A stretch of DNA of 64,000 nucleotides, taken from an uncultured virus (IMG/VR IMGVR_UViG_3300045836_000189) (lineage: Duplodnaviria; Heunggongvirae; Uroviricota; Caudoviricetes). Positions 1 to 64,000 of this stretch are shown piece after piece (within the stretch, counting starts at the first letter, position 1; each line of letters begins with the position of its first letter). A model generated the notes under the pieces. The model was given only the letters and a program-made list of their open reading frames with translations, was not told where the DNA came from and did not search any database. The position numbers and the translations under genes are program-made. The stretch covers positions 62,001 to 126,000 of IMG/VR virus record IMGVR_UViG_3300045836_000189; one strand, 5' to 3'.

Positions 1-2
1 AT

Positions 3-3000
3 GACCTCTTAGTTAAAGAGGAGAAAACAGATAATGCCCTCGGTATCCGGGATAGCATCTCTGTGGATCCCAAGAAGATGAGTGCCGTGAATGTAAAGCT
101 TTTACTGGCCTCTCTTCCGATGACCACAAACCGTAAGGGTAATGTGAAGCTGCAGTATAACCTGCAGATGAATCAGCCACGTCTGGAAGATTACAGCCGG
201 GTGCATAATATCCTCTTAAATGAGCTCAGTAACCTGGTTACCGTGCATGGTGAAGATGGCAGTCAGCATCCGATGATTGCCCAGATGTTTGAAAAGCTGG
301 ATAGCAAATACCGTTATCCAAGTGGCAACTACCGGGATGGGTATGGCTGGATCAGATCCGTAAAGGTTCGTTTGAGGTATGAGGATGTGAATGGGGAGAA
401 AGTACCCGTGGAATCCCTGTCACAGGATGACATTATGCTGCAGGTGGCTTTTGTAAAGTCATTTACCAATGCCAAGACCACTCCTCAGAACCTGATTGTA
501 GGGGAAAATGGCTACATCTACAGCATGAATCCTATTGGTGATACCAATATCAAGAGAGTAAGGGAATCCTGGAGTAACAACCTTAAAACTGCCATTATGA
601 AAAACGCGGAGGGCCTGGTAAAAGTCAATCCTTCCGGCATGATGGAGTTAAACAGGAACAGCCAGGACTACCATGACCTGATGGGTATCCTTGCTAACAA
701 GCAGGCACTTGACCTGGAGAAAGCATTGGCTGCTTATAAAAAGATGGGCATTGAGTTCTCCGGAACCACACAACAGCTTAATGAGAACAGTGTATTGTTA
801 AACGGTACCCTGCTGCATATCCTTACCCAGATGAATGAGGGTGCCATCAACAACGTGACTGACCTTTATGGTAACAACGTGGTAAGTGGCCGTATCAACG
901 ACCTCCTGGATCTGGAAGCTACCTTTTCTGCAGAAGATGGGGAGCTGTCCTATAGAAACGCGGACGGTGAGCAGCAGTACAGCGTAAGCATTCCAAGCCT
1001 GCTTTCCAATACGATCAACATCCTCAATACAGTACGTTCTCAAAAAGAACTGGTACAATCAGCTCCGTGGCTGGGATATATTGATGATAAGGGAGAAGCC
1101 CAGTTCTATGCTTACCAGCAAAACAGTGAGCTTTTGAAAAAAGGCGGACTGCTGTTTAATACCAAGGGCAACCGTAAAAAGGGTAATGACTCCAAAATGG
1201 CCTACCAGGTAATATCTGGTATGACTACCCTGCTACAGGGAACCAGCACTGCTAAACTGCAGTTTCCGGACCGTGTGGCCAATGAGATCCACTATCTTTT
1301 AAATAACACAGTATTCTCTGTAATCAACTCTGATAAATCCACAGAGTTTGGAATAGGCATCCCAGGCAAGCAGTTACTGGTAAGCAAAGAGGATATTGAC
1401 GGCCTGCTGCATTTTAACAATTCCAAAGTTACCGATAAATACATAGCCCATCTTTCTGATGAGATGAATGCTGCCGTGGTGAACAAGTACAAGCCAAGCA
1501 GCGTGCAGTATTATGCAAAACAGGTACGTTCACTGGGACACTTCAAAGATATTCTTGGTGATAAACTTGTATCACAGTTCCAGAAGGAAGTACTGGACAG
1601 CAATAAATATCCAGGCCCTAAAGGTCATGAGCGTTTTATAGAAAAGAACAGAGCTGCCATTGCCGATGCTATCAACAAGTACATCCTGGCTGAGACAGAT
1701 AAAACCGTAAGCTTCCTGAAAAAACTGGATCTGTTTACCAAGCAGGGAACTGTATATACAACGGATGCCATTGACAATAACCTTCTTGCGGATATACTAA
1801 AGACCTCAGAGACTTATAATGACCGCCAGGCTTTTACAGAGAACAATCTCCGTACACTGGCTGGTATCCTGGTGACTAACAAAGAGCTGCTTACTGCAGA
1901 ACAGCATAAGTTGATCTATGGTCACCCGGCTTACTATAAAGACCTTGCAAAGCGTGCCAATGGTGCTACATCTACTAAGGAACAAATGGTGGACGATCCA
2001 TCGGTGCTGAAATGGATGGATGCTAATATGCCACGACTGGACGGCAAGAGCCGCTCAGAGGAAGCTCATCCAACTATAAGCATTATCTCGTTTAAAGATC
2101 AGAACGTAGTGAGTGCCTTTTACCAGGAGATTGCGGATGCTATTGGGGAAAACCAGGTTTACCAGGAACTCAATGAGGCTGATGCCATGGCCTGGGGTAT
2201 GCCAGACATGGTAAGGGATATGCTGTTTTTAACAGGCAAGCTGACCAAGGAACAAATGGCCCAGTTTGACTACGAGACTGCTTATGAGAAACTTGCCCTG
2301 AGCAAACTAAATCCTGGGAAGTACGAGCAGAAAGAACTGGAGGCTGCCCAGCAGATCGTGGACAAAGGAGATCCTGGATATGTCTTCCAGGTACTGAAGC
2401 CACAGTATTTTGGTTTTGCTGTTGATGAGAATTCCCTGCACCCTGTGTTCTTGAAACACTCCGTACAGCCTAAGTTCTTCCGTCACGTAGAAGGTACACA
2501 ATTTGAGAAGCTCTTCCTTGCAGCCCGCAAAAACCAGATGGACCTGATTGGGTTTGAGTCTGGTGAAAAAGTAGGTAACGTGCTGGGGCCTGATGGAGAA
2601 TTCACTCCCCTGTATAATGATCTTGGTGAGATCAATATAGTGGAAAAAGAGGACGGTTATGATCTTCCTTCAGACCTTGCCAAGCAACAGCTTTATTCCA
2701 GGTTCTATGGTATCCAGGTGGAAACCTCTGCCAAACCGAAGAATGAGGTGGTACGTGGTACCCAGGTAACCAAGTTGATCATGGTTAACTTCTTTGAGAA
2801 CGGTAATGCCCTGGATGAGAAGGTTGCACAGGTGGTCACAGACTACAACAAGACCCTGGAAGCCATGATGGATCTGGGCAAGAAAAAGCTGCTCAAGGAG
2901 CTTGGACTTAAAGTAGATGAGCACGGAAACTATGAAACAGAGGATCTGAATTCCCTGGTAGGGCTCCTTCGTAAGGAAGCCGAGAGCAGGGATCTGCCGG

Positions 3001-6000
3001 ATAACATGATTGATGGCATCTCCTCTATCCTGGAGGAAGATGGTAGTCACTCTTTGAAATACAAGTTTGATACCCTGATCAACCGGGAGAAGATTGATAA
3101 CATCCTGAATTCTATTATAGACTCCAGGGTCATCTCTGAAAAGATGAATGGTAAGGCTTCCGTACAGGTTGCCTCCACCCTCTATGAGTCAAGTCCAAGG
3201 GACTTCCTGTATCTGAAAGATGGTAAGTATACCCAGCTGAATAAAGCGGATCTGGGCAGCCTTACCAAAGAAGAACGTGATAGTATCCGGATGCAGTCAT
3301 CAGACCTTAAGTTCTACACCAATAAGGACGGCAAGCTTACTTCCATGGAAGTATACATTGCCTGGCCATATAAGGATGTAAATCCTGAAGACCTTGGTCT
3401 GAAGCTGGAGAATGGTATTTACAAGCTTTCAGGAGACAGCAAGGTAGACGATGCCCTGCTTCGCTCACTGGGCTTCCGTATTCCTACCCAAGGTATGAAC
3501 TCCATTGAGAGTCTCCGTATCAAAGGATTTACTCCGGCAACAAACGGGGATATGATCGTGGTGCCTTCAGAGCTGGTAGGTAAGTCAGGATCCGACTTTG
3601 ATATTGACAAAATGAACCTGTATCTGCCTAACTACAGGTACAATTCCAGATCCGGGAAAGTAGAAGCCGTTCCGTTCCTGACCAATGAAAACTCAACGGT
3701 ACAGGAGCGTTACTTGAATTATGTAAAAGATTCTACCCGTGATTACCGTAACATCATCTCTTCGTTCAAGTATTCAGAGGAATATCTGACCAAGCAGGAA
3801 AGGATCCAGGCTGCCTTTGATAAAGCCAAGGGTGCCCAGCAGGAAGTAGACGCGGAGAGGGCTGAAATAGATAACGTATACCAGGAGGGCTATGAGATAT
3901 TCTCTGATCTGCCGTTGGCTATCCGTCAGCAGTATTATGAAACTGAGCGGGATCTTAACAGCCGTGGGATTGAAGGTCTGGATAAAATTGCTACTTATCT
4001 GCAGTATACCAAGCAATGGAAAGATGCCTTTGCAGATGGAATGGGTGTTCAGCTGGAGGAGAGTCATACGGATAAGAAAGGAAATACAACCAAGCAGGTT
4101 GTAGTAGTTACGCCACAAGAAGTAAATAGCTTGTTTGACCAGTTAATGGATAACTACCGTAAAACAGCTGATGCCATTGGAGTCTCTGAAGAAGCAATGG
4201 CCAAGGTAGAGCGTATGTATGCTGATGCCAAGTTCAAAAAGGATCTCCTTAATGAAAACTTCCGGATAAGTGCTGCATCAGTGATTGCAGAAGCAACCGG
4301 TCTGCCTTCTCTGGAAGAGTTCTCTCACCTGCCTATAGAAAAACAAAATAACAGCAAGGCACTCCAGAACCGTTTCATGGATCTGATGCATGAGCTGGTA
4401 CTTCATCCTGCCAACTATGAACAGCTGGTAACACCAAACGGTGTGGATGACATCAAAGGATTGGCTACCAAGATCAGCAAGCTGAAAGTACAGGCAGGTA
4501 CAAAATCCGAGCAGAATGAAAAATCCCCTACGTTCCTGAGAAGCTTCGTTGGAGCGTCACAGATCCGGGAGCGTTACCTTACTGCCAAACGAATGGTAGG
4601 TATTGCGGCCTTACAATCCACATTCCACTCCATGGCACAGGTAGCAGGTACCCGTTTAATGGATCACTTCAAGACAGATGGTATTTACTACCTCATGAAT
4701 GATGGGGAAGAAAACAAGGCCGTTACCATCAAGCTCCGTCATAATGCTCCTGATGAATCCGGACAGTTCAGCGTAGGTCATAAGCTGGATGCTGAAGGGA
4801 AGCTGATCTCAGAGAACATGTCCCAGAAGCTAACCGGTTTCGTGGATGGTGCCAAGGACCCTTTTGTGTTTGACTTGAACCTGAACATGGATACAGCAGC
4901 CACCTGGTTCCTCCTGGATCACCTGGGAGTACCTCAGGAAGATACTGCTTACTTCTTTAATCAGCCGGTACTGGACAGTTATTTTGATAACATGGCACAG
5001 AACAACTCCAGCTTTAAGAAGATCAATGGTAACAAGCTGACCAGGGAAGAGCTCTTCTTAAAAACGGTAGCCCCTTATTTTGAAAAGCTTACCGGGGTGG
5101 ACCTGATGGAGGAAATCGTAAACCAGGATCCAAAGACCAAAGCAGAGCGTGACCAGATCCGTTTCAAGAAAAAGGGATATATCGCACAGATGAGGACTAT
5201 TGCTACAGAGATAGAGCAGTTCTCTTTATCTGAAATGGAAAAAGGTATCAAGGGCGGAAAGGATCATGCGGATCCCAAGCTGCAGATTGCCGTGATGTTT
5301 TCCTACCTGGAGCATAACGCACAGGCTCAGTTGCTGGGCAATTATATCAAAGCCATAGGCTATGATAACTCCCGTACCAAGTCCATCCAGGAGAACCAGC
5401 TGCAGGTAGCTAACTGGCAGAGAAGCTTAAAGGAAGGCTTTGTGGCCAACCCGAATGCTATCCTGGAAAAGACCTTTATAGGGGAAATGAAGAAGCACAA
5501 GGAAGATGTATTCAATATGTACAAGCAGTTCTTTGTGACCATGTCTGAAAGAGTTCAGAAAGTATTCAAGCCTCTTGAAGATAAGATCAACGATCCGGAT
5601 TACCTGGCATCCGGAGATGACAAAGGGGAGTTATTAAACCGCTATCAGAACTTCGTACTGGCCTACTTGCTACACACAACACCTTTTGTGGAAGAGAACA
5701 AGGTAGTCACCCTGAATAAGCTTTATAAGCAGTTCTTCCAGGGGGATGATTCCATGGCCAAACTTCTGCAGCGTTACAAGAACTCTTCTGATACTATCAT
5801 CCGTAATAACAGGATCATCCAGGAGCTGCTCCCTATGATGAACAGGGATACCAACCTGACAGATAACATTGCCCTGTTCCGCAACAAGCTGGATACCTAC
5901 CAGGTAAACCAGATGATTGAGGAGCTGGACAACCTGAGGAACTATGCCCAGGAGACAGCTGATGATGAACTGGAAAGCTTTGCGAACAACCTGGCTAAGT

Positions 6001-6692
6001 TCTCCATCATGCAGAATGGTTTCCAGAGCGGAAGAACAGACTATCGTAAGGTACTCTCTACCTCTATCTATTCAGACCTGGTGAATAATATCCTGGATCA
6101 TTTTGATGCCATTGGTAAAGAGCTGGATCCTTATGATGTATGGAGGAAATTCCACCAGAACAACTGGAGGAATGGAGCTATCGTGCAGAAAGTTCCAGAT
6201 AATGTAAAGGTGAAACAGGGACGGATACTGATCTCTGAAAAGATGTCTGTTACTTCCAACATGTACCTGTTAAAATACACCTTCCGCCCAGGGCTTCAAC
6301 GTAACCAGATTGATGAACTCCTTCGTCAGAAAAGAGGTGATGAGGTCTTTATACCAATGCTGTTTGAGCGGAAGCGTTTGCTGGATAATGGCAAGTGGCT
6401 CTATGAAAGTATTCCGATGCTGGGAGATGGTACCCGCTTTTTGGAGATCCCTTCAGCTGATGAGGATTCTATCCTGCCAAAGAACGGTAAGGGAACCACT
6501 CCTGGTTCTACTACCCCGGAAGCCAACACCTCCGGAGTAGCCTTTGCAGAACAAAAAAGTTATGGACCGGAAGAGGTAAATACCAACGAGAATTCGTATA
6601 ATAGTACAACACCACAAGACACTATAATCCCTGCCGGAAGTGAAGTGCGGACTGCACTGGATAAACTGGATGGCGGATGTAAATCAGAATAA
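3..6692 (+). CDS. Giant virion-packaged DNA-dependent RNA polymerase, crAss-like type; 5'-truncated by the window edge
   Basis: More than 2200 aa. Catalytic loop GSDFDIDK at about 3588-3611 is preceded by GFRIPTQG, as in crAss-like virion RNAPs. The frame is open from position 3 with no stop, so the true start lies upstream. Confidence 0.9.
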   Translation, partial: DLLVKEEKTDNALGIRDSISVDPKKMSAVNVKLLLASLPMTTNRKGNVKLQYNLQMNQPRLEDYSRVHNILLNELSNLVTVHGEDGSQHPMIAQMFEKLDSKYRYPSGNYRDGYGWIRSVKVRLRYEDVNGEKVPVESLSQDDIMLQVAFVKSFTNAKTTPQNLIVGENGYIYSMNPIGDTNIKRVRESWSNNLKTAIMKNAEGLVKVNPSGMMELNRNSQDYHDLMGILANKQALDLEKALAAYKKMGIEFSGTTQQLNENSVLLNGTLLHILTQMNEGAINNVTDLYGNNVVSGRINDLLDLEATFSAEDGELSYRNADGEQQYSVSIPSLLSNTINILNTVRSQKELVQSAPWLGYIDDKGEAQFYAYQQNSELLKKGGLLFNTKGNRKKGNDSKMAYQVISGMTTLLQGTSTAKLQFPDRVANEIHYLLNNTVFSVINSDKSTEFGIGIPGKQLLVSKEDIDGLLHFNNSKVTDKYIAHLSDEMNAAVVNKYKPSSVQYYAKQVRSLGHFKDILGDKLVSQFQKEVLDSNKYPGPKGHERFIEKNRAAIADAINKYILAETDKTVSFLKKLDLFTKQGTVYTTDAIDNNLLADILKTSETYNDRQAFTENNLRTLAGILVTNKELLTAEQHKLIYGHPAYYKDLAKRANGATSTKEQMVDDPSVLKWMDANMPRLDGKSRSEEAHPTISIISFKDQNVVSAFYQEIADAIGENQVYQELNEADAMAWGMPDMVRDMLFLTGKLTKEQMAQFDYETAYEKLALSKLNPGKYEQKELEAAQQIVDKGDPGYVFQVLKPQYFGFAVDENSLHPVFLKHSVQPKFFRHVEGTQFEKLFLAARKNQMDLIGFESGEKVGNVLGPDGEFTPLYNDLGEINIVEKEDGYDLPSDLAKQQLYSRFYGIQVETSAKPKNEVVRGTQVTKLIMVNFFENGNALDEKVAQVVTDYNKTLEAMMDLGKKKLLKELGLKVDEHGNYETEDLNSLVGLLRKEAESRDLPDNMIDGISSILEEDGSHSLKYKFDTLINREKIDNILNSIIDSRVISEKMNGKASVQVASTLYESSPRDFLYLKDGKYTQLNKADLGSLTKEERDSIRMQSSDLKFYTNKDGKLTSMEVYIAWPYKDVNPEDLGLKLENGIYKLSGDSKVDDALLRSLGFRIPTQGMNSIESLRIKGFTPATNGDMIVVPSELVGKSGSDFDIDKMNLYLPNYRYNSRSGKVEAVPFLTNENSTVQERYLNYVKDSTRDYRNIISSFKYSEEYLTKQERIQAAFDKAKGAQQEVDAERAEIDNVYQEGYEIFSDLPLAIRQQYYETERDLNSRGIEGLDKIATYLQYTKQWKDAFADGMGVQLEESHTDKKGNTTKQVVVVTPQEVNSLFDQLMDNYRKTADAIGVSEEAMAKVERMYADAKFKKDLLNENFRISAASVIAEATGLPSLEEFSHLPIEKQNNSKALQNRFMDLMHELVLHPANYEQLVTPNGVDDIKGLATKISKLKVQAGTKSEQNEKSPTFLRSFVGASQIRERYLTAKRMVGIAALQSTFHSMAQVAGTRLMDHFKTDGIYYLMNDGEENKAVTIKLRHNAPDESGQFSVGHKLDAEGKLISENMSQKLTGFVDGAKDPFVFDLNLNMDTAATWFLLDHLGVPQEDTAYFFNQPVLDSYFDNMAQNNSSFKKINGNKLTREELFLKTVAPYFEKLTGVDLMEEIVNQDPKTKAERDQIRFKKKGYIAQMRTIATEIEQFSLSEMEKGIKGGKDHADPKLQIAVMFSYLEHNAQAQLLGNYIKAIGYDNSRTKSIQENQLQVANWQRSLKEGFVANPNAILEKTFIGEMKKHKEDVFNMYKQFFVTMSERVQKVFKPLEDKINDPDYLASGDDKGELLNRYQNFVLAYLLHTTPFVEENKVVTLNKLYKQFFQGDDSMAKLLQRYKNSSDTIIRNNRIIQELLPMMNRDTNLTDNIALFRNKLDTYQVNQMIEELDNLRNYAQETADDELESFANNLAKFSIMQNGFQSGRTDYRKVLSTSIYSDLVNNILDHFDAIGKELDPYDVWRKFHQNNWRNGAIVQKVPDNVKVKQGRILISEKMSVTSNMYLLKYTFRPGLQRNQIDELLRQKRGDEVFIPMLFERKRLLDNGKWLYESIPMLGDGTRFLEIPSADEDSILPKNGKGTTPGSTTPEANTSGVAFAEQKSYGPEEVNTNENSYNSTTPQDTIIPAGSEVRTALDKLDGGCKSE

Positions 6693-6716
6693 ACCCTAAG
6701 ACCCGTACCCTAACAC

Positions 6717-9700
6717 ATGTCATGTCAAGTATTTCGTAATGACTCTGGTGAAATATCCAGGGTCACTGCTCCTAACGGAGAAGAATCAGAATTATATAAG
6801 TCTATTAACCGGGAGATCCCGGATAAGGAAGAAGCTCTCAAGATCTGGGCCCAGGTATATACACAGTCTTTTAAGGACTGGTTCGGTGACTGGGAGAAAG
6901 ACCTTGGTAACGCCAGCAAAGTGGTTGATAAGAATGGAGAACCATTGGTAGTTTATCATGCTGGAGCAAATGATATAGAAGTATTCAAAGAAGGAACTAA
7001 CGGCTTAGGGAAATATGGTAAAGGTATTTACTTTACTCCTAACAGAATGACTGCTGATGAGTACTCAGAAATGTTTCAGGTTTCTAAAATATATCCAGTA
7101 TTCTTAAATATAAAGAGTCCTCTGCATACTAATGAAATTTTTGGTAAAGGAGGATTAGAACTTTCACAAGATCAAATAAATGAGAGGACAAGAAACCATG
7201 ATGGAATTATCCGTAAATTCTTATATCCTGATGGTTTTGATCTAAATGAGCTAACAGAAAATGAAATAGGCTATAATGATGAATACATAGTCTTTAAATC
7301 TAATCAGATAAAGTCTGTAAGTAATAATGGTAATTATTCTAAAGCAGATAACAACATCTATCACCAGCAGGAACCTCAATCCCAGTTACCCTCCAATGAA
7401 GAAATTAATCGTCAGGTTGAAAGCTTCCTGGAGAAGATTGGTGTATCCGTCCATGCTGTAAGGGACATCCGTGATAAAGACGGAAAGAAGATCAATGCCA
7501 TAGCTAAGGCAGACATGCTCAACAAGATCGTTGAAGTAGTCCAGGACCGGGCAGACATCACTACTCTCCCGGAGGAAGCTGCTCACTTTTTTGTAGAGAT
7601 GCTGGGTGAAAATCATCCACTCTTAAAAGAAATGATGGGTAAGATTACCGGATATAGTCTTTACCCGGAAGTGGTGAATCAGTATAAGAACAACAAGTCC
7701 TATCGTAATGAGGATGGTACTATTAACTTTACCAAGGTCAAAAAAGAAGCTATTGGTAAATTAATAGCTGAGCATATTATTAAACAAGAATACGGAGAGG
7801 AGACCGAGGCAAAGCTTACCCAGGCAATGAACTGGTGGAACAAGCTATTGGACTTTTTAAGGAATCTATTCTCTAAGGCTCAAGTGTCAGATAACCCCTT
7901 TGCAGAGGTAGCCCGTAAGATTCGTAATCAGGACACAGAAGATCTGGATATTAACTCTGGATTGAAGCAGGCCGGTGAGTTCTATCAGTTAGATGAGAGT
8001 CTTGATAAACTAAACCAGGACCAGGAAAAAATCAAATTAGATAACTCCGTGGATCCGGTATCCGGACAGAAAAGACACATCTATACCTATGATGGAGAGC
8101 AGGCCAGAGGATCTGTGACCGGTGTATATGTAGACCCTTGGTTAAAGAAGAAGTTCCCCAGTGACCGCAGAAGTGAAAAGCAGAAGCTGATAGACCTGGC
8201 CAAAGCTGAATACGGAGACATCATCCACGAGGAGATGCAGAACATCGTGCGTTCCTGGACTGATGAAAATGGTGTGTTGAAAGATACCCAGGGCCCCCAT
8301 GCCATGCTGACAGATGAGGATACCTATAACAAACTAAACCGCTACTTCCGGGAGCTGGTGAAGAACTATCCCCCAGGTACGATCTTTAAGGCAGAGACCA
8401 AGGTCTATGATAAAAAGACCAAGGTGGCGGGCAGTATTGACTTCCTGGCCATACAGCCTGATGGTACTGTGGATATGCTGGACTGGAAAAGCCAGGAGAT
8501 CGGTAAGGGCCAGGATGACCTGAAAGCCTATAAGTCAGAGATGTACAGGATACAGCTGGAAAACTACCGCAAGATCCTGCAGCTGCAGTATGGTTTTGAG
8601 AAGTTTGGTAAGATCCGTGCTATCCCGATCAGGACTGAGTTCGTCTATGACCAGAAGGGAATATCCAAATTAAAGCAGATTGAGATAGGCACAGTGGATC
8701 CATCACAGATTCCAGATGGAAAAGACTATCTTTTACCAGTCACCCTTAAGTCAGAAGGTACCGGTGATGAAGAGGTGGACGAGATGCTTAAGAAGCTTCA
8801 TGCTATCTATGATAAGATTGCTGCTACCCGGTACGGAAAAGATGAGCTCTATAAAAAAAGGGATGAGCTGGGTAAGTTAAACAAGGCAATCCGTGACCTG
8901 CAACTCCGTGGGAAGATGAACAAGCTGATCGAGCTGGGCCTGTTGCAGTTCAACAAATACAGTGAGAAGATCAACTCCCATACGTTGACCGGCAAGGACA
9001 TCATGGAGGCAGAAAAGATCCTCCAGGTATTCAATGACTCCGGGATCTTTCTCTATGACATGATGCAGGATCTGCATGAAGCTGCCAAAGAGAATAAAGA
9101 GGATGCCGGAGCTATGCAGGCTTATGAGGATATGAAAAACAAGTTCCTCTCCATGACCGCCCGCACCGGTAAGCTGATCTCTGATATAGCTAAATACCGG
9201 GACCAGGAGGCACAGCGTCTGGGACAGGAAAATGGTGTGGATAATCTGCTAAAGGCAGAGGCACCCATTGGCCCACTCAACGGCATGTTTGCTGCATTAA
9301 GTAAAATCTCCCGTAAGTCCTTTGAGACGTTTAGTAAGATATTACAGTATGCACAGCACAAACGTGATGTAAGGTTTACCAAAGCTGCCCACGAGCTGGA
9401 TCACCATAAAGCTGCCATGAAAGAGTTTGCTGTTAAAAAGGGGATCTCTGAAGAGCAAGCCTGGGACATGATGCTGGGAGAAAAAGATGGTAAGTGGAAC
9501 GGTAACTTCCTTGCAAAGTATAAGTCAGATTTTTATAAGCTCCGTGATGAGGCTATCAAGAAGAATAACCTCCGGTGGATGTTGGATAACCTGGTCTTTG
9601 ATGATGTGCGTTATAAGGAAGTGGAAAAGGACATGGAAGAGCGGTTCCATGCCATGCAGTATGAACTGGATGCCAAAAAGAATGAAGAGGCTATCCAGAA

Positions 9701-11861
9701 AAAACTGGATGAGTGGCGGATCTATCATAATGTTCAGCAGGGTGGAAAGATCAATGAAGTAGCCCTGTTCAACCCGTCCAATCATTTTCTGAAACCCAAG
9801 GATTCCTGGAAGACAGATAAGTGGCAGGAACTGAATAAACCGGAGAATAAAGTAGTAAAGGATGCCTATGATTATTTTCAGTCTTTAAACCGTAAGGCTG
9901 AGGACCTGGGAATGCTGGACAAGTTCTCTCCAGGATTTTTTCCTTCCATGGGAAAGACCAAGGTGGATCAACTGGTATTTGGAAACTACAGTGATCTATT
10001 TAATCTTAAGAGATCCTTTGCAGACCTTGAAGTGGATTCAGGAACCCAGTATTCTCCTGAGGTGGATCCCACAGATGGATCCGTAATCAACCGTATCCCG
10101 GTTTATTACACCAGGGATATGGGAGTAGAGAAAGAGGATGGTACCATGGATTACTCACAGAAGAGTAAGGACCTGTTCAAAGTATATGCTATCTGGGCTG
10201 CTCATATGGCCAACTATGAGGCCATGCAGAGTATTGAAGATGACGCTCTGATCCTCCTGGAGACAGAACGCCACAAACAGAGTCTTGTAAAAGACCGTTT
10301 TGGGAATGTCGTACTGGAGAACGGGCAACCCAAGGCAATCAACAACAATGACCATAATGCCAAGATCCTGGAGGATATAGTCCACTATTACCTCTATGAC
10401 AAGATTAATGGTAAGGGAAGTGATATGAAGCTGAAGGTAGCCGGTAAAGAATATTCTGCCCTGAAGTTATTTAACTGGACCAAGAATCTCTGGACGAATG
10501 TCAACCTGGGACTGAATCCTGTGTCTGGAACTTCACAGTTCGTAGGTGGTACGGGTAACGCATTCTTTATGGCTCAAAAAGGTAAGTTCTTTACCAAGAC
10601 AGAATGGGCACAGGGAATGAAACAGGCTGTATCGGATAAGAAAGCTCAGGCAGCTATAGATTGGCTTAACCCACACCTGGAGGGAAACAAACAGCATCTT
10701 ATAGATCACCTGTCTATGTCTAAAGCAGGTCAGGTATTGAGTAAGGATACAATGTTTATGATCCAGCGTAAAGCTGATGCCATGGTGCAGAATCCGGTGG
10801 CCATAGCCATGCTGAACAGGCATATGATCGTAGAGGGTAAGATTGTTGATATTAACCAGTTTGTTAAGGATAAGTATAATTACAATGATACGTATTATAA
10901 GCTATCCAAGGCAGAGCGTAAAACCCTGATGGACAAGATTGAAAAAGAAGTCACAGAACTGAAGGACACCAAAAGCCTCCTGAAGGTCGGTGTGCTGGAT
11001 AAGAATGGCAAGTTTTCTGTTCCTGGATTGGAAGATGAGGACAAGACCCTTAGTGAGTTCCGTAACAAAGTAAAGGGTGTTTATAAGAAAATGCTGGGTA
11101 ACGTAGGTCATGATGACATCAACCAGATCCGTACTACCATGCTTGGTATGGCCCTTATGCAGTTCCGCAACTGGATCCCGGATATGATGGAGGAGCGTTT
11201 TGCAGGATTGAAGTATGACCATAGCCTTGGAACCTTCACTTATGGTAAGACCAGGATGTTCTTCTCTGAAGTACTTTCCCACCACTTCCCCAATCTGGTT
11301 AAATCCATTGTTACCGGCTTTGGTGACGACATGATCAAAACAGCCCGTGAGACTTATGGGGATATGAGAAGGAAAGCACTGGAGAGAGGGGAGGAATTCA
11401 ATATCTCTGAAGGAGAGTTCATTGATCTTTACCAGGCTAATATACGTTCACAGATGGCAGAACTGCTCGTACTACTTGCCTTCACTGCCGGTGTGATGCT
11501 TGCTGGCGGATCTATTGGAGGTCCAGGTAATGATGATAAGCTCAAGGGAGCTAAGTTATACATGAGAAGGGCTCTTGGGAAATATTACAACGAGTTCTCT
11601 TTTTACTACAACCCAACTGAGTTTACTTCACTTGTTAAGAATCCGTTACCGATAATTGGGCTTGCAGAAGATTTTACCAGGTTTACTACCAACATGGGTA
11701 AGCAGCTTACTGGGGCAGCTACCGGTAATGAAAGTATGGAGAAGAAAGCCCATCCAAGCAAATACTTCTTCAGGATGTTTCCTGTATCCCGTCAGGCACT
11801 GCAGATTATGGCAGCCTATGATGATGACTTCAGGAAGACCTGGGATGTCAAACTGAACTAA
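6717..11861 (+). CDS. Large polyvalent virion (injected) protein: N-terminal ADP-ribosyltransferase-like domain, zincin-like motif, PD-(D/E)XK nuclease domain, helical C-terminal part
   Basis: FKDWFGDW...SKVVDKNGEPLVVYHAG...GKGIYFT...YPVFLNIKSP...DEYIVFKSNQIKS (ART-PolyVal-like). LPEEAAHFFVE (HExxH variant). AETKV...AGSIDFL...DMLDWKS...QLENY (RecB/Cas4-like nuclease). Directly follows the virion RNAP. Confidence 0.8.
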   Translation: MSCQVFRNDSGEISRVTAPNGEESELYKSINREIPDKEEALKIWAQVYTQSFKDWFGDWEKDLGNASKVVDKNGEPLVVYHAGANDIEVFKEGTNGLGKYGKGIYFTPNRMTADEYSEMFQVSKIYPVFLNIKSPLHTNEIFGKGGLELSQDQINERTRNHDGIIRKFLYPDGFDLNELTENEIGYNDEYIVFKSNQIKSVSNNGNYSKADNNIYHQQEPQSQLPSNEEINRQVESFLEKIGVSVHAVRDIRDKDGKKINAIAKADMLNKIVEVVQDRADITTLPEEAAHFFVEMLGENHPLLKEMMGKITGYSLYPEVVNQYKNNKSYRNEDGTINFTKVKKEAIGKLIAEHIIKQEYGEETEAKLTQAMNWWNKLLDFLRNLFSKAQVSDNPFAEVARKIRNQDTEDLDINSGLKQAGEFYQLDESLDKLNQDQEKIKLDNSVDPVSGQKRHIYTYDGEQARGSVTGVYVDPWLKKKFPSDRRSEKQKLIDLAKAEYGDIIHEEMQNIVRSWTDENGVLKDTQGPHAMLTDEDTYNKLNRYFRELVKNYPPGTIFKAETKVYDKKTKVAGSIDFLAIQPDGTVDMLDWKSQEIGKGQDDLKAYKSEMYRIQLENYRKILQLQYGFEKFGKIRAIPIRTEFVYDQKGISKLKQIEIGTVDPSQIPDGKDYLLPVTLKSEGTGDEEVDEMLKKLHAIYDKIAATRYGKDELYKKRDELGKLNKAIRDLQLRGKMNKLIELGLLQFNKYSEKINSHTLTGKDIMEAEKILQVFNDSGIFLYDMMQDLHEAAKENKEDAGAMQAYEDMKNKFLSMTARTGKLISDIAKYRDQEAQRLGQENGVDNLLKAEAPIGPLNGMFAALSKISRKSFETFSKILQYAQHKRDVRFTKAAHELDHHKAAMKEFAVKKGISEEQAWDMMLGEKDGKWNGNFLAKYKSDFYKLRDEAIKKNNLRWMLDNLVFDDVRYKEVEKDMEERFHAMQYELDAKKNEEAIQKKLDEWRIYHNVQQGGKINEVALFNPSNHFLKPKDSWKTDKWQELNKPENKVVKDAYDYFQSLNRKAEDLGMLDKFSPGFFPSMGKTKVDQLVFGNYSDLFNLKRSFADLEVDSGTQYSPEVDPTDGSVINRIPVYYTRDMGVEKEDGTMDYSQKSKDLFKVYAIWAAHMANYEAMQSIEDDALILLETERHKQSLVKDRFGNVVLENGQPKAINNNDHNAKILEDIVHYYLYDKINGKGSDMKLKVAGKEYSALKLFNWTKNLWTNVNLGLNPVSGTSQFVGGTGNAFFMAQKGKFFTKTEWAQGMKQAVSDKKAQAAIDWLNPHLEGNKQHLIDHLSMSKAGQVLSKDTMFMIQRKADAMVQNPVAIAMLNRHMIVEGKIVDINQFVKDKYNYNDTYYKLSKAERKTLMDKIEKEVTELKDTKSLLKVGVLDKNGKFSVPGLEDEDKTLSEFRNKVKGVYKKMLGNVGHDDINQIRTTMLGMALMQFRNWIPDMMEERFAGLKYDHSLGTFTYGKTRMFFSEVLSHHFPNLVKSIVTGFGDDMIKTARETYGDMRRKALERGEEFNISEGEFIDLYQANIRSQMAELLVLLAFTAGVMLAGGSIGGPGNDDKLKGAKLYMRRALGKYYNEFSFYYNPTEFTSLVKNPLPIIGLAEDFTRFTTNMGKQLTGAATGNESMEKKAHPSKYFFRMFPVSRQALQIMAAYDDDFRKTWDVKLN

Positions 11862-11862
11862 T

Positions 11863-11895
11863 AAAAAAGGGGGATTAATTTCCCCCTTCTTTGTT
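11863..11895. terminator. Bidirectional intrinsic terminator between convergent late (+) and early/middle (-) blocks
   Basis: AAAAAAGGGGGA-TTAATT-TCCCCCTTCTTT hairpin with A/T tracts on both sides. Confidence 0.8.
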
Positions 11896-12046
11896 TCCGG
11901 TAACCCATTGAATGCTGAACATAAACAGGAACAGTCCGATGCTGAACCGGTGGAGCTTTCCGGGATGCTCTTCTCTGTTTATGGATTGATAATACAGTCC
12001 CAGAAGGGTACTGTCAATTGGTAAAAATGAAAGGGTAAATATCATA
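11876..12046 (-). CDS. Small hypothetical protein (~56 aa, below the ORF-track cutoff; boundaries approximate)
   Basis: Manual translation MIFTLSFLPIDSTLLGLYYQSINREEHPGKLHRFSIGLFLFMFSIQWVTGNKEGGN; fills the gap after 12050. Confidence 0.45.
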
Positions 12047-12049
12047 CGG

Positions 12050-12508
12050 TTATTGATTTTCTATTGTAAATGCCACCTTGCCCAGGAAACAGTCCTGGTC
12101 CCATTCCTTGTATTTTTTAAAAGCGTTGATAAGACCCTGGATGTTGGTGGCCCCAACAGGGTTGTGTGAATGCACCTGGCAGTATCTTAGTTTCCAATCC
12201 AAAGCAGGATTGGCTTCAATGTAGTCACAGAGCCATTTAGCACAATCATACCCGGTTTTGGTTTTATAATGATCATAGTCCGGGGCCTGCCATCCCATCT
12301 TACTTACCTGGTTGGCATAGTCATGATAATGTTCTTCTCCAAGGTCATGATCAAAAGAGATCATGTCTGGAACACCATTGCCAAGTATATAGTTCTGGAA
12401 CTCTTCAAAGTTTCTTACAATAACCCAGGGCTCATATCCGGGAAGGATAGTGGTTGGGGTACGCTGGTCATCCAGGTATAAAGCTTTCTTTAGTTTAGTT
12501 TCAGCCAT
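12050..12508 (-). CDS. Cyclic-phosphate-processing receiver-like domain protein
   Basis: LYLDDQRTP...ISFDHDLG...KTGYDCAKWL...VHSHNPVG motif set. Confidence 0.8.
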   Translation of the reverse strand: MAETKLKKALYLDDQRTPTTILPGYEPWVIVRNFEEFQNYILGNGVPDMISFDHDLGEEHYHDYANQVSKMGWQAPDYDHYKTKTGYDCAKWLCDYIEANPALDWKLRYCQVHSHNPVGATNIQGLINAFKKYKEWDQDCFLGKVAFTIENQ

Positions 12509-12888
12509 CTCATTATTGTTCTGAGTTCATTAATACTTGTACAATTACCATCATAAAGCTGGTAATCGGTAGTATAATTGATTTTGATACGCCTGCTATC
12601 ATCAAATGTGGTGAGTATCAACTCTCCTTTTTCATAGGAGGTATTTCCATGTTCATACCAGGCTCTTTTCCAACCTTCAGCCTCTACCTGTTCCTGGGTT
12701 AAATAAGGAACACGGATCCATCCGCTCTGAAAACCCTTCTCATATACGGCACGGATGAATCGGGCTTCCTCACTCCACAGACCAAAGGTTTCCTTCTTCC
12801 AGTCATCCCCTGTTCCTGGAGCATACTGCTCATACTCAAATCCAGGGTAGAAGTCTTTCAGTTCGGGTACGTAGTATTTATTCTCCAT
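12490..12888 (-). CDS. Hypothetical phage protein
   Basis: ORF in a tightly packed operon; N-terminus KYYVPELKDFYPGFEYE. Confidence 0.65.
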   Translation of the reverse strand: MENKYYVPELKDFYPGFEYEQYAPGTGDDWKKETFGLWSEEARFIRAVYEKGFQSGWIRVPYLTQEQVEAEGWKRAWYEHGNTSYEKGELILTTFDDSRRIKINYTTDYQLYDGNCTSINELRTIMRWLKLN

Positions 12889-13099
12889 CTGTTATCTCCT
12901 TTTCACGAGGTACAATCATGCGGGCTTCCTGAACAGGTCCTCCATTAAGGGAGGCATAAATAGAAACCCATGAAGTTGGATCTCCCTGTTCATTCACGAT
13001 ATAGGCAAGGGCACCACAGCAGGGTGTGGATCCTACCCAGTTCTTGTACTGTGCTCTGCACACAGGACACTCAATCCAGAAATCCTTTTCCATAGTCAT
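12878..13099 (-). CDS. Small Cys-rich (zinc-ribbon-like) protein
   Basis: CPVC...PCCG; likely start MTMEKDF at 13099. Confidence 0.55.
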   Translation of the reverse strand: MTMEKDFWIECPVCRAQYKNWVGSTPCCGALAYIVNEQGDPTSWVSIYASLNGGPVQEARMIVPREKEITDGE

Positions 13100-13302
13100 A
13101 ATTAAAAAAATGAACACTTGAACCTCCATAGGGCAAAATGCTTTCCTATAAGAGACCATTTGAGCTTTACTGCCGTAAGAACAGTCACCTGAAAGTGACA
13201 GGCTGTTTGGGTTACGTACAGTGAGCCTGGAGGTCCGTCATTCCCGATGTGTTCGTGGCCGGGACATAGTCTTCCTCTTATACCCACACTTGGACAATAT
13301 TT

Positions 13303-13662
13303 TTATGTAGCAGTGGTATACTGCTGTAAGTGCTTTTCTAAAGCCTCAATTCTTTTTTGCTGGGCAAGTAAGTGATGGATCAGGTTGCCTATATCATTTT
13401 TGGCATCCTTTAGTTCTGTCTCCAGCTTTGCAATGAATCGTGGTTGTTCTGCCTTCATCACGGTAGTACTACCAGTGATATGGTGCCCATCAATTACAAT
13501 TGATGAATTGACAATATGGTCACCGGGAGAAGCCGCTATTACACCTAATGGATCACTTACAGGATCAAAAGGAGCCACAGTGACCCTGATCTCCATAGTC
13601 CTTTTCAGGTAAGCAATGAGCTCTTCACTCAGGAAGAACTCAGGAATGTGTTTTTCACTCAT
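13303..13662 (-). CDS. Hypothetical protein with C-terminal coiled coil
   Basis: ORF track; 4-bp overlap with the upstream gene. Confidence 0.6.
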   Translation of the reverse strand: MSEKHIPEFFLSEELIAYLKRTMEIRVTVAPFDPVSDPLGVIAASPGDHIVNSSIVIDGHHITGSTTVMKAEQPRFIAKLETELKDAKNDIGNLIHHLLAQQKRIEALEKHLQQYTTAT

Positions 13663-13883
13663 GCTGCAACGGCCTCTTTTCTTGTTAGTCTGACGGCTAT
13701 CTCTTTTCCCAACTTGGGAGAGTGGATCCGTTCTTTGCTTTTACATCTTCTGGCTATGGTCTGCTGGGGAATGCCCAGTCCGAAGCCAGCTCTTTTGTAA
13801 TTATCATAGGTGGCTATGACCTGTTTACTATCCACGTCATAGACCTTCACACACAGGTTTTCTTCTTTAAAGTCAGTAGTCAT
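13659..13883 (-). CDS. Small NUMOD1/HTH-like DNA-binding protein
   Basis: VKVYD...IATYDNYKRAGFGLGIPQQTIARRC resembles NUMOD1-type HTH. Confidence 0.5.
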   Translation of the reverse strand: MTTDFKEENLCVKVYDVDSKQVIATYDNYKRAGFGLGIPQQTIARRCKSKERIHSPKLGKEIAVRLTRKEAVAA

Positions 13884-13946
13884 TAATTAGAGAAGTAAGC
13901 TCTACAAATGTAGAGAGTTAAGGGTTATTCTACAATATCTTGTTAA

Positions 13947-13982
13947 TAAAAAAGGGGCACCTGTTTATAACAAGTACCCCTT
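13947..13982 (-). terminator. Intrinsic terminator
   Basis: Imperfect GC-ended hairpin followed by T7 on the - strand. Confidence 0.55.
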
Positions 13983-14001
13983 CAGTTGGTATGGTGTAGG
14001 A

Positions 14002-14253
14002 TCAGGACCAGGTCTCATCAAAGAGCTTTTCCAGGTCTGCTTTTATTTGCTTCAGTTCTCCGTTGGCTTCCAGGTTTTTGTTGATGCCTTTGAATACGGC
14101 TCTGGAAACGGAGCGGAACTTGACAAGTTTATCCTCCAGTTGTTTATAGGGTTCTTTGGCTACCTTCAGCTCATGAATAGCTACTTCAAGATTTTCCATC
14201 AGTAGTTCTGCATGGGCGTAGGCATGGGTTAATGCTTTCTCTCCCGGCGTCAT
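14002..14253 (-). CDS. Hypothetical helical protein
   Basis: ORF track, operon packing. Confidence 0.6.
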   Translation of the reverse strand: MTPGEKALTHAYAHAELLMENLEVAIHELKVAKEPYKQLEDKLVKFRSVSRAVFKGINKNLEANGELKQIKADLEKLFDETWS

Positions 14254-14651
14254 AAGGTATCATTTGGTAGTATGGTGCCATTATTAAGCCCCTGACCCAT
14301 CTTTTGCTCTATATATTGATGAAGAAACTCTCCCTGTTTTTGCATATCCATAGCTTTTCGACTCCAGTCCTGCAATGCCTTCTTTCCGGCATCTCTCAGG
14401 TTGCCTTTGTTAATAGCCAGCTCTTGTGCTAATACTAATTGTTGTCTTAAATTACTTACTGATTTGGCATTCAAAGCATCAACCAGGCTATGGTTATTCA
14501 CTGTATTAGGATGAATGTTATCTACAACCTGCCACTGACCTTTAACTTCCTGTGGCAGCTTATCATCAATGGCTTTCTTTAAAGCTCTTAATTCCTCTTC
14601 AGTGGCTTTAGTGTCAATCCACTGAAGAATTAGTCCTGTGGTTTTGTTCAT
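14250..14651 (-). CDS. Hypothetical protein (AT-rich)
   Basis: ORF track, operon packing. Confidence 0.6.
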   Translation of the reverse strand: MNKTTGLILQWIDTKATEEELRALKKAIDDKLPQEVKGQWQVVDNIHPNTVNNHSLVDALNAKSVSNLRQQLVLAQELAINKGNLRDAGKKALQDWSRKAMDMQKQGEFLHQYIEQKMGQGLNNGTILPNDTL

Positions 14652-14668
14652 AGAATACTGGATCTTGG

Positions 14669-15247
14669 TTACTTGGGCTGTTCTTCCTGATGCATCTGCT
14701 TGTACTTCTTGAAAATATCAGCAAAGCGTCCTGTCAGAACACCTCCTTCAGGGACATCAAACTTTGGATTATCCTCCAAACGGATGTTGTCAATAAGCTT
14801 TCCTTCTGAATTCACTCTGCTCCCCTCACGGTACATCATCTTTACCTGGAGATCACTTTTTTCCTCACTTTCAAAGTAAGTGATCATGGCCTCCTGCTTG
14901 GGAAGATCTTTCCAGTTCTCTGGAAGCTCTGTGACACCTTCTGGTGTTTTCCTCAGCCAGGCTTCCGAGCTCCAGGAAAAGCAGACAGGGATCATATTAT
15001 TGTGAGCAGCAGCATCCAGGATACGGGGTGCAACACTTGAAAAAGCATTCTTTCCTGCCTCTGAGTTCATGATGTCAGGAGGCACCATGACATAGAAGAT
15101 GGCAAATTTTTCAGTCCCCTTGTTATAGACCAGCACGGTAATAACAGGGTCAATATAACCCTGTTCTACCATGATCTTGGACATGTACTCGGTGTGACTG
15201 GCTTTAAACTGTTGGATCTGCTGATCAGCACTTTCTTTTGTAAACAT
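14669..15247 (-). CDS. Hypothetical protein
   Basis: 192-aa ORF with WSSEAW motif. Confidence 0.65.
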   Translation of the reverse strand: MFTKESADQQIQQFKASHTEYMSKIMVEQGYIDPVITVLVYNKGTEKFAIFYVMVPPDIMNSEAGKNAFSSVAPRILDAAAHNNMIPVCFSWSSEAWLRKTPEGVTELPENWKDLPKQEAMITYFESEEKSDLQVKMMYREGSRVNSEGKLIDNIRLEDNPKFDVPEGGVLTGRFADIFKKYKQMHQEEQPK

Positions 15248-15262
15248 GACTTTGAGTTTTTA

Positions 15263-15721
15263 TTAACTTGTAGTGGTGCTGGTCTGCGTCGTGGAGGCAG
15301 AAGTAGCAGCCGGTGCAATCACCAGGCTGTCGTCAGGAGCTGGAAGCACCTCCAAGGTCCTGCTTTTGGAATTATACAACACGTAGGTTATAGGTTTGTT
15401 TTGAGCTTTTGCCCAGCTGATCTCCTGCTGTACACCAGAGGAGTTCTTGATCTTGTCATAGCCCCATGCTGCAGTGCCATCTCCTGCAAGGACCAGCACA
15501 TAGAGTTCATCAGCCCAGTTTACGAACTGCTCATCCAGTGCCATCCATGTATCCTGGCTGTGTCCCATCACGCCTGCCTTGCTGATAGGGTAACCATGGG
15601 AAATAGGTGAGAACACAAAGAGGCCCTGGCCGATCAAAAATGAAGCTGCCTCATTTACCCAGGCATAACTCATAGGCTCAATGCCACTGAAGGGCACGGC
15701 TAAATAGACTTTTTTACTCAT
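15263..15721 (-). CDS. DUF1937 / nucleoside 2-deoxyribosyltransferase-like protein
   Basis: KVYLAVPFS...VFSPISHG...WMALD...WADELYVL...SSGVQQEISWAK. Confidence 0.75.
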   Translation of the reverse strand: MSKKVYLAVPFSGIEPMSYAWVNEAASFLIGQGLFVFSPISHGYPISKAGVMGHSQDTWMALDEQFVNWADELYVLVLAGDGTAAWGYDKIKNSSGVQQEISWAKAQNKPITYVLYNSKSRTLEVLPAPDDSLVIAPAATSASTTQTSTTTS

Positions 15722-16236
15722 AGTGGTACGGATACTTGTTTGTTTATCAATAAGGGTTCTAATAGTTCAATACGGGTCCTCAGGTCATAAAGGGTCCCTG
15801 AGTTTGGAATAATAAAATCAGACATCTCCCAGATGTCAATGTTGAAAGAAGTAGCTGGCTCCAGCGGCTTACGCGGATCAAAGACTCCGATCACCAGGTC
15901 AAATACTCCCTGCCTCCTGCACTCCTGGATCTCTTCATCATCCCTCATGCCTACGTACATGTCCCCGTTACGCATGATTTCTTTGGCAAGCCTTGCCCGG
16001 TCTACGCTGTTATACTCGCAGATCAGATCATACCATTCATCCCGGTGGTTTACCCGGTCTTCATAGCACTGTTCCGGGGTGAGGTACCCGTACTTCTTCT
16101 TCAGAACATCAAACAGAAAGATCCTGGAAGCTGCTACAGAGGAACTCTCGTACCGGAATCCATAGAGCTCTTTCATTATTTCAGCAGTGGTGTCTTTACC
16201 ATGCTGGGCATGGCCGATTAGCAGTATTTGTTTCAT
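15718..16236 (-). CDS. Deoxynucleoside monophosphate kinase-like P-loop protein
   Basis: N-terminal IGHAQHGKDT P-loop; GMR..EE; DFIIPNSGTL. Confidence 0.75.
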   Translation of the reverse strand: MKQILLIGHAQHGKDTTAEIMKELYGFRYESSSVAASRIFLFDVLKKKYGYLTPEQCYEDRVNHRDEWYDLICEYNSVDRARLAKEIMRNGDMYVGMRDDEEIQECRRQGVFDLVIGVFDPRKPLEPATSFNIDIWEMSDFIIPNSGTLYDLRTRIELLEPLLINKQVSVPL

Positions 16237-16246
16237 AAGGATTAGC

Positions 16247-16534
16247 TTATAGTTCTACAGTGGTGACCGGCTCATTATTCCAAAGCTGAGTGGAATGATC
16301 CTGGTACACTTCTACTGTAGCATGGTAATTGTTTTCTTTAAGACTCATTCTCTCCTCAGACTCATCCAGGAGCTCATAGTCAAGGCCATTTTCCCATGAG
16401 TCCGGGAATTCTTTCTCAATAGCATCTTCAATAGTGTCTCCGTTTTTAAGATGCCCGGTGATCTTTTGAATATCTGCACCATCAGGGATATGATACCTGC
16501 CCCAGATAGTACACTTTACGTCAATGTGTGCCAT
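16247..16534 (-). CDS. Hypothetical protein
   Basis: ORF track. Confidence 0.6.
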   Translation of the reverse strand: MAHIDVKCTIWGRYHIPDGADIQKITGHLKNGDTIEDAIEKEFPDSWENGLDYELLDESEERMSLKENNYHATVEVYQDHSTQLWNNEPVTTVEL

Positions 16535-16560
16535 TACAAGTTGTTCAAATCTTCATTCTG

Positions 16561-16827
16561 CTACTGTGCCAGTAAACGATCAATCTCAGCTGCTATAAGG
16601 GCACCTGCTATAGCCAGCCGTTCCACCTTGCTTTCCTTAGCAGAGATCTTCTCATAAAACCACTGCTCCCAGGTAGGCGGATAGTAATACTCGTCTCCTG
16701 TGAGTACGAATATGGCTCCCATACGGAGTTGTTCATACTTGTTATGTTTCAGATCTTCTTCAATGGAGAACTTGTGTTTCTCCAGCTGCTCCGCCCTTTG
16801 TTTAGCTATGAATTCTATTCCTGTCAT
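16561..16827 (-). CDS. Conserved small phage protein
   Basis: MTGIEFIAKQRAEQ...LAIAGALIAAEIDRL; start adjusted to 16827. Confidence 0.65.
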   Translation of the reverse strand: MTGIEFIAKQRAEQLEKHKFSIEEDLKHNKYEQLRMGAIFVLTGDEYYYPPTWEQWFYEKISAKESKVERLAIAGALIAAEIDRLLAQ

Positions 16828-16828
16828 A

Positions 16829-17374
16829 TTATTCCTCCAGTATTTTACGTTCTGCTGCTGTATCCCGGTTGATGGCCTTATCTGCATCAAACTTCTCCGG
16901 GTAACGAAGCCTGAGCTTGTTCACTACTTTCTGACGGGCCTCCCTCATATCAACACCCAGTTTGGTGGCTGTAGCTTCTATAGAGTAAAGGACTTTGTTA
17001 AGTGTCTCGGCACGCTGTTCAGCAGTGATGTTTTTCTTCCCGTAAGCCAGTTCCTTCTTGTCATAATCCAGGAGCCTGCCTATATGGATATTCAGATCAT
17101 CCAGGTAAGCTGTTAGCTGCTTGCGTTCATGGTAGGGAATCCGGTAGATGTGCTGTAACTCTATACCATAGATTGTAGCATAGTTACAGGCATACCACTG
17201 GGCATCTGCCAGCTCCTCGGAGATATTGACAAAGTCTTTTTTCTCCATGGCAATAGTCAGTTCCTCCATGATCTCGGTGGCCATACCGGTGGTCATGTGC
17301 AGGGAATTCAGTAATAAACTACCCAGGTCAGGCAGGGTACGTTGTACTTCTTGTTGGTATTCTTTAATGTTCAT
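16829..17374 (-). CDS. MazG-like NTP pyrophosphohydrolase (duplicated helical fold)
   Basis: EYQQEVQRT...GMATEIMEE...EELADAQWY...NKLRLRYPEKF. Confidence 0.75.
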   Translation of the reverse strand: MNIKEYQQEVQRTLPDLGSLLLNSLHMTTGMATEIMEELTIAMEKKDFVNISEELADAQWYACNYATIYGIELQHIYRIPYHERKQLTAYLDDLNIHIGRLLDYDKKELAYGKKNITAEQRAETLNKVLYSIEATATKLGVDMREARQKVVNKLRLRYPEKFDADKAINRDTAAERKILEE

Positions 17375-17424
17375 CAGGTTAGCTTAAAAGGAGTAGTGGT
17401 CGTTACACCACTACTCCTGGTTTC

Positions 17425-18294
17425 TTATAAAAACAACACACCTGCAGTGGGAACGTATTCCACCTCTGCCTGGGGTTGTATGACTTCCACTTCCTCTCCT
17501 AAAGGTTCCACTACGGGTTCCTCGATAACCGGTTCAGGTTCTGGTGTATTGAATACCAGCTGTCCCTTACGGTTCACAGACAGAGAGAACTCCGCGTTGA
17601 TGAACCGGTGCAGCTTCGAGTGATCATCCAGCCAGGTGGTTGGATGAGATTCTTTCAGGGCTGCGGTGACATGGTTGTACAGGCACCATACGCTGTCCGG
17701 ATGGGCATTGTAGTTATAGGATGGTTTGTCCATCTCTCTTTTCACTACGGCCAGCTGTGAGAGGGTAAGGATCTCCAGGTCTGCAAAGAGCTTTCCTATG
17801 ATGCCTGCCTGCGTGCTCCTGGAGATGGTGATCTGTTTCATCTTCTCCTTCTGCTCCACCAGCTCATCATAGAAGGCTGCTGCCTGGCTGATCTGTTCTT
17901 CAATAAACTGGAAAGCATCATCCTGTGCGGTACCGGTGTGTTTTCTCACAGCAGTACCCAGGTTACCTTCCATCATTCCGTTGCCACAGACAAAGACAAA
18001 TGAGCCAATGGCACACTTGAACTTCTGTGTTTTGTCATATGAGTTGCTCCAGGCAAACATGAGCCCCAGGTCCGGATCAGACTTATAATCCAGGTGATAG
18101 ATTCCCTGGGCAATCTGTCCGGTAATGGTGGCTCTATACATGGATTTATTGATGGTAAATCCTGCCTTCTGCAACTCGGTTGTTACTTTGTTGATAATGT
18201 CTCCATGAGATACAACAGAGTACGTACTGGTCTGTTGAGGGACCGGTACGCTTCTGATCATTTCCTCTGAGGAGAGCTCAATCTTTACGGGCAT
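17425..18294 (-). CDS. DUF932-family protein
   Basis: YSVVSHGDII...WSNSYDKT...FVCGNGM...RKHTG. Confidence 0.75.
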   Translation of the reverse strand: MPVKIELSSEEMIRSVPVPQQTSTYSVVSHGDIINKVTTELQKAGFTINKSMYRATITGQIAQGIYHLDYKSDPDLGLMFAWSNSYDKTQKFKCAIGSFVFVCGNGMMEGNLGTAVRKHTGTAQDDAFQFIEEQISQAAAFYDELVEQKEKMKQITISRSTQAGIIGKLFADLEILTLSQLAVVKREMDKPSYNYNAHPDSVWCLYNHVTAALKESHPTTWLDDHSKLHRFINAEFSLSVNRKGQLVFNTPEPEPVIEEPVVEPLGEEVEVIQPQAEVEYVPTAGVLFL

Positions 18295-18309
18295 AGTTTT
18301 ATTTGATTG

Positions 18310-20292
18310 TTATTTCTTCCAATAGGTGGATAGCTCCGGTTCTGCTTTCAGCGGCACCCGTTTGCAGTAGATCTCTCCTGCTTTACACATGGAGGTTCCT
18401 ACCACTTCAGCTATCTGTTCTTTCATGCTCAACGGGCATTCCAGGACGTTTTCGTCATGGACTGTATTGACAAACTTTACTATCCCGAACAGGTTATTGT
18501 CCAGGATATAATCAAAGATGTACACGCAGGAGATCTTGGTGATCTCTGCTGAGGATCCTTGTATTGGGAAGTTCAGTGACTTCCGTTCTATGTCCCCCTT
18601 GTACCTGAAATACTTGCTGACCATTTCCTTCAGGGCCGGGAAGTCCTGTGTCTTCAGGTCCTTGGCCCTGCGGTATCTTTCCCAGAAGTCCTTATCCATT
18701 TTGCTTTCCAGGTCTTTAAACTCCTGGAAGAACGTGATGTAGCTTTTCCTTCTGGTGATGCTATTGATCAGGATGTAACCATCCTTGAGACCCTGTTTCT
18801 TTACCTGATCGAAGTAGGTCTTCAGACCGGGGAATGCCTGGAAATAGGCGTCGTAGATCTTGTTCCCTTCTTCCAGTGTAATGCCCAGGTTCTCCGCTAT
18901 GGTAATGCCCTGACCTCCGTAGTTGATAGCAAATCCTGCTGATTTTGCTGATTGTCTTTTTGCTTTGTGCTTGTCTTTGATCTCGTCCAGTGAGAGTCCT
19001 TCCAGTTCCGGATACATCTTTGAGGCCACGAAGGAGTGCATGTCTGCCAGCCCGTTGTCATAAAACTCCAGGAGGTTCTTATCCATTGCCCGGTTAGCCA
19101 GCACAATCTGTTCCTGGCCGCTGTAGTCAGAAATGATAAGAGTGTTACCATCTTCTGCCACAAAGCAGGCCCGTGTCTCTTTATCCGATGGGATGTTCTG
19201 GAAGTTGATGTTGGTTTCTCCTGTGGCCTTATCCTGTCCTCCGGAAGAGATCCTTCCTGTATCCAGGATCTGTTTGAAGCTGGTATGCAGTCTTCCGGTG
19301 GCCGGGTTGATCTGGTCTATGAAGTTCTGTCCATAGGTGGTAACCACCTTCTCTGCTTTCTTGTACTCCAGATAGAGCTTCACAATGTCATGTGAGTTCT
19401 GATACTTGGAGATTACGGAAGCTTCAATGGATTTTTTCCTCACACCCTTCTCTACCACGGTCACATCCAGTCCGATACTTTCAAACAGCTCGATCACCTG
19501 CTGGGAAGAGCTCCAGTTGATGGTACATCCTACAGGCTCGAACAGGTCCAGCTGTGCAGAGATGAACTTCTGAAGTCCCTTGGTAAGCACCCACTCATTG
19601 AGTTTATCCTCGGCTTCCCTTAAACGCTGGCTGTCCTTGTTCATCTTGAACAGCCACTTGTCCACATCCAGCTTGAACCCACAGTATTCTATGTAGGCCA
19701 GTACCGGAGTGAACCGGTTCTCGATGTTCATGGCACCCATCAGGTCATTTTCACGAAGGATCCTTTGCTGCTCCTCCATGATACGGGGGAGATACTTAAT
19801 ATCATCCGCAGAGTACATGAGTACACGATCAGTGAGTCCTTCTTTTTTGATGTTGGTCCTGATGGATTTATCCAGGCTGACACCCAGATAGCGTTGGGCC
19901 AGTGCGTCCAGGCCAGCCTTGGCCAGCTTATCCCCGCAGTTGATCACCTTCTCGGCCACAAACGTGTCCCAGATCCTGCGTGGATAGATTCCGTGTTTGT
20001 ACAGGTACTTGAGGTCAAACTTGAGGTTCTGGCCTACAATGATCTTGCTTTCCAGATAGGGCTTTAACCAGCTGAGATCCATTCCTGCTGCACAATCTAT
20101 AATATACTGGTCCTTATCATTGCCGATCTGCAGACAGATCAGGTCTTCCCGGTGTGCGTCAAGACCAGTGGTCTCACTGTCCAGGCAGATGGTATCTGTT
20201 GAGTTCAGAAAGTCAATGATATTGTGTTTGTAACAAGGCACTGCTACCTGTGAAGGCACAGTGGTTGTCTGGTTGGAATATAAGAAGATCAT
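18310..20292 (-). CDS. polA: DNA polymerase family A with 3'-5' exonuclease domain
   Basis: ExoI DSETTG, ExoII NLKFD, ExoIII YSADD; motif A DYSGQE, motif B RQSAKSAGFAINYG, motif C VHDE. Confidence 0.95.
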   Translation of the reverse strand: MIFLYSNQTTTVPSQVAVPCYKHNIIDFLNSTDTICLDSETTGLDAHREDLICLQIGNDKDQYIIDCAAGMDLSWLKPYLESKIIVGQNLKFDLKYLYKHGIYPRRIWDTFVAEKVINCGDKLAKAGLDALAQRYLGVSLDKSIRTNIKKEGLTDRVLMYSADDIKYLPRIMEEQQRILRENDLMGAMNIENRFTPVLAYIEYCGFKLDVDKWLFKMNKDSQRLREAEDKLNEWVLTKGLQKFISAQLDLFEPVGCTINWSSSQQVIELFESIGLDVTVVEKGVRKKSIEASVISKYQNSHDIVKLYLEYKKAEKVVTTYGQNFIDQINPATGRLHTSFKQILDTGRISSGGQDKATGETNINFQNIPSDKETRACFVAEDGNTLIISDYSGQEQIVLANRAMDKNLLEFYDNGLADMHSFVASKMYPELEGLSLDEIKDKHKAKRQSAKSAGFAINYGGQGITIAENLGITLEEGNKIYDAYFQAFPGLKTYFDQVKKQGLKDGYILINSITRRKSYITFFQEFKDLESKMDKDFWERYRRAKDLKTQDFPALKEMVSKYFRYKGDIERKSLNFPIQGSSAEITKISCVYIFDYILDNNLFGIVKFVNTVHDENVLECPLSMKEQIAEVVGTSMCKAGEIYCKRVPLKAEPELSTYWKK

Positions 20293-20376
20293 AGTAGGGC
20301 GGATTCTTTGGGTAAAAAGAAAGGGAGTATAATTTAACCTATACCCCCTCCTTTGTCTTAGGCAGAAATCAAAGTC

Positions 20377-20814
20377 TTAAGCTTCTGCTGGCTCAAGCTC
20401 TTCTTGAACCGCACTGTAACCTGCGGTTACAACAGGGGCTGTGTAAGCCTCATCCAGGAAAGCCTGATAGTCAAAGCTGCTTTCATCAATGATAGCAAAG
20501 TGCTTAATGAAGAACTCAATGTCCTTGCGGTCACGGATGAAGTATTCATAGTAAGTGTCCACAGTTACACGCTGCTCTTTGTACGGCTTTCTTGTGGGAC
20601 GTGGTTTTCCTTTTACCTCGTCTATGTCACCATTGTCATTGAGACGTGGCAGCATATGAAAGCTTTCCTTTTTTTCTTTACCTACAATGGCCAGGATCCT
20701 TTCTTTGGGATCAAAGATGGCTTCATTATAAGGGCAGTCCAGTGTAGCGGGGATCAACTTAAAGGTGGGTTGGTCCTTCCATTCGGAAGCAACCAGGATC
20801 ATGTTCTTGGTCAT
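20377..20814 (-). CDS. Conserved hypothetical phage protein
   Basis: 145-aa ORF in the replication block. Confidence 0.65.
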   Translation of the reverse strand: MTKNMILVASEWKDQPTFKLIPATLDCPYNEAIFDPKERILAIVGKEKKESFHMLPRLNDNGDIDEVKGKPRPTRKPYKEQRVTVDTYYEYFIRDRKDIEFFIKHFAIIDESSFDYQAFLDEAYTAPVVTAGYSAVQEELEPAEA

Positions 20815-20843
20815 TGGTGTTATTCTACAAGTTGTTCTACAAA

Positions 20844-21404
20844 TTAAAATAATTCTCCTGACTTCTCCAAAATTTTTGTAGAAAAAACCAGCTTCTCCTT
20901 CTCCGGATTAAAGGCATCACAGAGCTCTCCTGAGCTGGCTACTATCTCTTTAGGAACTTCCAGCAGTTTGCTATACAGGTCAAAGTACTTTTCAGGGTAC
21001 AGATAGGTGTCCATGTACTCATATTCTGGAGAGGACTCTCCATAATAGATCTTTACGGCATTCTTGAAGGGCTCCGAGAGCCGGGAATACCGCCCAGTGA
21101 GAAAAATATCCCAGTCCTCATCATGTAACTCATAGTCAAAGATGTACAGGCTGGGCTCTCCGGGATGGATGTCACTGTCCATGAAAAGGGGATTGCTGTA
21201 TAGGAGCTTGTTTTCAAATTCTTCATACTTTGCGGTCTGCTCATGCTGGAACAGGCATACCAGCTTACGGTCTGTAGGCTGGATCTTGCCCTCCAATCCA
21301 ACAAAGGTCTGTATGGGGGCAAAGGAAGATCGTGGGATCCCCAGTGCTGGATACAGGAAAGAACGTGACTTTTGAAAATACTTTTTATACAGAGTATCAA
21401 TCAT
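20844..21404 (-). CDS. Conserved hypothetical phage protein
   Basis: QKSRSFLYPALG...FLTGRYS; replication block. Confidence 0.65.
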   Translation of the reverse strand: MIDTLYKKYFQKSRSFLYPALGIPRSSFAPIQTFVGLEGKIQPTDRKLVCLFQHEQTAKYEEFENKLLYSNPLFMDSDIHPGEPSLYIFDYELHDEDWDIFLTGRYSRLSEPFKNAVKIYYGESSPEYEYMDTYLYPEKYFDLYSKLLEVPKEIVASSGELCDAFNPEKEKLVFSTKILEKSGELF

Positions 21405-21418
21405 AAATAATTCAGAGG

Positions 21419-22444
21419 TTATAAGATTACCAGTTCCTTGTCAAATTCATAGGGCAATTCATATCTTTTGGTTTGAAAATGATACTGGGCAACGGGTAAT
21501 ACGTCCTTGGTAAACCGTTCCAGCCATAGATTACGTGTAGCCTCTGATACCGGGAAGGGATATACGTTAAAGAACTGGTCTATCACAATGAAGTGAAACT
21601 TCAGCTCATATCCCTTCTCCAGCAGCTCAAGGTACTTGTGTGATACCATGATCATATAGAGTACAGCCTGCAGCCAGTAGTTATAATACTCCACGCTCTC
21701 CTTGAAATCCTTGAGGGCCTTTGACGTGGTCTTGAAGTCATTGATGTAGATAATCTTGTTATCATGGTCAATCTTCAGGTTGTCAATGATCCCCTTGAAC
21801 CCGAAGGGGCAGCCGGATATGTTAGCTTCCATGTACTCTTCATTGAAGACCTCCACATGGTCAAAATCATCCTGATCCAGACCCAGCAGGTGTACTACCC
21901 TGGGATAGGTCTTGACCACATCCACCGCATCCTGACAGTATTTTAGGGTCTCATTGTCTATGAGGTCCCTGCCTTCTTTTTTCTTGAGGAACTCCCAGTA
22001 GTTGGAAGCTTCTTTGGTGATCACCTTACTGAGCTTGTCCTTGTCGGATTTGATCAGCTGGTAGTAGTTCATATCCCTCATCACTTCCAGGATCTCCTGG
22101 GAAAAGTCCTCAAACTTCAGTGACGGATCTGCTTTGTGCATATACCGTGTCTTGAAGTAGACTTTATCCACCAGGGTCTTGCTCATGCCGGAAGGGAGTG
22201 TAACCGGGGATACAACAAAGTTCTCTTCAAAAGATTTGTCATCCAGAAGTAAACAATGGATAAGTCTTCCTTCTATAAGGTGCTTGTCCGTCTTGTCTTC
22301 CTTGTTGCCCAGCACATAAAGCTGGTAGAAGACTGCCGGGGAGTACAAGAGCTTACAAAGGCTACTGTAGGAAAAGCGGAATGGTTTACTGTAGAATTCC
22401 TCCTCCAGGTAATTAACTGATTCTGCTAATAGATCGTCTAACAT
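21419..22444 (-). CDS. PD-(D/E)XK exonuclease (RecE/DUF3799-like)
   Basis: FSYSSL...GRLIHCLLL...FKGIIDNL...INDFKT...YWLQAVLY; start adjusted to MLDDLL. Confidence 0.85.
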   Translation of the reverse strand: MLDDLLAESVNYLEEEFYSKPFRFSYSSLCKLLYSPAVFYQLYVLGNKEDKTDKHLIEGRLIHCLLLDDKSFEENFVVSPVTLPSGMSKTLVDKVYFKTRYMHKADPSLKFEDFSQEILEVMRDMNYYQLIKSDKDKLSKVITKEASNYWEFLKKKEGRDLIDNETLKYCQDAVDVVKTYPRVVHLLGLDQDDFDHVEVFNEEYMEANISGCPFGFKGIIDNLKIDHDNKIIYINDFKTTSKALKDFKESVEYYNYWLQAVLYMIMVSHKYLELLEKGYELKFHFIVIDQFFNVYPFPVSEATRNLWLERFTKDVLPVAQYHFQTKRYELPYEFDKELVIL

Positions 22445-22478
22445 ATAATATAGGGTTTGGATGCAGCTCTGTCTGGAC

Positions 22479-22661
22479 TTAGTCCTTGAACCAAATCCGT
22501 TCTTCACGGTAAGAGGCTTTTTCCCCTTCCCGCTGATGGTTAACCGAAATACCTACTTCGTTATGGGTGATAACGGTGGTGATATTCTCTGACTTAATTG
22601 TGATAACGTCACCCGGTCCGGTGACAATGGTGATGTCCTTCTTGCTTTCGGATACATCCAT
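22479..22661 (-). CDS. Small hypothetical protein
   Basis: ORF track. Confidence 0.45.
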   Translation of the reverse strand: MDVSESKKDITIVTGPGDVITIKSENITTVITHNEVGISVNHQREGEKASYREERIWFKD

Positions 22662-22762
22662 GGTTTAAGATTTATTTTGTTTGCCACACTTTTTACAGCA
22701 TAGTGTGGCTGGATCAAAATTCCGGTTCATCCTGCAGCTGTTGCAGTACTGGTAAAGGGTTA

Positions 22763-23068
22763 TCATGCTCTTTTGTACTTGTTCGGGTCCATTCCCGTGA
22801 TCCTGGAGAAGGCACTGCTTACGTGCCACTCCGATGGTTTGTAATAGCACTCCAGGAACTTGTCCGGATCCTTTCCGGGCTTGATCAGCTCATGGGTAAT
22901 GCCCAGATCCTGCATCAGTTCATCACTGAAGCTGATATGGGACGCATTGAAGTAGAGCCAGGTCATGTACTGTTTCCCGGTACGATGCTGAAGGATCTGC
23001 TCCACTGTTCTCCCGGCATGGTATCCAAACTCAATCCGGGACCTGTACGTTAGTTTTCTGAGTTGCAT
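22763..23068 (-). CDS. Small protein with FG(K/Y)HxG motif (ExoX C-terminal/DUF3820-like)
   Basis: IEFGYHAGRTVEQI...QYMTWL. Confidence 0.6.
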   Translation of the reverse strand: MQLRKLTYRSRIEFGYHAGRTVEQILQHRTGKQYMTWLYFNASHISFSDELMQDLGITHELIKPGKDPDKFLECYYKPSEWHVSSAFSRITGMDPNKYKRA

Positions 23069-23078
23069 AGTGAATTGA

Positions 23079-23525
23079 TTAGTTACAGTTCTCCATATCC
23101 CTGGAATAGAATTTCCCAAGGATGTTTCCATTGTAGGAATTAGTCTTTAATACATCGTACTTGATCTGATAGGCCAGCTCACAATACCCTAAATACTTCT
23201 TACTGCAGCACAGCTCAATGATCTCCCGTTTGAAATGCTTCCTTCCCAGCTTCTCCACATCCTTTTTCAGCTCAATGGAGCTTCCGTAATACGATTGCCA
23301 GTCAGATTCCTTGACCACGGTCTTGAATGTCTTCCGGGTCTTGGTTTCCAGCTTCTCTTTTTTAGAGATCTTCGTCTTGCGGGAATGATGCAGGCTTTTC
23401 TTGCCTATGTAAATGGCTCCGGTCACCAGGTTGGTGATCTTGTATACGAAGCCCACAACATTTTCCTGGTTGGGAAGGTCTTCCAGGGTACGGATCTCTC
23501 TTCCTCTGTATATCCAACTCTCCAT
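23079..23525 (-). CDS. GIY-YIG endonuclease (free-standing)
   Basis: GFVYKITNLVTGAIYIGKK...YYGSS...FKREII...E...YNGN. Confidence 0.85.
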   Translation of the reverse strand: MESWIYRGREIRTLEDLPNQENVVGFVYKITNLVTGAIYIGKKSLHHSRKTKISKKEKLETKTRKTFKTVVKESDWQSYYGSSIELKKDVEKLGRKHFKREIIELCCSKKYLGYCELAYQIKYDVLKTNSYNGNILGKFYSRDMENCN

Positions 23526-23561
23526 AATGTATTCCTAATTCTACAAATATAGAGCTAACCT

Positions 23562-24545
23562 CTACAAATCACAAATCTTATTGTCTATTAAAGGCACCAG
23601 CCGTTCCTGTACCGTCCTGGGACCATGATCCCTGGTGGCATCTGCCGGATCCTTGGAAAGGGTCAGCAGGATAGCAGGGGTCTTGTACTCCTCCCGGTAC
23701 TTTTTCATGGCCTTGATGCCCGCTTCGTCATTATCAAACAACACCAGGACACGCTTGTACTGTTTTTTCCATTTGTCCATAAGCTCTTTGGGGATCATGG
23801 TATTCTCACTGTCAGGAGCCACCAGGTCAATCCTCAAATTGAGGCTCTTAATGGCCATCAGGTCCTTGAGGGAAGAGGTGATCAGTAAATAGTCCTTACC
23901 ACTGAGCTGGTCAGAGCCCTGGATATAGCTTTTTACTTTGATGAACTTCCTGTCCCGGACCTTGGGCTGATAGATCTTATAGAGTTCCCCGGTCTTGGTG
24001 AAGTATCCATAAAGATGAGAGCCGGTAATGTTGATGCATTTCTGCTGTCCCTGCTCTTCTTTGCTCATTACATAGCTTTCCAGGGGACGTACACAGTAAT
24101 GTTCCAACATCCGGGATCCAATGTTGAACTGGGTCCAGAACTTCTGGTCATCTGAGTTCCATCCTCTGAGCTTGAATGCGGTTACCTTGTACCTGGAGTG
24201 TTCCCGGAACTCTTCCACATCATACCCTCCCTTGTTGTGCAGGGTATAATCATTATAATCCTCCACGATCCTGCGTGCCGCACGCTTGAAGTCCAGCTGG
24301 TGTTTGATCTGGACCAGGTCTACAGCATCCCCTTTGGTTCCCGTGGAGAAATCATTGAACATGTATTTCCCCTTGGTCTTGCTCCAGAAGATATGAAAGC
24401 TTGGAGTCTTGTCATCCGGATTGAACGGAGAATGGATCATCAGATCCTGGCCCTTCAGTTTCTCCGGGAGCCTGCAATAGTGTTCAAAGATCCATGTAGG
24501 AGGTACTTCTTTATAGTCATTGACAAGGTGTTTGGTGGATAGCAT
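23562..24545 (-). CDS. DNA primase, crAss-like DnaG type
   Basis: Degenerate zinc-binding region SPFNPDDKTPSF...NDFSTG; TOPRIM with ITSSLKD and FDNDEAG. Confidence 0.85.
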   Translation of the reverse strand: MLSTKHLVNDYKEVPPTWIFEHYCRLPEKLKGQDLMIHSPFNPDDKTPSFHIFWSKTKGKYMFNDFSTGTKGDAVDLVQIKHQLDFKRAARRIVEDYNDYTLHNKGGYDVEEFREHSRYKVTAFKLRGWNSDDQKFWTQFNIGSRMLEHYCVRPLESYVMSKEEQGQQKCINITGSHLYGYFTKTGELYKIYQPKVRDRKFIKVKSYIQGSDQLSGKDYLLITSSLKDLMAIKSLNLRIDLVAPDSENTMIPKELMDKWKKQYKRVLVLFDNDEAGIKAMKKYREEYKTPAILLTLSKDPADATRDHGPRTVQERLVPLIDNKICDL

Positions 24546-24566
24546 ACGTACACGTTTGGTCTCTAC

Positions 24567-24610
24567 AAAAAGGGGGGAGCAGCTGCCACGCCTACTCCCC
24601 CTTTCTTTTT
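24567..24610. terminator. Intrinsic terminator
   Basis: GGGGGAG...CTCCCCC stem flanked by A and T tracts. Confidence 0.6.
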
Positions 24611-24623
24611 ACCTGTTCAGGAA

Positions 24624-25295
24624 TTAGAGTTTGAACTCATCTTCCAGGACAGTGGTTGACTCTTGGGTTGGCTCAAAGGAATCCAAAGGCTTGGCAGCCG
24701 TTTTGCCTACGATGTGAATATTCGGATCAAAAGACATCAGCTTGCTTTTAGCCGGGTCTACGGTCTGTGGCTCGAAAGCATACTTACCGTCTTTGGATGC
24801 TGGGAAGAACAGGTTATACTGTTTGTAACCATTCTTCTCATACTCTTTGCCTGCAATCACTGCATTGATATAAGTGTCCCCACTTAATACATGGGAAGCC
24901 TCTGCTACGAACTCCTCAATGGTGTCAGCCTCGATCTGATCCAGCTGCTCCTTTCTTCCCAGGGCAACTGCCAGGGCGGAAAGAGCTTTCAGGATGTCCT
25001 GATCCCGGTTCTTTTTATAACCGGTCTTGGTAACACCATCTTTGTAAGCAAACTGGCTCATTTGCACACGACCAATCTGGCCACGGAAGCGGGGCCCGGT
25101 TGGATCATTGCGGTCAATGAGGAAGCCTTCAAAGTCGTCACCCAGGTCAGGACCTTCCACGGAAAGGTTAACATGATAAGAATCCGCTTCATATCCCTTA
25201 CCAAGAGAGATTTCAAGGATTTTGATTTCATGCTTTCCTGGGTTTAAGCCTTTTGGAATTCTTGCAGATTCTGAGATGTTCTTTGTACTTAACAT
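24624..25295 (-). CDS. Probable single-stranded DNA-binding protein
   Basis: Beta-rich, acidic C-terminus ending EDEFKL; lies between the Sak4-like ATPase and the primase. Confidence 0.5.
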   Translation of the reverse strand: MLSTKNISESARIPKGLNPGKHEIKILEISLGKGYEADSYHVNLSVEGPDLGDDFEGFLIDRNDPTGPRFRGQIGRVQMSQFAYKDGVTKTGYKKNRDQDILKALSALAVALGRKEQLDQIEADTIEEFVAEASHVLSGDTYINAVIAGKEYEKNGYKQYNLFFPASKDGKYAFEPQTVDPAKSKLMSFDPNIHIVGKTAAKPLDSFEPTQESTTVLEDEFKL

Positions 25296-25351
25296 AAATG
25301 GTTTGAATTAATGAATAGTGTGTATTGGATGAATGAATTAAGCTTTGGTAA

Positions 25352-26170
25352 TTAGTCAATGTAGATTTTCTCCCAGTAGGTTACCAGCATACCATCTACT
25401 TCTTCTGACAGGGTGATCTCCTGGCCCCTTAAATGGTCCGGACGGGCACCACAGTTTACCTCGTCTGAGGTCTTGAATGAAAGCACGGTCTTCTTTCCCT
25501 TGCGTGCCAGGTAGCCAATGGCATCTGCTTTTGATGATGCTATACGCTTGATCTTACCAGTCAGGTCAATGTCTGCCGTGGTGAACGTGGTATCGTTCTT
25601 ATCCAGGTAAATGTCCTTGATGTGACCACTGAGGATCATTCTGGGAGCAAAGGTTTGGATGTAGTCCGTCACCTTCTCAAAGGCAATGCGTAACCAGCGG
25701 TAACCCAGACCTTCCGGCAGGGATAAAAGATCTCCGTATTTCTGTTTTCCGGATTCCTCTCCAGGTTTACCTACGAACCAGTACTTACCGATAGCTGTTT
25801 TGCTGTACAGCTCCTCTGCATAGGCCACGCAAAGGTCCTCCAGGGCAGTAGACGTATCAACGGCTACATAGTCATAAGGATTCCCGGCATCTTTAATGGC
25901 CTTTCCGATCTCCACCAGGTAATATTTGTTCTGGGCATAACGCTTGGTCTTTTGCTCGTCTGTCTCCTTGGGAGGGTTGATGCCAATGATCTTCACCTTT
26001 AAGGCATCTACATAGTCAGATCCGTCCTCAAAATCCAGGATCAGGCAGTTGGGAAGCTTACTGAGTAGAGTAGTCTTTCCCACCTTTGGTTTGGAGAACA
26101 TGATCAGTCTCTTGGGGGACTTGATCTCGGACATGATTACGGTTGTAGGTAATGCAATAGTTGGAGTCAT
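25352..26170 (-). CDS. Sak4-like (AAA_24) ssDNA-annealing ATPase
   Basis: SKPKVGKTT Walker A; LILDFEDG; VAVDT; ILSGH; ADAIGY. Confidence 0.8.
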   Translation of the reverse strand: MTPTIALPTTVIMSEIKSPKRLIMFSKPKVGKTTLLSKLPNCLILDFEDGSDYVDALKVKIIGINPPKETDEQKTKRYAQNKYYLVEIGKAIKDAGNPYDYVAVDTSTALEDLCVAYAEELYSKTAIGKYWFVGKPGEESGKQKYGDLLSLPEGLGYRWLRIAFEKVTDYIQTFAPRMILSGHIKDIYLDKNDTTFTTADIDLTGKIKRIASSKADAIGYLARKGKKTVLSFKTSDEVNCGARPDHLRGQEITLSEEVDGMLVTYWEKIYID

Positions 26171-26192
26171 ATAATTTAATAATTTTTACTGA

Positions 26193-26723
26193 TTAAGTTA
26201 GCTGATCAATCATGTCATTCAGCCAGGGCTTTTCGGATACAGGACGCTGCCAGATGATGGCTGCAAAATCCCGGATAGTCATTTTGTTGATGTGATCATC
26301 CTGCTTTACGGATCCTTCCTGGATACCCTCAAGGTTGATCTCCTGGGTGATCTTTTTAAAGGTCACTGGCTTCACCTCTTCCAGGTTCTCAAGGGGAACC
26401 GCGTAAGATCCTGATGAAAGCATACCAAACACATTTTCAAAGTTTTCTATAGGGGGAAGACGGTAAAGCTTTCTTTCCGGATCTGTAGGATCCAGGGCTT
26501 TGTCCACGAACTCAATGTAGAAGCCATTCTTCTTGGTGAATTCATTGGGGAAGATGCCTACCACCTTCTGGCCTTTGTCATAGAATACCAGCTTTACGTT
26601 AAAGTCTGCATCAGGGACCCGGTAATGTTCCAGCACCTGACGATGGTACTCCCGGTGATTATTGATCTTTTCTTTTTTCTGAGCAGCGGTCAGTGTTACG
26701 CTCTTACTTGCTGTTGTTATCAT
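26193..26723 (-). CDS. Hypothetical protein
   Basis: C-terminal MTIRDFAAI...PVSEKPWLNDMI. Confidence 0.65.
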   Translation of the reverse strand: MITTASKSVTLTAAQKKEKINNHREYHRQVLEHYRVPDADFNVKLVFYDKGQKVVGIFPNEFTKKNGFYIEFVDKALDPTDPERKLYRLPPIENFENVFGMLSSGSYAVPLENLEEVKPVTFKKITQEINLEGIQEGSVKQDDHINKMTIRDFAAIIWQRPVSEKPWLNDMIDQLT

Positions 26724-26735
26724 GGTGTGAATTGA

Positions 26736-27743
26736 TTACGGATTAAAACCTGCTGTACTGAGTGATTGGGGTTGTTGGTTTCTTCTGCGGGCACCAACCT
26801 GTCTCTGAGGAGGGGTTGCTACTTCCACGATGGTCATGTGCTCAAACTCTGCCCTGAAAAAACAAAGCCTGTTGTCCCCGTTGCGTGTCTTTAAGAAATG
26901 CAGGGCAAGGGTACGGTCATCCACTTCAAACTGCTCCGGGCCATATACGTCTATACTATACAGTGAGGGACGGTTAATGGCCACAAGAAGGTCAGAGTGC
27001 TGCAGCAGTGCATCTGCTCCGAACACGTCTGCTGAAGTAGGATAGTTCCCTATGGTCCCTGGTATCTTCCTTGCCTGTTCCTCTATGCTCCTGTTCATCT
27101 GGGTGAGTACGATGAAGAGAACCGGGAGCTTCTTCTTAAGCTTGGTCATCATCTTTCCCAGGGAGTTCAGGGTATCCTGCACATCCTTTTCATCTGCTGC
27201 TTTGGCAATCAGCACACTGTGGTCAACGGTGACGATAACAGGCTTGTTGACAAACTTGATAAACTCAATAATGGTTCTTTCCATCTCAGCCACCGTCATA
27301 GGACTATCAATCTGGTAGATCTCCTGGTGTGCAGAGTGTTTTGCATAGAATTTGAGCTTCTCCATATCTTCATCAGGCAGGGGAGCATCAACGGATAATA
27401 AATCTTTGTAGGACTTGTGGATCACGGCAGAGAACTCCCGTACCCCAGTGGTCTCACTTTTCATCTCAAACTGAAAATCCAGGACAGCAAAGTCCTGCTT
27501 GGGGTTCAGCTTGTGGGCATTGCGTGTGATCTCATTAACAATAAGTGTCTTTCCAGAACCTGGCCTCCCTGCAATGGTGGTAATACTACCCCATTCCAGC
27601 CCACCAATTCCGGCATCATTGAACTTCTTCCACTTCGTCCGGATGGATTCTATTAATCCAGCCTTACGCTTTTCCATATACTCCAGTGCATCCTTGCGGA
27701 TCTCACTGATGTGTTTCCATTTGGTCCTCGGATCTACACTCAT
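26736..27743 (-). CDS. dnaB: DnaB-like replicative helicase (C-terminal ATPase domain only)
   Basis: AGRPGSGKT, FQFEM, TVDH, LTQMNR, LKTRNG. Confidence 0.9.
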   Translation of the reverse strand: MSVDPRTKWKHISEIRKDALEYMEKRKAGLIESIRTKWKKFNDAGIGGLEWGSITTIAGRPGSGKTLIVNEITRNAHKLNPKQDFAVLDFQFEMKSETTGVREFSAVIHKSYKDLLSVDAPLPDEDMEKLKFYAKHSAHQEIYQIDSPMTVAEMERTIIEFIKFVNKPVIVTVDHSVLIAKAADEKDVQDTLNSLGKMMTKLKKKLPVLFIVLTQMNRSIEEQARKIPGTIGNYPTSADVFGADALLQHSDLLVAINRPSLYSIDVYGPEQFEVDDRTLALHFLKTRNGDNRLCFFRAEFEHMTIVEVATPPQRQVGARRRNQQPQSLSTAGFNP

Positions 27744-27751
27744 TGTGATGG

Positions 27752-27958
27752 TTACTTGAATACTTCGTCAGCTATTTGTTCTGCTCTTTTCATTCCGGCA
27801 TTCTCCCCATAGAAGAAAGCCTTCTCCATCATCTTGTCAACGGCCAGCTTGAAGCCGTCAAAGCTGATGGCACGAATCTGTTGTCCATCCAGGTCAGGAG
27901 ACAGGCTGACCGTGGTGCCGAGGAATAGCTCCTCCAGCTCCTGTTCATGTGTCTGCAT
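27752..27958 (-). CDS. Small hypothetical protein
   Basis: ORF track. Confidence 0.55.
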   Translation of the reverse strand: MQTHEQELEELFLGTTVSLSPDLDGQQIRAISFDGFKLAVDKMMEKAFFYGENAGMKRAEQIADEVFK

Positions 27959-27968
27959 AATTGTTTCC

Positions 27969-28547
27969 TTAGCTTACATTATACATGGACTTCTTGGGTG
28001 CCGCAACATCCCCGTCTTCCAGGAGCATTTGGCAGTAAGAAGCCAGTTCTGAATCTCCATCCTTTGAGATGAAGTAACCTGCTGTCCTCATGTAGTTGTA
28101 GTCCTGCTTACGGAAATGCTCCACGTAAGACTCTGTTGCATCCAGGACAAGATCCCAGTCATAGCTGGGGTTGTCTATGAAGAACTGACTCATCTTCTTT
28201 TTGAGTTCATTCAGGTTGGTTCTGGCCGGTTTTCCTGTAGGGAGATTTCCCTTAGGGAAGATATTTCTGAACTCCTCCAGACGGGCCATGAATTCCGGAG
28301 TGTCAAATAGTACTTTCTTTTTCTTGGCAGCCCTAAATAGTTTATCAGCGTCAGACAGCAGCTTCAAGGCTTTCGGCTGCAGCTCGTTCTGTGTATTGAT
28401 CCATCCTGATTTCTGGCATAGTAAGAGCTCCGCATTCAGAGACGGAAGCAGTACTGATGGCCTGATCTTTTCGTGGATGCAATGCAATAACAGAAGCTGA
28501 TTGGGTGTTATCTTCTGCTGTATCAGCAGGTTGATGAGTTCTTGCAT
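27969..28547 (-). CDS. Putative replication-associated protein
   Basis: Upstream of dnaB; FRNIFP...YMRTAGYFISK. Confidence 0.55.
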   Translation of the reverse strand: MQELINLLIQQKITPNQLLLLHCIHEKIRPSVLLPSLNAELLLCQKSGWINTQNELQPKALKLLSDADKLFRAAKKKKVLFDTPEFMARLEEFRNIFPKGNLPTGKPARTNLNELKKKMSQFFIDNPSYDWDLVLDATESYVEHFRKQDYNYMRTAGYFISKDGDSELASYCQMLLEDGDVAAPKKSMYNVS

Positions 28548-29001
28548 ACTCTAATTGATATACTTTTTGAAGGGTATCTAGGATGGAGTTGTACTTCTCC
28601 CGGAACTGGGGGTTGCTCTTGATCAGGGCATTGGCTGTTTCTGCTCCATAGATGATGGTACTATGATGCATCTTGCCAGCTATTTCCCCGATGGTTTTTA
28701 GCGTGAGGTTCCCTTTCTCCCTTGCAAGTTTCATGAAGATCATCCTGAGCTCCGAGAGCTCCCTTTTACGGGTCTTGGAGAAGATGCTTGGGTATTTTAT
28801 TCTTAAGTGTGATGGAATGTAGGAGTTCAGAACGGATACCAGGATGCCCAGATCCCTGTCCTGTTCACTCTCAATTACCCTCTTCCACTCCGGCTCTACG
28901 ACGATGACCTCTGCATCCATTCCGAACCGTTCATAGAATTGTGTCCTGAACCGGCTGATGGCTACCAGGTGTTTTTTTTCCAGGTACGGATTGTTGTTCA
29001 T
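28351..29001 (-). CDS. Protein with DnaA C-terminal (domain IV) HTH
   Basis: KTRKRELSELRMIFMKLAR...TLKTIGEIAGKMHHSTIIYG matches the DnaA domain IV signature. Confidence 0.8.
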   Translation of the reverse strand: MNNNPYLEKKHLVAISRFRTQFYERFGMDAEVIVVEPEWKRVIESEQDRDLGILVSVLNSYIPSHLRIKYPSIFSKTRKRELSELRMIFMKLAREKGNLTLKTIGEIAGKMHHSTIIYGAETANALIKSNPQFREKYNSILDTLQKVYQLEYARTHQPADTAEDNTQSASVIALHPRKDQAISTASVSECGALTMPEIRMDQYTERAAAESLEAAV

Positions 29002-29123
29002 AAACTTTAAAGATTTAAGTGAATAGCTTGTCTGTATAGGGTATTATGGGTATATTATATTGTAGACTAACTACGGTTTGTCTACATCTTACCCGTTTAT
29101 TCTACAAATATAAGATCTACAAT

Positions 29124-29447
29124 ATGAGTTGCAAACTTTATTATGCAAAAAAAGATAAGAACGGCTTTCCGATACCGGGAACCATGATGGGGTATGATAA
29201 GGATCCTTGCAAAGATGACCTTGTACTCATTGAATCTCATGATACTATGTTGGGTGTGGATGCCAATGGAAATACCATTGAGCAGTGCTTTCACCCGGAA
29301 CACTTACGCTACTTTGTCCGGCTGGATTGTGATGGGCATATACTACCCAACTCCCTGTTTAGCTCTCTAAAACATCCTGGAGGATCCGTAGCTGAATTCA
29401 AAAAGACCATACTTATTCCCGGTACTAATGTCGGGGCTATTTTATAA
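29124..29447 (+). CDS. Hypothetical late-strand protein
   Basis: Start adjusted to MSCKLYYAKKDKNGFPIPG; first gene of the + strand lysis block. Confidence 0.65.
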   Translation: MSCKLYYAKKDKNGFPIPGTMMGYDKDPCKDDLVLIESHDTMLGVDANGNTIEQCFHPEHLRYFVRLDCDGHILPNSLFSSLKHPGGSVAEFKKTILIPGTNVGAIL

Positions 29448-29469
29448 GAGCTTAACTCCGTAATAACCC

Positions 29470-29820
29470 ATGACCCCTAAACCTAAACCAGATAGCTTTG
29501 AAAACACCTTAGATAAGCTCAAGAGTTACCTCTTCCAGCCATTGCTGTTCATACTGTTCAGCGTAGCCACTTACTTCCTGTCCAGCATCAATACCAAGCT
29601 CCAGAATATGGAGCAGATTGCCATCCAGGTCAATATTGACAAGACCAGGATTGATAACCTGGAACGCACCATCTACGGCCCTAAAACCAGAACGGCTTCC
29701 CTGGACAGTTCCCAGAGAGTAGATAGTCTTTTCAGGAGATGGCCCCAGACAGCCTTCAAGAATGAAGAAGAGTTTGACATCAAGAAATACCTAAAGCCAC
29801 CCTATAAACGTAACATATGA
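29470..29820 (+). CDS. Single-TM membrane protein (holin/antiholin candidate)
   Basis: Hydrophobic LFQPLLFILFSVATYFLS followed by a coiled segment; in the lysis block. Confidence 0.5.
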   Translation: MTPKPKPDSFENTLDKLKSYLFQPLLFILFSVATYFLSSINTKLQNMEQIAIQVNIDKTRIDNLERTIYGPKTRTASLDSSQRVDSLFRRWPQTAFKNEEEFDIKKYLKPPYKRNI

Positions 29821-30209
29821 AATTCGGACTTAGCCAACTTACACATCCCACACCTCCCAAGATCAAAGCCTTTGGCAAGGCACTCCGTACAGCTGCTGTA
29901 GCTGCTGCCGGTATTGCTGCCACTGCAGGTACCAGTGCTGCTATCAGTATTGGTCTCGTAGCTCTTGGTTTTATCGGGGACTTTATCTGTGATCTGTTCA
30001 GTGATCCAGCCATAGTGGTTGAAGCACCAGAAGCAAAACCTGCTGAACCTACTGAAGCTCCAGTGGAAACTCCCGTAGAAGTACCGGTGGAAGCACCAGC
30101 TCCGGAACCCGCAGCTGCACCAGTAGAAGATAATCCTTCTCCTGCCCCTGCTCCGGAGTCAGATCCTAAACCAGATGAAAGCACTAATGAAACTCCTGCT
30201 CAGGCTTAA
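29817..30209 (+). CDS. Holin candidate with Pro/Glu/Ala-rich low-complexity tail
   Basis: PTPPKIKAFG followed by a hydrophobic Ala/Gly-rich stretch; EAP-rich tail. Confidence 0.55.
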   Translation: MKFGLSQLTHPTPPKIKAFGKALRTAAVAAAGIAATAGTSAAISIGLVALGFIGDFICDLFSDPAIVVEAPEAKPAEPTEAPVETPVEVPVEAPAPEPAAAPVEDNPSPAPAPESDPKPDESTNETPAQA

Positions 30210-30720
30210 TATTCTTTTGTTGTTGTGGACTGTGAGTTCCTGTGCGGTCTTTAAGACCAGAACAGTGAACAAGCAGTCACACGACAGCCTGTCTGTTTCC
30301 CACAGCCACATTGAGTTAAAGCTCAATGAAAAGCTGGTAGATACGGGCAGTGTAAAGAGTATTGTCCTTTTGAGCCATACAGATTCCTCTACCACAGAAA
30401 CAGACATCATCCCGGATGGGGATGTCACCGTGGGAAAAGACGGAGTCTTCCATGGAAAAGCCAAAAGCATACATACCAAAACAACTACGACCAATAAGAC
30501 CAATTCCAATACCCGGACAGAGGAGAAGAAGGGATTAACAAAGACCCTTCAGAAAGATTCCACTAATAACCAGGATCATAAGACAGAAGTCAAAGACTCG
30601 TCCAAGCATATTGTATCCAAACCGGATTTCGGATGGATGATCTATGCCGCAGCTATCCTGGCTGTGCTGGTAATCCTCTTTCTCATCTACCGGAAGTTCC
30701 GTTCTAAGATTCCCCTATGA
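30175..30720 (+). CDS. Lipoprotein with C-terminal TM helix (unimolecular spanin-like)
   Basis: Signal peptide and lipobox LLLWTVSS-C; Thr/Ser-rich beta region; C-terminal TM WMIYAAAILAVLVILFLIY followed by RKFR. Confidence 0.7.
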   Translation: MKALMKLLLRLNILLLLWTVSSCAVFKTRTVNKQSHDSLSVSHSHIELKLNEKLVDTGSVKSIVLLSHTDSSTTETDIIPDGDVTVGKDGVFHGKAKSIHTKTTTTNKTNSNTRTEEKKGLTKTLQKDSTNNQDHKTEVKDSSKHIVSKPDFGWMIYAAAILAVLVILFLIYRKFRSKIPL

Positions 30721-31238
30721 GTTTAACTGATAAGATTGTACAGATAGCCAAATCCTATGTAGGCCAGGAAGAGATCCCTGAGAATGCAGGATTTAAGAAT
30801 CCATCCTTTGAAGCCAAGATGAAGGCTGTTGGATGGTATAAGGGAGCTCCCTGGTGTGCGTTCCTTGCCAAACTGATCTGGACAGAGGCATTTGCCCTGG
30901 CAGACACCTCAGCATCCGCTTTAATACGTAAGTATTCTAACGGATCTGCTACAGACACCTATCACAATTATGCTGCTTCCAAAGAATTCCATGTACAGCA
31001 GACTCCTGTAGTGGGAGCTGTAGTGATCTGGAAAGAGGGAAATGGTCCTTCCGGACATGCAGGTGTGGTAACCCGCGTCATAGATGAACACACCATTGAG
31101 ACCGTAGAGGGCAACACCAACACCAATGGATCCAGAGAAGGATACATTGCTGCAGTGAAGATCCGTAAGATCGGACAGCCCTTCAATCCACATGGTTTAA
31201 ACCTGGTGGGTTTTATAGTACCAACAAGAATTGCCTAA
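30717..31238 (+). CDS. CHAP-domain endolysin
   Basis: PWCAFL (catalytic Cys), GHAGVV (His), TIETVEGNT. Confidence 0.9.
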   Translation: MSLTDKIVQIAKSYVGQEEIPENAGFKNPSFEAKMKAVGWYKGAPWCAFLAKLIWTEAFALADTSASALIRKYSNGSATDTYHNYAASKEFHVQQTPVVGAVVIWKEGNGPSGHAGVVTRVIDEHTIETVEGNTNTNGSREGYIAAVKIRKIGQPFNPHGLNLVGFIVPTRIA

Positions 31239-31298
31239 TATCCTATCACCCGCCTTATCACCGGATCCCTTCTGATTTCCGTATCAGAAAGCCGTGAT

Positions 31299-31332
31299 CA
31301 AAGGGAAGAGTTTCAACCGCTCTTCCCTTTTT
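31299..31332. terminator. Bidirectional terminator between the lysis cassette and the VWA gene
   Basis: AAAGGGAAGAG-loop-CTCTTCCCTTTTT. Confidence 0.8.
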
Positions 31333-31337
31333 CTATT

Positions 31338-33089
31338 TTACTTGATGGCATGACCACTGCGTCCTACTTTATAGGTACGCTTGCCATCAAAGACAATGAC
31401 CTGGTCTCTTTGCTGGTAGAGAGGATTAAAGCCAGTGAATTTGGCTCCGGCCACACCAATAAAGAAAGCCTTGTCCGAATAGGCAGAGCAGTGATCCTCT
31501 GCATCCGTGATGACAATAGCATTGCGTTTATTGGCTTCTATTCTCTGGATCACCCTGCCGGTGGTGGTTCCACCTCCTCCACGGATATTGAGAATGTCCA
31601 CGATCTGGTTACCTTCATACTTCACATGATCCTGGAAGGAATACACTTCGTTGAGCATGTTCAGCTCCTTCATCTTAAAGGCAAACGCCTTGGCAAATAA
31701 AAGCTTGGTCATATACCTTCCGTCCTGTCCTTGTACCCCGCAGGATTGCTCCATGGATCCTGAAGCATCAATGAACAGGTCGATCTTACCCATCTTCTTG
31801 ATCTCCTTCACCAGTATATCCTCTGTGAATATTTTACGCAGTACAGGATGCAGTAGTGTGATGTCCTCCAGCCCGTCAAGGGTACCAGCATCAAAAATAC
31901 TCTCAAAGTAAGGCTTGTCCTTGGCAGAGAAGTAAGAGTTGGACTGGTCCAGCAGGTTCTTGATCTTGCTCTTGATAGCATTCAGGTTCAGCCCCACACT
32001 TCTCAGTTCCTGCTCCACCTTCTCCAGGTATTGCCGGTTGGTCTTTTCTGCTGCACGGTTGGCTTCTCCCCATCGGTCAGAGGCCAGCTCCTTCCACATA
32101 TCATCCATCTGCTTTTCACTCATCACAGCTCCCAGCATTTCCACGGTCTTGCGTGCATCTTCCAGCACCTCTTCCAGAATCTGCTTGGACCCTTTGACCT
32201 TGTCAAAGCGTTCCATCAGGGTCTTCAGGTGAGCATTCTCACTCTGACGGGTGTTACCCGTACCAGCCTGATTGCCTCCACCTGCCTGGGAATCACTGTG
32301 ATCCTTTTCTTGCTCCTGCTCATCATCACCTCCTCCGCCATTGCCTTGCGGATCTTCATCATCCTCATCCTCGTCCTGACCTCCCTGGGAAGGTTGATTG
32401 CCGGGATTTCCCTGCTGCCCCTGATCCTGAGGATCCTGTGGTTGTGGTTGGGGGTTAGGCTGACCTTTTCCAGGTCCCTTTCCACCCATTCCTTTCTGCT
32501 GCTTCTGGTCCTGGGGGTCCTTTCCCTGCAGGTTGTTCATCAGGTCATCAAATGCCTGCTTGTCCTCCTGCTGCAGCATGGCCAGGTTCATCAGGTAATA
32601 CTGTATCATGTTCCTGGTATAGACCATGGATTTGATATTGTTCTGACGGGTGATCACCTTGGCAATAGGGTTGTTGGACTTTTCAATCATATGGTAGCGG
32701 AACTTGTTCTTCTCGGTCCGCTCCTCAAACTTAAGATCCTGGATGTCCTCATAGTTGATATTGTAAATATCATTGAGCACTTCCTTGGGAAACTTCTGAT
32801 AGATCTTCATCATCTCCTCAGTCAGTGTCTGTGGACTCACCAGCTTTTTGTTCATTTTCTCAGCCATCTGCTGTATCCGCTGGTGGGATACAGGTGTCTG
32901 GATATAGTTATCTACTGCTTTTTGCAGTGCCCGTTCATCCAGGGAATGCAGGTAGGGCTTGATGATCTCACCCCTTACATTATACTGCACGTTGGAGAAG
33001 AGACGGGGTCTGTTCTCAAAGCCCAGTTCCCCTCTCTTTGCCTTTTCCAGGATGGTATAAGGATTTTTGAATTGTCTCTTCTTGCTCAT
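31338..33089 (-). CDS. VWA (MIDAS) domain protein with Q/G/D/E-rich linker; partner of MoxR AAA no. 1
   Basis: LFIDASGSM, GGGTT, IVITDAED; acidic low-complexity linker as in ViaA/CobT-type partners. Confidence 0.85.
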   Translation of the reverse strand: MSKKRQFKNPYTILEKAKRGELGFENRPRLFSNVQYNVRGEIIKPYLHSLDERALQKAVDNYIQTPVSHQRIQQMAEKMNKKLVSPQTLTEEMMKIYQKFPKEVLNDIYNINYEDIQDLKFEERTEKNKFRYHMIEKSNNPIAKVITRQNNIKSMVYTRNMIQYYLMNLAMLQQEDKQAFDDLMNNLQGKDPQDQKQQKGMGGKGPGKGQPNPQPQPQDPQDQGQQGNPGNQPSQGGQDEDEDDEDPQGNGGGGDDEQEQEKDHSDSQAGGGNQAGTGNTRQSENAHLKTLMERFDKVKGSKQILEEVLEDARKTVEMLGAVMSEKQMDDMWKELASDRWGEANRAAEKTNRQYLEKVEQELRSVGLNLNAIKSKIKNLLDQSNSYFSAKDKPYFESIFDAGTLDGLEDITLLHPVLRKIFTEDILVKEIKKMGKIDLFIDASGSMEQSCGVQGQDGRYMTKLLFAKAFAFKMKELNMLNEVYSFQDHVKYEGNQIVDILNIRGGGGTTTGRVIQRIEANKRNAIVITDAEDHCSAYSDKAFFIGVAGAKFTGFNPLYQQRDQVIVFDGKRTYKVGRSGHAIK

Positions 33090-33098
33090 GGGTTATGA

Positions 33099-34256
33099 TT
33101 AGATGGTGGCCGCTTGCGGCTGTGTGGTAAGTACATCCTCCAGCAAGTCCTCAATCTCTTTCTCTTTCTGCTTTACAGGGTGTCCTTCCAGGATATGGGC
33201 TACCACGGCCTCAACCTCTTCTACCTGGGACTGATCCAGTTTACCTGCAGAAGCATAGCCGGTAAGGAGTGCATCAATCTCTGCCACGGCCTCATCCACA
33301 CTCTGTGCATCATGCAGTGACCACAGCATGTCCGCCTTGCTCATCAGGGCTTTCATTTCCTGGTTCATGAGCTGGGCTGCCAGTTGGTTTCCGGCTTCTG
33401 AGTCAATCATAATCGTAGCCACTTTGACCATGGATTTATCCAGGGTATAGTCCCACACGAATGATACAGCTTTGATCAGTTCAGGAACGAAGGTCAGAGT
33501 CCGGTCAGAGCATCTGTTATAGGCTACGTTCAGGAACTTTTCCAGCTTGGATGTTGGAATGGTTACCCCCTCCATTTCTGCCCTGGTAGGGAGACCGATC
33601 TTCATGGTCTCTTTATACTCTTTGGCACCCCGGTCATAGTAACGGATCATGTCTCCGGCTGAGATCCGGTTCACCTGCATTTTCAGCAGGAACCTGTCCC
33701 AGAAAGGAGAGCCCGCTTCTTCTTTGGGGATCTCGTTACAGGTAGCAATAAAGAGCTTCCATTTGCAGGGGATCTTATGCTTACCATTAAAGAGGAACTT
33801 CTCGTTCATGATAGAGAGCAGTGAATTTCTAATATTACTGCTGGCCTTGTCCACCTCGTTGATGATTACGATCTCTGCCTCTGTGATAGGGGCAATGATC
33901 TCATAACGGGGTTCGGCTCCAAAGAGCTTGGCCATGTCGGGTAATCCTTTGACCTCGCTACTTTTGGTGCCTTCATCTGTTTCCAGGATGTAGATCTTTT
34001 CCATGAACTCCTGCTGTGCCTTTTTCATGGCAGCCACATCTCCTGGAGGTACGTCCTTCAGTAACCAGGCTTTGGCAAAATCAATAACGGTCTTGGTCTT
34101 ACCGGTTCCGGGAGGGCCTACCAGTAATACCGGCTTTTCTGTTGCTCTGGCAAGGGAGAGCATTCTGAACACTTCTTCTTTGTTGATCAGATTGGTGTCA
34201 ATAGTAAGTACGTTCTGTGCTTTATTTTTAGTAAGGGATTTGATAGCTTTTGCCAT
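33099..34256 (-). CDS. MoxR/RavA-like AAA+ ATPase no. 1
   Basis: GPPGTGKT, IINEVDKASSNIRNSLLSIMNEK, ATCNE, FWDRF; start adjusted to MAKAIK (34256). Confidence 0.85.
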   Translation of the reverse strand: MAKAIKSLTKNKAQNVLTIDTNLINKEEVFRMLSLARATEKPVLLVGPPGTGKTKTVIDFAKAWLLKDVPPGDVAAMKKAQQEFMEKIYILETDEGTKSSEVKGLPDMAKLFGAEPRYEIIAPITEAEIVIINEVDKASSNIRNSLLSIMNEKFLFNGKHKIPCKWKLFIATCNEIPKEEAGSPFWDRFLLKMQVNRISAGDMIRYYDRGAKEYKETMKIGLPTRAEMEGVTIPTSKLEKFLNVAYNRCSDRTLTFVPELIKAVSFVWDYTLDKSMVKVATIMIDSEAGNQLAAQLMNQEMKALMSKADMLWSLHDAQSVDEAVAEIDALLTGYASAGKLDQSQVEEVEAVVAHILEGHPVKQKEKEIEDLLEDVLTTQPQAATI

Positions 34257-34323
34257 GATTTCTTGTAGTTGTGTTTGATCTGAATTAGTAGTGGAAACAG
34301 GGGAAGCGTCGTCCCCCTGCTGA

Positions 34324-34890
34324 TTAGAGGTTGAGGAAGCTTTGACCGGCTTCCACGTCAGAATCTTGCTGGGACTCTGATGCAACCAGGCTGTTATCAC
34401 TAATGCCAGCTGATCCAGCCTGGGTACTACCCACACCTGGTTTTGAGGCTCCCAAAGGAAGTACGACTCCGTTGGATTTGTTAGCCTGGGCTGGTAGGTC
34501 AGCACCACTTCCTGAGGATTGGTTGGTCTGCCCAGCTTCTTTAGCCGCTGCTGGTACATTCCCTGTACTGACGGTTGGCTGTTGGCTATCTTTTGCAGCA
34601 TCCCCTGATGGAGTTGCTCCAGTTCCTGCTGCAGGTTTGTTTGCTGCTGATTCCGTATTGTTAGCATTGTCTTTGTCTTTTGTGTCATCAATAATGCGGA
34701 AGATGACTCCTTCCGGCTCTTTACCTACAAGCTTGGGGTGCTTCATGATCACTTTGATCTGGAACTCCTTGGCATTATACTTCTCTTCAATGCTACCGAA
34801 CCCCTGGTCTTCTGCTTTTAGCCAGGTTAAACCGTTACTTAAATCCTCTAATAACTGACTCACAGTCAGATCTACTGGTTTGAATGCCAT
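34324..34890 (-). CDS. Hypothetical protein: folded N-terminus plus long disordered tail
   Basis: ORF track; A/S/G/Q-rich tail ending QSFLNL. Confidence 0.65.
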   Translation of the reverse strand: MAFKPVDLTVSQLLEDLSNGLTWLKAEDQGFGSIEEKYNAKEFQIKVIMKHPKLVGKEPEGVIFRIIDDTKDKDNANNTESAANKPAAGTGATPSGDAAKDSQQPTVSTGNVPAAAKEAGQTNQSSGSGADLPAQANKSNGVVLPLGASKPGVGSTQAGSAGISDNSLVASESQQDSDVEAGQSFLNL

Positions 34891-34910
34891 GATTACAATC
34901 TTTTTTGGTT

Positions 34911-35240
34911 TTACTTTTTGTTAATTAGTTCACTAATCTGGTCATAGAGATCAGGGTTTGCATAGAGTGCCCCTGTGACCTTTCTTAAGAAATCTTTCTG
35001 TTGTTCCTGGGTGGCAGTACGCCAGTCCAGTGATGGTCTGTACAGCTCAAAGAAGTCCTGAAACACCCATTCAGTGAGTTTCTCCTGCTTCTCGTGCTGA
35101 AATAGTCCTCTGCCGTCCTTATGTACCTGTGATTTGGTTACTGTCAGGTACGTTCCATATTTGTTATAATCCTTTCCGTGTGATTCACGGAATTGAGGTT
35201 TGAGCCTTACCCTGTCTCCGGGGTTAAATAGGTATTCCAT
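34911..35240 (-). CDS. Small SH3-like protein with helical C-terminus
   Basis: FNPGDRVRLK start motif. Confidence 0.6.
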   Translation of the reverse strand: MEYLFNPGDRVRLKPQFRESHGKDYNKYGTYLTVTKSQVHKDGRGLFQHEKQEKLTEWVFQDFFELYRPSLDWRTATQEQQKDFLRKVTGALYANPDLYDQISELINKK

Positions 35241-35502
35241 GCTCCAATTGCTTACTTAATTTATCCAGGGCTTCTTCAATCTCTTGTATTGAGTAGTACA
35301 ACTCCAGCTCACCTACATATCCTTTCCATCCCGATTGTTCCGGGAAATCAATATAAACCTTCATCCCAAGTGTACTTATAGTTTCATCAGGAAGTAACTG
35401 CCTTATTACACCCACAGATTTTGCAGTAACACTTCCCCAATCGTGATAGGGATTGGTTGCAATAACACGGACTGTGTCTCCCACTTTAAAGTAAGTTTCC
35501 AT
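35224..35502 (-). CDS. SH3-like (HERC2/KEG-repeat-like) head plus shared C-terminal helix
   Basis: FKVGDTVRV...PYHDWGSVTAKSVGVI...IDFPEQSGWKG...ELEL; tail IQEIEEALDKLSKQL. Confidence 0.7.
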   Translation of the reverse strand: METYFKVGDTVRVIATNPYHDWGSVTAKSVGVIRQLLPDETISTLGMKVYIDFPEQSGWKGYVGELELYYSIQEIEEALDKLSKQLEHGIPI

Positions 35503-35779
35503 CTTTCATCCTTTCTTCTAATAGGTCCAACTTTTCCATGAGATCTTCTATATTGAAGATGTCAAGTTTTTCAAAATAGGAGAGGTCAATCCAGGTATTA
35601 GATGAACTTTCCTCATACTTGAAACTCAGTTTATCCGAACCACCTGAATAGTTATCTTTCCGGATGTCTATAACCGTTACATAAGGCATATAGTCCTTTA
35701 CCCATATGGTGCAGTCCTTACCCTCTCTGTATTTTTTTAGAGGTATGATCCTGTCTCCAATCTTAATGTCACTCATCAA
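35486..35779 (-). CDS. SH3-like head plus shared C-terminal helix
   Basis: IKIGDRI...; tail IEDLMEKLDLLEERM. Confidence 0.65.
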   Translation of the reverse strand: MMSDIKIGDRIIPLKKYREGKDCTIWVKDYMPYVTVIDIRKDNYSGGSDKLSFKYEESSSNTWIDLSYFEKLDIFNIEDLMEKLDLLEERMKDGNLL

Positions 35780-36056
35780 GCATCCTTTCTATCTTTTCAT
35801 CCAAAGACCGGAATAGATCCTCTATGGATGGTCCGACCAGTTCATAATACGCACAGGTCCAGCTACCAGTTCTGCCTTTTGTTTTGAATAACCAGTTACC
35901 CTCGGCATTTTTAATAATCTCAGATATAGTGATACCATTTATCAGCAGATTCTTTACTTCAGGATTTTTAATGGTACTAAACCTTTCAAAATATGCATCA
36001 GGATTTCTCAGCCTGACTGTATCCCCTACTTTAAAAGGAGCTTCATTGTCTGTCAT
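35769..36056 (-). CDS. SH3-like head plus shared C-terminal helix (paralog of 36043-36357)
   Basis: PFKVGDTVRLRNPDAYF; tail IEDLFRSLDEKIERM. Confidence 0.65.
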   Translation of the reverse strand: MTDNEAPFKVGDTVRLRNPDAYFERFSTIKNPEVKNLLINGITISEIIKNAEGNWLFKTKGRTGSWTCAYYELVGPSIEDLFRSLDEKIERMLDE

Positions 36057-36357
36057 TTTCCATCCTCCTTATTTTATCGTCAAGAGCATTAAATAAATCT
36101 TCTATAGTAGGATCAGTAAGCTGATAAAACATGCAGCTAAATCCTCCATTAAATCCATATTCAGCAGGATCAAACCTCCATCTTTCTGACCCTTTTGAAT
36201 AGTAGATTTTTTTTATGGTAACTCCTTCGGTTAAGAGAGATACTTTACGTGCCTCTTTCTTGATATGAGGAAATTCATTAAAGTATTCATCCGGATTAAT
36301 TAATCTGACTTTATCTCCTATGTTAAAAGGAGGCTCACCATTTGATTCTGGTTCCAT
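36043..36357 (-). CDS. SH3-like head plus shared C-terminal helix
   Basis: PFNIGDKVRLINPDEYF; tail IEDLFNALDDKIRRM. Confidence 0.65.
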   Translation of the reverse strand: MEPESNGEPPFNIGDKVRLINPDEYFNEFPHIKKEARKVSLLTEGVTIKKIYYSKGSERWRFDPAEYGFNGGFSCMFYQLTDPTIEDLFNALDDKIRRMENDRQ

Positions 36358-37090
36358 TGGCTTGCTGTAATAATTCGTTACACTTCATGAATACATCTTC
36401 ACAATCCCATTCTGCCTGGTTGTTATACGCAGCAGAAGCCGGATGGGATGCAAATAGTTTGTAATGCCTGTCCTCGTCAATGAGATCAGCCAGCTCCTGT
36501 GCTTTCCTGCCCAGGAAGATGAATACCACACCTGAGTTGATCGTGTTCAGCATGTCCAGCAGGTAACTCATGAAAGGTCTCCATATACCCTGATGCTTCC
36601 CAGGACTGCCCAGCTCCACAGAGAGTGCTGTGTTGAGCAGCAACACTCCCTGGTTTGCCCAACGGGTCAGATCAGGATCGCTGCTTGGGATCTCATTTTC
36701 TTCTGAAGGATGCTTGAACGGATCTCCTGCCCACAGGTAAGTGGTCTTGTAAATAGCTTTCAGTATATACTGCAGGCTGGGCTGGGCCTCACCTGTAAGG
36801 GAGCAGGAGAATGCCATTCCGTCGGCAGTTCCAAGTTGTGGGTAGGGATCCTGTCCGACGATGACTACTTTAAGATCCTTGTAAGGGCAGTTCTCAAAAG
36901 CAGAGAACATATGCTTTAAGGGTGGACCAAAACGTCTTCCCTGGGCCCGTTCATCATGCAGGAACTGCAGGATCTTCTCAAAGTCAGAAGCCATCACAAA
37001 TCCCTTCAGTTTGTCCGCCCATCCACTGGGACGGAGTTTGTCTACAAGCTTCGTCTGAATTTCTTGTAGATCAATTGTTGGATTACTCAT
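36335..37090 (-). CDS. ung: Uracil-DNA glycosylase family 1
   Basis: VVIVGQDPYP, ADGMAFS, PSL, WANQGVLLLNTAL, SHPAS. Confidence 0.95.
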   Translation of the reverse strand: MSNPTIDLQEIQTKLVDKLRPSGWADKLKGFVMASDFEKILQFLHDERAQGRRFGPPLKHMFSAFENCPYKDLKVVIVGQDPYPQLGTADGMAFSCSLTGEAQPSLQYILKAIYKTTYLWAGDPFKHPSEENEIPSSDPDLTRWANQGVLLLNTALSVELGSPGKHQGIWRPFMSYLLDMLNTINSGVVFIFLGRKAQELADLIDEDRHYKLFASHPASAAYNNQAEWDCEDVFMKCNELLQQANGTRIKW

Positions 37091-37139
37091 TTTGTAGACT
37101 TATTGTTATATTTGGATTACACCATTAGATAGTTACCCT

Positions 37140-37409
37140 ATGTCTGAAATTCACTACTTACCCAAGGATGCCGTTGTTCCTGTAGAAGTTGGAGCCGGGC
37201 TCCTGTTCCGGCTCCAAAAACTACTACTGTTCCTGGTTCATGATAAAACCAAGGAAGAGCTGGAAGAACTTAAGGAGCGCGTGGAGAAAAACGATGTCCC
37301 CGAAGACAGCTGGATGTTCCACTACATCACTATTCATTCCTTCATTACCATCGTGGAACACCAGGCCATGACCAAAAAGATCACAGTGACCAAAGACCCG
37401 GAAGCTTAA
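37140..37409 (+). CDS. Small hypothetical protein, isolated on the + strand
   Basis: Fills the gap between ung and 37406; preceded by TATATTTG (Bacteroidota -7 box) at ~37108. Confidence 0.6.
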   Translation: MSEIHYLPKDAVVPVEVGAGLLFRLQKLLLFLVHDKTKEELEELKERVEKNDVPEDSWMFHYITIHSFITIVEHQAMTKKITVTKDPEA

Positions 37410-37816
37410 GCAACCGGGTGGTTCACCTGTTCTCCGATCTCCACGGCTGCTTTGATAGCCAGGGAGAGCTCCTCTCTGCTGCAATCACCAAAGGATTTGC
37501 ACTCGAAGTACTCTTTCCCCTGGAGCTTGTAGGTAAAACACAGTCCGGCACGGTCCTTCACCAGTAGCTTTACTTCATGGAAAGTATAGCCTGTGTGATG
37601 GGCCAGCTCCCGGATCATGGCATGTAGCTTGGCCAGTTGCGCCAGGGTACCATCATCATGATACTCCTCCGCCCACAGCTCAATGGTCGTGCCTTCCGGA
37701 AGGTTGTTTCGGAACTGGTCATACAGAGCAGCATCTGCTGTCTTTACATGAATCAGCTTCCCGTTCTCTTTTTTCAGTTTACCGTGATAATGCAGTTTCA
37801 TACTTTTCCAGGTCAA
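37406..37816 (-). CDS. NinB-like recombination protein (tentative)
   Basis: GTLAQLAKLHAMIRELAHHTGYTFHEVK...KSFGDCSREELS. Confidence 0.5.
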   Translation of the reverse strand: MTWKSMKLHYHGKLKKENGKLIHVKTADAALYDQFRNNLPEGTTIELWAEEYHDDGTLAQLAKLHAMIRELAHHTGYTFHEVKLLVKDRAGLCFTYKLQGKEYFECKSFGDCSREELSLAIKAAVEIGEQVNHPVA

Positions 37817-38912
37817 ATTCTACGTACTTGATTTTGCTCTGATCCAGGTCTTCCAGGGCCCTGAATACCCACGTCTCATCCACCGTGCCTCTGAAACAGA
37901 GCAGGTGAATGGTGGCCATTTCATCCGGCCCAAGTCCCAGGCATCTTCCAAACCGTTGCATGAACTTCCTTTCATTTCCATATGAGTGAAGGACAATAGC
38001 TGCTTTCAGGTCGGGAACCGTGACACCTTCGGAGAGCTGCAGTACGCAACTCAGCCGGTCAATCATTCCTGCCTTGAAAAGACTCAGATTTTGCTCGCTC
38101 GTTGGATTCTTACTGTGATAACTATGCTGACAGAGTTTGTCTGCCTGCTCCTGGGTGTTGGCAAAGACAATGCACTTCTCCTCTATGTGCTGCATCAGCT
38201 TGCGGGCATACCGGATCTTGCTGGGGAATTCCATCATGGCCTTCATCCGCATTACAGAGGATACCTGTTTTGCCTTGGCTCCCTCTGCTTCCATCACCCG
38301 CTTGCTCCAGTAGTTGTAGATGCTCCTCTCTGAGTTGTAGAATACACCCCCGTCTTTCTTTTTGACAGGCACGTTCTTCACCTCACTCAAGGAGATCATG
38401 TGTACCAGGATACGGTAATCATTGAGTACATTGTCCTCAACAGCATCATTGGTAATGTAAGAGTAAACAATCGGACAATACCTGTCCACCATCTTGTATT
38501 TGGCTGAATTCCTGTATCTGGGCGGAGTCCCGGTCAGCCCCAGGATTTTTCCTTTGAAGCCGCTCAGATAATCGTTGTGAGAAGGGAGCAGGCTATGACA
38601 TTCATCCAGGATGATGATGTCATAATCCTGATCCTGCTTGTCAAGAGATAAATAGGTACTGAAAGTGATGTGGTCAAGCAGGTGCGGATAGCCGAACTTT
38701 ACAGCGTCTTCTTTCCAGCCCTGGAATACGGCAAGCTTGGGAGCCACCACAAGGGCTTTAAGCTTCCTGTTGCTTCTGTATTCCATGTTAAGCCTGTCAA
38801 GGCCAATCTTGGTCTTTCCGGTACGCATGGACAGAGCCAGCCCACAGCGGTAATGCTGCAGGGACTCCGTCAATGCCTGTTCTTGTACTTCCTCTCTCTT
38901 TTCGTTAGACAT
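37779..38912 (-). CDS. Superfamily 2 (DExH) helicase
   Basis: MRTGKT, ILDECH, GLTGTP, LSEGVTVPDL, QRFGR. Confidence 0.9.
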   Translation of the reverse strand: MSNEKREEVQEQALTESLQHYRCGLALSMRTGKTKIGLDRLNMEYRSNRKLKALVVAPKLAVFQGWKEDAVKFGYPHLLDHITFSTYLSLDKQDQDYDIIILDECHSLLPSHNDYLSGFKGKILGLTGTPPRYRNSAKYKMVDRYCPIVYSYITNDAVEDNVLNDYRILVHMISLSEVKNVPVKKKDGGVFYNSERSIYNYWSKRVMEAEGAKAKQVSSVMRMKAMMEFPSKIRYARKLMQHIEEKCIVFANTQEQADKLCQHSYHSKNPTSEQNLSLFKAGMIDRLSCVLQLSEGVTVPDLKAAIVLHSYGNERKFMQRFGRCLGLGPDEMATIHLLCFRGTVDETWVFRALEDLDQSKIKYVEFDLEKYETALSR

Positions 38913-39192
38913 GTTCGTCTGATTTAGTCATGAATTCGTGGGCCCAGTCCTGGGTACACTTGCCACAGGGACATACCCATCCTGCCTCCGTTGCTATAAG
39001 CAACCCATCATTAGGACATAACTCTCTTGTTCTTTCCATTGCTGGCTGGAGTTTGTTAATGATCCTTGGTTTGCCAATGCAGGTGTAGGGATGAAATGCC
39101 CCTGAACGCTGGTACTTATTTAGAGCTTCCACTTGCTCCGCTGTGAAGGGAGCCTTGATCTTGTTTGACATATATTTCTTGATGTTCGGCAT
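38905..39192 (-). CDS. Small Cys/His-containing protein
   Basis: FHPYTC...CPNDG...WVCPCGKC. Confidence 0.6.
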   Translation of the reverse strand: MPNIKKYMSNKIKAPFTAEQVEALNKYQRSGAFHPYTCIGKPRIINKLQPAMERTRELCPNDGLLIATEAGWVCPCGKCTQDWAHEFMTKSDEHV

Positions 39193-39760
39193 CCCGTTCC
39201 ATCTGTGCCTTATACAGGGCCTCTTTCAAGTCACGGATAGCCAGTGCCTCATCCAGAGTGATGGGGGTGTAATTGATCATCATGGCATCCACGTTTACAT
39301 ACTTGTATTGTGAAGGCATGATGATAGATCCTGGATCGTTGTAAGGGTAAGAAACATGTGCTTCCGCCAGTACATTCTCATGAATGTGTGCATGGATGTT
39401 GGCCCGGCAAAAGCCCACCTCTGAAGGATGAATAGGGGCATGTGTTAAGACACAGCCCTTGTAGTCCACCATACCGGTAACACCATCCACATACTTCAGA
39501 AGCTCAGGTACGTCCTGATACCTGTCATGGTTACCCAGGACAACGATCTTGCGTCCATTCAGACGATCCAACTGGTGGTAATGATCTTTGGTCTCCATGG
39601 TCACGTCTCCCAGGATATAAGTAGTGTCTTTTTTGTTCACCACACGGTTCCAGGAGTCAATGATCTTTTCATCATGGTAGAACTCTTCACCGAATCCACG
39701 GTGAAGAGCCATCCATTTGTGACCAAGGTGGAGACATCCGATAAAGCGGACTACACTCAT
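39116..39760 (-). CDS. Calcineurin-like metallophosphoesterase
   Basis: CLHLGH, YILGD, LGNHD, LTHAP, NIHAHIH; start adjusted to MSVVRF. Confidence 0.85.
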   Translation of the reverse strand: MSVVRFIGCLHLGHKWMALHRGFGEEFYHDEKIIDSWNRVVNKKDTTYILGDVTMETKDHYHQLDRLNGRKIVVLGNHDRYQDVPELLKYVDGVTGMVDYKGCVLTHAPIHPSEVGFCRANIHAHIHENVLAEAHVSYPYNDPGSIIMPSQYKYVNVDAMMINYTPITLDEALAIRDLKEALYKAQMERDAEHQEIYVKQDQGSLHSGASGSSK

Positions 39761-39761
39761 G

Positions 39762-40142
39762 TTATGCCTCCTGGTCTTTTTTGATACGTTCCTGTAATTC
39801 CTCAAGAGCTTCTCCTGCAGAAGGGATCTTACCGGCTATATAGTCGGGAGTTCCAATCACAAGGCCCTCTATTTCGGTTGCATCCTGATCCACTACAAGG
39901 CCCCAGCCTAAAGTAAGAATGGAATGAATAAGCGTTTTGTACGGGTCTGCTACAGTAAGCGGATCTCCTGAGTCTGCAGCCTGGAGGCTCAGCTCCTTAT
40001 CTACCTGATACATGCTCAGGACAAGGCAGGCTACTTCCTCACCGGATTTGCCTGTTTGTTTCATTAAGAATTCTACAAACTCTTTTGTACTGATACCGGG
40101 TAATCCCTGGGATTCCACTTGTTCTTTGTTGATTTCTGACAT
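39762..40142 (-). CDS. Hypothetical protein
   Basis: ORF track. Confidence 0.55.
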   Translation of the reverse strand: MSEINKEQVESQGLPGISTKEFVEFLMKQTGKSGEEVACLVLSMYQVDKELSLQAADSGDPLTVADPYKTLIHSILTLGWGLVVDQDATEIEGLVIGTPDYIAGKIPSAGEALEELQERIKKDQEA

Positions 40143-40146
40143 ATTC

Positions 40147-40365
40147 TTAGGGTACTTGATTTTCTTCCAGCTCCCTGCGGAGCTCTTTTTGCTGTTGCTT
40201 CTTTAAGCCATTTACCTTGGCATGATTAGGACTGCACATATAACAGCTGCATGGTTTGGTCTGGTGTTTATAGCACCAGAATCCACAGGCTGGATCCAGT
40301 CCTAATCTTTTCAATCTTTTCAGATGTTTGAGTTTGGTAAGCTCTCTTCTACGGCCCTTATTCAT
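40147..40365 (-). CDS. Small basic Cys-rich protein
   Basis: KPCSCYMC motif. Confidence 0.55.
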   Translation of the reverse strand: MNKGRRRELTKLKHLKRLKRLGLDPACGFWCYKHQTKPCSCYMCSPNHAKVNGLKKQQQKELRRELEENQVP

Positions 40366-40621
40366 TGCTTTGCTGCCTGATTATGCTGTTGATGTTGTCT
40401 TCTATAATAAATGATAACACACTGTTTAGGGTGGTATAAAACCTACAGCTACCAAACTTTAGCTTAATCTGTGAGTATTGGAACCCTGGGATCTTAGTAA
40501 GATCCTTGAATATATTATCCAGGAATAAGGTGACTTTCTCATTGTCAAATTCCAGCCCTTGGTCTTCAAAGCCAGGCTCAATAAAGCCTTTATACTTTTC
40601 ATTAAACTGTGCTGCTGTCAT
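40358..40621 (-). CDS. Conserved small phage protein
   Basis: SQIKLKFGSCRFY motif. Confidence 0.6.
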   Translation of the reverse strand: MTAAQFNEKYKGFIEPGFEDQGLEFDNEKVTLFLDNIFKDLTKIPGFQYSQIKLKFGSCRFYTTLNSVLSFIIEDNINSIIRQQSNE

Positions 40622-40626
40622 AACTT

Positions 40627-41385
40627 TTATCCTCTTCCTTTCTGGTCTGGGTAGAGATCTTTTACAAAGTCACTCTGGAAAATTTCTTTGGTCTTTATGT
40701 CCATCATGGTCAGCTTTCCATTCCATCCGGCACCTGTATCCAGATTGGTTACTCCACCTTTAGTAAGTGGTTTGCAATCCTGGTTCTTGTGATTGTACAC
40801 TTGTGTGTGTCCAATGTAAATATGCTCCCAGCCATCCACCGATTTTAACTGCTGGCCTTCTGCACAGCTCTGTGCCTGCTTCCATAGTTCACGGTCCCAG
40901 AACAGTTCCCAGGGCTCGTTGGTAAGCTGATCATCCAGGGTTTTCTCCCGGTCAATTCCAGCATGTACAAATAATACCTTACCTGTTTCAAAGTAGGGAA
41001 CCTGGTCTTTTAAAAAGAAGTCCCTGTGTGTATCAGGGATATCACTTGGATGAAGGGATGCTGTAACACCCACTGAAGTTCTCTGGTAATTTTTACCCAG
41101 GTTCCTGCAGTAAGATTCCAGAGTACCTAATCCACCTTGTTGCCAGGAAGGATGCTGACCTGTTTGCAGGAACTCAGCCCACCACTGGTCATGGTTTCCC
41201 ATAATGGGAATTAGTTTCTTAATGGTTAGTAATTCTTCCACGCACTCATATACCTCATTCCACCCGTCTGCTACATCTCCCAGTTGAATGAGTACGTCTT
41301 CTTCTTTGTTAAACCCAGATCTTTCCAGGCATTGGACTAATGCTTTGTGGGCTCCATGTAGGTCGCCCATGGCAAAAACTTTCAT
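40627..41385 (-). CDS. Ser/Thr protein phosphatase-like metallophosphoesterase (NinI/PrpA type)
   Basis: GDLHG, LGDVADG, MGNHD, FVHAG, LFWDR, IGHT, LDTGAG. Confidence 0.9.
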   Translation of the reverse strand: MKVFAMGDLHGAHKALVQCLERSGFNKEEDVLIQLGDVADGWNEVYECVEELLTIKKLIPIMGNHDQWWAEFLQTGQHPSWQQGGLGTLESYCRNLGKNYQRTSVGVTASLHPSDIPDTHRDFFLKDQVPYFETGKVLFVHAGIDREKTLDDQLTNEPWELFWDRELWKQAQSCAEGQQLKSVDGWEHIYIGHTQVYNHKNQDCKPLTKGGVTNLDTGAGWNGKLTMMDIKTKEIFQSDFVKDLYPDQKGRG

Positions 41386-41403
41386 AGTGGTACGGTTTAT
41401 TTC

Positions 41404-41763
41404 TTAGTTGATATAGATCTCTTGCGGCAGATGACCGAATACATACCGGGTTACATCACAGAGCCATGCCTGGAATGGATCAAACAGCTCATTACTGAAG
41501 TGGACATTATAAACAGCTCCTCCTATTTCAGGAGTATCCATTTGTTTTACAAGCTTCACTTTATAACCAGCTGGTATCTTTCCTACAATAAGATCTACTG
41601 TGACCAGATCCTCACCCTGTGCAAGTATTTCACACATACTGTCTGCCCCAGCCACCATTTGTAAATCAGTATAGCTTCCTTCCCATTCAGGGATAACAGC
41701 AAACCAGTCCGAACCATCCTTCTCGAAGGACATGGTGAGTGTATGTTCATCAATTCTTTTCAT
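41404..41763 (-). CDS. DUF6717-like hypothetical protein
   Basis: LQMVAGADSMCE...AWLCDVTRYVFGHLPQEIY. Confidence 0.55.
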   Translation of the reverse strand: MKRIDEHTLTMSFEKDGSDWFAVIPEWEGSYTDLQMVAGADSMCEILAQGEDLVTVDLIVGKIPAGYKVKLVKQMDTPEIGGAVYNVHFSNELFDPFQAWLCDVTRYVFGHLPQEIYIN

Positions 41764-43128
41764 TATGGATTTTCTTTAAAGTGTTGATTAGCTCCTTTGA
41801 CAGCACTATTTAGTGTATCAAACATTTCGGCAGACAATTGAATGGATACTTGCTGCCCGGCATCCGTTTTAGCTATCAGCATTACACTGGTCTTTCCGGA
41901 AGCCATACCTCCTTCCAGGATAATAAAGTGGGAAGGATTAGCATTCTCTGATTCCAATCCTTTTAATTCTTCAACAGGAGGATCCCCCAGCCTGTGGATA
42001 ATGGTTTTAATTAGCCGCATTATGTTTTTTGATTGTGTTCATGATATTGCTTGCCAGGAATACGGAGGAACGTTTACTGTCCTCCCAGTCCTTGATAGTC
42101 TTTTTAATATCAGTATAGAGGGATTCCTCTTTTTTCTGGAGATCTATTTGAATAGGATCTGTTTTTCTTACAACAGCTTTATCAACTGTTATATTCAGTC
42201 TTCCGGATTCCCAGTCAAAACCTGGATGGATCCCGGTTACATTGACATAAGATCTGCCTCCTACACTGGGATCACTGGTGACTACTACTACATCCAGATC
42301 CTCATCTCCACCATAACCCTTTTGTGAATAGTAGTCCACCAGTTTTTTTAGTTCACTTAGTTTCATTTCATAATTTCATAAATCAGCTGGTCTTTGTCGT
42401 ACTGTTCTACCCGTACCATTAACACTGGTGCGGAGAACGTGATCTGTACCTGACCTTCTGTGGTTTCAATAATCAGTGTGTTTTTCTTAAAGGTGTTGCT
42501 CAGGAAGGTCCACTTGTTTTTAAAGTTGATGATGAATTCATCCTTTAAATTCTCCCAGTGGTTACCTTCCATAAAGAGCAGCTCTTCCCCCCTTTTAACT
42601 ATGGCTTTCATCTTCTAACTGGTCCAGCATTCCTACGTAATAATCTCCCCAGTGTAACTTGTAAGGGATTTCATGCTCGGACAGGATCTCGTCTATATCC
42701 ACATGACACAGGCAGTGATCCATGTCTTCGTCCAGCACTCCCGGATTTATCTTAAAGTGTTCCTCAAACTCCCTTGGTGTCTGGATCTCTTTTTCTCCCT
42801 TGTTGATTACAATTACTACACACATGGCTGATTATTTAGCTAAGAAGCTTCTTACGGTTTTTAGTTGCATTGGTTCCTCTGAGGGTACATAGTTCACCCA
42901 GCTTTCGTAACGTCCGTTACAGCCAGGGGAAGGATGGCTCTGTGTCTTTTTACACCACTGGCATTCCCTTACCGGGAAGATGTGATGTGTGATAGAGGGT
43001 AACCCGTCTATCTGTACTCTCCGGTTTACCCGGTAGTATTTCCACCAGTGCGGACAGATGCTTTTTAAAAGCAGGACCACGATGTTATGTATGGCCCTGC
43101 TGATGTTTTTAATTGTCTTCATTATCAA
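41763..43128 (-). CDS. Run of five small hypothetical ORFs (41763-42020, 42007-42366, 42363-42611, 42595-42825, 42832-43128)
   Basis: Abutting or overlapping same-strand ORFs; no recognisable motifs. Confidence 0.55.
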
Positions 43129-43528
43129 GTCTTGAAAGTGATAGACCCATCTGTTTGGCTTCTTCAGGGTGTGTTTCTACCCACTGATGATGCGGCCAGC
43201 AGAGGGCTTTGAAATAACGTTTGTCTGTAAGGAAGGAGCCTATCCTTCCTTTGGCGTGATGGAGCGTAACTTCTGTGCTTGTACACCCCGGAAACTCACA
43301 GGTCTTTCCTTCCAGGAACTTGTCCCGTTTGCGTCTGTATACTCTCAGCTTTTCCTCCTGTCTTTGGCTGACGGGTCGGATCCTGACCTTTCTTACCACC
43401 GGGACTTTTTTCAGGTTCTCCGGCTTTATCCTGTTCCAGCAAAGAAGGCAATACTTCTGTCCCTGGTAATTCTTCCAGATAAGCTTCTTTTCCAGGCAGT
43501 GGTCACAGATCTTTTCTTTAGGTCTCAT
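43109..43528 (-). CDS. Zinc-finger/HNH-like protein
   Basis: CDHC...CLLC, then CEFPGC...LHHAKGR...ALCWPHHQWV; start adjusted. Confidence 0.65.
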   Translation of the reverse strand: MRPKEKICDHCLEKKLIWKNYQGQKYCLLCWNRIKPENLKKVPVVRKVRIRPVSQRQEEKLRVYRRKRDKFLEGKTCEFPGCTSTEVTLHHAKGRIGSFLTDKRYFKALCWPHHQWVETHPEEAKQMGLSLSRLDNEDN

Positions 43529-43758
43529 CACACAATCATTGAGAACCCTCCTGAAGTAAAGGAAGGGCTGCATTTGGGACAAGGACAACTGATCGTATGG
43601 ATACAAGTAGCTCCTGTACTTTTTATCCCGGTGCCATGGCACTCAGGACACTGGTCATGCATACACGGTCTCCAGTTCTGATCTTGTCTCTGACGGATTC
43701 CTTCCAGGTGTTTCCGTTGCCTCTCTTGGAGGTCTTTCTCATACTGTTCTCTGTTCAT
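43528..43758 (-). CDS. Small Cys-rich zinc-binding protein
   Basis: CMHDQCPECHGTG...CIH...CPCPKC. Confidence 0.6.
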   Translation of the reverse strand: MNREQYEKDLQERQRKHLEGIRQRQDQNWRPCMHDQCPECHGTGIKSTGATCIHTISCPCPKCSPSFTSGGFSMIV

Positions 43759-44294
43759 TACGCTAATTCATAATAGTTAGCCGGGAGGATGCCTACCTCA
43801 ATGAGTCTGGCCACGATCTGCTCCTTGCGGATACCCAGCTGACGGAAGGTCACTGTGCACTTATCCCAGGGATTGATAGCCTTGGGATAATGAGCCAGGG
43901 CTTTGGCAAACTCAGATCTGTGGAAGATGGTAGTAAGGAAGGATCCTATTTTTTCATGTACCAGCTGTTGCTTCCATAGGTTCAATTGATGTTGTGCCTG
44001 TTCAAACAGTTCCAGGATGGCCATCTTTTTTACATAGCTCATCTTGCGGATCTCCTCTTCAGAATAGTTCTTCAGACCATACATAGCATGGTTATAGAGC
44101 AGTTTCTGAATAGGAGTTTCATCATGGACAACAGTCTGGTAACGAGTTTCTTTGTATTGTGTCCCACTGACCTGTAGTTCTTTCAGTGGACTGTTTTCGT
44201 CATAGCTGATGCTACGAGATTTCTGGGTATCCGTGTAATAAACCTGGATCCCTAAGCTGCCTGCCATGACAGCTTTATTTGGATTGTGTTTCAT
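43758..44294 (-). CDS. Hypothetical protein
   Basis: ORF track. Confidence 0.65.
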   Translation of the reverse strand: MKHNPNKAVMAGSLGIQVYYTDTQKSRSISYDENSPLKELQVSGTQYKETRYQTVVHDETPIQKLLYNHAMYGLKNYSEEEIRKMSYVKKMAILELFEQAQHQLNLWKQQLVHEKIGSFLTTIFHRSEFAKALAHYPKAINPWDKCTVTFRQLGIRKEQIVARLIEVGILPANYYELA

Positions 44295-44412
44295 AAAGTA
44301 TCCAATTTGGAGAGGTGAAATTAGAGATTATCTACAAAATAAACAAATGTTGGAGAGAAAAAAGGGGACCGGAATACCTCCAGCCCCCTTCCAAGTAAAC
44401 CAAAACACATGA

Positions 44413-44913
44413 TTACAACACAGCTTCTCTCTGCTGTGAGGTTGTGGCCATGGTCTTCAACGCATCCATTGCGGAGAGATTGGCCAGCTCTTTCTGGGCA
44501 GCCACAGCTTCCCGTATTTCCTCAGTGTTGGTATGCGGGATGAATTCATCCACTGCATTGGGATCCTGGGTAAAGAATGTTTCCCTGAAAATAGGCTGAT
44601 CTCCATAGAGGCACTGCACCCCTGTCTTCCCGGCCATTTTGTAATGACGTTCCGGTTTGGTAGGATCAAATGGTTCCAGAGATTCTTTTACGATAATCCG
44701 TCCTGGGATTTCATCACCAGCATTGAATCCTGCCTGTTTGAGTTCATCCACTTTACCCTTGATCAGGGCGGATCGTTTAGCTAACTTGAACCAGCCTCCT
44801 TCTGTGATCTGGTTCACGACCTGTTCTACACGGATGTAGCCATACTCCGGGTTGTTCTGTGATAAGCCAATAACGGCTCCCGTTTGATCACTTGTAACAG
44901 TTACTGTATACAT
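44413..44913 (-). CDS. Conserved hypothetical phage protein
   Basis: NPEYGYIRVEQ...GDQPIFRETF. Confidence 0.65.
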   Translation of the reverse strand: MYTVTVTSDQTGAVIGLSQNNPEYGYIRVEQVVNQITEGGWFKLAKRSALIKGKVDELKQAGFNAGDEIPGRIIVKESLEPFDPTKPERHYKMAGKTGVQCLYGDQPIFRETFFTQDPNAVDEFIPHTNTEEIREAVAAQKELANLSAMDALKTMATTSQQREAVL

Positions 44914-44923
44914 GATCTGAATT

Positions 44924-45589
44924 TTAAATGATTACTAAATTGGTTTTGTTGATTCTTGTTCTTCCCTTTCTAACTTTTCCATTAAGTTGTTCAAGGAGAG
45001 AGTCATACGTAATATTTAATGCTGTAGATGCTTCACGAATACTATCATAGAAAATACCTGTTGATAGATCAAGTACTATTCTACTGTTTCCGGAGTTTAG
45101 ACTTATTTTTTGCCGTTCCTCTGGAGTTCTTGGAATACCTTTATTCCAAGCTGATTGAACTCCAATTTTTCCCTTGTTCCAGGGAACAGCTCCTGCTTTA
45201 TATCGTTCTTTTAATGTTTCAGACTGCTTTGTGTTTTTAGTACCCCTTTTTGAGTTACTTATTCTTGCTCTTGTTTCATCAGATTGACATTTTTGATCTC
45301 CTTCCTTTGGAAGAAGTAGATTCAAACCCTTGTTTCTATCAAGAACTTGATGCTCTATTCCAAGTTGATACTCCATTCTTAAAACCAGATCAGAGTCACC
45401 CTGCCAAATGATTTCAAGAGTATGGTTCTCAAAACCATATTTTATGAAACTGTTATAGAGTTTTACCTGCTTTTTACAGTCAAGCTTTCTATAAGTATCA
45501 AATCTCTTTTTTGGATTAAGAGTACTTCCGATATAAATCTTACCTGCGGGATTGGTAATCTTATAAACAAATGCAGTTGGAGTAATCAT
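44924..45589 (-). CDS. Free-standing GIY-YIG homing endonuclease with NUMOD3-like and C-terminal HTH modules
   Basis: FVYKITNPAGKIYIGST...R...E...N; PWNKG/AWNKG repeats; FYDSIREASTALNI; visibly AT-rich. Confidence 0.85.
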   Translation of the reverse strand: MITPTAFVYKITNPAGKIYIGSTLNPKKRFDTYRKLDCKKQVKLYNSFIKYGFENHTLEIIWQGDSDLVLRMEYQLGIEHQVLDRNKGLNLLLPKEGDQKCQSDETRARISNSKRGTKNTKQSETLKERYKAGAVPWNKGKIGVQSAWNKGIPRTPEERQKISLNSGNSRIVLDLSTGIFYDSIREASTALNITYDSLLEQLNGKVRKGRTRINKTNLVII

Positions 45590-45664
45590 AGTAGGTATAG
45601 TGTATAAAAAAGCCCGGACTGTCACAGCCCAGGCTTCAACTATATGATTTGAAAGGTAATATGC

Positions 45665-45931
45665 TTAATCTTCGGAGATCTCTATATCCAGATCCGGGTC
45701 AGAGAGCTTCTCTTCATCCGGGATCAGGGTGAGATCCTCAATAACCGGTTCTTCCGGCAGGTAGTAGTCTTCCACTGGTGGCATCTTGTTCAGCACGGAC
45801 CCAAACCATGGGTCTTCCACTGCATCACCAGTATAATAAGCATTCAGATAGTCCAGGTCTTCATCGGACATATCCAGGTATTGTTCAAGAGAGATTTCTA
45901 TAGTTCTTCCAGAGGGTAGCTGATAGATCAT
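45665..45931 (-). CDS. Small acidic protein
   Basis: MIYQLPSGRTIEISLEQYLDMSDEDL; very acidic. Confidence 0.65.
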   Translation of the reverse strand: MIYQLPSGRTIEISLEQYLDMSDEDLDYLNAYYTGDAVEDPWFGSVLNKMPPVEDYYLPEEPVIEDLTLIPDEEKLSDPDLDIEISED

Positions 45932-46030
45932 GGTTCATATGTTTTAGAGTTACCTAAATGTAACTTCTACAACATGATCCGTCAATACCTCTTACTCTCT
46001 AATATGGATAATAGAGCTATAAGTGTATAA

Positions 46031-46207
46031 TTAGTGTACGGCTTCCCGTTTTTTGGAGTTCTTGGAGTACAATTTCTTCTTCCAGAACTCATTGACCTTA
46101 TTGATGTGCTGCTGCTTTTCAGCCAGCTTCTGTCTCAAAACTGTGTTTTCATTCTTCAGTTTTGTGTTCTCATGCAGGACTTCTTTACAGATGATTGCTT
46201 TTATCAT
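46031..46207 (-). CDS. Small coiled-coil protein (~58 aa, not in the ORF track)
   Basis: Manual translation MIKAIICKEVLHENTKLKNENTVLRQKLAEKQQHINKVNEFWKKK... Confidence 0.5.
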   Translation of the reverse strand: MIKAIICKEVLHENTKLKNENTVLRQKLAEKQQHINKVNEFWKKKLYSKNSKKREAVH

Positions 46208-46218
46208 AGTCTACGCAT

Positions 46219-46248
46219 TAAAAAAGGTATGAGCCGGGCTCATACCTC
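46219..46248 (-). terminator. Intrinsic terminator after the HTH gene
   Basis: AGGTATGAGC-CGG-GCTCATACCT stem followed by a T-run on the - strand. Confidence 0.7.
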
Positions 46249-46270
46249 TGTTATAAATAATAGTTTAGTT

Positions 46271-46663
46271 TCAAAATCTGATTTCCATGGAGTCCTTCCC
46301 GATGTTAACGGATTTAGCCCCGTCTCCAATCTCAACTGATACTCCGTTAATGATGAATTTATACGTGCTGGTATTGTTCATGACTCCAACCACACTGGAT
46401 CCGGTAGTGGATGTCCTGTTGGAGTCTGGCTTCATCTGCTCCCGGACCTTTGCTAAACTGTCTGTGGGAGAGATGGCCCCGGATGGCCTTTTGCCTTTTA
46501 CAGAGGGGAACTGCAGTCCTTCCTCCCTAAACCGGTTCTTATAGTTGTGTACACTGGATACAGCAATATGGAAGTGCTGGGCAATGTCCTCAGGATATAC
46601 ACCCTGTACAACCATTGCTTTCATTTCTTCTACCTGATCAGTGGATAGTCTTTTGTTTGCCAT
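46271..46663 (-). CDS. HTH DNA-binding protein transcribed divergently from the integrase
   Basis: LSTDQVEEMKAM...GVYPEDIAQHFHIAVSSVHNYK. Confidence 0.7.
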   Translation of the reverse strand: MANKRLSTDQVEEMKAMVVQGVYPEDIAQHFHIAVSSVHNYKNRFREEGLQFPSVKGKRPSGAISPTDSLAKVREQMKPDSNRTSTTGSSVVGVMNNTSTYKFIINGVSVEIGDGAKSVNIGKDSMEIRF

Positions 46664-46928
46664 GTTCTTCTTTTTGTAGATACGGAATCCTTGTTTCCTG
46701 TTGGTTAAGATTACAAAATTAGGCTGAATTATCCAAATATATAGTCAGGATACTGGATAACAGCTTGTTAATATCTACAAAATGTGAGCCAAACTCATCC
46801 ATTATTCTGTAGATTTTTTCTTTAGGGAAAACCACTTAACTTGGACTACAAGTAATACATTTGTAGAAATTCAGGCTTCCAGGATATAACGTATCCCAGA
46901 AACCCTTTACTTTGTCCAGCAGAATTCA

Positions 46929-47138
46929 GTGAGTAATACGTGAGTAGGTCACTTTGGTGAGTAAGAATATCAGCTTCCAGCAACGGTTTGAAGACGCGGG
47001 TTCGAGTCCCGTCCGGTCCGCTTTATAGTTCTTAAGTAGCTGATAATCAAGATATTCTTAGTCCCAAAAGTGAGTCTTTTGAGTGGTTCCAGTGAGTAAT
47101 CCGTGAGTAACTCCGGATTGATGAAAAAATCTACTCAC
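46929..47138 (+). other. Putative attP: tRNA 3'-end core (46995-47021) flanked by GTGAGTA arm-type repeats
   Basis: CGCGGGTTCGAGTCCCGTCCGGTCCGC is a T-arm plus acceptor strand typical of tRNA-Asp, with no 5' half present. GTGAGTA occurs at 46929, 46940, 46957, 47092, 47103 and inverted at 47132. Directly upstream of the integrase. Confidence 0.8.
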
Positions 47139-47181
47139 TGAATCCGCTGAAACCCAAGCCAGGATTCAATCACATAAGACT

Positions 47182-48297
47182 ATGAATATCTTGTTTTATT
47201 TAAAGGACTCAAAGAACAAAGCCGGTGAGAAAGCTCTCTATGTCCGGCTCTCCCAAGGCACCCAAATTACAGAATTATCCCTGGGTGTCCGCATGAAACC
47301 CTCCCAGTTTAAGTCTACATCTTCCAAGCAGTACATGAATGCTGTTCAAGCCAAGCTCCTGGAGATAGAGGGAGAACTTCTTCTACAAAGTACCTGTACC
47401 CCACAAATGATCAAGCATGAGTACTTAAGCCGTACTACTCAGGTGTATAACCTCCTTGATGTGTGGGACCAGTACCTGGTGTATTACCAAAAGAACAAGC
47501 TCCAGACCGGAGAGGTCAAGGAAGTGTCCTATGATAAGTTCGTCCTTTCCCAGGATTACATGAAAAAGTACCTCAGGGAGCTGAAGCTTACGGACATCCC
47601 TTTGAACATGATCCATTCTGATTTCATCATGGAGTTTTTCAATTTTCTCAGAAGGAGTGTATCCCATAATCATGCTCAGAAGATGGTCAGCAAGTTCAAG
47701 ACAGTGATCATCTGGGCCCATTCCAAGGGCTGGATCACCAAGACCCCTTTTACCCAGGTCAAGATCCGGCCAAACAAAACCAAGGTGGTCTATCTGGTGG
47801 ACAGTGAGCTGAAGAGGCTGCACAAGACCAAGTACCATCCCCGGCTGGAGAAGGTGCGTGATGCTTTTCTTTTCCAGTGTTATACAGGGCTTGCCTACAT
47901 AGACATGAGCCAGCTTACCCAGGAAATGATAGAGGATAACAAGATCATGATTGACCGTCAGAAGACTGGTGAACCCTGCTACATCCCCCTAATGAAGCCA
48001 GCCAAAGAAATACTGGAAAAGTACAGGTATCAGCTCCCGGTAAATTCCAACCAGAAAATGAATGCTTACTTAAAAGAAGTAGGCACCCTGGCAAAAATCA
48101 ACAAAGAGCTGCATACTCACGTTGGCAGGCATACTTTTGCCACCATTGCCCTAAATAACGGAATGCCAGTGACCACTTTACAGGTCATACTGGGACACTC
48201 TGACATCAGGACCACAATGAAGTATGCCAAGTTGATCCGGAATACGATAGATCAGGACATGGTCAAGCTGGAAGATAAATTATCTGCTATAGTATAA
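47182..48297 (+). CDS. int: Tyrosine recombinase/integrase, Bacteroidota type (arm-binding, SAM-like and catalytic domains)
   Basis: MNILFYLK...LYVRLS arm domain; RDAFLFQCYTGLAYID; RQKT; SNQKMNAYLKE; HVGRHTFAT; LGHSDIRTTMKY. Confidence 0.92.
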   Translation: MNILFYLKDSKNKAGEKALYVRLSQGTQITELSLGVRMKPSQFKSTSSKQYMNAVQAKLLEIEGELLLQSTCTPQMIKHEYLSRTTQVYNLLDVWDQYLVYYQKNKLQTGEVKEVSYDKFVLSQDYMKKYLRELKLTDIPLNMIHSDFIMEFFNFLRRSVSHNHAQKMVSKFKTVIIWAHSKGWITKTPFTQVKIRPNKTKVVYLVDSELKRLHKTKYHPRLEKVRDAFLFQCYTGLAYIDMSQLTQEMIEDNKIMIDRQKTGEPCYIPLMKPAKEILEKYRYQLPVNSNQKMNAYLKEVGTLAKINKELHTHVGRHTFATIALNNGMPVTTLQVILGHSDIRTTMKYAKLIRNTIDQDMVKLEDKLSAIV

Positions 48298-48332
48298 AGA
48301 AAGGAGGATTAAGTTCCTCCTTTTTGTTTTTG
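48296..48332. terminator. Bidirectional terminator after the integrase
   Basis: AAAGGAGGA-TTAAGT-TCCTCCTTTTT. Confidence 0.75.
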
Positions 48333-48560
48333 TTCCAGGGTATTCAGGGCTTCCATGATCTGGTCAATGACCGGTGTCTCACGTTTAAGAAAAGTAAAAG
48401 CTTTAACATCCCACATAGGAGATCCGTCACCAGCTTTATAACTCCCAGTATCTTCAATTACTTTGCCCCTGAAGTAGTTTCCTCTTATTTCTTGAACCCT
48501 TACCTTAGTTCCAAGTTTCCCTAACACAATGTCTCCTACTTCAAATGGTATTTCAGACAT
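48309..48560 (-). CDS. SH3-like head plus shared C-terminal helix
   Basis: PFEVGDIV...; tail IDQIMEALNTLEQKQ; start adjusted to MSEIPF. Confidence 0.65.
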   Translation of the reverse strand: MSEIPFEVGDIVLGKLGTKVRVQEIRGNYFRGKVIEDTGSYKAGDGSPMWDVKAFTFLKRETPVIDQIMEALNTLEQKQKGGT

Positions 48561-49320
48561 TGAACTCAACCTCCTTTCTTGAATAATAGGATTTAGCTGC
48601 TCCAAGGAATGCCATGCAAGCAATCTCTGATCTGAAAACAAGTTCTTTAGTATCGGAAGTAAAAGCAGCTTTTTCCATTGACTCTAAGTACAGCTGCTGT
48701 ACAAAATCAAGCTGCGTCATTCTAAGAATTATTTCACTGATCTTGTTGGGGGCACGGCCTAGCTGACCCTTAAAATCAAAATGCTTAAACATAAAGGACT
48801 TATACTCTGATTCTCCTTGCAGCATGTACTGGGGATAATAAAGAGGTCCATTCTGCACATATCGTAGTTTCATTGCCGCTCCTTTCCATCAAGATCCAGT
48901 GATTTGGTGTTAATCATTTCAAAGACATCCACCACATGCCTGGTTTTATCCAGGACACCTTCTCTTAATCCACTCTGAATAGCATCCTTGGGAAAAGTAA
49001 GCCAGGTGGATTTAGGAGTATATCCCCTGGAAACATATTGACCAGTGACCTTGTCACGGATCTTATAGATCTTTTTAACTTTCATCCTTTTGGTTCAATT
49101 CGTCAAACTGTTCTTTGGTAAACGCATAGTGATTGGTAAGACCCCGTTCCCTCTTCCCGTTGATATAATCACACAGGCTCTGGGCCGTGTATTCATCCGT
49201 GCGGAACTGCCAGTTTATGGCTGCTGCTTCTATTTCTTCCGGGAGATTGTGTACTATAGTGAAGCTGCTTCCGTCTGATAGCCGGATCTCCGTTTCAAAG
49301 AATTTCATATCATCCATCAT
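48553..49320 (-). CDS. Three small hypothetical ORFs (48553-48873, 48870-49085, 49075-49320)
   Basis: Overlapping same-strand ORFs. Confidence 0.55.
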
Positions 49321-49378
49321 ATTGTAATTGTTTATAATATTTTGTATATTAAACTAACCACCTTATCCTCATTGCTTT

Positions 49379-49909
49379 ATGTGCAACTGTAACAAATTCC
49401 TGGTAACACCCGTGAGCTGCAAAAGAGCAGTCTACACAGACTATGTTGCCACCTGCTCTGACTCACCCGGTGCCTTCCTGAAAGAGTCAGCCTGTCCGCC
49501 CTGTACAGACGGGCCGGACATCAATACCCTGGAAATAGACTATCTGAACGCTCAGTGGACCTATCAGATGAGTGCTAACGATACTGGCAGAACCGCACTG
49601 GACTTTTATAACGGGTGGTTTTTACCTTACAAGGCACAACTGGGATTTACAGATAATACGATTTTCCAGATCTATGTAACCTCAGGCAGTTTCAGCCAAC
49701 CTTTGGATGTTACTCAATACAGTCAGGGACCAGTTTCTTTTACTGACTCCAGCGGGAACACTTCTTATACGCTCCAGGGATCTACCGCACCAGGCACTGG
49801 TATGGCCGTTAATATAAACTCTGGCTGGGGAAACTATTCTATTCTGGCAGTAGGTAATGATGGAAAAACAATCATTTTTAACAATATCATAGCCATCTGG
49901 GGCTCTTAA
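49379..49909 (+). CDS. Cys-rich N-terminus, beta-rich protein (paralog A; possible virion accessory protein)
   Basis: MCNCNKF...CPPC; Thr/Ser/Gly-rich body; ends GKTIIFNNII. Confidence 0.65.
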   Translation: MCNCNKFLVTPVSCKRAVYTDYVATCSDSPGAFLKESACPPCTDGPDINTLEIDYLNAQWTYQMSANDTGRTALDFYNGWFLPYKAQLGFTDNTIFQIYVTSGSFSQPLDVTQYSQGPVSFTDSSGNTSYTLQGSTAPGTGMAVNINSGWGNYSILAVGNDGKTIIFNNIIAIWGS

Positions 49910-49920
49910 TCCATATTACC

Positions 49921-50460
49921 ATGTGTAACTGTAACTGTAATCGTTTCGTCATCAGGAAGAACAACAAGTATCTTCCTACCTTTACTAACTATATAGCGGT
50001 TCCCACAGATTGTGCGGATGCATATATAAAGCCCGGAGACTGTCCCGGATGTAACCCTTTGCGTTATGCTGTCCGGGAGGATATGGCAAACCCCGCGTAC
50101 CAGGTGGATACCGGTACTGCTGATGGCATTACCATCAATGCCATGGATATTTACTATGGCCTGTCCGGGAAGTATTACACCCAGATCCAGGTAGACAGCA
50201 GTACAGCCTTCACTTTCTACACCTATCCCGGCACTTATGCACCTACCAAAAGAATTGATACAAGCGTACTTTCTCCGGTAGGGACGATCACCTATTCAGG
50301 TGGGCCTACTATGTCTGCCAGTGACAATGGAGCGGGACAGAGTGTAACCTTAAGCGGGTTTAGTGGGCAGAATGGAAACTTTAGTGTGATCATGTATGAT
50401 CAGAAGCAAGGAAAGGCCATTATCCTCAACAACCTGATCCAGTTTTACCATGAACGTTAA
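49921..50460 (+). CDS. Cys-rich N-terminus, beta-rich protein (paralog B)
   Basis: MCNCNCNRF...CPGC; ends GKAIILNNLI. Confidence 0.65.
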   Translation: MCNCNCNRFVIRKNNKYLPTFTNYIAVPTDCADAYIKPGDCPGCNPLRYAVREDMANPAYQVDTGTADGITINAMDIYYGLSGKYYTQIQVDSSTAFTFYTYPGTYAPTKRIDTSVLSPVGTITYSGGPTMSASDNGAGQSVTLSGFSGQNGNFSVIMYDQKQGKAIILNNLIQFYHER

Positions 50461-50702
50461 ACCTGGGCTATCTTGGCTCCCACAATGAAGGTCTCCGCTG
50501 TATCATTGTCAAACCTGACAAGATAGGCATCAACACCATTCATAGAGACACTTCCTGTGACCACACCCTGGTCCTGCTCAAAGTGTACATCCTTATCTTC
50601 CCGTACTACTTTTTTTACCCTTTGACCAAGCTTGATCTTGCATCTAGGATCCCCTGAGTGCAGGAGCTCTAAGATGGCAGGGTTGAGGTCATGTAAGATC
50701 AT
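50457..50702 (-). CDS. Small SH3-like protein without the helical tail
   Basis: IKLGQRVKK...GVVTG...YLVRFD. Confidence 0.55.
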   Translation of the reverse strand: MILHDLNPAILELLHSGDPRCKIKLGQRVKKVVREDKDVHFEQDQGVVTGSVSMNGVDAYLVRFDNDTAETFIVGAKIAQV

Positions 50703-50720
50703 AATGATAAGTTGTTAATG

Positions 50721-50758
50721 AATCCGGACTAATATAAGAATCAGTCCGGATTTTTTTT
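50721..50758 (+). terminator. Intrinsic terminator for the + strand 49379-50460 operon
   Basis: AATCCGGACT...AGTCCGGATT followed by a long T-run. Confidence 0.7.
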
Positions 50759-50759
50759 G

Positions 50760-52013
50760 TTACTTGTTTAATTGTGCATCTGTTTCCGGAGTCACATTGA
50801 TATACTTCCCACCAGTACGCTCACAAAGACTTTTCAGCTCATTGTTAGGTCCGTTGTAAAGAGTGATGGCATTGGTCTTCCAGGTAAGCTTGTCTGTCTT
50901 TACACTATCCTGGCCATCGTTGATCACCAGGATCTCCGGCTGATCTACGGACAGGTCAATGTTCAGATTGAACAGCTTGTGGTTTTCCATGATCTCTTTA
51001 CGGATCCTGTCAATGATGAGTCCCACTTCTGTGTCTCCACCACTGGGGCTATTGTTGAAGTGCTTCCAGAACTCCAGGGCAGTCTCCCGGTTATAGATAT
51101 GATACCATTTAAACGTACCATGCTCCAGGTTGTTTTTGGTCAGGAAGAAGCAGAAGAAGATCTCACACTCTTCCTTGATACAGTAAGATAACCTGTCGGC
51201 CACGATGGACATCACCCACTGTTGTTTCTGTGGGGAGTTCATGGATCCTGAAAAATCCACCAGCATGATGATCTTCTGCTTGGACTCTTCACTTGTTACC
51301 GGGGTGTTGACGATCAGGTCCTTGGTTACCAGTTTCTGGTTGAAGTTGGGCATCATACGCTGATACAGCTGGCTGTTTACCAGCTCACCATATTCTGCCA
51401 TCCTTTTCTGCTTGTGTACCTGGGAGTTGGTCACCCTTCTCTCATGCACCACCTTCTTGATCTCAAAGCTCTTACCGAAGGCTTCCACCATGGCAATCCG
51501 CTGCATCATATCCAGCCTTTTATCAAAGTCCTGCATGTCTGCCCGGTTGTCAAAGAGCTCATTTATAGTAGAAGACTCAAACTGCTCCTCATCCGGCACG
51601 CCAACAAATACCTCTGTGAGGTCTTTCTCCGTCATCTTATCCGGGGAAGGCATAGCTCCGCCCTTTTGTTTCTGCTTCCGCTTCATCAGCATGAGCAGGT
51701 TCATAGCCTTGTCCAAAGGAGAGATGCCAGGAACAAACTTGGTCCTTAAAGCCTCATAGAATCCTTCCTTGGCGTTTGCCCTTTCCAGCTCCTCCGGGCT
51801 TAACTTAGCCGGATCTTTGTATTTGTCTTCCACGATGTCATAGGACATCACCATCTTGTGGTAGAAGAAACGGGCCAGCTCTTTGGCCACATGGGTATTC
51901 TGCAGGTCAAGACCCTTGCGGTGGAGAGTGCTCTCCACCACATAGGTCATTGGGGTCCAGTAATACTCATGTTCCCGTATGTAAAAATCTTCTTGCTTAT
52001 TTCTCAATAACAT
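50760..52013 (-). CDS. VWA (MIDAS) domain protein; partner of MoxR AAA no. 2
   Basis: MLVDFSGSM, SGGDT, LVINDGQD, LKSLCERTGGKY. Confidence 0.85.
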   Translation of the reverse strand: MLLRNKQEDFYIREHEYYWTPMTYVVESTLHRKGLDLQNTHVAKELARFFYHKMVMSYDIVEDKYKDPAKLSPEELERANAKEGFYEALRTKFVPGISPLDKAMNLLMLMKRKQKQKGGAMPSPDKMTEKDLTEVFVGVPDEEQFESSTINELFDNRADMQDFDKRLDMMQRIAMVEAFGKSFEIKKVVHERRVTNSQVHKQKRMAEYGELVNSQLYQRMMPNFNQKLVTKDLIVNTPVTSEESKQKIIMLVDFSGSMNSPQKQQWVMSIVADRLSYCIKEECEIFFCFFLTKNNLEHGTFKWYHIYNRETALEFWKHFNNSPSGGDTEVGLIIDRIRKEIMENHKLFNLNIDLSVDQPEILVINDGQDSVKTDKLTWKTNAITLYNGPNNELKSLCERTGGKYINVTPETDAQLNK

Positions 52014-53136
52014 CTTGGATCTCCTTCAGTTTAGATTGTAAGAATTTTTCATAACCGGATACGCGGCCACTGATCTGTTTCATCAACTCGTCATCCACCT
52101 TCTTGGCTTTCAGGGTCTGAATATCCGCATGGATCTCTTTCAGTACCACTTTGGCACGACGAACATTGTCCAGGGAATTCAGGGTAATACCGTTAGCTTC
52201 CTTGATGTTACCATCAATTTTAGCTATCAGGTCCTCAATCACCTGTACATTTTTGTACTTGGAGATCTCAGCATCCACCAGGGATTTATTCTTGCCAGAG
52301 AAATCTGCCATGAACTTCAGGCCGCCCATATCACCACCAGTCTTCTCCAGGATACGGGCTGCTTTAATGGCAGTACGCGGAGAAACCACGGTTCCGTTCT
52401 GAGCCAGTTTTTCCATGATATAAGAGAGCTGGCTGAATGGCTTGCCGAACATTTTGTTGAACATGAAGGAATAAGTATCCTTAGTGTATGCATTCCACTC
52501 TACTTTATACTCTAAAGGAAAACGCTCCATGAGGGCCTTCAATGAGTCATTCTTGGTGAACTCTTCACGGGTCTTGTTAGTACAGCACACGATAAGCTTG
52601 GTCTTGATCTCAAATACCTGTGTACCGTTACGGAACTTACCGGAGGTCAGGATGTCTTTTAACTGTTCCAGGATATAATCCGGAGCATCCATCAACTCTT
52701 CAAAGATCACGTACTCAAAGTTCATGAAAGAGTTTTCTACCAGGAACTCCAGGGCACCTGTGTCATTGAACTTCTTGATGTCAATGCCACCAAACAGGGA
52801 ATCGGTAGTAGTCCCGCTACCCATTGTCTTTACAAACGGCTCAATACCTTTTGATTCAAAGAAGTATTCAGTGAACTCTGATTTACCGTGACCGCCTTTA
52901 CCAAACAGGATGATATTCTCTCCGGTCAGGAGTGCCAAATCAAGGGCCTTGTTCAGATCTTCCATGAACACGAACTTGGTAGGATCTGATTTGGTTTTTG
53001 GAGCAGCAGCAGGAGCTTCTGCAGGAGCAGGAGTTTCTTTTCCGGTTTCAGCTTGAGCTGATTTGTTTTTTAACATGCTTGGTGCTTTGATAGCCACACC
53101 ATTGGTTTTCTTTACTGCTGTTTCAGTGGTACTCAT
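51997..53136 (-). CDS. MoxR-like AAA+ ATPase no. 2
   Basis: GKGGHGKS, VIFEELMDAP, CCTN, ALMERF, SPRTA; start adjusted to MSTTET. Confidence 0.85.
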   Translation of the reverse strand: MSTTETAVKKTNGVAIKAPSMLKNKSAQAETGKETPAPAEAPAAAPKTKSDPTKFVFMEDLNKALDLALLTGENIILFGKGGHGKSEFTEYFFESKGIEPFVKTMGSGTTTDSLFGGIDIKKFNDTGALEFLVENSFMNFEYVIFEELMDAPDYILEQLKDILTSGKFRNGTQVFEIKTKLIVCCTNKTREEFTKNDSLKALMERFPLEYKVEWNAYTKDTYSFMFNKMFGKPFSQLSYIMEKLAQNGTVVSPRTAIKAARILEKTGGDMGGLKFMADFSGKNKSLVDAEISKYKNVQVIEDLIAKIDGNIKEANGITLNSLDNVRRAKVVLKEIHADIQTLKAKKVDDELMKQISGRVSGYEKFLQSKLKEIQDVIEK

Positions 53137-53170
53137 GATTTTTGTGTTGATTAAATAGTGAATTATTTTG

Positions 53171-53455
53171 TTAACTGTTTTTTGCTTGTAGCTGTAAAGC
53201 CAGCTGGTCAAGGGCTGACTCAATTAGAATAATAGTGTCGGAGAGGGAATCTTTAGCAAGTTCTCTCCAGTAGTAACGACCTTCCTGGCCGTCCTCCCAG
53301 CGGACTTCTGCACCTATATCGGAGATCCATTTTGTGATGATCCCCTTTTTACCCTCTCCTCTCTTGGTTCGGTCGTTGCTGGATTTTATTCCTTCCTCAG
53401 AGATGATAACCTTTGTTCCTACCGGACCAGTACTTTGGGTAAGGTGCTTAGACAT
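53171..53455 (-). CDS. SH3-like head plus shared C-terminal helix
   Basis: VGTKVII...GIIT...EVRWEDG...Y; tail IILIESALDQLALQL. Confidence 0.65.
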   Translation of the reverse strand: MSKHLTQSTGPVGTKVIISEEGIKSSNDRTKRGEGKKGIITKWISDIGAEVRWEDGQEGRYYWRELAKDSLSDTIILIESALDQLALQLQAKNS

Positions 53456-53783
53456 AGAACGGACTGAGTTTTTGCTTTTGCTTTTTCTCGTGCCTGTCCA
53501 GCTCTATGAGTGTCTGGCGGATCAGCTCCGCACAGTTATCACACTTCTCCTGGAGGATCTTCTCTTCTGAGGGAACATATACCAGTTCCTTCATGTAATA
53601 GGCTTCCCGGTGACCGTTGGACCACAGCACGTAGCATGTGTTTCCACTACTACCATCAAGTGTCCCGATCATACCTTTACCATTTTTAATACGGTCTTCA
53701 TGGGGAGGTGCGGTGGGACTTAACTCTATCTCAGCCCCCTTCTGGTAGTTTCCTTCGTTTACCTGGACTTTTTGTTTTGTCAT
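53448..53783 (-). CDS. SH3-like head plus weaker shared C-terminal helix
   Basis: KGAEIEL...GMIG...YVLWSNG...Y; tail IRQTLIELDRHEKKQ. Confidence 0.6.
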   Translation of the reverse strand: MTKQKVQVNEGNYQKGAEIELSPTAPPHEDRIKNGKGMIGTLDGSSGNTCYVLWSNGHREAYYMKELVYVPSEEKILQEKCDNCAELIRQTLIELDRHEKKQKQKLSPFYV

Positions 53784-54022
53784 GTTTCAAAAGTTTCAAT
53801 GGTTTTGATAATGTTTTGGAGGGCATTCCAGAAGGACTTGTCTTCTCTCATCTCTTCCAGCTCCCCATCCGTTGGTTTACGGATGGCCTGGTTATCCTCA
53901 AAGAGCAGGATACTTTTGCAATGGAAGCAGATGCTGACATCACCTTTGGAAGGCCGCACATCTTTCTGATAAGTTTCGTGATTGTTTAATTGGGTTGAAC
54001 AATAGGGACACGGTATACTCAT
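53780..54022 (-). CDS. Small zinc-ribbon protein
   Basis: CPYC...CFHC. Confidence 0.6.
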   Translation of the reverse strand: MSIPCPYCSTQLNNHETYQKDVRPSKGDVSICFHCKSILLFEDNQAIRKPTDGELEEMREDKSFWNALQNIIKTIETFET

Positions 54023-54042
54023 AGTTTTTCAGGGAAATGGAA

Positions 54043-54579
54043 TCAGGGTTTTAACTTGTTACGTATGTTTAAGAGTTTCTGTTTGTAGCTGTCATCCTTT
54101 GAATAGAACTTACTGATATAATTCACCCAGGAAGACTCTGAGGAGATGTTCTCCGGATCTTCTACAAAGCCCTGCCACATGGCATAGTCAATACAGCTTT
54201 GTCTCCAGTGTGAATAATAAGCATGTCCATTCTTTTCTCCAAGAGCAGTAGTAGGACGGTGTTCGGCCAACTTCATTCCGAAGAGGTTATTTCCTTCCTG
54301 GAATATTTTACTAGATCCATTGGCGGATTCCAGCTTCATTTGTGCAATAGCTACTTCCGGGTACTTGACGTGTAGCTGTCTTAAATAATCACGAACCTTG
54401 ATCTCAGAAAAGGGGTCATTGAGATCATAGACGATCTGGGTGCTTACGCTCTGTTGTGTAACTGTCCTAGGTTCCTGGAACCTGGCTGTATAGGCTATGT
54501 AGCTAAAGCCTATCAGAAAAACAGTAAGGGTGGTAATAGTTACAGTGTCTTTTAAAGAGATTTTCTTAAATAAATTCAT
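54043..54579 (-). CDS. Membrane-anchored GH73-like glucosaminidase (peptidoglycan hydrolase)
   Basis: N-terminal TM; AIAQMKLES...NNLFGMK...AYYSHWRQSCIDY...YSKDDSY. Confidence 0.8.
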   Translation of the reverse strand: MNLFKKISLKDTVTITTLTVFLIGFSYIAYTARFQEPRTVTQQSVSTQIVYDLNDPFSEIKVRDYLRQLHVKYPEVAIAQMKLESANGSSKIFQEGNNLFGMKLAEHRPTTALGEKNGHAYYSHWRQSCIDYAMWQGFVEDPENISSESSWVNYISKFYSKDDSYKQKLLNIRNKLKP

Positions 54580-54624
54580 TAGGGATTAGGGTTAGTGAAC
54601 AAATGCTTTCCCGGTCAGGAAAGT

Positions 54625-54698
54625 TGGCACGGGCAGACAGACTCGAACTGCCAATCTCCCCCTCAAATGGGGTGTCCTATCCATTAGACGATACCCGT
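54625..54698 (-). tRNA. tRNA-Gln(UUG)-like gene with encoded CCA and an atypical 4-bp anticodon stem
   Basis: Acceptor ACGGGTA/TGCCCGT, G73, CCA; D-arm GTCTAATGGATAGGAC; anticodon arm CCCC-ATTTGAG-GGGG; T-arm GGCAG-TTCGAGT-CTGTC. Confidence 0.75.
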
Positions 54699-54733
54699 GT
54701 GTAGTAAGCCCGGATCACTCCGGGACTTAAAGC

Positions 54734-55021
54734 TTATTTTACCTGGAAGACGGTACCACCAATCCTTACGGAACGGAGGGTACGGGGATCCACGTTTTTG
54801 AATGATTTGGTTCTGGTCTCCTTAACAGGGAGGTAACCAAGGTTGGTCAGGGTCTGACCTTTGGCCACTTTACAGTTCATGGTGCGTTCCTCTTCATTTT
54901 TCTTCTGAAAGGTCACAGTCAGGAACCGGCCATTGGACTGGTATCTCATCAGATCTACCAGTGCAGTACGTGATACTTTTTGAATGCTTGGAGCTGTCTG
55001 CTCCATTTGTTTGGTTGCCAT
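54734..55021 (-). CDS. Sm/SH3-fold (WYL_2-like) phage protein
   Basis: GRFLTVTFQKKNEEERTMNC...SFKNV. Confidence 0.6.
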   Translation of the reverse strand: MATKQMEQTAPSIQKVSRTALVDLMRYQSNGRFLTVTFQKKNEEERTMNCKVAKGQTLTNLGYLPVKETRTKSFKNVDPRTLRSVRIGGTVFQVK

Positions 55022-55054
55022 AAGGATTTGAATTATTGATTTTTACTTGGTTGA

Positions 55055-55357
55055 TTAGTCCTCATCATAGAGGATAGTGAACAACATTTTTTCTTCTAAC
55101 TTCTCCAGCCCCGCATCCAGTTCACCGAAGATGCTGTCCAGGCTGGACATTGACTCATTATTGGCCCATTCCACACGGTATCCCTTTCCCAGTTTTTCGT
55201 TATACTTCTTGTCCCAGTCATCTATGTGATAAGTGTATTTGGTTCCGGCAGTACCTACTTTTCCGTAGGTTGCCACGAACTGATTTCCACTAATCTCTTC
55301 CATTTCATAGAACTTATGACTGGAACCGTCCTTAAAAACGAGTCTTGCTTTTTTCAT
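55055..55357 (-). CDS. WGR-domain protein plus shared C-terminal helix
   Basis: SSHKFYEM...ATYGKVGTAG...EKLGKGY; tail LDSIFGELDAGLEKLEEKM. Confidence 0.8.
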   Translation of the reverse strand: MKKARLVFKDGSSHKFYEMEEISGNQFVATYGKVGTAGTKYTYHIDDWDKKYNEKLGKGYRVEWANNESMSSLDSIFGELDAGLEKLEEKMLFTILYDED

Positions 55358-55358
55358 T

Positions 55359-55847
55359 TTACTGCTTGTATATAACTACTGTGACATCACAGTACGGAGC
55401 CAGTTCCTTCTGGATGATCTCTTTGATCCGATTCCAATCCCCACCGGCAAGTCCGGCACCGATCTGTGGTAGCCCTACACGCTTTTGAAAATAGCGTGAG
55501 GCCAGCTTACGCATAACCAGGGTCAGTGCCTCATAGTCAATATCTCCCTTGGGATTGCCATAACCAAACTGGGTGTAGGCATTCACTACATCCAGGAAGG
55601 ATGTCTTGGGAGAGCTTCGGGCATCCAGTACAAACCGCATGGCTTCTATCTGTCCTATCTTATTTACGTCCCCTTTGTACTCCTTGGCTTCCATCGGATA
55701 GGTATCCGTAGCAAAGGCAGCTACCATCTGGGTAGCCAGTCCTTTTTTCTGTGTACAGAAACAGTTGCAGCCATGGGCTATGGCATCAAAGTGACCTTCC
55801 CTGGCCAGGGTTATGAGGTTTCCCTCTACTTCATTGTATGTCCCCAT
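55359..55847 (-). CDS. Macro-domain (ADP-ribose processing) protein
   Basis: VEGNL...IAHGCNC...VVNAYTQ...PQIGAGLAGGDW..IK.II. Confidence 0.88.
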   Translation of the reverse strand: MGTYNEVEGNLITLAREGHFDAIAHGCNCFCTQKKGLATQMVAAFATDTYPMEAKEYKGDVNKIGQIEAMRFVLDARSSPKTSFLDVVNAYTQFGYGNPKGDIDYEALTLVMRKLASRYFQKRVGLPQIGAGLAGGDWNRIKEIIQKELAPYCDVTVVIYKQ

Positions 55848-55890
55848 AGTGTAAGTTGTTCCGGTTGACCACCACCGGAAGGAGTTAAGG

Positions 55891-56946
55891 TTATACCATG
55901 AACCGATAAGGAGCTGTGAATTTCAGGACGATCTTATGGAATGGAGGATCGTCTGTCTGACTACCATTGTACTCAATAAGCAGGTCTTTCTCTTCCTGAG
56001 TAACTTTACATTCAGCAAGCCTTACCTGGCAGCGGTAATTATTTACTTCCGGTTCTATATCATTATCTGCATCAAAGCCCTCTGGTAATTTTGGATACTT
56101 ACTACGGTTAAATAAGAACATTTCGGTATCCCCGGATATTTCTACAAAGGATTGCCACTCCCACTTGCCGTCTACCAGCTCATTTACTTCGTATCTCCGA
56201 TTGGTGCTCTCCAGGTTCAGGTGGGCAGCACAGGCTATAGCATCTTCATTAAAAAGATTCATCTCTTTAATAAGATTTACCAGCAGGTCAAACGTCTGCA
56301 TGTTGGTTTTCCGGAAAAATTTAAAGATGGAAGCCTTGTGTGCTTTGTTTACCAGCAAGTCATCTATTACTTCATTCATAGTGGCTTCATCCAGATCCGT
56401 GTAATCCTTACGGTATTTAACCCTGTTTAGCCTGTTCATGAGGAAGTTATTGATCTTCATCTCATTAACAGTCAGCAGGAATATAAACCGGGTAGGATAG
56501 TTCCCATCCATCAAAAGAAGTAAATCATTACTCTTATCACCATTGGGATAGATCTTTTCAAATTCATCAATGAAGATGATAGCATCCGGATACTGGGTCA
56601 GGTAGTCAATAAAGTCACTACCAAAGAATGGTTCAGTAATCATGATTACCGGCTTACCGGAATCAATACAGAACTTCTGGGCAGTAATGGTTTTACCAGA
56701 GCCTTTTAGTCCGGAAAGAATGATACCCATGTTTTTCTCCGAGTTGTGCTCGTATGATTTCATCCACCGCTCAATAATGCTTTGGTCTCCGTAAATTTTT
56801 TTAGGGAGTCTGAAATTCTCTTTCTGCACCAGGTAGTAACCATCCCTGGGATCAAACTTCAGCATGTAATTACCCGGAGGCAGGGAATCATGAGTGTTGG
56901 ATACGTTTGCTGTCTTAAAGACACCATTTGATTCAATGATTTTCAT
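55891..56946 (-). CDS. AAA+ ATPase no. 3
   Basis: GLKGSGKT, IFIDEFEK, LLLLMDG, LTVN, NRLNRVKY; start adjusted to MKIIES. Confidence 0.85.
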   Translation of the reverse strand: MKIIESNGVFKTANVSNTHDSLPPGNYMLKFDPRDGYYLVQKENFRLPKKIYGDQSIIERWMKSYEHNSEKNMGIILSGLKGSGKTITAQKFCIDSGKPVIMITEPFFGSDFIDYLTQYPDAIIFIDEFEKIYPNGDKSNDLLLLMDGNYPTRFIFLLTVNEMKINNFLMNRLNRVKYRKDYTDLDEATMNEVIDDLLVNKAHKASIFKFFRKTNMQTFDLLVNLIKEMNLFNEDAIACAAHLNLESTNRRYEVNELVDGKWEWQSFVEISGDTEMFLFNRSKYPKLPEGFDADNDIEPEVNNYRCQVRLAECKVTQEEKDLLIEYNGSQTDDPPFHKIVLKFTAPYRFMV

Positions 56947-57042
56947 ATAATTATCTGTACGGATTAATGGAGTGACAAAACAATAGCCGGTAGCGGTCAC
57001 CACCGGCTATAAATAGTTTAAATGATGGTTAGTGTTACAGGC

Positions 57043-57831
57043 TTAGAGGCTTACCTCTTTAGTCTGTTTTTTCTCTGCAGGTGCAGTGATAAAGTGGGCA
57101 TACCGGGTAAAGAAATCCTTTACCTTCTGCTCATCTATGCATTCTGCAGCAATAGTTTGTTTCTGCTTTCCGATGTAACGGAGCATGACATTGTGGTCAT
57201 AGGCTTTGCCCAAAGATCTTACTGTGTTCACAAACTCCTGGATGAAGTACTTTTGACAAGTCCTTCCCATCTCCGGCATGAGTTTCATCACTTCTGATGT
57301 CTGGGAAACCAATAGTTCAGCAGGGCCCTCATTCACAACGGTAAAGGTTCCGGTCTTCAGGGCTGAGTTGATACGGTGACCGAAGAAAAAGCCTGTATTG
57401 CTTAAGATACCTGCTGCTATGGTGATCTCTATATCATACTTGTTATAGATAACCATCAGCTTGCGGTAGTCCGGCTTAATACTGCTCCAGGCATGGATGT
57501 AATCATCCAGCTTCCAGGATTTGGAGCTTGAGTTTAAAAGAGCAATGGTCTTCACCAGGTCCTCATAATTACTGATGCCATGGATGGTCACATAGGGAAT
57601 ATCTATACCCAGTGCCATACAAGCTTCATACTTGTGCTGGCCTTCTATGATATAGGTTTCCTTCTTTCCGGTAATAAAGCTCAGTTCTGCTACAATGATT
57701 GCCTGAAGCATCCCTATTTCAGAGATGGATTTTTTCAGCTTGGCAATGTGTGCAGGGGCTGTTTCACGGTTGATCCCAACTAACTTCTTGAAGCCCTTCT
57801 TGGAATCCTTTTTGAGAATTTGGATGTTCAT
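57043..57831 (-). CDS. ParB/Srx-like N-terminal domain protein
   Basis: INR...HIAKLKKSI...IIV...IIEGQHKYEAC...LN. Confidence 0.7.
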   Translation of the reverse strand: MNIQILKKDSKKGFKKLVGINRETAPAHIAKLKKSISEIGMLQAIIVAELSFITGKKETYIIEGQHKYEACMALGIDIPYVTIHGISNYEDLVKTIALLNSSSKSWKLDDYIHAWSSIKPDYRKLMVIYNKYDIEITIAAGILSNTGFFFGHRINSALKTGTFTVVNEGPAELLVSQTSEVMKLMPEMGRTCQKYFIQEFVNTVRSLGKAYDHNVMLRYIGKQKQTIAAECIDEQKVKDFFTRYAHFITAPAEKKQTKEVSL

Positions 57832-57839
57832 AGTTTATA

Positions 57840-58145
57840 CTAATTGTTACTTGTTTGCTTGTCTTTAAGCATTTGGCTGAGATCCTCCCCATATTCCTTG
57901 TTAAGTGCCTTGTGAATAGCCTCTTCCATGCTAATACAGTATTCAGTGGCATCAATACAGGCCAGGAACAGGGCTACTATACCTAAATCCATGGTGATGG
58001 CCGCTACCTTGTCACAGAGTCTTTCTATGAAATGAGTAGCAGTCCAGTGCCAGCCATAAATAATTTGAAACAAGATTGTTTCAGCAATGCTGAAGTAAAG
58101 GCCCCATTTGGTAAGCCATACTCCTATTTTCAGTTTGGTCTTCAT
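57840..58145 (-). CDS. Small two-TM membrane protein
   Basis: Two hydrophobic segments. Confidence 0.55.
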   Translation of the reverse strand: MKTKLKIGVWLTKWGLYFSIAETILFQIIYGWHWTATHFIERLCDKVAAITMDLGIVALFLACIDATEYCISMEEAIHKALNKEYGEDLSQMLKDKQTSNN

Positions 58146-58672
58146 GATACGGTTACGTGATTAAGTTCTTTCCACCGGGCAACGACAGACCTGCCAAGGT
58201 CCGTGTCCCACAGGACTGAATAATGAATATTGTCTTTTGCAGTATCCTGGTCTCTCTTACAGCACGCTTCCCTTCCCTGTTCCGGTTTAAGACCCAGGTC
58301 ATGCAGACCACAGAGATTATCCTCTGTAAGCATGATACATTTTCCACTTGGATTCAGGGGAGCGTACCTGCCTCCGGTATGTTCGGACTTGTATTTCTTC
58401 TCCTCACCGGTTGCCCTGGCAATCATGGAGAGCATCATACTGAACATATCTGCCAGTTCACTATCTCCAAGACCCATATCTTCCGGGTAAATAGCCATGG
58501 TCAGCACATGTATATCATGCTTACCTTCTCCAATACCGTGATAGACATCACGCTGGATGAGTCCTGCATATCCGGCATCCAGAAGCTTTGAAAATTCTTC
58601 CGGAGTACCCCAGCAGGGACGTTTATAACACATAGCTACTCCCTTAGAGCAGCCCGTACAGGTAACTCCCAT
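58142..58672 (-). CDS. Cys-cluster (YkgJ-like Zn/Fe-S) protein
   Basis: CTGC...C...PC...CIMLTEDNLCGLH..KP...CC. Confidence 0.65.
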   Translation of the reverse strand: MGVTCTGCSKGVAMCYKRPCWGTPEEFSKLLDAGYAGLIQRDVYHGIGEGKHDIHVLTMAIYPEDMGLGDSELADMFSMMLSMIARATGEEKKYKSEHTGGRYAPLNPSGKCIMLTEDNLCGLHDLGLKPEQGREACCKRDQDTAKDNIHYSVLWDTDLGRSVVARWKELNHVTVS

Positions 58673-58716
58673 TACATTTAATAAGTTTAACGGTAAGACT
58701 TACAAACCTGTGAGGT

Positions 58717-58977
58717 TTACTTCAGTATCACAGTGACACTGGTAGACCTCTGGTCCAATTGTGATCGGGTTATGATACCAGCTGCTTTCAATTCCTTCAG
58801 CCAGCGTTTAATGGTTGAATGACCCGCATTCAACTCATCAGATAGACGGTTGATACCTGGATTACAGGTGTTGGTGATGCTGTCTTTGTAACAGCATAAT
58901 AGTGCATAGAGGCTTTTTGCTCCGGGAGACAAGGAAGGATCAGCCAATACTTCTTTACTGACCTTGCCAAAACCCAT
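58717..58977 (-). CDS. Winged-HTH (HTH_36-like) protein
   Basis: LSPGAKSLYALL...CNPGINRLSDELN..STIKRWLKELKAAGII. Confidence 0.75.
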   Translation of the reverse strand: MGFGKVSKEVLADPSLSPGAKSLYALLCCYKDSITNTCNPGINRLSDELNAGHSTIKRWLKELKAAGIITRSQLDQRSTSVTVILK

Positions 58978-59001
58978 AAAAGTGTGATTAAAATGGGTGA
59001 C

Positions 59002-59628
59002 CTATTGATCACCCATGTCTGGATCTTTTCCAAAAAGTTTTCCCAGCAGCTCATTGAGGTTGCCTTTAACACCGGACTTCTTCATACTCTGAATTTCAGA
59101 ATCAATCTGGTCCATTTTGTCTTTGGGGCAAACCTTTTCTATGAACTTATCCCAGGTAAAATTGCTGTCCTTGATAGCTTTGATGGCCATTTGGATAGGA
59201 GTATACCGTGATTTGGTAAACATATCCTCAATAACCATCCTCAGTCCTCTGACGAATTTATCCTGAGCATCCTCTTCCTTCTTGTCTCCCTCCGGCTTCT
59301 TTTCGGATTTTTTGTTCTCCATTGCCTCAAGCTCTTCATAGAGCCCCAGCACTTCTGAACGGACATCCCTGAAGATCAATAGACAATAGGTCTGCTCTTC
59401 CGGGGTTCTCAGATGAGAAAAGGCCAGGTCAAGAGTGCCTGTTGCAGTGGTCAGCTCATCCGGAGCCTCATCCGGGCTGTCATACAGGTCTTTAACCAGC
59501 ATCCTGGCGGACAATGCCTCAAACAGGATGGCATTGCTCACAAAGTTTCTCTGATAGAAAGAGAGACCCAGGGAATCTTCCCAGTTCTCTGCTTTGTGGT
59601 TCAATTTGGGTAGGATTAGCTTTTGCAT
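59002..59628 (-). CDS. Hypothetical helical protein
   Basis: ORF track. Confidence 0.6.
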   Translation of the reverse strand: MQKLILPKLNHKAENWEDSLGLSFYQRNFVSNAILFEALSARMLVKDLYDSPDEAPDELTTATGTLDLAFSHLRTPEEQTYCLLIFRDVRSEVLGLYEELEAMENKKSEKKPEGDKKEEDAQDKFVRGLRMVIEDMFTKSRYTPIQMAIKAIKDSNFTWDKFIEKVCPKDKMDQIDSEIQSMKKSGVKGNLNELLGKLFGKDPDMGDQ

Positions 59629-59719
59629 GTTCTTTTAAAGATTGGGTAAAAATAATAAGATTCTGTAGAATACCAAAAAACTTCTACAGTTTAAACCTAA
59701 AAAATTTGTAGAGTTAGGC

Positions 59720-60139
59720 TTATTTGGACAGCTCTTTCACCAGCCTGTCAATGATTTGCTCAGAGGTTTCACCGGCCTCATTCTGGAAATGCTCTACAAG
59801 AATCCGGTCTTTCAGATCCTCTACGTCTACATTTTTTCCAGCAGCCTGGAAATTCGGAGTATAATATCCTTGTTCATCTCTGCTGTATCCAAATCCGGTT
59901 ACCTGAACATCTTTAGTGGTGAATGCTTTTACAAAAGCTGCTTTGGTATCTTGTACTTTTTGAGCGGCAGCCTTAATTACAGCTTTTTCATCATCCACAG
60001 CTTTCTTATAAGCTTTATACTCTTTTGAAGACTGGTAGCTTTTCTTTACAGCTTCCACATTTGCTCTCTGAGCTTCTTCAATTCTGTTTTTTACTTGGTT
60101 AGCTAAGGCTTTAGCTACGGGTACGGTTAACTTTTTCAT
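59720..60139 (-). CDS. Hypothetical Lys/Ala-rich protein
   Basis: ORF track. Confidence 0.6.
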   Translation of the reverse strand: MKKLTVPVAKALANQVKNRIEEAQRANVEAVKKSYQSSKEYKAYKKAVDDEKAVIKAAAQKVQDTKAAFVKAFTTKDVQVTGFGYSRDEQGYYTPNFQAAGKNVDVEDLKDRILVEHFQNEAGETSEQIIDRLVKELSK

Positions 60140-60173
60140 TTTGGTTTTTTAATAAGAATGGATTATTAATTAG

Positions 60174-60515
60174 TTATTTCAGCTGTTCAGCTAATTGGTC
60201 AAGAGCTTTGTCAATTTCCTCTATATAGTTAGTAGCATAAGAGAGGGCCTGAAACCTCTTACGGCAATAGTATCCGGCACCAAGTCCCAGGTTCTCATCA
60301 TTGGTGATATTATCCCAATGGACGTATACAATGGTTCCTTTTTTCTTTTTTCCAAATGTATTTTGGTCTACATAGTTCGGACCTATGGCTGTGATGGTGC
60401 CCTCCGTAACGTTGGCATAATGACCAGTGAAATATCCGGGAGCTTTCCCCCAGTCTGGTCCTTTTGTTACCCGGTCTCCAATACTTGCTTCCGGGGCATA
60501 AACAGGCTTGTTCAT
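60174..60515 (-). CDS. MIB/HERC2-like head plus shared C-terminal helix
   Basis: IGDRVTKGPDW...GTI...VHWD; tail IEEIDKALDQLAEQL. Confidence 0.7.
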   Translation of the reverse strand: MNKPVYAPEASIGDRVTKGPDWGKAPGYFTGHYANVTEGTITAIGPNYVDQNTFGKKKKGTIVYVHWDNITNDENLGLGAGYYCRKRFQALSYATNYIEEIDKALDQLAEQLK

Positions 60516-60811
60516 GATTTTTGTAGTTTTTCTTCCAGCTTATCAAGGGCTTCTGTGAGTTCATCCAGGGACGGAGGTTCATCAAGGTAATACAGGTCAT
60601 AATAACCAGCATGTCCCACTCTGTAATTCCAAATAACCTTGGAGCCTTCCCACTGTACATCTGCCCAAAAGCCTGTACTAATTGATTCGCTCACAAGGGT
60701 GCCTGTTCCTGTACCTCCTCCATGTATATCCTGGTCACCCCATTCCCAGTCTCTACCCCGTTTTACACGAGCTCCTTTCCTGTAGTTCTCAGGAGTTACC
60801 GGTATCTTCAT
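60512..60811 (-). CDS. MIB/HERC2 domain plus shared C-terminal helix
   Basis: GARVKRGRDWEWGDQD..GG..GT...DVQWE...NYRVG..G.YDL; tail LDELTEALDKLEEKL; start adjusted. Confidence 0.8.
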   Translation of the reverse strand: MKIPVTPENYRKGARVKRGRDWEWGDQDIHGGGTGTGTLVSESISTGFWADVQWEGSKVIWNYRVGHAGYYDLYYLDEPPSLDELTEALDKLEEKLQKS

Positions 60812-61106
60812 CACTGCTCCTTTCCAGCTTGGAAGCAAGCCTGTTCAGAGCAGCTTCAATATCCTTAAACTCTACTTCGGGGTAGATCAGAGGAATCTTT
60901 CCAGACTTTATCTGGTACCCTGGCCATATCCCTTTGGCAAGCTGTGGAAATCCTTTCCATTTTACCTGGATGATTTCTGAGTACTTGTGGATCTCTACAA
61001 TCCTGCCCTTTTTTACTCCTTTAAACCGGGAATCGTGAGGTCCCCAGTCCGGACCGGGAGCCACTATGTCTCCAATTTTGGCAGTATTAACGTTAACTGG
61101 TTTCAT
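60789..61106 (-). CDS. MIB/HERC2-like head plus shared C-terminal helix
   Basis: IGDIVAPGPDW...QVKW; tail FKDIEAALNRLASKL. Confidence 0.7.
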   Translation of the reverse strand: MKPVNVNTAKIGDIVAPGPDWGPHDSRFKGVKKGRIVEIHKYSEIIQVKWKGFPQLAKGIWPGYQIKSGKIPLIYPEVEFKDIEAALNRLASKLERSSDEDTGNS

Positions 61107-61407
61107 GATTTATCCTTTCTTGCTTTTCAATGAGTTTCTCCACTTCCTGGAATAAGGTTGTTAAATCCTCTGTAGTTGAATCATAGACTGACAGTTCGTA
61201 TTTTCCCGCCGCTCCAATTCGGTAAGAATAGTTGAATCCTCCTGGTTTCCACCTCACATCAGCATACCATCCGGCAATGTCATCACATACTTCGGTAATA
61301 ATACCATACTGACTAACACCAACGTGATGATTCTCCGAATGATTCCAATCAGGGCCTTTGCAGACTTTCATGCCTACAAAAGCATTTTCATGCGTCACCT
61401 TTTCCAT
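61093..61407 (-). CDS. MIB/HERC2-like head plus shared C-terminal helix
   Basis: VGMKVCKGPDW...DVRWKPG...SYRIGAAGKYEL; tail LTTLFQEVEKLIEKQ. Confidence 0.75.
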   Translation of the reverse strand: MEKVTHENAFVGMKVCKGPDWNHSENHHVGVSQYGIITEVCDDIAGWYADVRWKPGGFNYSYRIGAAGKYELSVYDSTTEDLTTLFQEVEKLIEKQERINHETS

Positions 61408-62009
61408 AGAACTTTACTCATCAGATACAGTGTTTCTATAAATATCCTGGGGATACTCAGCAGGAACTTCTTGATCTTCCTGGGAAGACGTAGCAGCCAG
61501 GCTATCAGGTTACCATGCTTTTTACCCAGCATGATGTCTGCCTGGATCTGGTCCAGTCCATCCATGATCTGTTCAATGGTCTCCTGTTTCTTCTCCACTG
61601 TAGATTCAGATACATCTTCTGCTGGAAGGGTAGCACCTGTGTAAACAGGTTTTGAGAAAGAGGAAGATTTACCATGTGCAGCCAGGAAGTTATCTTTGTA
61701 TTCCTGCCATTGATCCACGGTTGGGAATCCTTTTCCAGGAGAAAGTTCCTGTTCATAAACATGCCTTAAATCATGCCGTGAACTGAGTCCTGTTCTATAT
61801 TTAGCTGACTTTCCATTATCCCATTCTACTTCACAGTACAAGCCGTTCTTAAACACAATAACAATAGTCCCCATGGTTCCGGGAAGCATCTCATATATAG
61901 TGAAGGGAAAGTCAAAAGTGGTATCCCTGAACCAATCGGGGCCACCCGCCATTACTCTTAGTCCGACTCTTACTTCATCATAGCGTACAGGATCTCCTGG
62001 TTTTAACAT
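61395..62009 (-). CDS. MIB/HERC2-like head, internal shared helix and basic amphipathic C-terminal extension
   Basis: VGLRVMAGGPDW...GTI...EVEWDNGKSAKYRTG...HDLR; IEQIMDGLDQIQADI; LIAWLLRLPRKIKKFLL. Confidence 0.7.
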   Translation of the reverse strand: MLKPGDPVRYDEVRVGLRVMAGGPDWFRDTTFDFPFTIYEMLPGTMGTIVIVFKNGLYCEVEWDNGKSAKYRTGLSSRHDLRHVYEQELSPGKGFPTVDQWQEYKDNFLAAHGKSSSFSKPVYTGATLPAEDVSESTVEKKQETIEQIMDGLDQIQADIMLGKKHGNLIAWLLRLPRKIKKFLLSIPRIFIETLYLMSKVLWKR

Positions 62010-62335
62010 TGGTTTCCTCCTTTCTGCTCTGCCACTTTAAGCAGGAGCAGATCCAGATTAAAATAGATTTGTTCAATAACAGGGAGCTGCTTCACCAGAT
62101 TCCTGGGAAGGTCTCTAATGGATACCTTGAAGTACTTATTCTTCCTGTTATTCTTACAGCCCCAGGCATACTTGATTTCTTCAAACCTGAGTTTTTTGTT
62201 GTGTGTGATCTCTTTAACTGTCAGCACCTGTCCCGGCTTTACCCAGGACTGCTCACAGTCATTTAGTATTTTGATTTTGCAGCCTATAAGGGACTGGCTG
62301 ATTTCAGGATGGATAAGATCTTCATAAGTAGCCAT
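62003..62335 (-). CDS. SH3-like head plus shared C-terminal helix (paralog of 62338-62646)
   Basis: LIGCKIKILN...GQVLTV...WGCKNN; tail IEQIYFNLDLLLLKV. Confidence 0.65.
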   Translation of the reverse strand: MATYEDLIHPEISQSLIGCKIKILNDCEQSWVKPGQVLTVKEITHNKKLRFEEIKYAWGCKNNRKNKYFKVSIRDLPRNLVKQLPVIEQIYFNLDLLLLKVAEQKGGNQC

Positions 62336-62337
62336 AA

Positions 62338-62646
62338 TTAACTCAGTTTATCTTCTAGCCGCTCCAGATGAAGTAGTATATCATCCATCAGCGGTGAGAG
62401 TGCTTTATCAATATGTTTTAACTCATAGATCATCTCCTGACCTTCCAGTACCTGGAATAATTTTCTACCGGAGTTATTGGCACATGACCAGTAACGGCCT
62501 CCTATTTCCTTGATACCCAGGTTCTTTGACCGGTATCCGGAAACAGTATAGATCTGTCCATTCTTCAGGCGTTCAAACCCATTGTTGTTCAGGATCAGGA
62601 TCTGTTTGCCTATTAACTCCCTGCAGGCATCCGGGAAATAGCTCAT
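62338..62646 (-). CDS. SH3-like head plus shared C-terminal helix
   Basis: LIGKQILILN...GQIYTV...WSCANN; tail MDDILLHLERLEDKL. Confidence 0.65.
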   Translation of the reverse strand: MSYFPDACRELIGKQILILNNNGFERLKNGQIYTVSGYRSKNLGIKEIGGRYWSCANNSGRKLFQVLEGQEMIYELKHIDKALSPLMDDILLHLERLEDKLS

Positions 62647-62756
62647 GATGATTGAAATTGAATACAGTACTAAATGGTAAAGCATGACAGACCAAACCTG
62701 GAGAGGAGTGGATATTACTACCCCTGTGTCCCCATTAAGCCTGCCATGCTTATGTC

Positions 62757-63116
62757 CTACTTCTTTGCTTTCAAAGCTTCCAGTTTCCGGTTCAGCAGAT
62801 ACTTGGCCACTGGTTCATAAGCACGTAAAAGCACATAGTGAACCATCCCCTGGATAGCACACATTATAAAGGCCGTAAACAAGAAGTTGTACAGCCAGTA
62901 GTGTGATACTACCACCACAGGGAGATCGCTCGTCAGAAGCAGGATAAACACGCACCAGTGGCCAAAGCACCAGGGACAGTGAATCAGGTCTTCTATCTTT
63001 TGATTGAGAGGGCTGATCCACTCCCGGAATGGTTTGAAGATACCGGTGGATGTGACGGTGAAGGAGATGGAAGCACAGCATAGTGCTCCCATGACCAGGA
63101 ATAGGAACTCTTTCAT
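62757..63116 (-). CDS. DUF1360-like membrane protein
   Basis: IFKPFREW...LIHCPWCFGHW plus hydrophobic segments. Confidence 0.65.
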   Translation of the reverse strand: MKEFLFLVMGALCCASISFTVTSTGIFKPFREWISPLNQKIEDLIHCPWCFGHWCVFILLLTSDLPVVVVSHYWLYNFLFTAFIMCAIQGMVHYVLLRAYEPVAKYLLNRKLEALKAKK

Positions 63117-63117
63117 G

Positions 63118-63420
63118 TTATATTACCTCATCAGCTTCTTCAAGGCCATCTTCCGAAATCCGGTCCCCATCCTGCAGATCTGAGTCTTCAGGGACTTCCC
63201 TTAAGATCTCAAAGTCTGATCCTCCACATCCACAACCTGAGTACACCACCAGCCTTACTTTGCGGGTCTTTGGCATATAAGCTCCCAGAATGTCCTCTAT
63301 ACTCATCTCTTCTGCCTTTTTGATCACAGGAGCTTTTTCCTGTTCCTTGTGGAACTCTTCTCTCAGTTGGGCCAGGTTGTCCTTCTCCTGACCGGCTTTA
63401 CGGTTTTTAAGCTTTTGCAT
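63118..63420 (-). CDS. Small acidic protein with CGCGG motif
   Basis: YSGCGCGGS; overlaps the ATPase stop codon. Confidence 0.6.
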   Translation of the reverse strand: MQKLKNRKAGQEKDNLAQLREEFHKEQEKAPVIKKAEEMSIEDILGAYMPKTRKVRLVVYSGCGCGGSDFEILREVPEDSDLQDGDRISEDGLEEADEVI

Positions 63421-64000
63421 AACTTGAGTTTATTAATTTGATTGATTCTTCCAGGTCTGCTGCAGTAACCCCCTTAGGAGTTTTCTTGGTAGTAGTCATC
63501 CTGGTCAGGGCTTTGCGTACAGCACCTTTGGCAATGGCTTCCACCATAGCTCCCGATACTTTACTCTTACAGGGAAGACTAAATAACATATCAGCTCCTT
63601 TGATGGCCAGGTCTTCTACCTTGTCATGGCATTTTACCTTCTTAAGGTGGATCTCAAAGATCTCCTTGGTATCCGGGTGATCCGGACGGTTGATGCCAAT
63701 CTTCAAGTCTATCCTTCCTTCCCGGACAATAGCCTCATCCAGTGCATTAGGGAGATTAGTGGCCAGGATGAAGATGGGATTGTGCTCTTTTTCCAGTCCG
63801 TCCATTTCTGAAAGGAACGTAGGCACAATGGTCATCTCCACGTCTGATGATTTACCGCTGCCTCTCTGACGGAGCAGGGCTTCTGCTTCATCCATGAATA
63901 CAACTGCACGCTGGCCGGTCTTTTTACAGTACTGGCGGGTAGCATGGAACATGTGGGCTACTTTCTGCTCTGCCTCACCTACGAACTTACTCAGCATCTC
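63407..64000 (-). CDS. ARC/Mpa (proteasomal-type) AAA+ ATPase, C-terminal part; 5'-truncated by the window edge
   Basis: SKFVGEAE pore loop, VVFMDEAE Walker B, RGSGKSSDVEMTIVPTFLSEMDG, ATN...LDEAIVREGRID.KI.I.RPD, SGAMV. Confidence 0.8.
   Translation of the reverse strand, partial: EMLSKFVGEAEQKVAHMFHATRQYCKKTGQRAVVFMDEAEALLRQRGSGKSSDVEMTIVPTFLSEMDGLEKEHNPIFILATNLPNALDEAIVREGRIDLKIGINRPDHPDTKEIFEIHLKKVKCHDKVEDLAIKGADMLFSLPCKSKVSGAMVEAIAKGAVRKALTRMTTTKKTPKGVTAADLEESIKLINSSYAKA

Follow-up and report, generated by a model that had tools for sequence, protein, structure and literature searches.

Small phage proteins with differing heads share a portable C-terminal helix with a putative role in intermolecular association

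Introduction

A dimerisation helix is a common requirement of small domains that bind DNA or peptides, and short terminal elements can also serve in docking: Pup binds the coiled coil of Mpa in helical form, and the C-terminal peptide of SspB docks on ClpX. Among small binding domains, WGR is described as a DNA-binding domain of MolR-like regulators (PMC7824862). Here we analyse a 64,000-nucleotide stretch ("the window") of a 136,295-bp phage genome. A preliminary description had proposed that fifteen small open reading frames (ORFs) with dissimilar N-terminal heads and one acidic C-terminal 15-mer (the tail) encode adaptors that deliver host proteins to phage AAA+ machines.

Results

A C-terminal tail motif is shared by small minus-strand ORFs

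All fifteen 15-mers were found letter-perfect in the window (15/15), each in a minus-strand ORF whose low coordinate is the one originally given. Fourteen of the ORFs encode 92–115 aa, with the 15-mer 1–11 residues before the C-terminus. The fifteenth (61395–62009) encodes 204 aa and, as had been described, carries its tail internally, 45 residues from the end; the 45-aa extension beyond it is basic and hydrophobic. Family genes are as follows, with leave-one-out (LOO) matrix scores for tails where given.

34911..35240, minus strand: truncated, degenerate-tail paralog, 109 aa, SH3/REP-like head class; an insertion of ~24 aa precedes the tail
35224..35502, minus strand: member, 92 aa; tail 35245–35289, LOO 22.0 (unmatched by any of 17,242 background windows)
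35486..35779, minus strand: member, 97 aa, likely start ATG 35776; tail 35507–35551, LOO 27.3
35769..36056, minus strand: member, 95 aa, SH3/REP-like head; tail 35781–35825
36043..36357, minus strand: member, 104 aa; tail 36061–36105
48309..48641, minus strand: member, longest ORF 110 aa; tail 48324–48368, LOO 23.2
53171..53455, minus strand: member, 94 aa, MIB-like head; tail 53189–53233, LOO 14.7
53448..53783, minus strand: member, 111 aa, MIB-like head; weak tail 53478–53522, LOO 7.7 (5 background windows as high)
55055..55357, minus strand: WGR-head member, 100 aa; tail 55085–55129, LOO 19.0 (0 background windows as high)
60174..60515, minus strand: member, 113 aa; tail 60180–60224, LOO 27.3
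60512..60838, minus strand: MIB_HERC2-head member, 99 aa from ATG 60811; tail 60524–60568
60789..61106, minus strand: member, 105 aa; tail 60825–60869, LOO 18.4
61093..61407, minus strand: MIB_HERC2-head member, 104 aa; weak tail 61120–61164, LOO 6.9
61395..62009, minus strand: long member, 204 aa, MIB-like head plus linker; internal tail 61533–61577
62003..62335, minus strand: member, 110 aa, 62003-type head class; tail 62033–62077, LOO 9.0
62338..62685, minus strand: member, 115 aa (102 aa from internal ATG), same head class as 62003; tail 62344–62388, LOO 11.8
Genome 2711–3025, 3029–3331, 135453–135794 and 135787–136137, minus strand: extra members outside the window, from the window matrix scan

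Scored by a leave-one-out position matrix against 17,242 background windows from the 83 non-family genes of the window, nine of the 15 tails exceeded every background window, and for the remaining six, 2–6 background windows scored higher. The annotated tail was the top-scoring window of its own protein in 15/15 cases. When the window-derived matrix was applied out of sample to the 715 genome ORFs of at least 45 aa, four further members were recovered, bringing the total to 19; they encode ~100–116 aa, with the motif 2–6 residues from the C-terminus. The truncated paralog at 34911–35240 matches 35486 by BLASTP (E 0.004) and the 35769 and 35224 classes by hhalign (60% and 44%, respectively), and its C-terminus aligns with the family tails.

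The reported pattern of hydrophobic residues at positions 1, 4, 8 and 11, with D, N or E at position 9, was tallied over all 19 tails: position 1 was hydrophobic in 19/19 tails, position 4 was I or L in 18/19, position 8 L or V in 19/19, position 9 D, N or E in 19/19, and position 11 L or I in 16/19. The consensus, I-[DE]-x-[IL]-x-x-A-L-[DN]-x-L-E-x-K-L, has heptad a/d spacing, with I/L at positions 1, 4, 8, 11 and 15, and the non-core residues A7, D/N9, E12 and K14 are kept across the 19 paralogs and in outside homologs. Proline is absent from within all 19 tails and occurs within four residues ahead of the tail in 10/19 members. The tail can be described as an acidic, amphipathic helix, 15–17 residues long, that forms a portable module at the C-terminus. 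Its roughly two heptads fall on the short side for a coiled coil that is stable by itself.

The conserved columns draw on different synonymous codons, with five for L8 (CTG, CTT, TTG, TTA and CTC), three for I1 (ATA, ATT and ATC) and two for D9 (GAT and GAC), so the tail is conserved at the protein rather than the DNA level. Mean pairwise identity was 0.35 for tails versus 0.18 for heads, and tail identity exceeded head identity in 129 of 153 paralog pairs.

The tail is carried by unrelated heads

The heads formed 13 BLAST clusters, which merged into at least five classes by hhalign: MIB_HERC2-like (about nine members), SH3/REP-like (about five to six), two classes of two members each, and a single WGR. 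Pfam scores passed the cut-offs for MIB_HERC2 in two members (60512, 51.2 bits, cut-off 33.5; 61093, 41.9 bits) and for WGR in one (55055, 29.7 bits, cut-off 22). Below cut-off were SH3_15 in 36043 (16.7 bits; cut-off 24), which is 46% identical to 35769, and MIB_HERC2 in 61395 (21.1 bits), which hhalign placed with the MIB class at 85%. The 35224 head aligned over its full length with the 60512 and 60789 heads, and 62003 and 62338 are paralogs (E 1e-7). The heads are therefore less dissimilar than first described, though unrelated classes do exist: no homology was detectable by BLAST or hhalign among the WGR, MIB_HERC2-like, 135453-type and 62003-type heads.

AF2 models of 60512 (pLDDT 80.7) and 35769 (pLDDT 83.4) each showed a barrel and a confident terminal helix, at residues 82–98 and 78–94, respectively (helix pLDDT 71–88). 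A short hinge, often with Pro, Ser or Thr, separates head from tail. Structure matches for 60512 to solved MIB_HERC2 domains (Foldseek 2dk3 and 4xi6; VIA Z 7.2 and 6.8) covered residues 3–81 only, which places the terminal helix outside the known MIB_HERC2 fold. The top Foldseek match of 35769 was the MIB1 REP domain 4tse, and was weak (E 0.11). MIB_HERC2 heads lacking the tail were found in another phage and in six metagenome loci.

Near-identical genomes swap whole heads and retain the tail

The sister genome G001, 96–99% identical, has 20 family members against 19 here, the family amounting to about a tenth of genes. One whole family gene is present there and absent here. In four ortholog pairs the head has been replaced (33–55% identical) and the tail kept (9–13 of 15 residues matched); 35486 (head 39%, tail 10/15) and 60174 (head 33%, tail 10/15) are examples. 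Such divergence is not special to the family, as 34 of 175 other genes also fell under 90% identity between the two genomes. The proposed combination of a variable head with a constant, portable C-terminal module was supported by the tail on non-homologous heads, by its retention where heads were replaced, by its higher conservation and by the related MIB_HERC2 heads that lack it.

The family genes are under purifying selection, with pN/pS of 0.21 (11 family genes), compared with 0.09 for 131 others and 0.11 for 63 small genes. The WGR-head gene 55055 differed from its G001 counterpart by seven synonymous and no nonsynonymous changes, and the sister product of 48309 is 82 aa (P0007). Beyond the two genomes, eight or nine small head-plus-tail proteins occurred in unrelated metagenome assemblies; the tail is retained at the C-terminus of P0085, an outside homolog of 53448, and the C-terminal helix in P0060, one of 62338. 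The family profile had no match in six more distant records (G002–G007), and a tail scan of 924,435 bases from 80 other viral loci gave just one marginal C-terminal match.

At least one cluster is inserted into a conserved MoxR block

The window also encodes four AAA+ ATPases; the preliminary MoxR and ARC/PAN-like assignments, like those of the MIB_HERC2 and WGR heads, had been largely right.

31338..33089, minus strand: MoxR no. 1 partner, 583 aa, putatively VWA-like; DxSxS-like motif
33099..34691, minus strand: MoxR-type AAA+ no. 1, 530 aa; Pfam bpMoxR 89.2 bits, AAA_5 49 bits
36335..37090, minus strand: UDG-superfamily gene; Pfam UDG
50760..52013, minus strand: MoxR no. 2 partner, 417 aa, putatively VWA-like; DxSxS-like motif
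51997..53223, minus strand: MoxR-type AAA+ no. 2, 408-aa ORF, likely start M30 at 53136; Pfam bpMoxR 58.2 bits
55891..57003, minus strand: AAA ATPase no. 3, 370 aa; Pfam AAA E 1.4e-7, phrog_2376 'ATPase' E 4.8e-66
63407..64000, minus strand: ARC/PAN/Cdc48-like classical AAA+, C-terminal 196 aa; Pfam AAA

No Pfam match was found for the MoxR no. 1 partner; for that of MoxR no. 2, a homolog (locus L117) matched VWA_CoxE at 19.9 bits, under the cut-off of 26.4. AAA no. 3 had no sequence match in the PDB. The whole ARC-like gene (genome 125407–126660, 417 aa) matched VAT/p97 at ~1e-74 and Mpa/ARC at ~1e-48 by phmmer against the PDB, and NCBIfam pup_AAA at 231 bits, under its cut-off. We read its N-terminus as a short coiled-coil-like stretch, net acidic as the tails are, followed by a beta-rich region. 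Its relatives were found in the sister genome only; the ARC-like gene was absent from G002–G006, and bpMoxR from G002, G004, G006 and G007.

MoxR no. 1 has 97 relatives in IMG/VR, and a helicase-UDG-MoxR-partner block is conserved across 79 related viral loci, with the partner beside MoxR in 79/79. The UDG-to-MoxR gap has a median of 248 bp in 74 related loci. Here it spans ~1.64 kb and is filled by five family genes, homologs of which were found in 0/79 viral loci that carry a relative of MoxR no. 1 (55–59% identical); tail-like matches in those loci numbered at most one, marginal. The same junction in other phages holds other cargo. As the block is conserved and the tail genes are absent from the 79 loci, this cluster is a lineage-specific insertion.

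Clustering of the tails near ATPases had also been noted. The gene positions are as stated, including 53171 directly upstream of MoxR no. 2, but the significance is modest. Four of seven tail clusters lay within three genes of an AAA+ gene (P = 0.014, shuffled gene orders) and a tail gene lay within two genes upstream of both MoxR genes (P = 0.011), thresholds that were picked post hoc, with the data already seen. Mean cluster-to-AAA+ distance was not significant (P = 0.15), and three of the seven clusters were 7–28 genes away from any AAA+ gene. The largest cluster (seven genes) follows the ARC-like ATPase on the same strand. For MoxR no. 2 there was one relative, and it had no tail gene upstream.

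Discussion

The reading we prefer, with a probability of about 0.5, is that of a lineage-specific, expanded accessory family of modular binders sharing a putative intermolecular association helix. Each small protein would consist of two modules, a compact N-terminal binding head, be it a small beta-barrel or another compact fold, and the portable helix. The heads would supply differing target specificities. The tail, probably a shared handle for docking or assembly, would make the same interaction in every member, either with a single surface on a shared partner or with its counterparts in fellow members. A shared interaction together with differing heads would make the family a multi-specific binder set, deployed from the early/replication arm, whose targets would most plausibly be proteins of the host or of rival elements.

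It is possible, though doubtful, that the helix is a mere self-association element, forming dimers or tetramers of like chains and inherited from a family ancestor, with neither common partner nor cross-talk. The heptad pattern would suit it, WGR is the kind of small domain that often needs a dimerisation helix, and many heads are true paralogs, so that shared ancestry accounts for part of the tail similarity. Inheritance alone is insufficient, however, because the tail also occurs on heads without detectable homology. The helix spans just two heptads or so, and conservation of A7, D/N9, E12 and K14, off the a/d core, exceeds the need of independent homo-oligomers; a shared partner or cross-family association is favoured for this reason. 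A helix that packs on its own head's beta-sheet as a cap, merely stabilising very small domains, is considerably less likely. Royal-family barrels with a packed C-terminal helix (chromo, PWWP) are among the weak structural neighbours, and helix pLDDT is fairly high in single-chain models. Yet different folds, WGR included, carry this one helix with its specific residues, and it shows higher conservation than the heads; some related MIB_HERC2 heads lack it, matches to solved MIB_HERC2 domains exclude it, and the preceding proline in 10/19 members suggests a hinge. Least credible is a nucleotide-level element, such as a repeat, a recombination site or the A-rich translation-initiation region of an overlapping downstream gene. 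Within clusters, gene 3′ ends do overlap or abut the next start codon, and positions 12–14 are often purine-rich GAA/AAA codons. Codon diversity already largely refutes this explanation, and the motif is retained in solitary and cluster-final genes and in outside homologs, with the pN/pS of 0.21 pointing the same way.

Compared with the association family that we prefer, the adaptor proposal of the preliminary description appears unlikely. There, tails would be handles that deliver head-bound host proteins for unfolding or remodelling, to the PAN/ARC-like ATPase via its N-terminal coiled coil or to a MoxR-VWA pair. The proximity of tail clusters to AAA+ genes and the seven-gene cluster behind the ARC-like gene speak for it, as does the nearness of that ATPase to the Cdc48/VAT and proteasomal-ATPase unfoldase families, with a coiled-coil-like stretch of its own. 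Moreover, absence from the records examined for each is shared by the family, the two MoxR genes and the ARC-like gene, which is effectively a single lineage event. Against this, co-occurrence fails for MoxR no. 1, the one ATPase family for which it was checked broadly: none of the 79 loci has an adjacent small-gene homolog, and the cluster is an insertion where other phages carry other cargo. The relative of MoxR no. 2 lacks the upstream tail gene, three clusters lie far from any ATPase, AAA no. 3 is not assigned to any unfoldase family, and the ARC-like coiled-coil stretch, as we read it, is net acidic like the tails it would bind. A functional tie of the family to the neighbouring MoxR ATPases is thus not supported. 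By analogy, delivery to the ARC-like ATPase or another AAA+ machine would have its docking precedents in Pup with Mpa and SspB with ClpX.

The shared C-terminal tail

The family comprises 19 small minus-strand genes, 15 of them in the window, each encoding a variable N-terminal head followed by an acidic, amphipathic 15-residue tail (positions 1–15); members are named here by their low coordinate. All fifteen tail sequences quoted in the preliminary description were found letter for letter in minus-strand ORFs, at or near the C-terminus. Fourteen of these ORFs encoded 92–115 aa, and the remaining one, 61395-62009, encoded 204 aa with an internal motif. Scoring with a leave-one-out position matrix placed nine of the 15 tails above all 17,242 scored segments of the 83 other genes in the window, and the other six were equalled or exceeded by just 2–6 of these segments. 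The annotated tail was the top-scoring segment of its own protein in every case (15/15). Two segments in non-family genes scored 14 or more, where 0.1 was expected from 50 shuffles. The strongest test of the motif is an out-of-sample matrix scan of the whole genome (715 ORFs of at least 45 aa), which identified four more minus-strand ORFs of 100–116 aa outside the window (2711, 3029, 135453 and 135787, genome coordinates). Their motifs lay 2–6 residues from the C-terminal end, bringing the family to 19.

Positions 1, 4, 8, 11 and 15 were hydrophobic in 19, 18, 19, 16 and 16 of the 19 tails, respectively, which gives the heptad a/d hydrophobic periodicity of a coiled-coil helix. Position 9 was D/N/E throughout (19/19), position 14 was K/R/Q in 18 tails and position 7 was Ala in 11. 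Proline was absent from all 19 tails and occurred within four residues upstream of the tail in 10. Synonymous codons varied at the conserved columns, and thus the tail is conserved at the protein level; a DNA repeat or promoter as the cause of the similarity was rejected on this codon diversity. AF2 models placed the predicted tail helix at residues 82–98 of 60512 and 78–94 of 35769, 17 residues each. By rule of thumb, a stable free-standing coiled coil needs about 3–4 heptads, a length that the 17-residue predicted helices do not reach.

Successive family genes in the clusters 35224-36357 and 60174-62685 overlap by 4–23 nt, so that the start region of each following gene also encodes the variable residues beyond the preceding helix. 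At tail positions 12–14, purine-rich GAA/AAA codons are frequent, just 5′ of the next gene's start, and these may aid translation of the downstream family gene. Elsewhere, a 126-aa ORF with a different, apparently helical N-terminal part carries a tail-like stretch six residues from its C-terminus (39762-40142, matrix score 10.8), and may be a distant or decaying family member.

Head domains

The preliminary description had called the heads dissimilar. Pfam, BLAST clusters and hhalign together indicate that this was overstated for most members, and that the tail does occur on unrelated domains. Two members exceeded the Pfam gathering cut-off of 33.5 bits for MIB_HERC2 (PF06701), namely 60512 (51.2 bits) and 61093 (41.9 bits), while 61395 fell under it at 21.1 bits; no match at E ≤ 0.01 was found in the other 13 family ORFs scanned. 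The product of 55055-55357 matched Pfam WGR (PF05406) over residues 4–62 with 29.7 bits against a cut-off of 22, and its tail (residues 77–91) lay outside the match. Member 36043 matched SH3_15, the Mind bomb REP domain, at 16.7 bits, under the cut-off of 24. Of the 16 family ORFs scanned, 14 had no PHROGs family; PADLOC gave no match for three members, and ESM Atlas and BFVD yielded weak SH3-like leads only.

Head-only BLAST of 49 sequences, drawn from the present genome, the sister genome G001 and outside homologs, produced 13 clusters. With hhalign, the MIB class merged with 61395 (85%) and with 2711/3029 (65%), 35769 merged with 35224 (81%), 34911 (60%) and 48309 (53%), and 135453 merged with 135787 (58%), leaving at least five head classes. 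The AF2 model of 60512 (pLDDT 80.7) was a beta-barrel followed by the tail helix. Foldseek ranked 2dk3, 4xi6, 3dkm and 4xi7 first to fourth with modest scores (E 0.003–0.011, 34–38% identity), and VIA likewise returned modest Z scores of 7.2 and 6.8 against the HECTD1 Mib-herc2 and MIB1 MZM domains. These structural matches covered residues 3–81 and left out the helix. The 35769 model (pLDDT 83.4) was again a barrel with a helix, but its neighbours were weak and SH3-like only, with the MIB1 REP domain 4tse on top at E 0.11. On this model, 35769 would be SH3-like in fold only.

In the long member 61395-62009, the C-terminal 45 residues past the tail (61395-61532) are basic and strongly hydrophobic, and are 99.5% conserved in the sister genome; this extension could serve to anchor the protein in a membrane or to bind a helix. 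A neighbouring ORF, 62757-63116, with a weak DUF1360 match, also appears membrane-embedded.

Divergence from the sister genome

G001 is a complete genome of 136,320 bp with direct terminal repeats, and its DNA is 96–99% identical over the region compared. It carries 20 tail genes, one without a counterpart in the present phage. Four family orthologs were strongly diverged, with heads 33–55% identical and tails matching at 9–13 of 15 positions. The pN/pS ratio for 11 collinear family orthologs was 0.21, versus 0.09 for 131 other genes and 0.11 for 63 small genes. The family genes are real and constrained, somewhat relaxed. Their divergence from G001 exceeded that of other genes (median 95 versus 99.1, Mann-Whitney P = 0.007); the family was nevertheless rejected as a divergence hot spot, as 34 of 175 other genes were also below 90%, reflecting general mosaicism. 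The family evolves by cassette-like gain, loss and head replacement, with insertion at a variable junction.

Several non-family genes lack a sister-genome counterpart, which indicates active cassette turnover; among them are:

41404-41763: DUF6717 gene
44924-45625: GIY-YIG/NUMOD3 homing-endonuclease-like gene
59720-60139: 139-aa gene adjoining the big tail cluster

Homologs outside the two genomes

An 18-member family profile gave 87 matches at E ≤ 0.001 among 1.84 billion representatives. Long multi-repeat MIB_HERC2 proteins matched only the head part of the profile, whereas small proteins of about 100 aa matched head and tail. Nine of the latter came from neither genome and were singletons of other assemblies (Logan, SRC, JGI); eight of the nine scored at least 9 with the tail matrix, 1–6 residues from the C-terminus, and one was weak. 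Viral-contig scans with 60512, a narrower family alignment (A4) and two outside homologs (P0069 and P0067) recovered, besides the sister genome, just a single 122-kb contig, which encodes a MIB_HERC2 protein without the tail. A metagenome scan with A4 found six MIB_HERC2-head loci, none with a tail, and two further loci (L028 and L029) were discarded as unrelated coiled-coil-like stretches. The GTDB genome scan with A4 found nothing, and word-indexed protein searches with 60174, the A1 family alignment and the WGR member returned only the present phage and its sister.

Genome setting and ATPase genes

The genome is 136,295 bp long. Its genes, which include a family-A DNA polymerase, a DnaB-like helicase and a primase as well as lysis enzymes and a pair of giant polyvalent ORFs, identify it as that of a large tailed phage. 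A host in the phylum Bacteroidota is hinted at by a Bacteroidota-style integrase and by a weak match in DNA to Bacteroides crAss-like phages. Features outside the family are as follows:

63-11861 (genome 54569-73861), plus strand: two giant ORFs, of 4707 aa (in the whole genome) and 1714 aa
12050-12508: cREC_REC (cyclic-phosphate processing receiver) domain protein, 73.9 bits, 76% identical to the sister version
12050-13159: stretch including the cREC_REC gene, diverged overall from the sister genome
31338-33089: partner of MoxR no. 1
33099-34691: MoxR no. 1
47182-48297, plus strand: tyrosine integrase whose N-terminus is Arm-DNA-bind_5, set within the minus-strand early region and adjoining the solitary family gene 48309-48641
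48536-49102 (approximate): DNA past the integrase, missing from the sister genome
50760-52013: partner of MoxR no. 2
51997-53223: MoxR no. 2
55891-57003: AAA no. 3
63407-64000: classical AAA+ ATPase, single-ring and phage-encoded (the ARC-like ATPase); whole gene at 407-1660 of locus L001, genome 125407-126660

The 1714-aa ORF contains an ART-PolyVal ADP-ribosyltransferase domain, consistent with a polyvalent protein, and is 68% identical to its sister-genome counterpart. Motif-like matches in the 1714-aa and 4707-aa proteins were treated as chance, as they were not kept at a score of 14 or more in the sister genome. A match inside MoxR no. 2 (residue 174) was also set aside; it contains proline and falls in what reads as the Walker B region.

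The gene map of the preliminary description was correct: there are two bpMoxR genes with partners, a third AAA gene, and a classical-clade AAA+ gene nearest to VAT/p97 and the proteasomal ATPases. MoxR no. 1 and no. 2 scored 89.2 and 58.2 bits, respectively, against bpMoxR (PF20030, cut-off 27). A DxSxS-like motif is readable in both partner sequences. Neither partner gave a vWA match in Pfam at E ≤ 0.1, and phmmer against the PDB found nothing. Matches of partner homologs were weak: VWA_CoxE at 19.9 bits in locus L117 (cut-off 26.4), and one VWA-like DUF2201 match in locus L113 (E 0.059). The truncated ORF at L117:1-186, upstream of the sole MoxR no. 2 relative, has an end that by eye may resemble ClpS-type adaptor proteins.

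Proteasomal ATPases (ARC/Mpa, PAN) carry an N-terminal coiled coil, an OB domain and a C-terminal proteasome-docking motif. The ARC-like ATPase missed both NCBIfam cut-offs, with 231 bits for pup_AAA against 504.75 and 171 for PAN PRK03992 against 500, and its best PDB matches were VAT/p97 (~1e-74), then Mpa/ARC (~1e-48). As read from sequence, it has a short N-terminal coiled-coil-like stretch and then a beta-rich region, and the PAN profile aligns from residue 84; it has no hydrophobic-Tyr-X C-terminal end. Its only relative in IMG/VR is in the sister genome.

Association of the family with ATPase genes

Adjacency was assessed against shuffled gene orders of the 132-gene non-structural block. 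With thresholds chosen post hoc, four of the seven tail clusters lay within three genes of an AAA+ gene (P = 0.014), and both MoxR genes had a tail gene no more than two genes upstream (P = 0.011). The mean distance from a tail cluster to the closest AAA+ gene gave P = 0.15.

IMG/VR contains 97 relatives of MoxR no. 1, and 79 loci besides the sister genome were analysed. Helicase, a 136-aa protein, UDG, MoxR and partner were syntenic in 73–79 of these, and the MoxR–partner pair was kept in all 79. The gap between UDG and MoxR had a median of 248 bp (74 loci), compared with ~1.64 kb here, where it holds five family genes. Homologs of these five genes beside MoxR no. 1 were found in none of the loci, and a tail scan of 924 kb (the 79 loci and L117) gave one marginal C-terminal tail-like match, on the opposite strand. 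The single MoxR no. 2 relative likewise had no tail gene upstream. The co-occurrence of tail genes with ATPases, proposed earlier as a check, therefore failed for MoxR no. 1 (0/79 loci) and for MoxR no. 2 (0/1). As the five-gene cluster is absent from the related loci and the junction is variable, the cluster is an insertion beside MoxR and not a conserved partner.

This junction (34691-36335 here; ~5000-6000 in L037–L115) is a variable insertion site across the 79 related viral contigs. Elsewhere it is mostly ~250 bp, but some contigs hold cargo unrelated to the family, such as ORFs of ~200 aa in L097 and L107 and one that is GIY-YIG-like in L109.

The family profile gave no match in five DNA-polymerase relatives (39% identity) or the 122-kb contig, with the sister genome as positive control giving 20 matches. 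The ARC-like ATPase was not found in the five DNA-polymerase relatives, nor bpMoxR in the four distant records searched for it. The joint absence of family and ATPases amounts to at most one co-absence event.

Role of the tail

A portable C-terminal helix, conserved at the protein level, is carried on varied small binding heads. We propose that the helix would act as an intermolecular association element common to all members, and put the probability of such a shared association helix on small binders at about 50%. A7, D/N9, E12 and K14 are kept across paralogs, which points to a common constraint, either one partner surface or cross-family pairing. Plain self-association via the helix is conceivable, if doubtful. 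The a/d heptad pattern fits helix–helix packing, and the shortness of the helix argues against a free-standing coiled coil; independent homo-oligomers are less apt because they would not need A7, D/N9, E12 and K14 to be conserved. Both AF2 models place a helix after a barrel, and that this helix is an intramolecular cap seems very improbable. A DNA-level cause of the tail similarity is hardly credible, being contradicted by the codon diversity at conserved columns.

The preliminary description had taken the family for AAA+ adaptors. Four tail clusters do lie near AAA+ genes, but co-occurrence with the MoxR no. 1 family does not hold across genomes, and we consider the adaptor model unlikely. 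Quite unlikely, too, is that the tails are common handles plugging some 20 interchangeable target-binding heads into one AAA+ machine, which would be the phage PAN/ARC-like unfoldase, a MoxR–partner pair or a hijacked host AAA+ protease. In the MoxR–partner variant, the metal site of the pair would bind the invariant acidic residue at tail position 9. Were a common machine involved, the family would be a programmable library for targeted unfolding or degradation of host defence proteins, and the head swaps between strains would record an arms race.

The family joins eukaryote-type peptide-binding barrels (MIB_HERC2, Mind-bomb REP-like), and once WGR, to a single conserved helix. Full-text literature searches turned up no account of phage MIB_HERC2 or SH3 proteins that share a tail as a family; the family is undescribed, and makes up about one-tenth of the phage's genes. 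Families that pair variable binders with a constant handle serve eukaryotic viruses, and likewise intracellular bacteria, in taking over host hubs. A counterpart in a phage would point to a hub as yet unrecognised, host or phage, and would provide a natural compact scaffold of ~100 aa for recruiting chosen targets.

Comparison with known systems

One paper (PMC7824862) suggests that phage MoxR-vWA pairs serve as assembly chaperones, and it assigns DNA binding to the WGR domain of MolR-like regulators. The present phage resembles such systems in that a partner bearing a DxSxS-like motif follows each of its two MoxR genes, but the vWA assignment of these partners is under Pfam cut-offs. Phage MoxR-vWA pairs are widespread without the tail family, and so are neighbours of the family and not part of it.

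Among AAA+ delivery factors, SspB has a C-terminal ClpX-binding peptide and Pup a helix docked on the Mpa coiled coil. The phage proteins may be likened to these in that a flexible hinge links their binding domain to a short terminal element, with AAA+ genes near. Unlike them, the tail has no sequence similarity to their docking motifs, and the family does not accompany the MoxR no. 1 family in the 79 other loci.

Poxvirus ankyrin/PRANC F-box-like proteins and cellular F-box receptors combine a variable binding domain with a constant C-terminal docking motif. The phage family is similar in its many paralogs per genome, varied N-terminal binders and short, constant C-terminal module, and its heads turn over between close strains. 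However, the phage module is a single helix of 15–17 residues and not a three-helix F-box, with no sequence relation, and none of the 59 proteins scanned with Pfam gave an F-box match at E ≤ 0.01; PRANC proteins, moreover, belong to eukaryotic viruses. In form only, the tail may be compared with paxillin LD motifs and AKAP helices, which it resembles in length, acidity and the L-D-x-L core of an amphipathic helix.

The closest likeness of the heads is to the MIB_HERC2 domain, a peptide-binding SH3-like barrel, of Mind bomb 1, HERC2 and HECTD1. Members 60512 and 61093 are above the Pfam cut-off, and the 60512 AF2 model superposes best on HECTD1 (2dk3) and MIB1 MZM (4xi6, 4xi7). In contrast to these proteins, the phage members are single domains of ~100 aa without ZZ, REP, ankyrin, RING or HECT, and add a C-terminal helix beyond the solved MIB_HERC2 structures.

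Follow-up and report, generated by a model that had tools for sequence, protein, structure and literature searches.

In Actinobacteria, the Pup-proteasome pathway is described as being driven by the motor ARC/Mpa. In Mpa, a 30-residue helix of Pup binds antiparallel and the disordered N-terminus of Pup enters the pore (PMC8755798). The ARC of Corynebacterium glutamicum is reported to disassemble complexes without a 20S core (PMC12288473), and mpa-like matches are mentioned for Prevotella isolates (PMC5613308).

A stripped-down version of this motor is widespread in uncultured phages. The phages that carry a short ARC/Mpa-like ATPase range from about 60 kb to 460 kb, with no tag ligase or protease and with two conserved cysteine-bearing partners. 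The example considered here lies at the end of the window, the whole 64,000-nucleotide stretch of DNA that was analyzed. The window comes from a phage contig of 136,295 bases, on which terminase, portal and capsid genes are present. The ATPase heads a three-gene phage module and is likely a proteasome-free protein unfoldase. The three genes are as follows.

63407-64000, minus strand: 3' half of the gene for the short ARC/Mpa-like AAA ATPase, with both signature motifs and the C-terminus SSYAKA
63118-63420, minus strand: small CGCG partner of 100 aa, overlapping the ATPase stop and matching no known family or fold
62757-63116, minus strand: DUF1360-like small membrane protein of 119 aa, with invariant C47, C50, H53, R31 and T20

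A short ARC-related ATPase

The full ATPase gene extends past the window end (G000:C1:125407-126576, equivalent to window positions 63407-64576) and encodes 389 aa from an ATG or 417 aa from an upstream GTG; the alignments of homologues begin at the ATG. In the structural model (pLDDT 89), a helix at residues 15-37 (23 residues), with conserved hydrophobic residues at 18, 21, 25, 28 and 32, is followed by a five-strand beta-barrel at 41-97 and the AAA module. The N-terminal helices are predicted to pair as coiled coils. The model contains neither a beta-grasp extension nor a second barrel, and the protein has a single AAA domain, with both a tandem AAA domain and an M41 protease domain absent. 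A Foldseek search with the model gives mycobacterial Mpa in the best eight rows and 26S Rpt subunits next, and it is on these whole-chain matches that the identity of the barrel as an OB domain rests.

The motor is intact. All 44 aligned family members share K164, D229, E230, N274, R285, R288 and the pore-loop G200, such that by sequence the Walker A/B, sensor, both arginine fingers and the pore-loop glycine are invariant in the short family. The chain stops directly after the last helix, with no conserved C-terminal docking motif and no GQYL, and an HbYX-like (hydrophobic-aromatic-X) C-terminus is found in 0 of 119 homologues. The best 120 database matches are 350-421 aa long, several of them on contigs of 130-140 kb or 320-390 kb; generic AAA patterns used as search queries returned mostly unrelated ATPases.

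Among NCBIfam models, TIGR03689 (ARC) scores best with 231 bits, followed by PAN (171), CDC48 (167) and FtsH (123). The ARC score is below the curated cut-off of 504.75 bits, and true PAN references reach 224-229 bits on TIGR03689 and 475-495 on the PAN model, so the evidence is the ranking of the models rather than the TIGR03689 score. A tree built from 62 AAA domains places the short family in one clade (100/99), sister to long forms of 427-607 aa from phages and CPR genomes (100/99). Short and long forms together group with two actinobacterial ARCs to the exclusion of PAN, CDC48 and FtsH (95/97), in a tree anchored by those two true ARC sequences, a third, frameshifted ARC having been dropped, and with PAN labels verified for three of six. 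The motor is in all probability ARC/Mpa-related. Given that it falls under the cut-off, has one barrel and lacks GQYL, it is taken as ARC-derived rather than as a member of ARC.

An earlier note, made from the window alone, had called the gene a proteasomal ARC/Mpa-type ATPase, and the tree, the model ranking and the top Foldseek rows agree. Both ARC/Mpa signature motifs are present in the 63407-64000 ORF, and the resemblance named there holds because a Streptomyces ARC fragment carries the matching stretch ([23 protein letters not shown]). The absence of GQYL from the SSYAKA end was also correctly read, and the ARCs compared do end in GQYL. The note had named an N-terminal coiled coil and OB domains as features to look for beyond the window. 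A coiled-coil-like helix is predicted at 15-37 of the full-length protein; of the OB domains one barrel is found, and the second one of ARC/Mpa is absent. The outcome that the note had set against its own reading, a protein that lacks a coiled coil and groups with FtsH or CDC48, did not occur.

Compared with ARC/Mpa, the phage ATPase retains the order of N-terminal helix, beta-barrel and AAA, the ARC-type inserts and signature, and an aromatic-hydrophobic-Gly pore loop (KFVG in the phage protein), in addition to its tree position and best fold match. It differs in length (389 aa rather than 575-587), in having one barrel rather than two and a shorter helix, in the absence of the beta-grasp extension and GQYL, and in being phage-encoded, partnered by CGCG and DUF1360-like genes, in a genome without Pup, PafA, Dop or 20S. 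Archaeal PAN and the eukaryotic Rpt subunits resemble it in size and single-barrel architecture and are its next-best fold matches, but the phage ATPase groups with ARC, scores far below PAN references on the PAN model and has no HbYX end.

Models for Pup (PF05639), 20S (PF00227) and PafA/Dop (PF03136) gave 0 matches in the phage genome, the host genome being outside the search. No ligase or 20S gene was found in five of five other records, and no protease gene lies near any ATPase locus read. The earlier note had also suggested a look for a neighboring protease, PafA or Dop gene, and the absence of a proteasome, PafA and Dop from the genome is consistent with a proteasome-free, ligase-free setting. 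The C. glutamicum ARC is likewise an ARC motor without a 20S core, but it still employs Pup, PafA and Dop, whereas the phage genome has no ligase (PMC12288473).

Long-form ATPases occur in other surroundings as well. In the cultured Brevundimonas phages Strzyga and Polewnik, an ATPase belonging to the long group is annotated as proteasome-associated (L330:2566-3978), and that of Strzyga has no adjoining cysteine partner. In three CPR genomes (L101, L103 and L104), a long ARC-like ATPase heads another gene cluster without a cysteine partner, in which OmpA-like and ABC-transporter-like genes were recognized by eye.

Two cysteine-bearing partners

ATPase patterns yielded 87 loci, of which 21 were without a family match and 7 PAN-like ones were dropped; the 45 short-type loci fall into 24 lineages (clusters at 90%). 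The CGCG gene directly follows the ATPase in 20 of the 24 lineages, and the DUF1360-like gene is near it in 19 (17 by pattern, 2 by eye). The three-gene module is also present in a 462-kb phage. Three lineages (L267, L270 and L275) lack the CGCG gene despite downstream DNA, and the fourth miss ends before downstream DNA. The three genes very likely form one unit. No description of the module or of the tails discussed below was found in the open literature searched, and annotation tables in subscription journals or supplements could list the family.

The CGCG protein has a low-complexity N-terminus rich in K/Q/E/S, a helix at 3-29 in the model, and a beta-hairpin domain with CGCG at its tip. 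Its family comprises 226 clusters, the 150 listed all being 57-126 aa long, and the motif is 97-99% conserved in 142 aligned sequences, 70 of which read CCGCGC. At E 0.05 it matches no Pfam or NCBIfam model, those for Pup and UBact included, and it has no GG[EQ] end; Foldseek with its model finds nothing at E 0.001 in PDB or BFVD. Look-alikes with a beta-grasp fold from the ESM Atlas were set aside, given that the source model has a pTM of 0.33. A complex prediction for two ATPase chains (11-389) and the CGCG protein scored 0.03 against a mark of 0.32 in a run without folded controls, and counts neither for nor against binding.

Long-form loci have a comparable neighbor: 10 of 14 adjoin a gene for 59-107 aa composed of a loose N-terminus, a helix and a C-terminal CxC, one of which reads SLIDEIDELL, to be compared with AILDEIDEVL in Pup. 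A membrane gene is found by pattern in 6 of the 14. The CGCG protein resembles Pup in layout only, with a loose N-terminus, then a helix, then a linking motif. It and the long-form partners have cysteines where Pup has GG[EQ]; the short-form motif lies within the chain rather than at its end.

The DUF1360-like protein carries CxxCxxH, and its membrane topology was read by eye. It shares with DUF1360 (PF07098) the character of a small, CxxC-bearing membrane protein, but the match (E 0.0037, 17.7 bits) is under the Pfam cut-off of 21. Its ESM Atlas neighbors (0.91-0.93) include DUF1360 in 14-50% of members.

Shared C-terminal tails

At lower window coordinates than the module, many small ORFs end in a common helix with the consensus I-[ED]-x-I-x-x-[AN]-L-D-K-L-E-x-K-L. 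The carriers noted in the window are listed here; unless stated otherwise, they were called by the tail profile.

62338-62685, minus strand: tail-bearing mini-protein, 29.5 bits
60789-61106, minus strand: tail-bearing mini-protein whose head clusters with the MIB_HERC2 ones
60512-60838, minus strand: MIB_HERC2 (SH3-like) head with tail, by domain match and tail profile
60174-60515, minus strand: tail-bearing mini-protein whose head clusters with the MIB_HERC2 ones
55055-55357, minus strand: WGR domain with tail, by domain match and tail profile
53171-53455, minus strand: tail-bearing mini-protein
48309-48641, minus strand: tail-bearing mini-protein
39762-40142, minus strand: borderline tail-bearing ORF, lowest score (19.7 bits)
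36043-36357, minus strand: tail-bearing mini-protein with a weak SH3_15 match
35486-35779, minus strand: tail-bearing mini-protein
35224-35502, minus strand: tail-bearing mini-protein

In this phage (G000), 15 of 715 ORFs end in a tail; the sister strain G022 has 17 among 711 ORFs, and the closest relative, G001, has 24 among 359. The scores behind these counts include the training set. In a cross-genome test, a profile built from 12 tails of this phage matched 12 of the 359 ORFs of an independent phage and, across 12 other phage records, 1 of 4,276. The joint profile matches 0 of 75,083 internal windows; the motif is always C-terminal, ending 0-11 residues before the stop, with a folded head in front. 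The carriers in G000 and G001 are 81-127 aa long, and within each genome they share one strand. That the tails reflect a DNA or RNA element was considered and rejected: synonymous codon identity is 0.40 where 0.38 is expected, and 0.62 where 0.57 is expected, and the tails are conserved as protein rather than as DNA. The tails, which the earlier note had called shared, are more than chance.

The 56 tail proteins fall into 28 head clusters, including MIB_HERC2 and WGR heads. In other phages a related WGR leads a protein of about 400 aa, and the single one scanned carries a PARP domain; given that the WGR head is here followed by the tail, the tail is regarded as a portable module. It would serve as a mobile address of 15 residues, carried by many early proteins that are otherwise unrelated.

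The closest relative has four tail genes inserted between its CGCG gene and its DUF1360-like gene (L098:10729-11825), so that tails and module are physically interleaved there. Against window positions 59700-62700, the sister strain (L091) has core genes of 95-100% identity and a different content of tail genes, with an additional tailed gene after the DUF1360-like gene and several heads of 42-54% identity. A 530-aa ORF at G000:C1:133175-134767, 463 aa in the sister strain, appears by eye to be a string of these same small barrel heads, lacking the tail.

Proposed mechanism and alternatives

In short, the ATPase would act as a proteasome-free unfoldase with the CGCG protein as its handle and the membrane protein as its anchor, the tails being separate. 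By sequence, the catalytic residues of the motor are all in place. From what its family does, it would assemble as a hexamer in which the N-terminal helices pair and capture a helical tag. From its layout, the CGCG protein may bind these coiled coils through its helix, its loose N-terminus pointing to the pore. The CGCG tip could then couple to CxxCxxH, most simply by a shared metal ion or a disulfide, such that the DUF1360-like protein, the likely anchor, would hold the motor at the inner membrane, where it would pull apart membrane-associated complexes early in infection. In the zinc clasp of CD4/CD8 and Lck, one zinc is bound jointly by the CxC of one protein and the CxxC of its partner; this is an analogy for the coupling only and implies no homology. 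A probability of about 0.45 is assigned to the mechanism as a whole. Weighing against it are the ATPase helix, which has 23 residues where the Pup partner in Mpa has 30 and carries a mild negative charge of its own (family mean -2.4), the absence of any Pup or UBact match for the CGCG protein, the three lineages without the CGCG gene, the other neighbors of the three CPR long forms, and the intervening tail genes of the closest relative. At about 1.8 kb in all, the three genes could be co-expressed, which would make AAA targeting without pupylation and the role of DUF1360 directly testable.

The earlier note had proposed that the tails could be a genetically fused, Pup-like handle, which would bring many heads and their targets to the ATPase. 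That role is improbable. Tails are found only in records with the ATPase (G000, G022 and G001), and none of the 8 near-complete relatives without it has any; the longest contig of a WGR-tail protein and that of a family ATPase are each 16,431 long, and both the variety of heads and a WGR head on which a tail has replaced the usual C-terminal enzyme fit such a handle. Yet tails are near the ATPase in only 2 of 24 lineages (2 of the 12 that have 10 kb or more of flank), and there are 0 tails in four further ATPase-bearing records, one complete and three 37-51% complete, in counts across records that leave ORFs spanning 20-kb joints uncalled. The two tailed lineages are mutual closest kin (capsid 82%) and have in common 22 genes absent from 8 others, three further AAA+ ATPases among them, so the co-occurrence of tails and ATPase is not independent. 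A search for tail-bearing phages apart from the ATPase, by vWA, WGR and tail alignment, gave no new readable tailed genome. The Pup helix from Nonomuraea scores above 99.3% of its own shuffles and 98.5% of natural stretches on the tail profile, but at 2.3 bits against a threshold of 14 and at least 19.7 for real tails, and on the sequence comparison the resemblance is a generic amphipathic likeness. The tails have a near-neutral helix of about 15 residues (mean charge -1.7 per 19 residues, against -11 per 28 in Pup) in place of an acidic one of about 30, have no GG[EQ], and follow a folded head, the reverse of the threading layout of Pup, with its disordered N-terminal threader (PMC8755798). 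The CGCG protein directly downstream of the ATPase, which the earlier note missed, is the likelier Pup-like handle, its binding to the motor being predicted from its layout.

The tails are more probably a portable docking helix that this phage clade uses separately from the module, read by another factor. The following pair is a candidate for the rival reader.

50760-53223, minus strand: MoxR-type ATPase (51997-53223) and vWA-like gene (50760-52013)

The vWA-like gene has a DxSxS motif read from the sequence and no Pfam match. It is more likely than not that the tails are read by this MoxR/vWA pair or another hub, or that they cap and stabilize each small barrel. Across the 15 records read, the two MoxR ATPases and the vWA-like gene match the occurrence of tails exactly as well as the ARC-like gene, although a more distant MoxR/vWA locus (L341, 17 kb) is without tails; a purely structural cap is disfavored by the presence of the tail on both SH3-like and WGR heads.

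Three other readings concern the module itself. The ATPase could feed a host or phage protease (HslV, ClpP or similar) without GQYL, leading to degradation rather than remodeling, given that ARC and PAN normally serve proteases and that HslV-type subunits occur in several host groups (controls); the lack of a protease gene near the loci read and of a conserved docking motif, in a family that stops after its last helix, makes this unlikely. Cysteine tagging, in which the membrane protein would attach the CGCG protein via CxC as a disulfide or thioester and the ATPase would unfold the targets, fits the near-invariant cysteines on both small genes, the absence of PafA and the position of the long-form CxC at the very C-terminus, the conjugation site of Pup. 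It is nonetheless unlikely, since the motif is internal in short forms, CCGCGC in 70 of 142 looks more like metal binding, and a reducing cytoplasm disfavors stable disulfides. A further one is a ligase-free, proteasome-free descendant of the Pup system in which the CxxCxxH protein would tag targets with the CGCG protein by way of its cysteines, the ARC motor would unfold them and the 15-24 tailed mini-proteins of this clade would serve as interchangeable target-finders, an improbable combination that, if true, would mean that such a descendant is phage-spread.

Phage genome and host

The nearest cultured or named matches of the phage are distant, with a Leptolyngbya phage record at 28% and crAss-like and Cellulophaga phages at 22-28%. 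A Shine-Dalgarno-like site precedes only 5 of 65 larger genes, and scarce Shine-Dalgarno sites are a property of Bacteroidota. A Bacteroidota-type host, the label given in the earlier note, is plausible, and the scarcity of these sites fits it without proving it.

Two MoxR-type ATPases, the vWA-like gene and a further AAA gene (window 33099-34691, 50760-53223 and 55891-57003) recur only in G001 and G022 when all capsid relatives read are compared; in G022 the AAA gene of 55891-57003 is only 68% identical. The DNA polymerase (window 18310-20292) has no BLAST match in G001 or eight other capsid relatives, which suggests polymerase replacement. Two tandem paralogues starting MCNCN (window 49379-50460, plus strand) lie beside an integrase, on the strand opposite to the early region.
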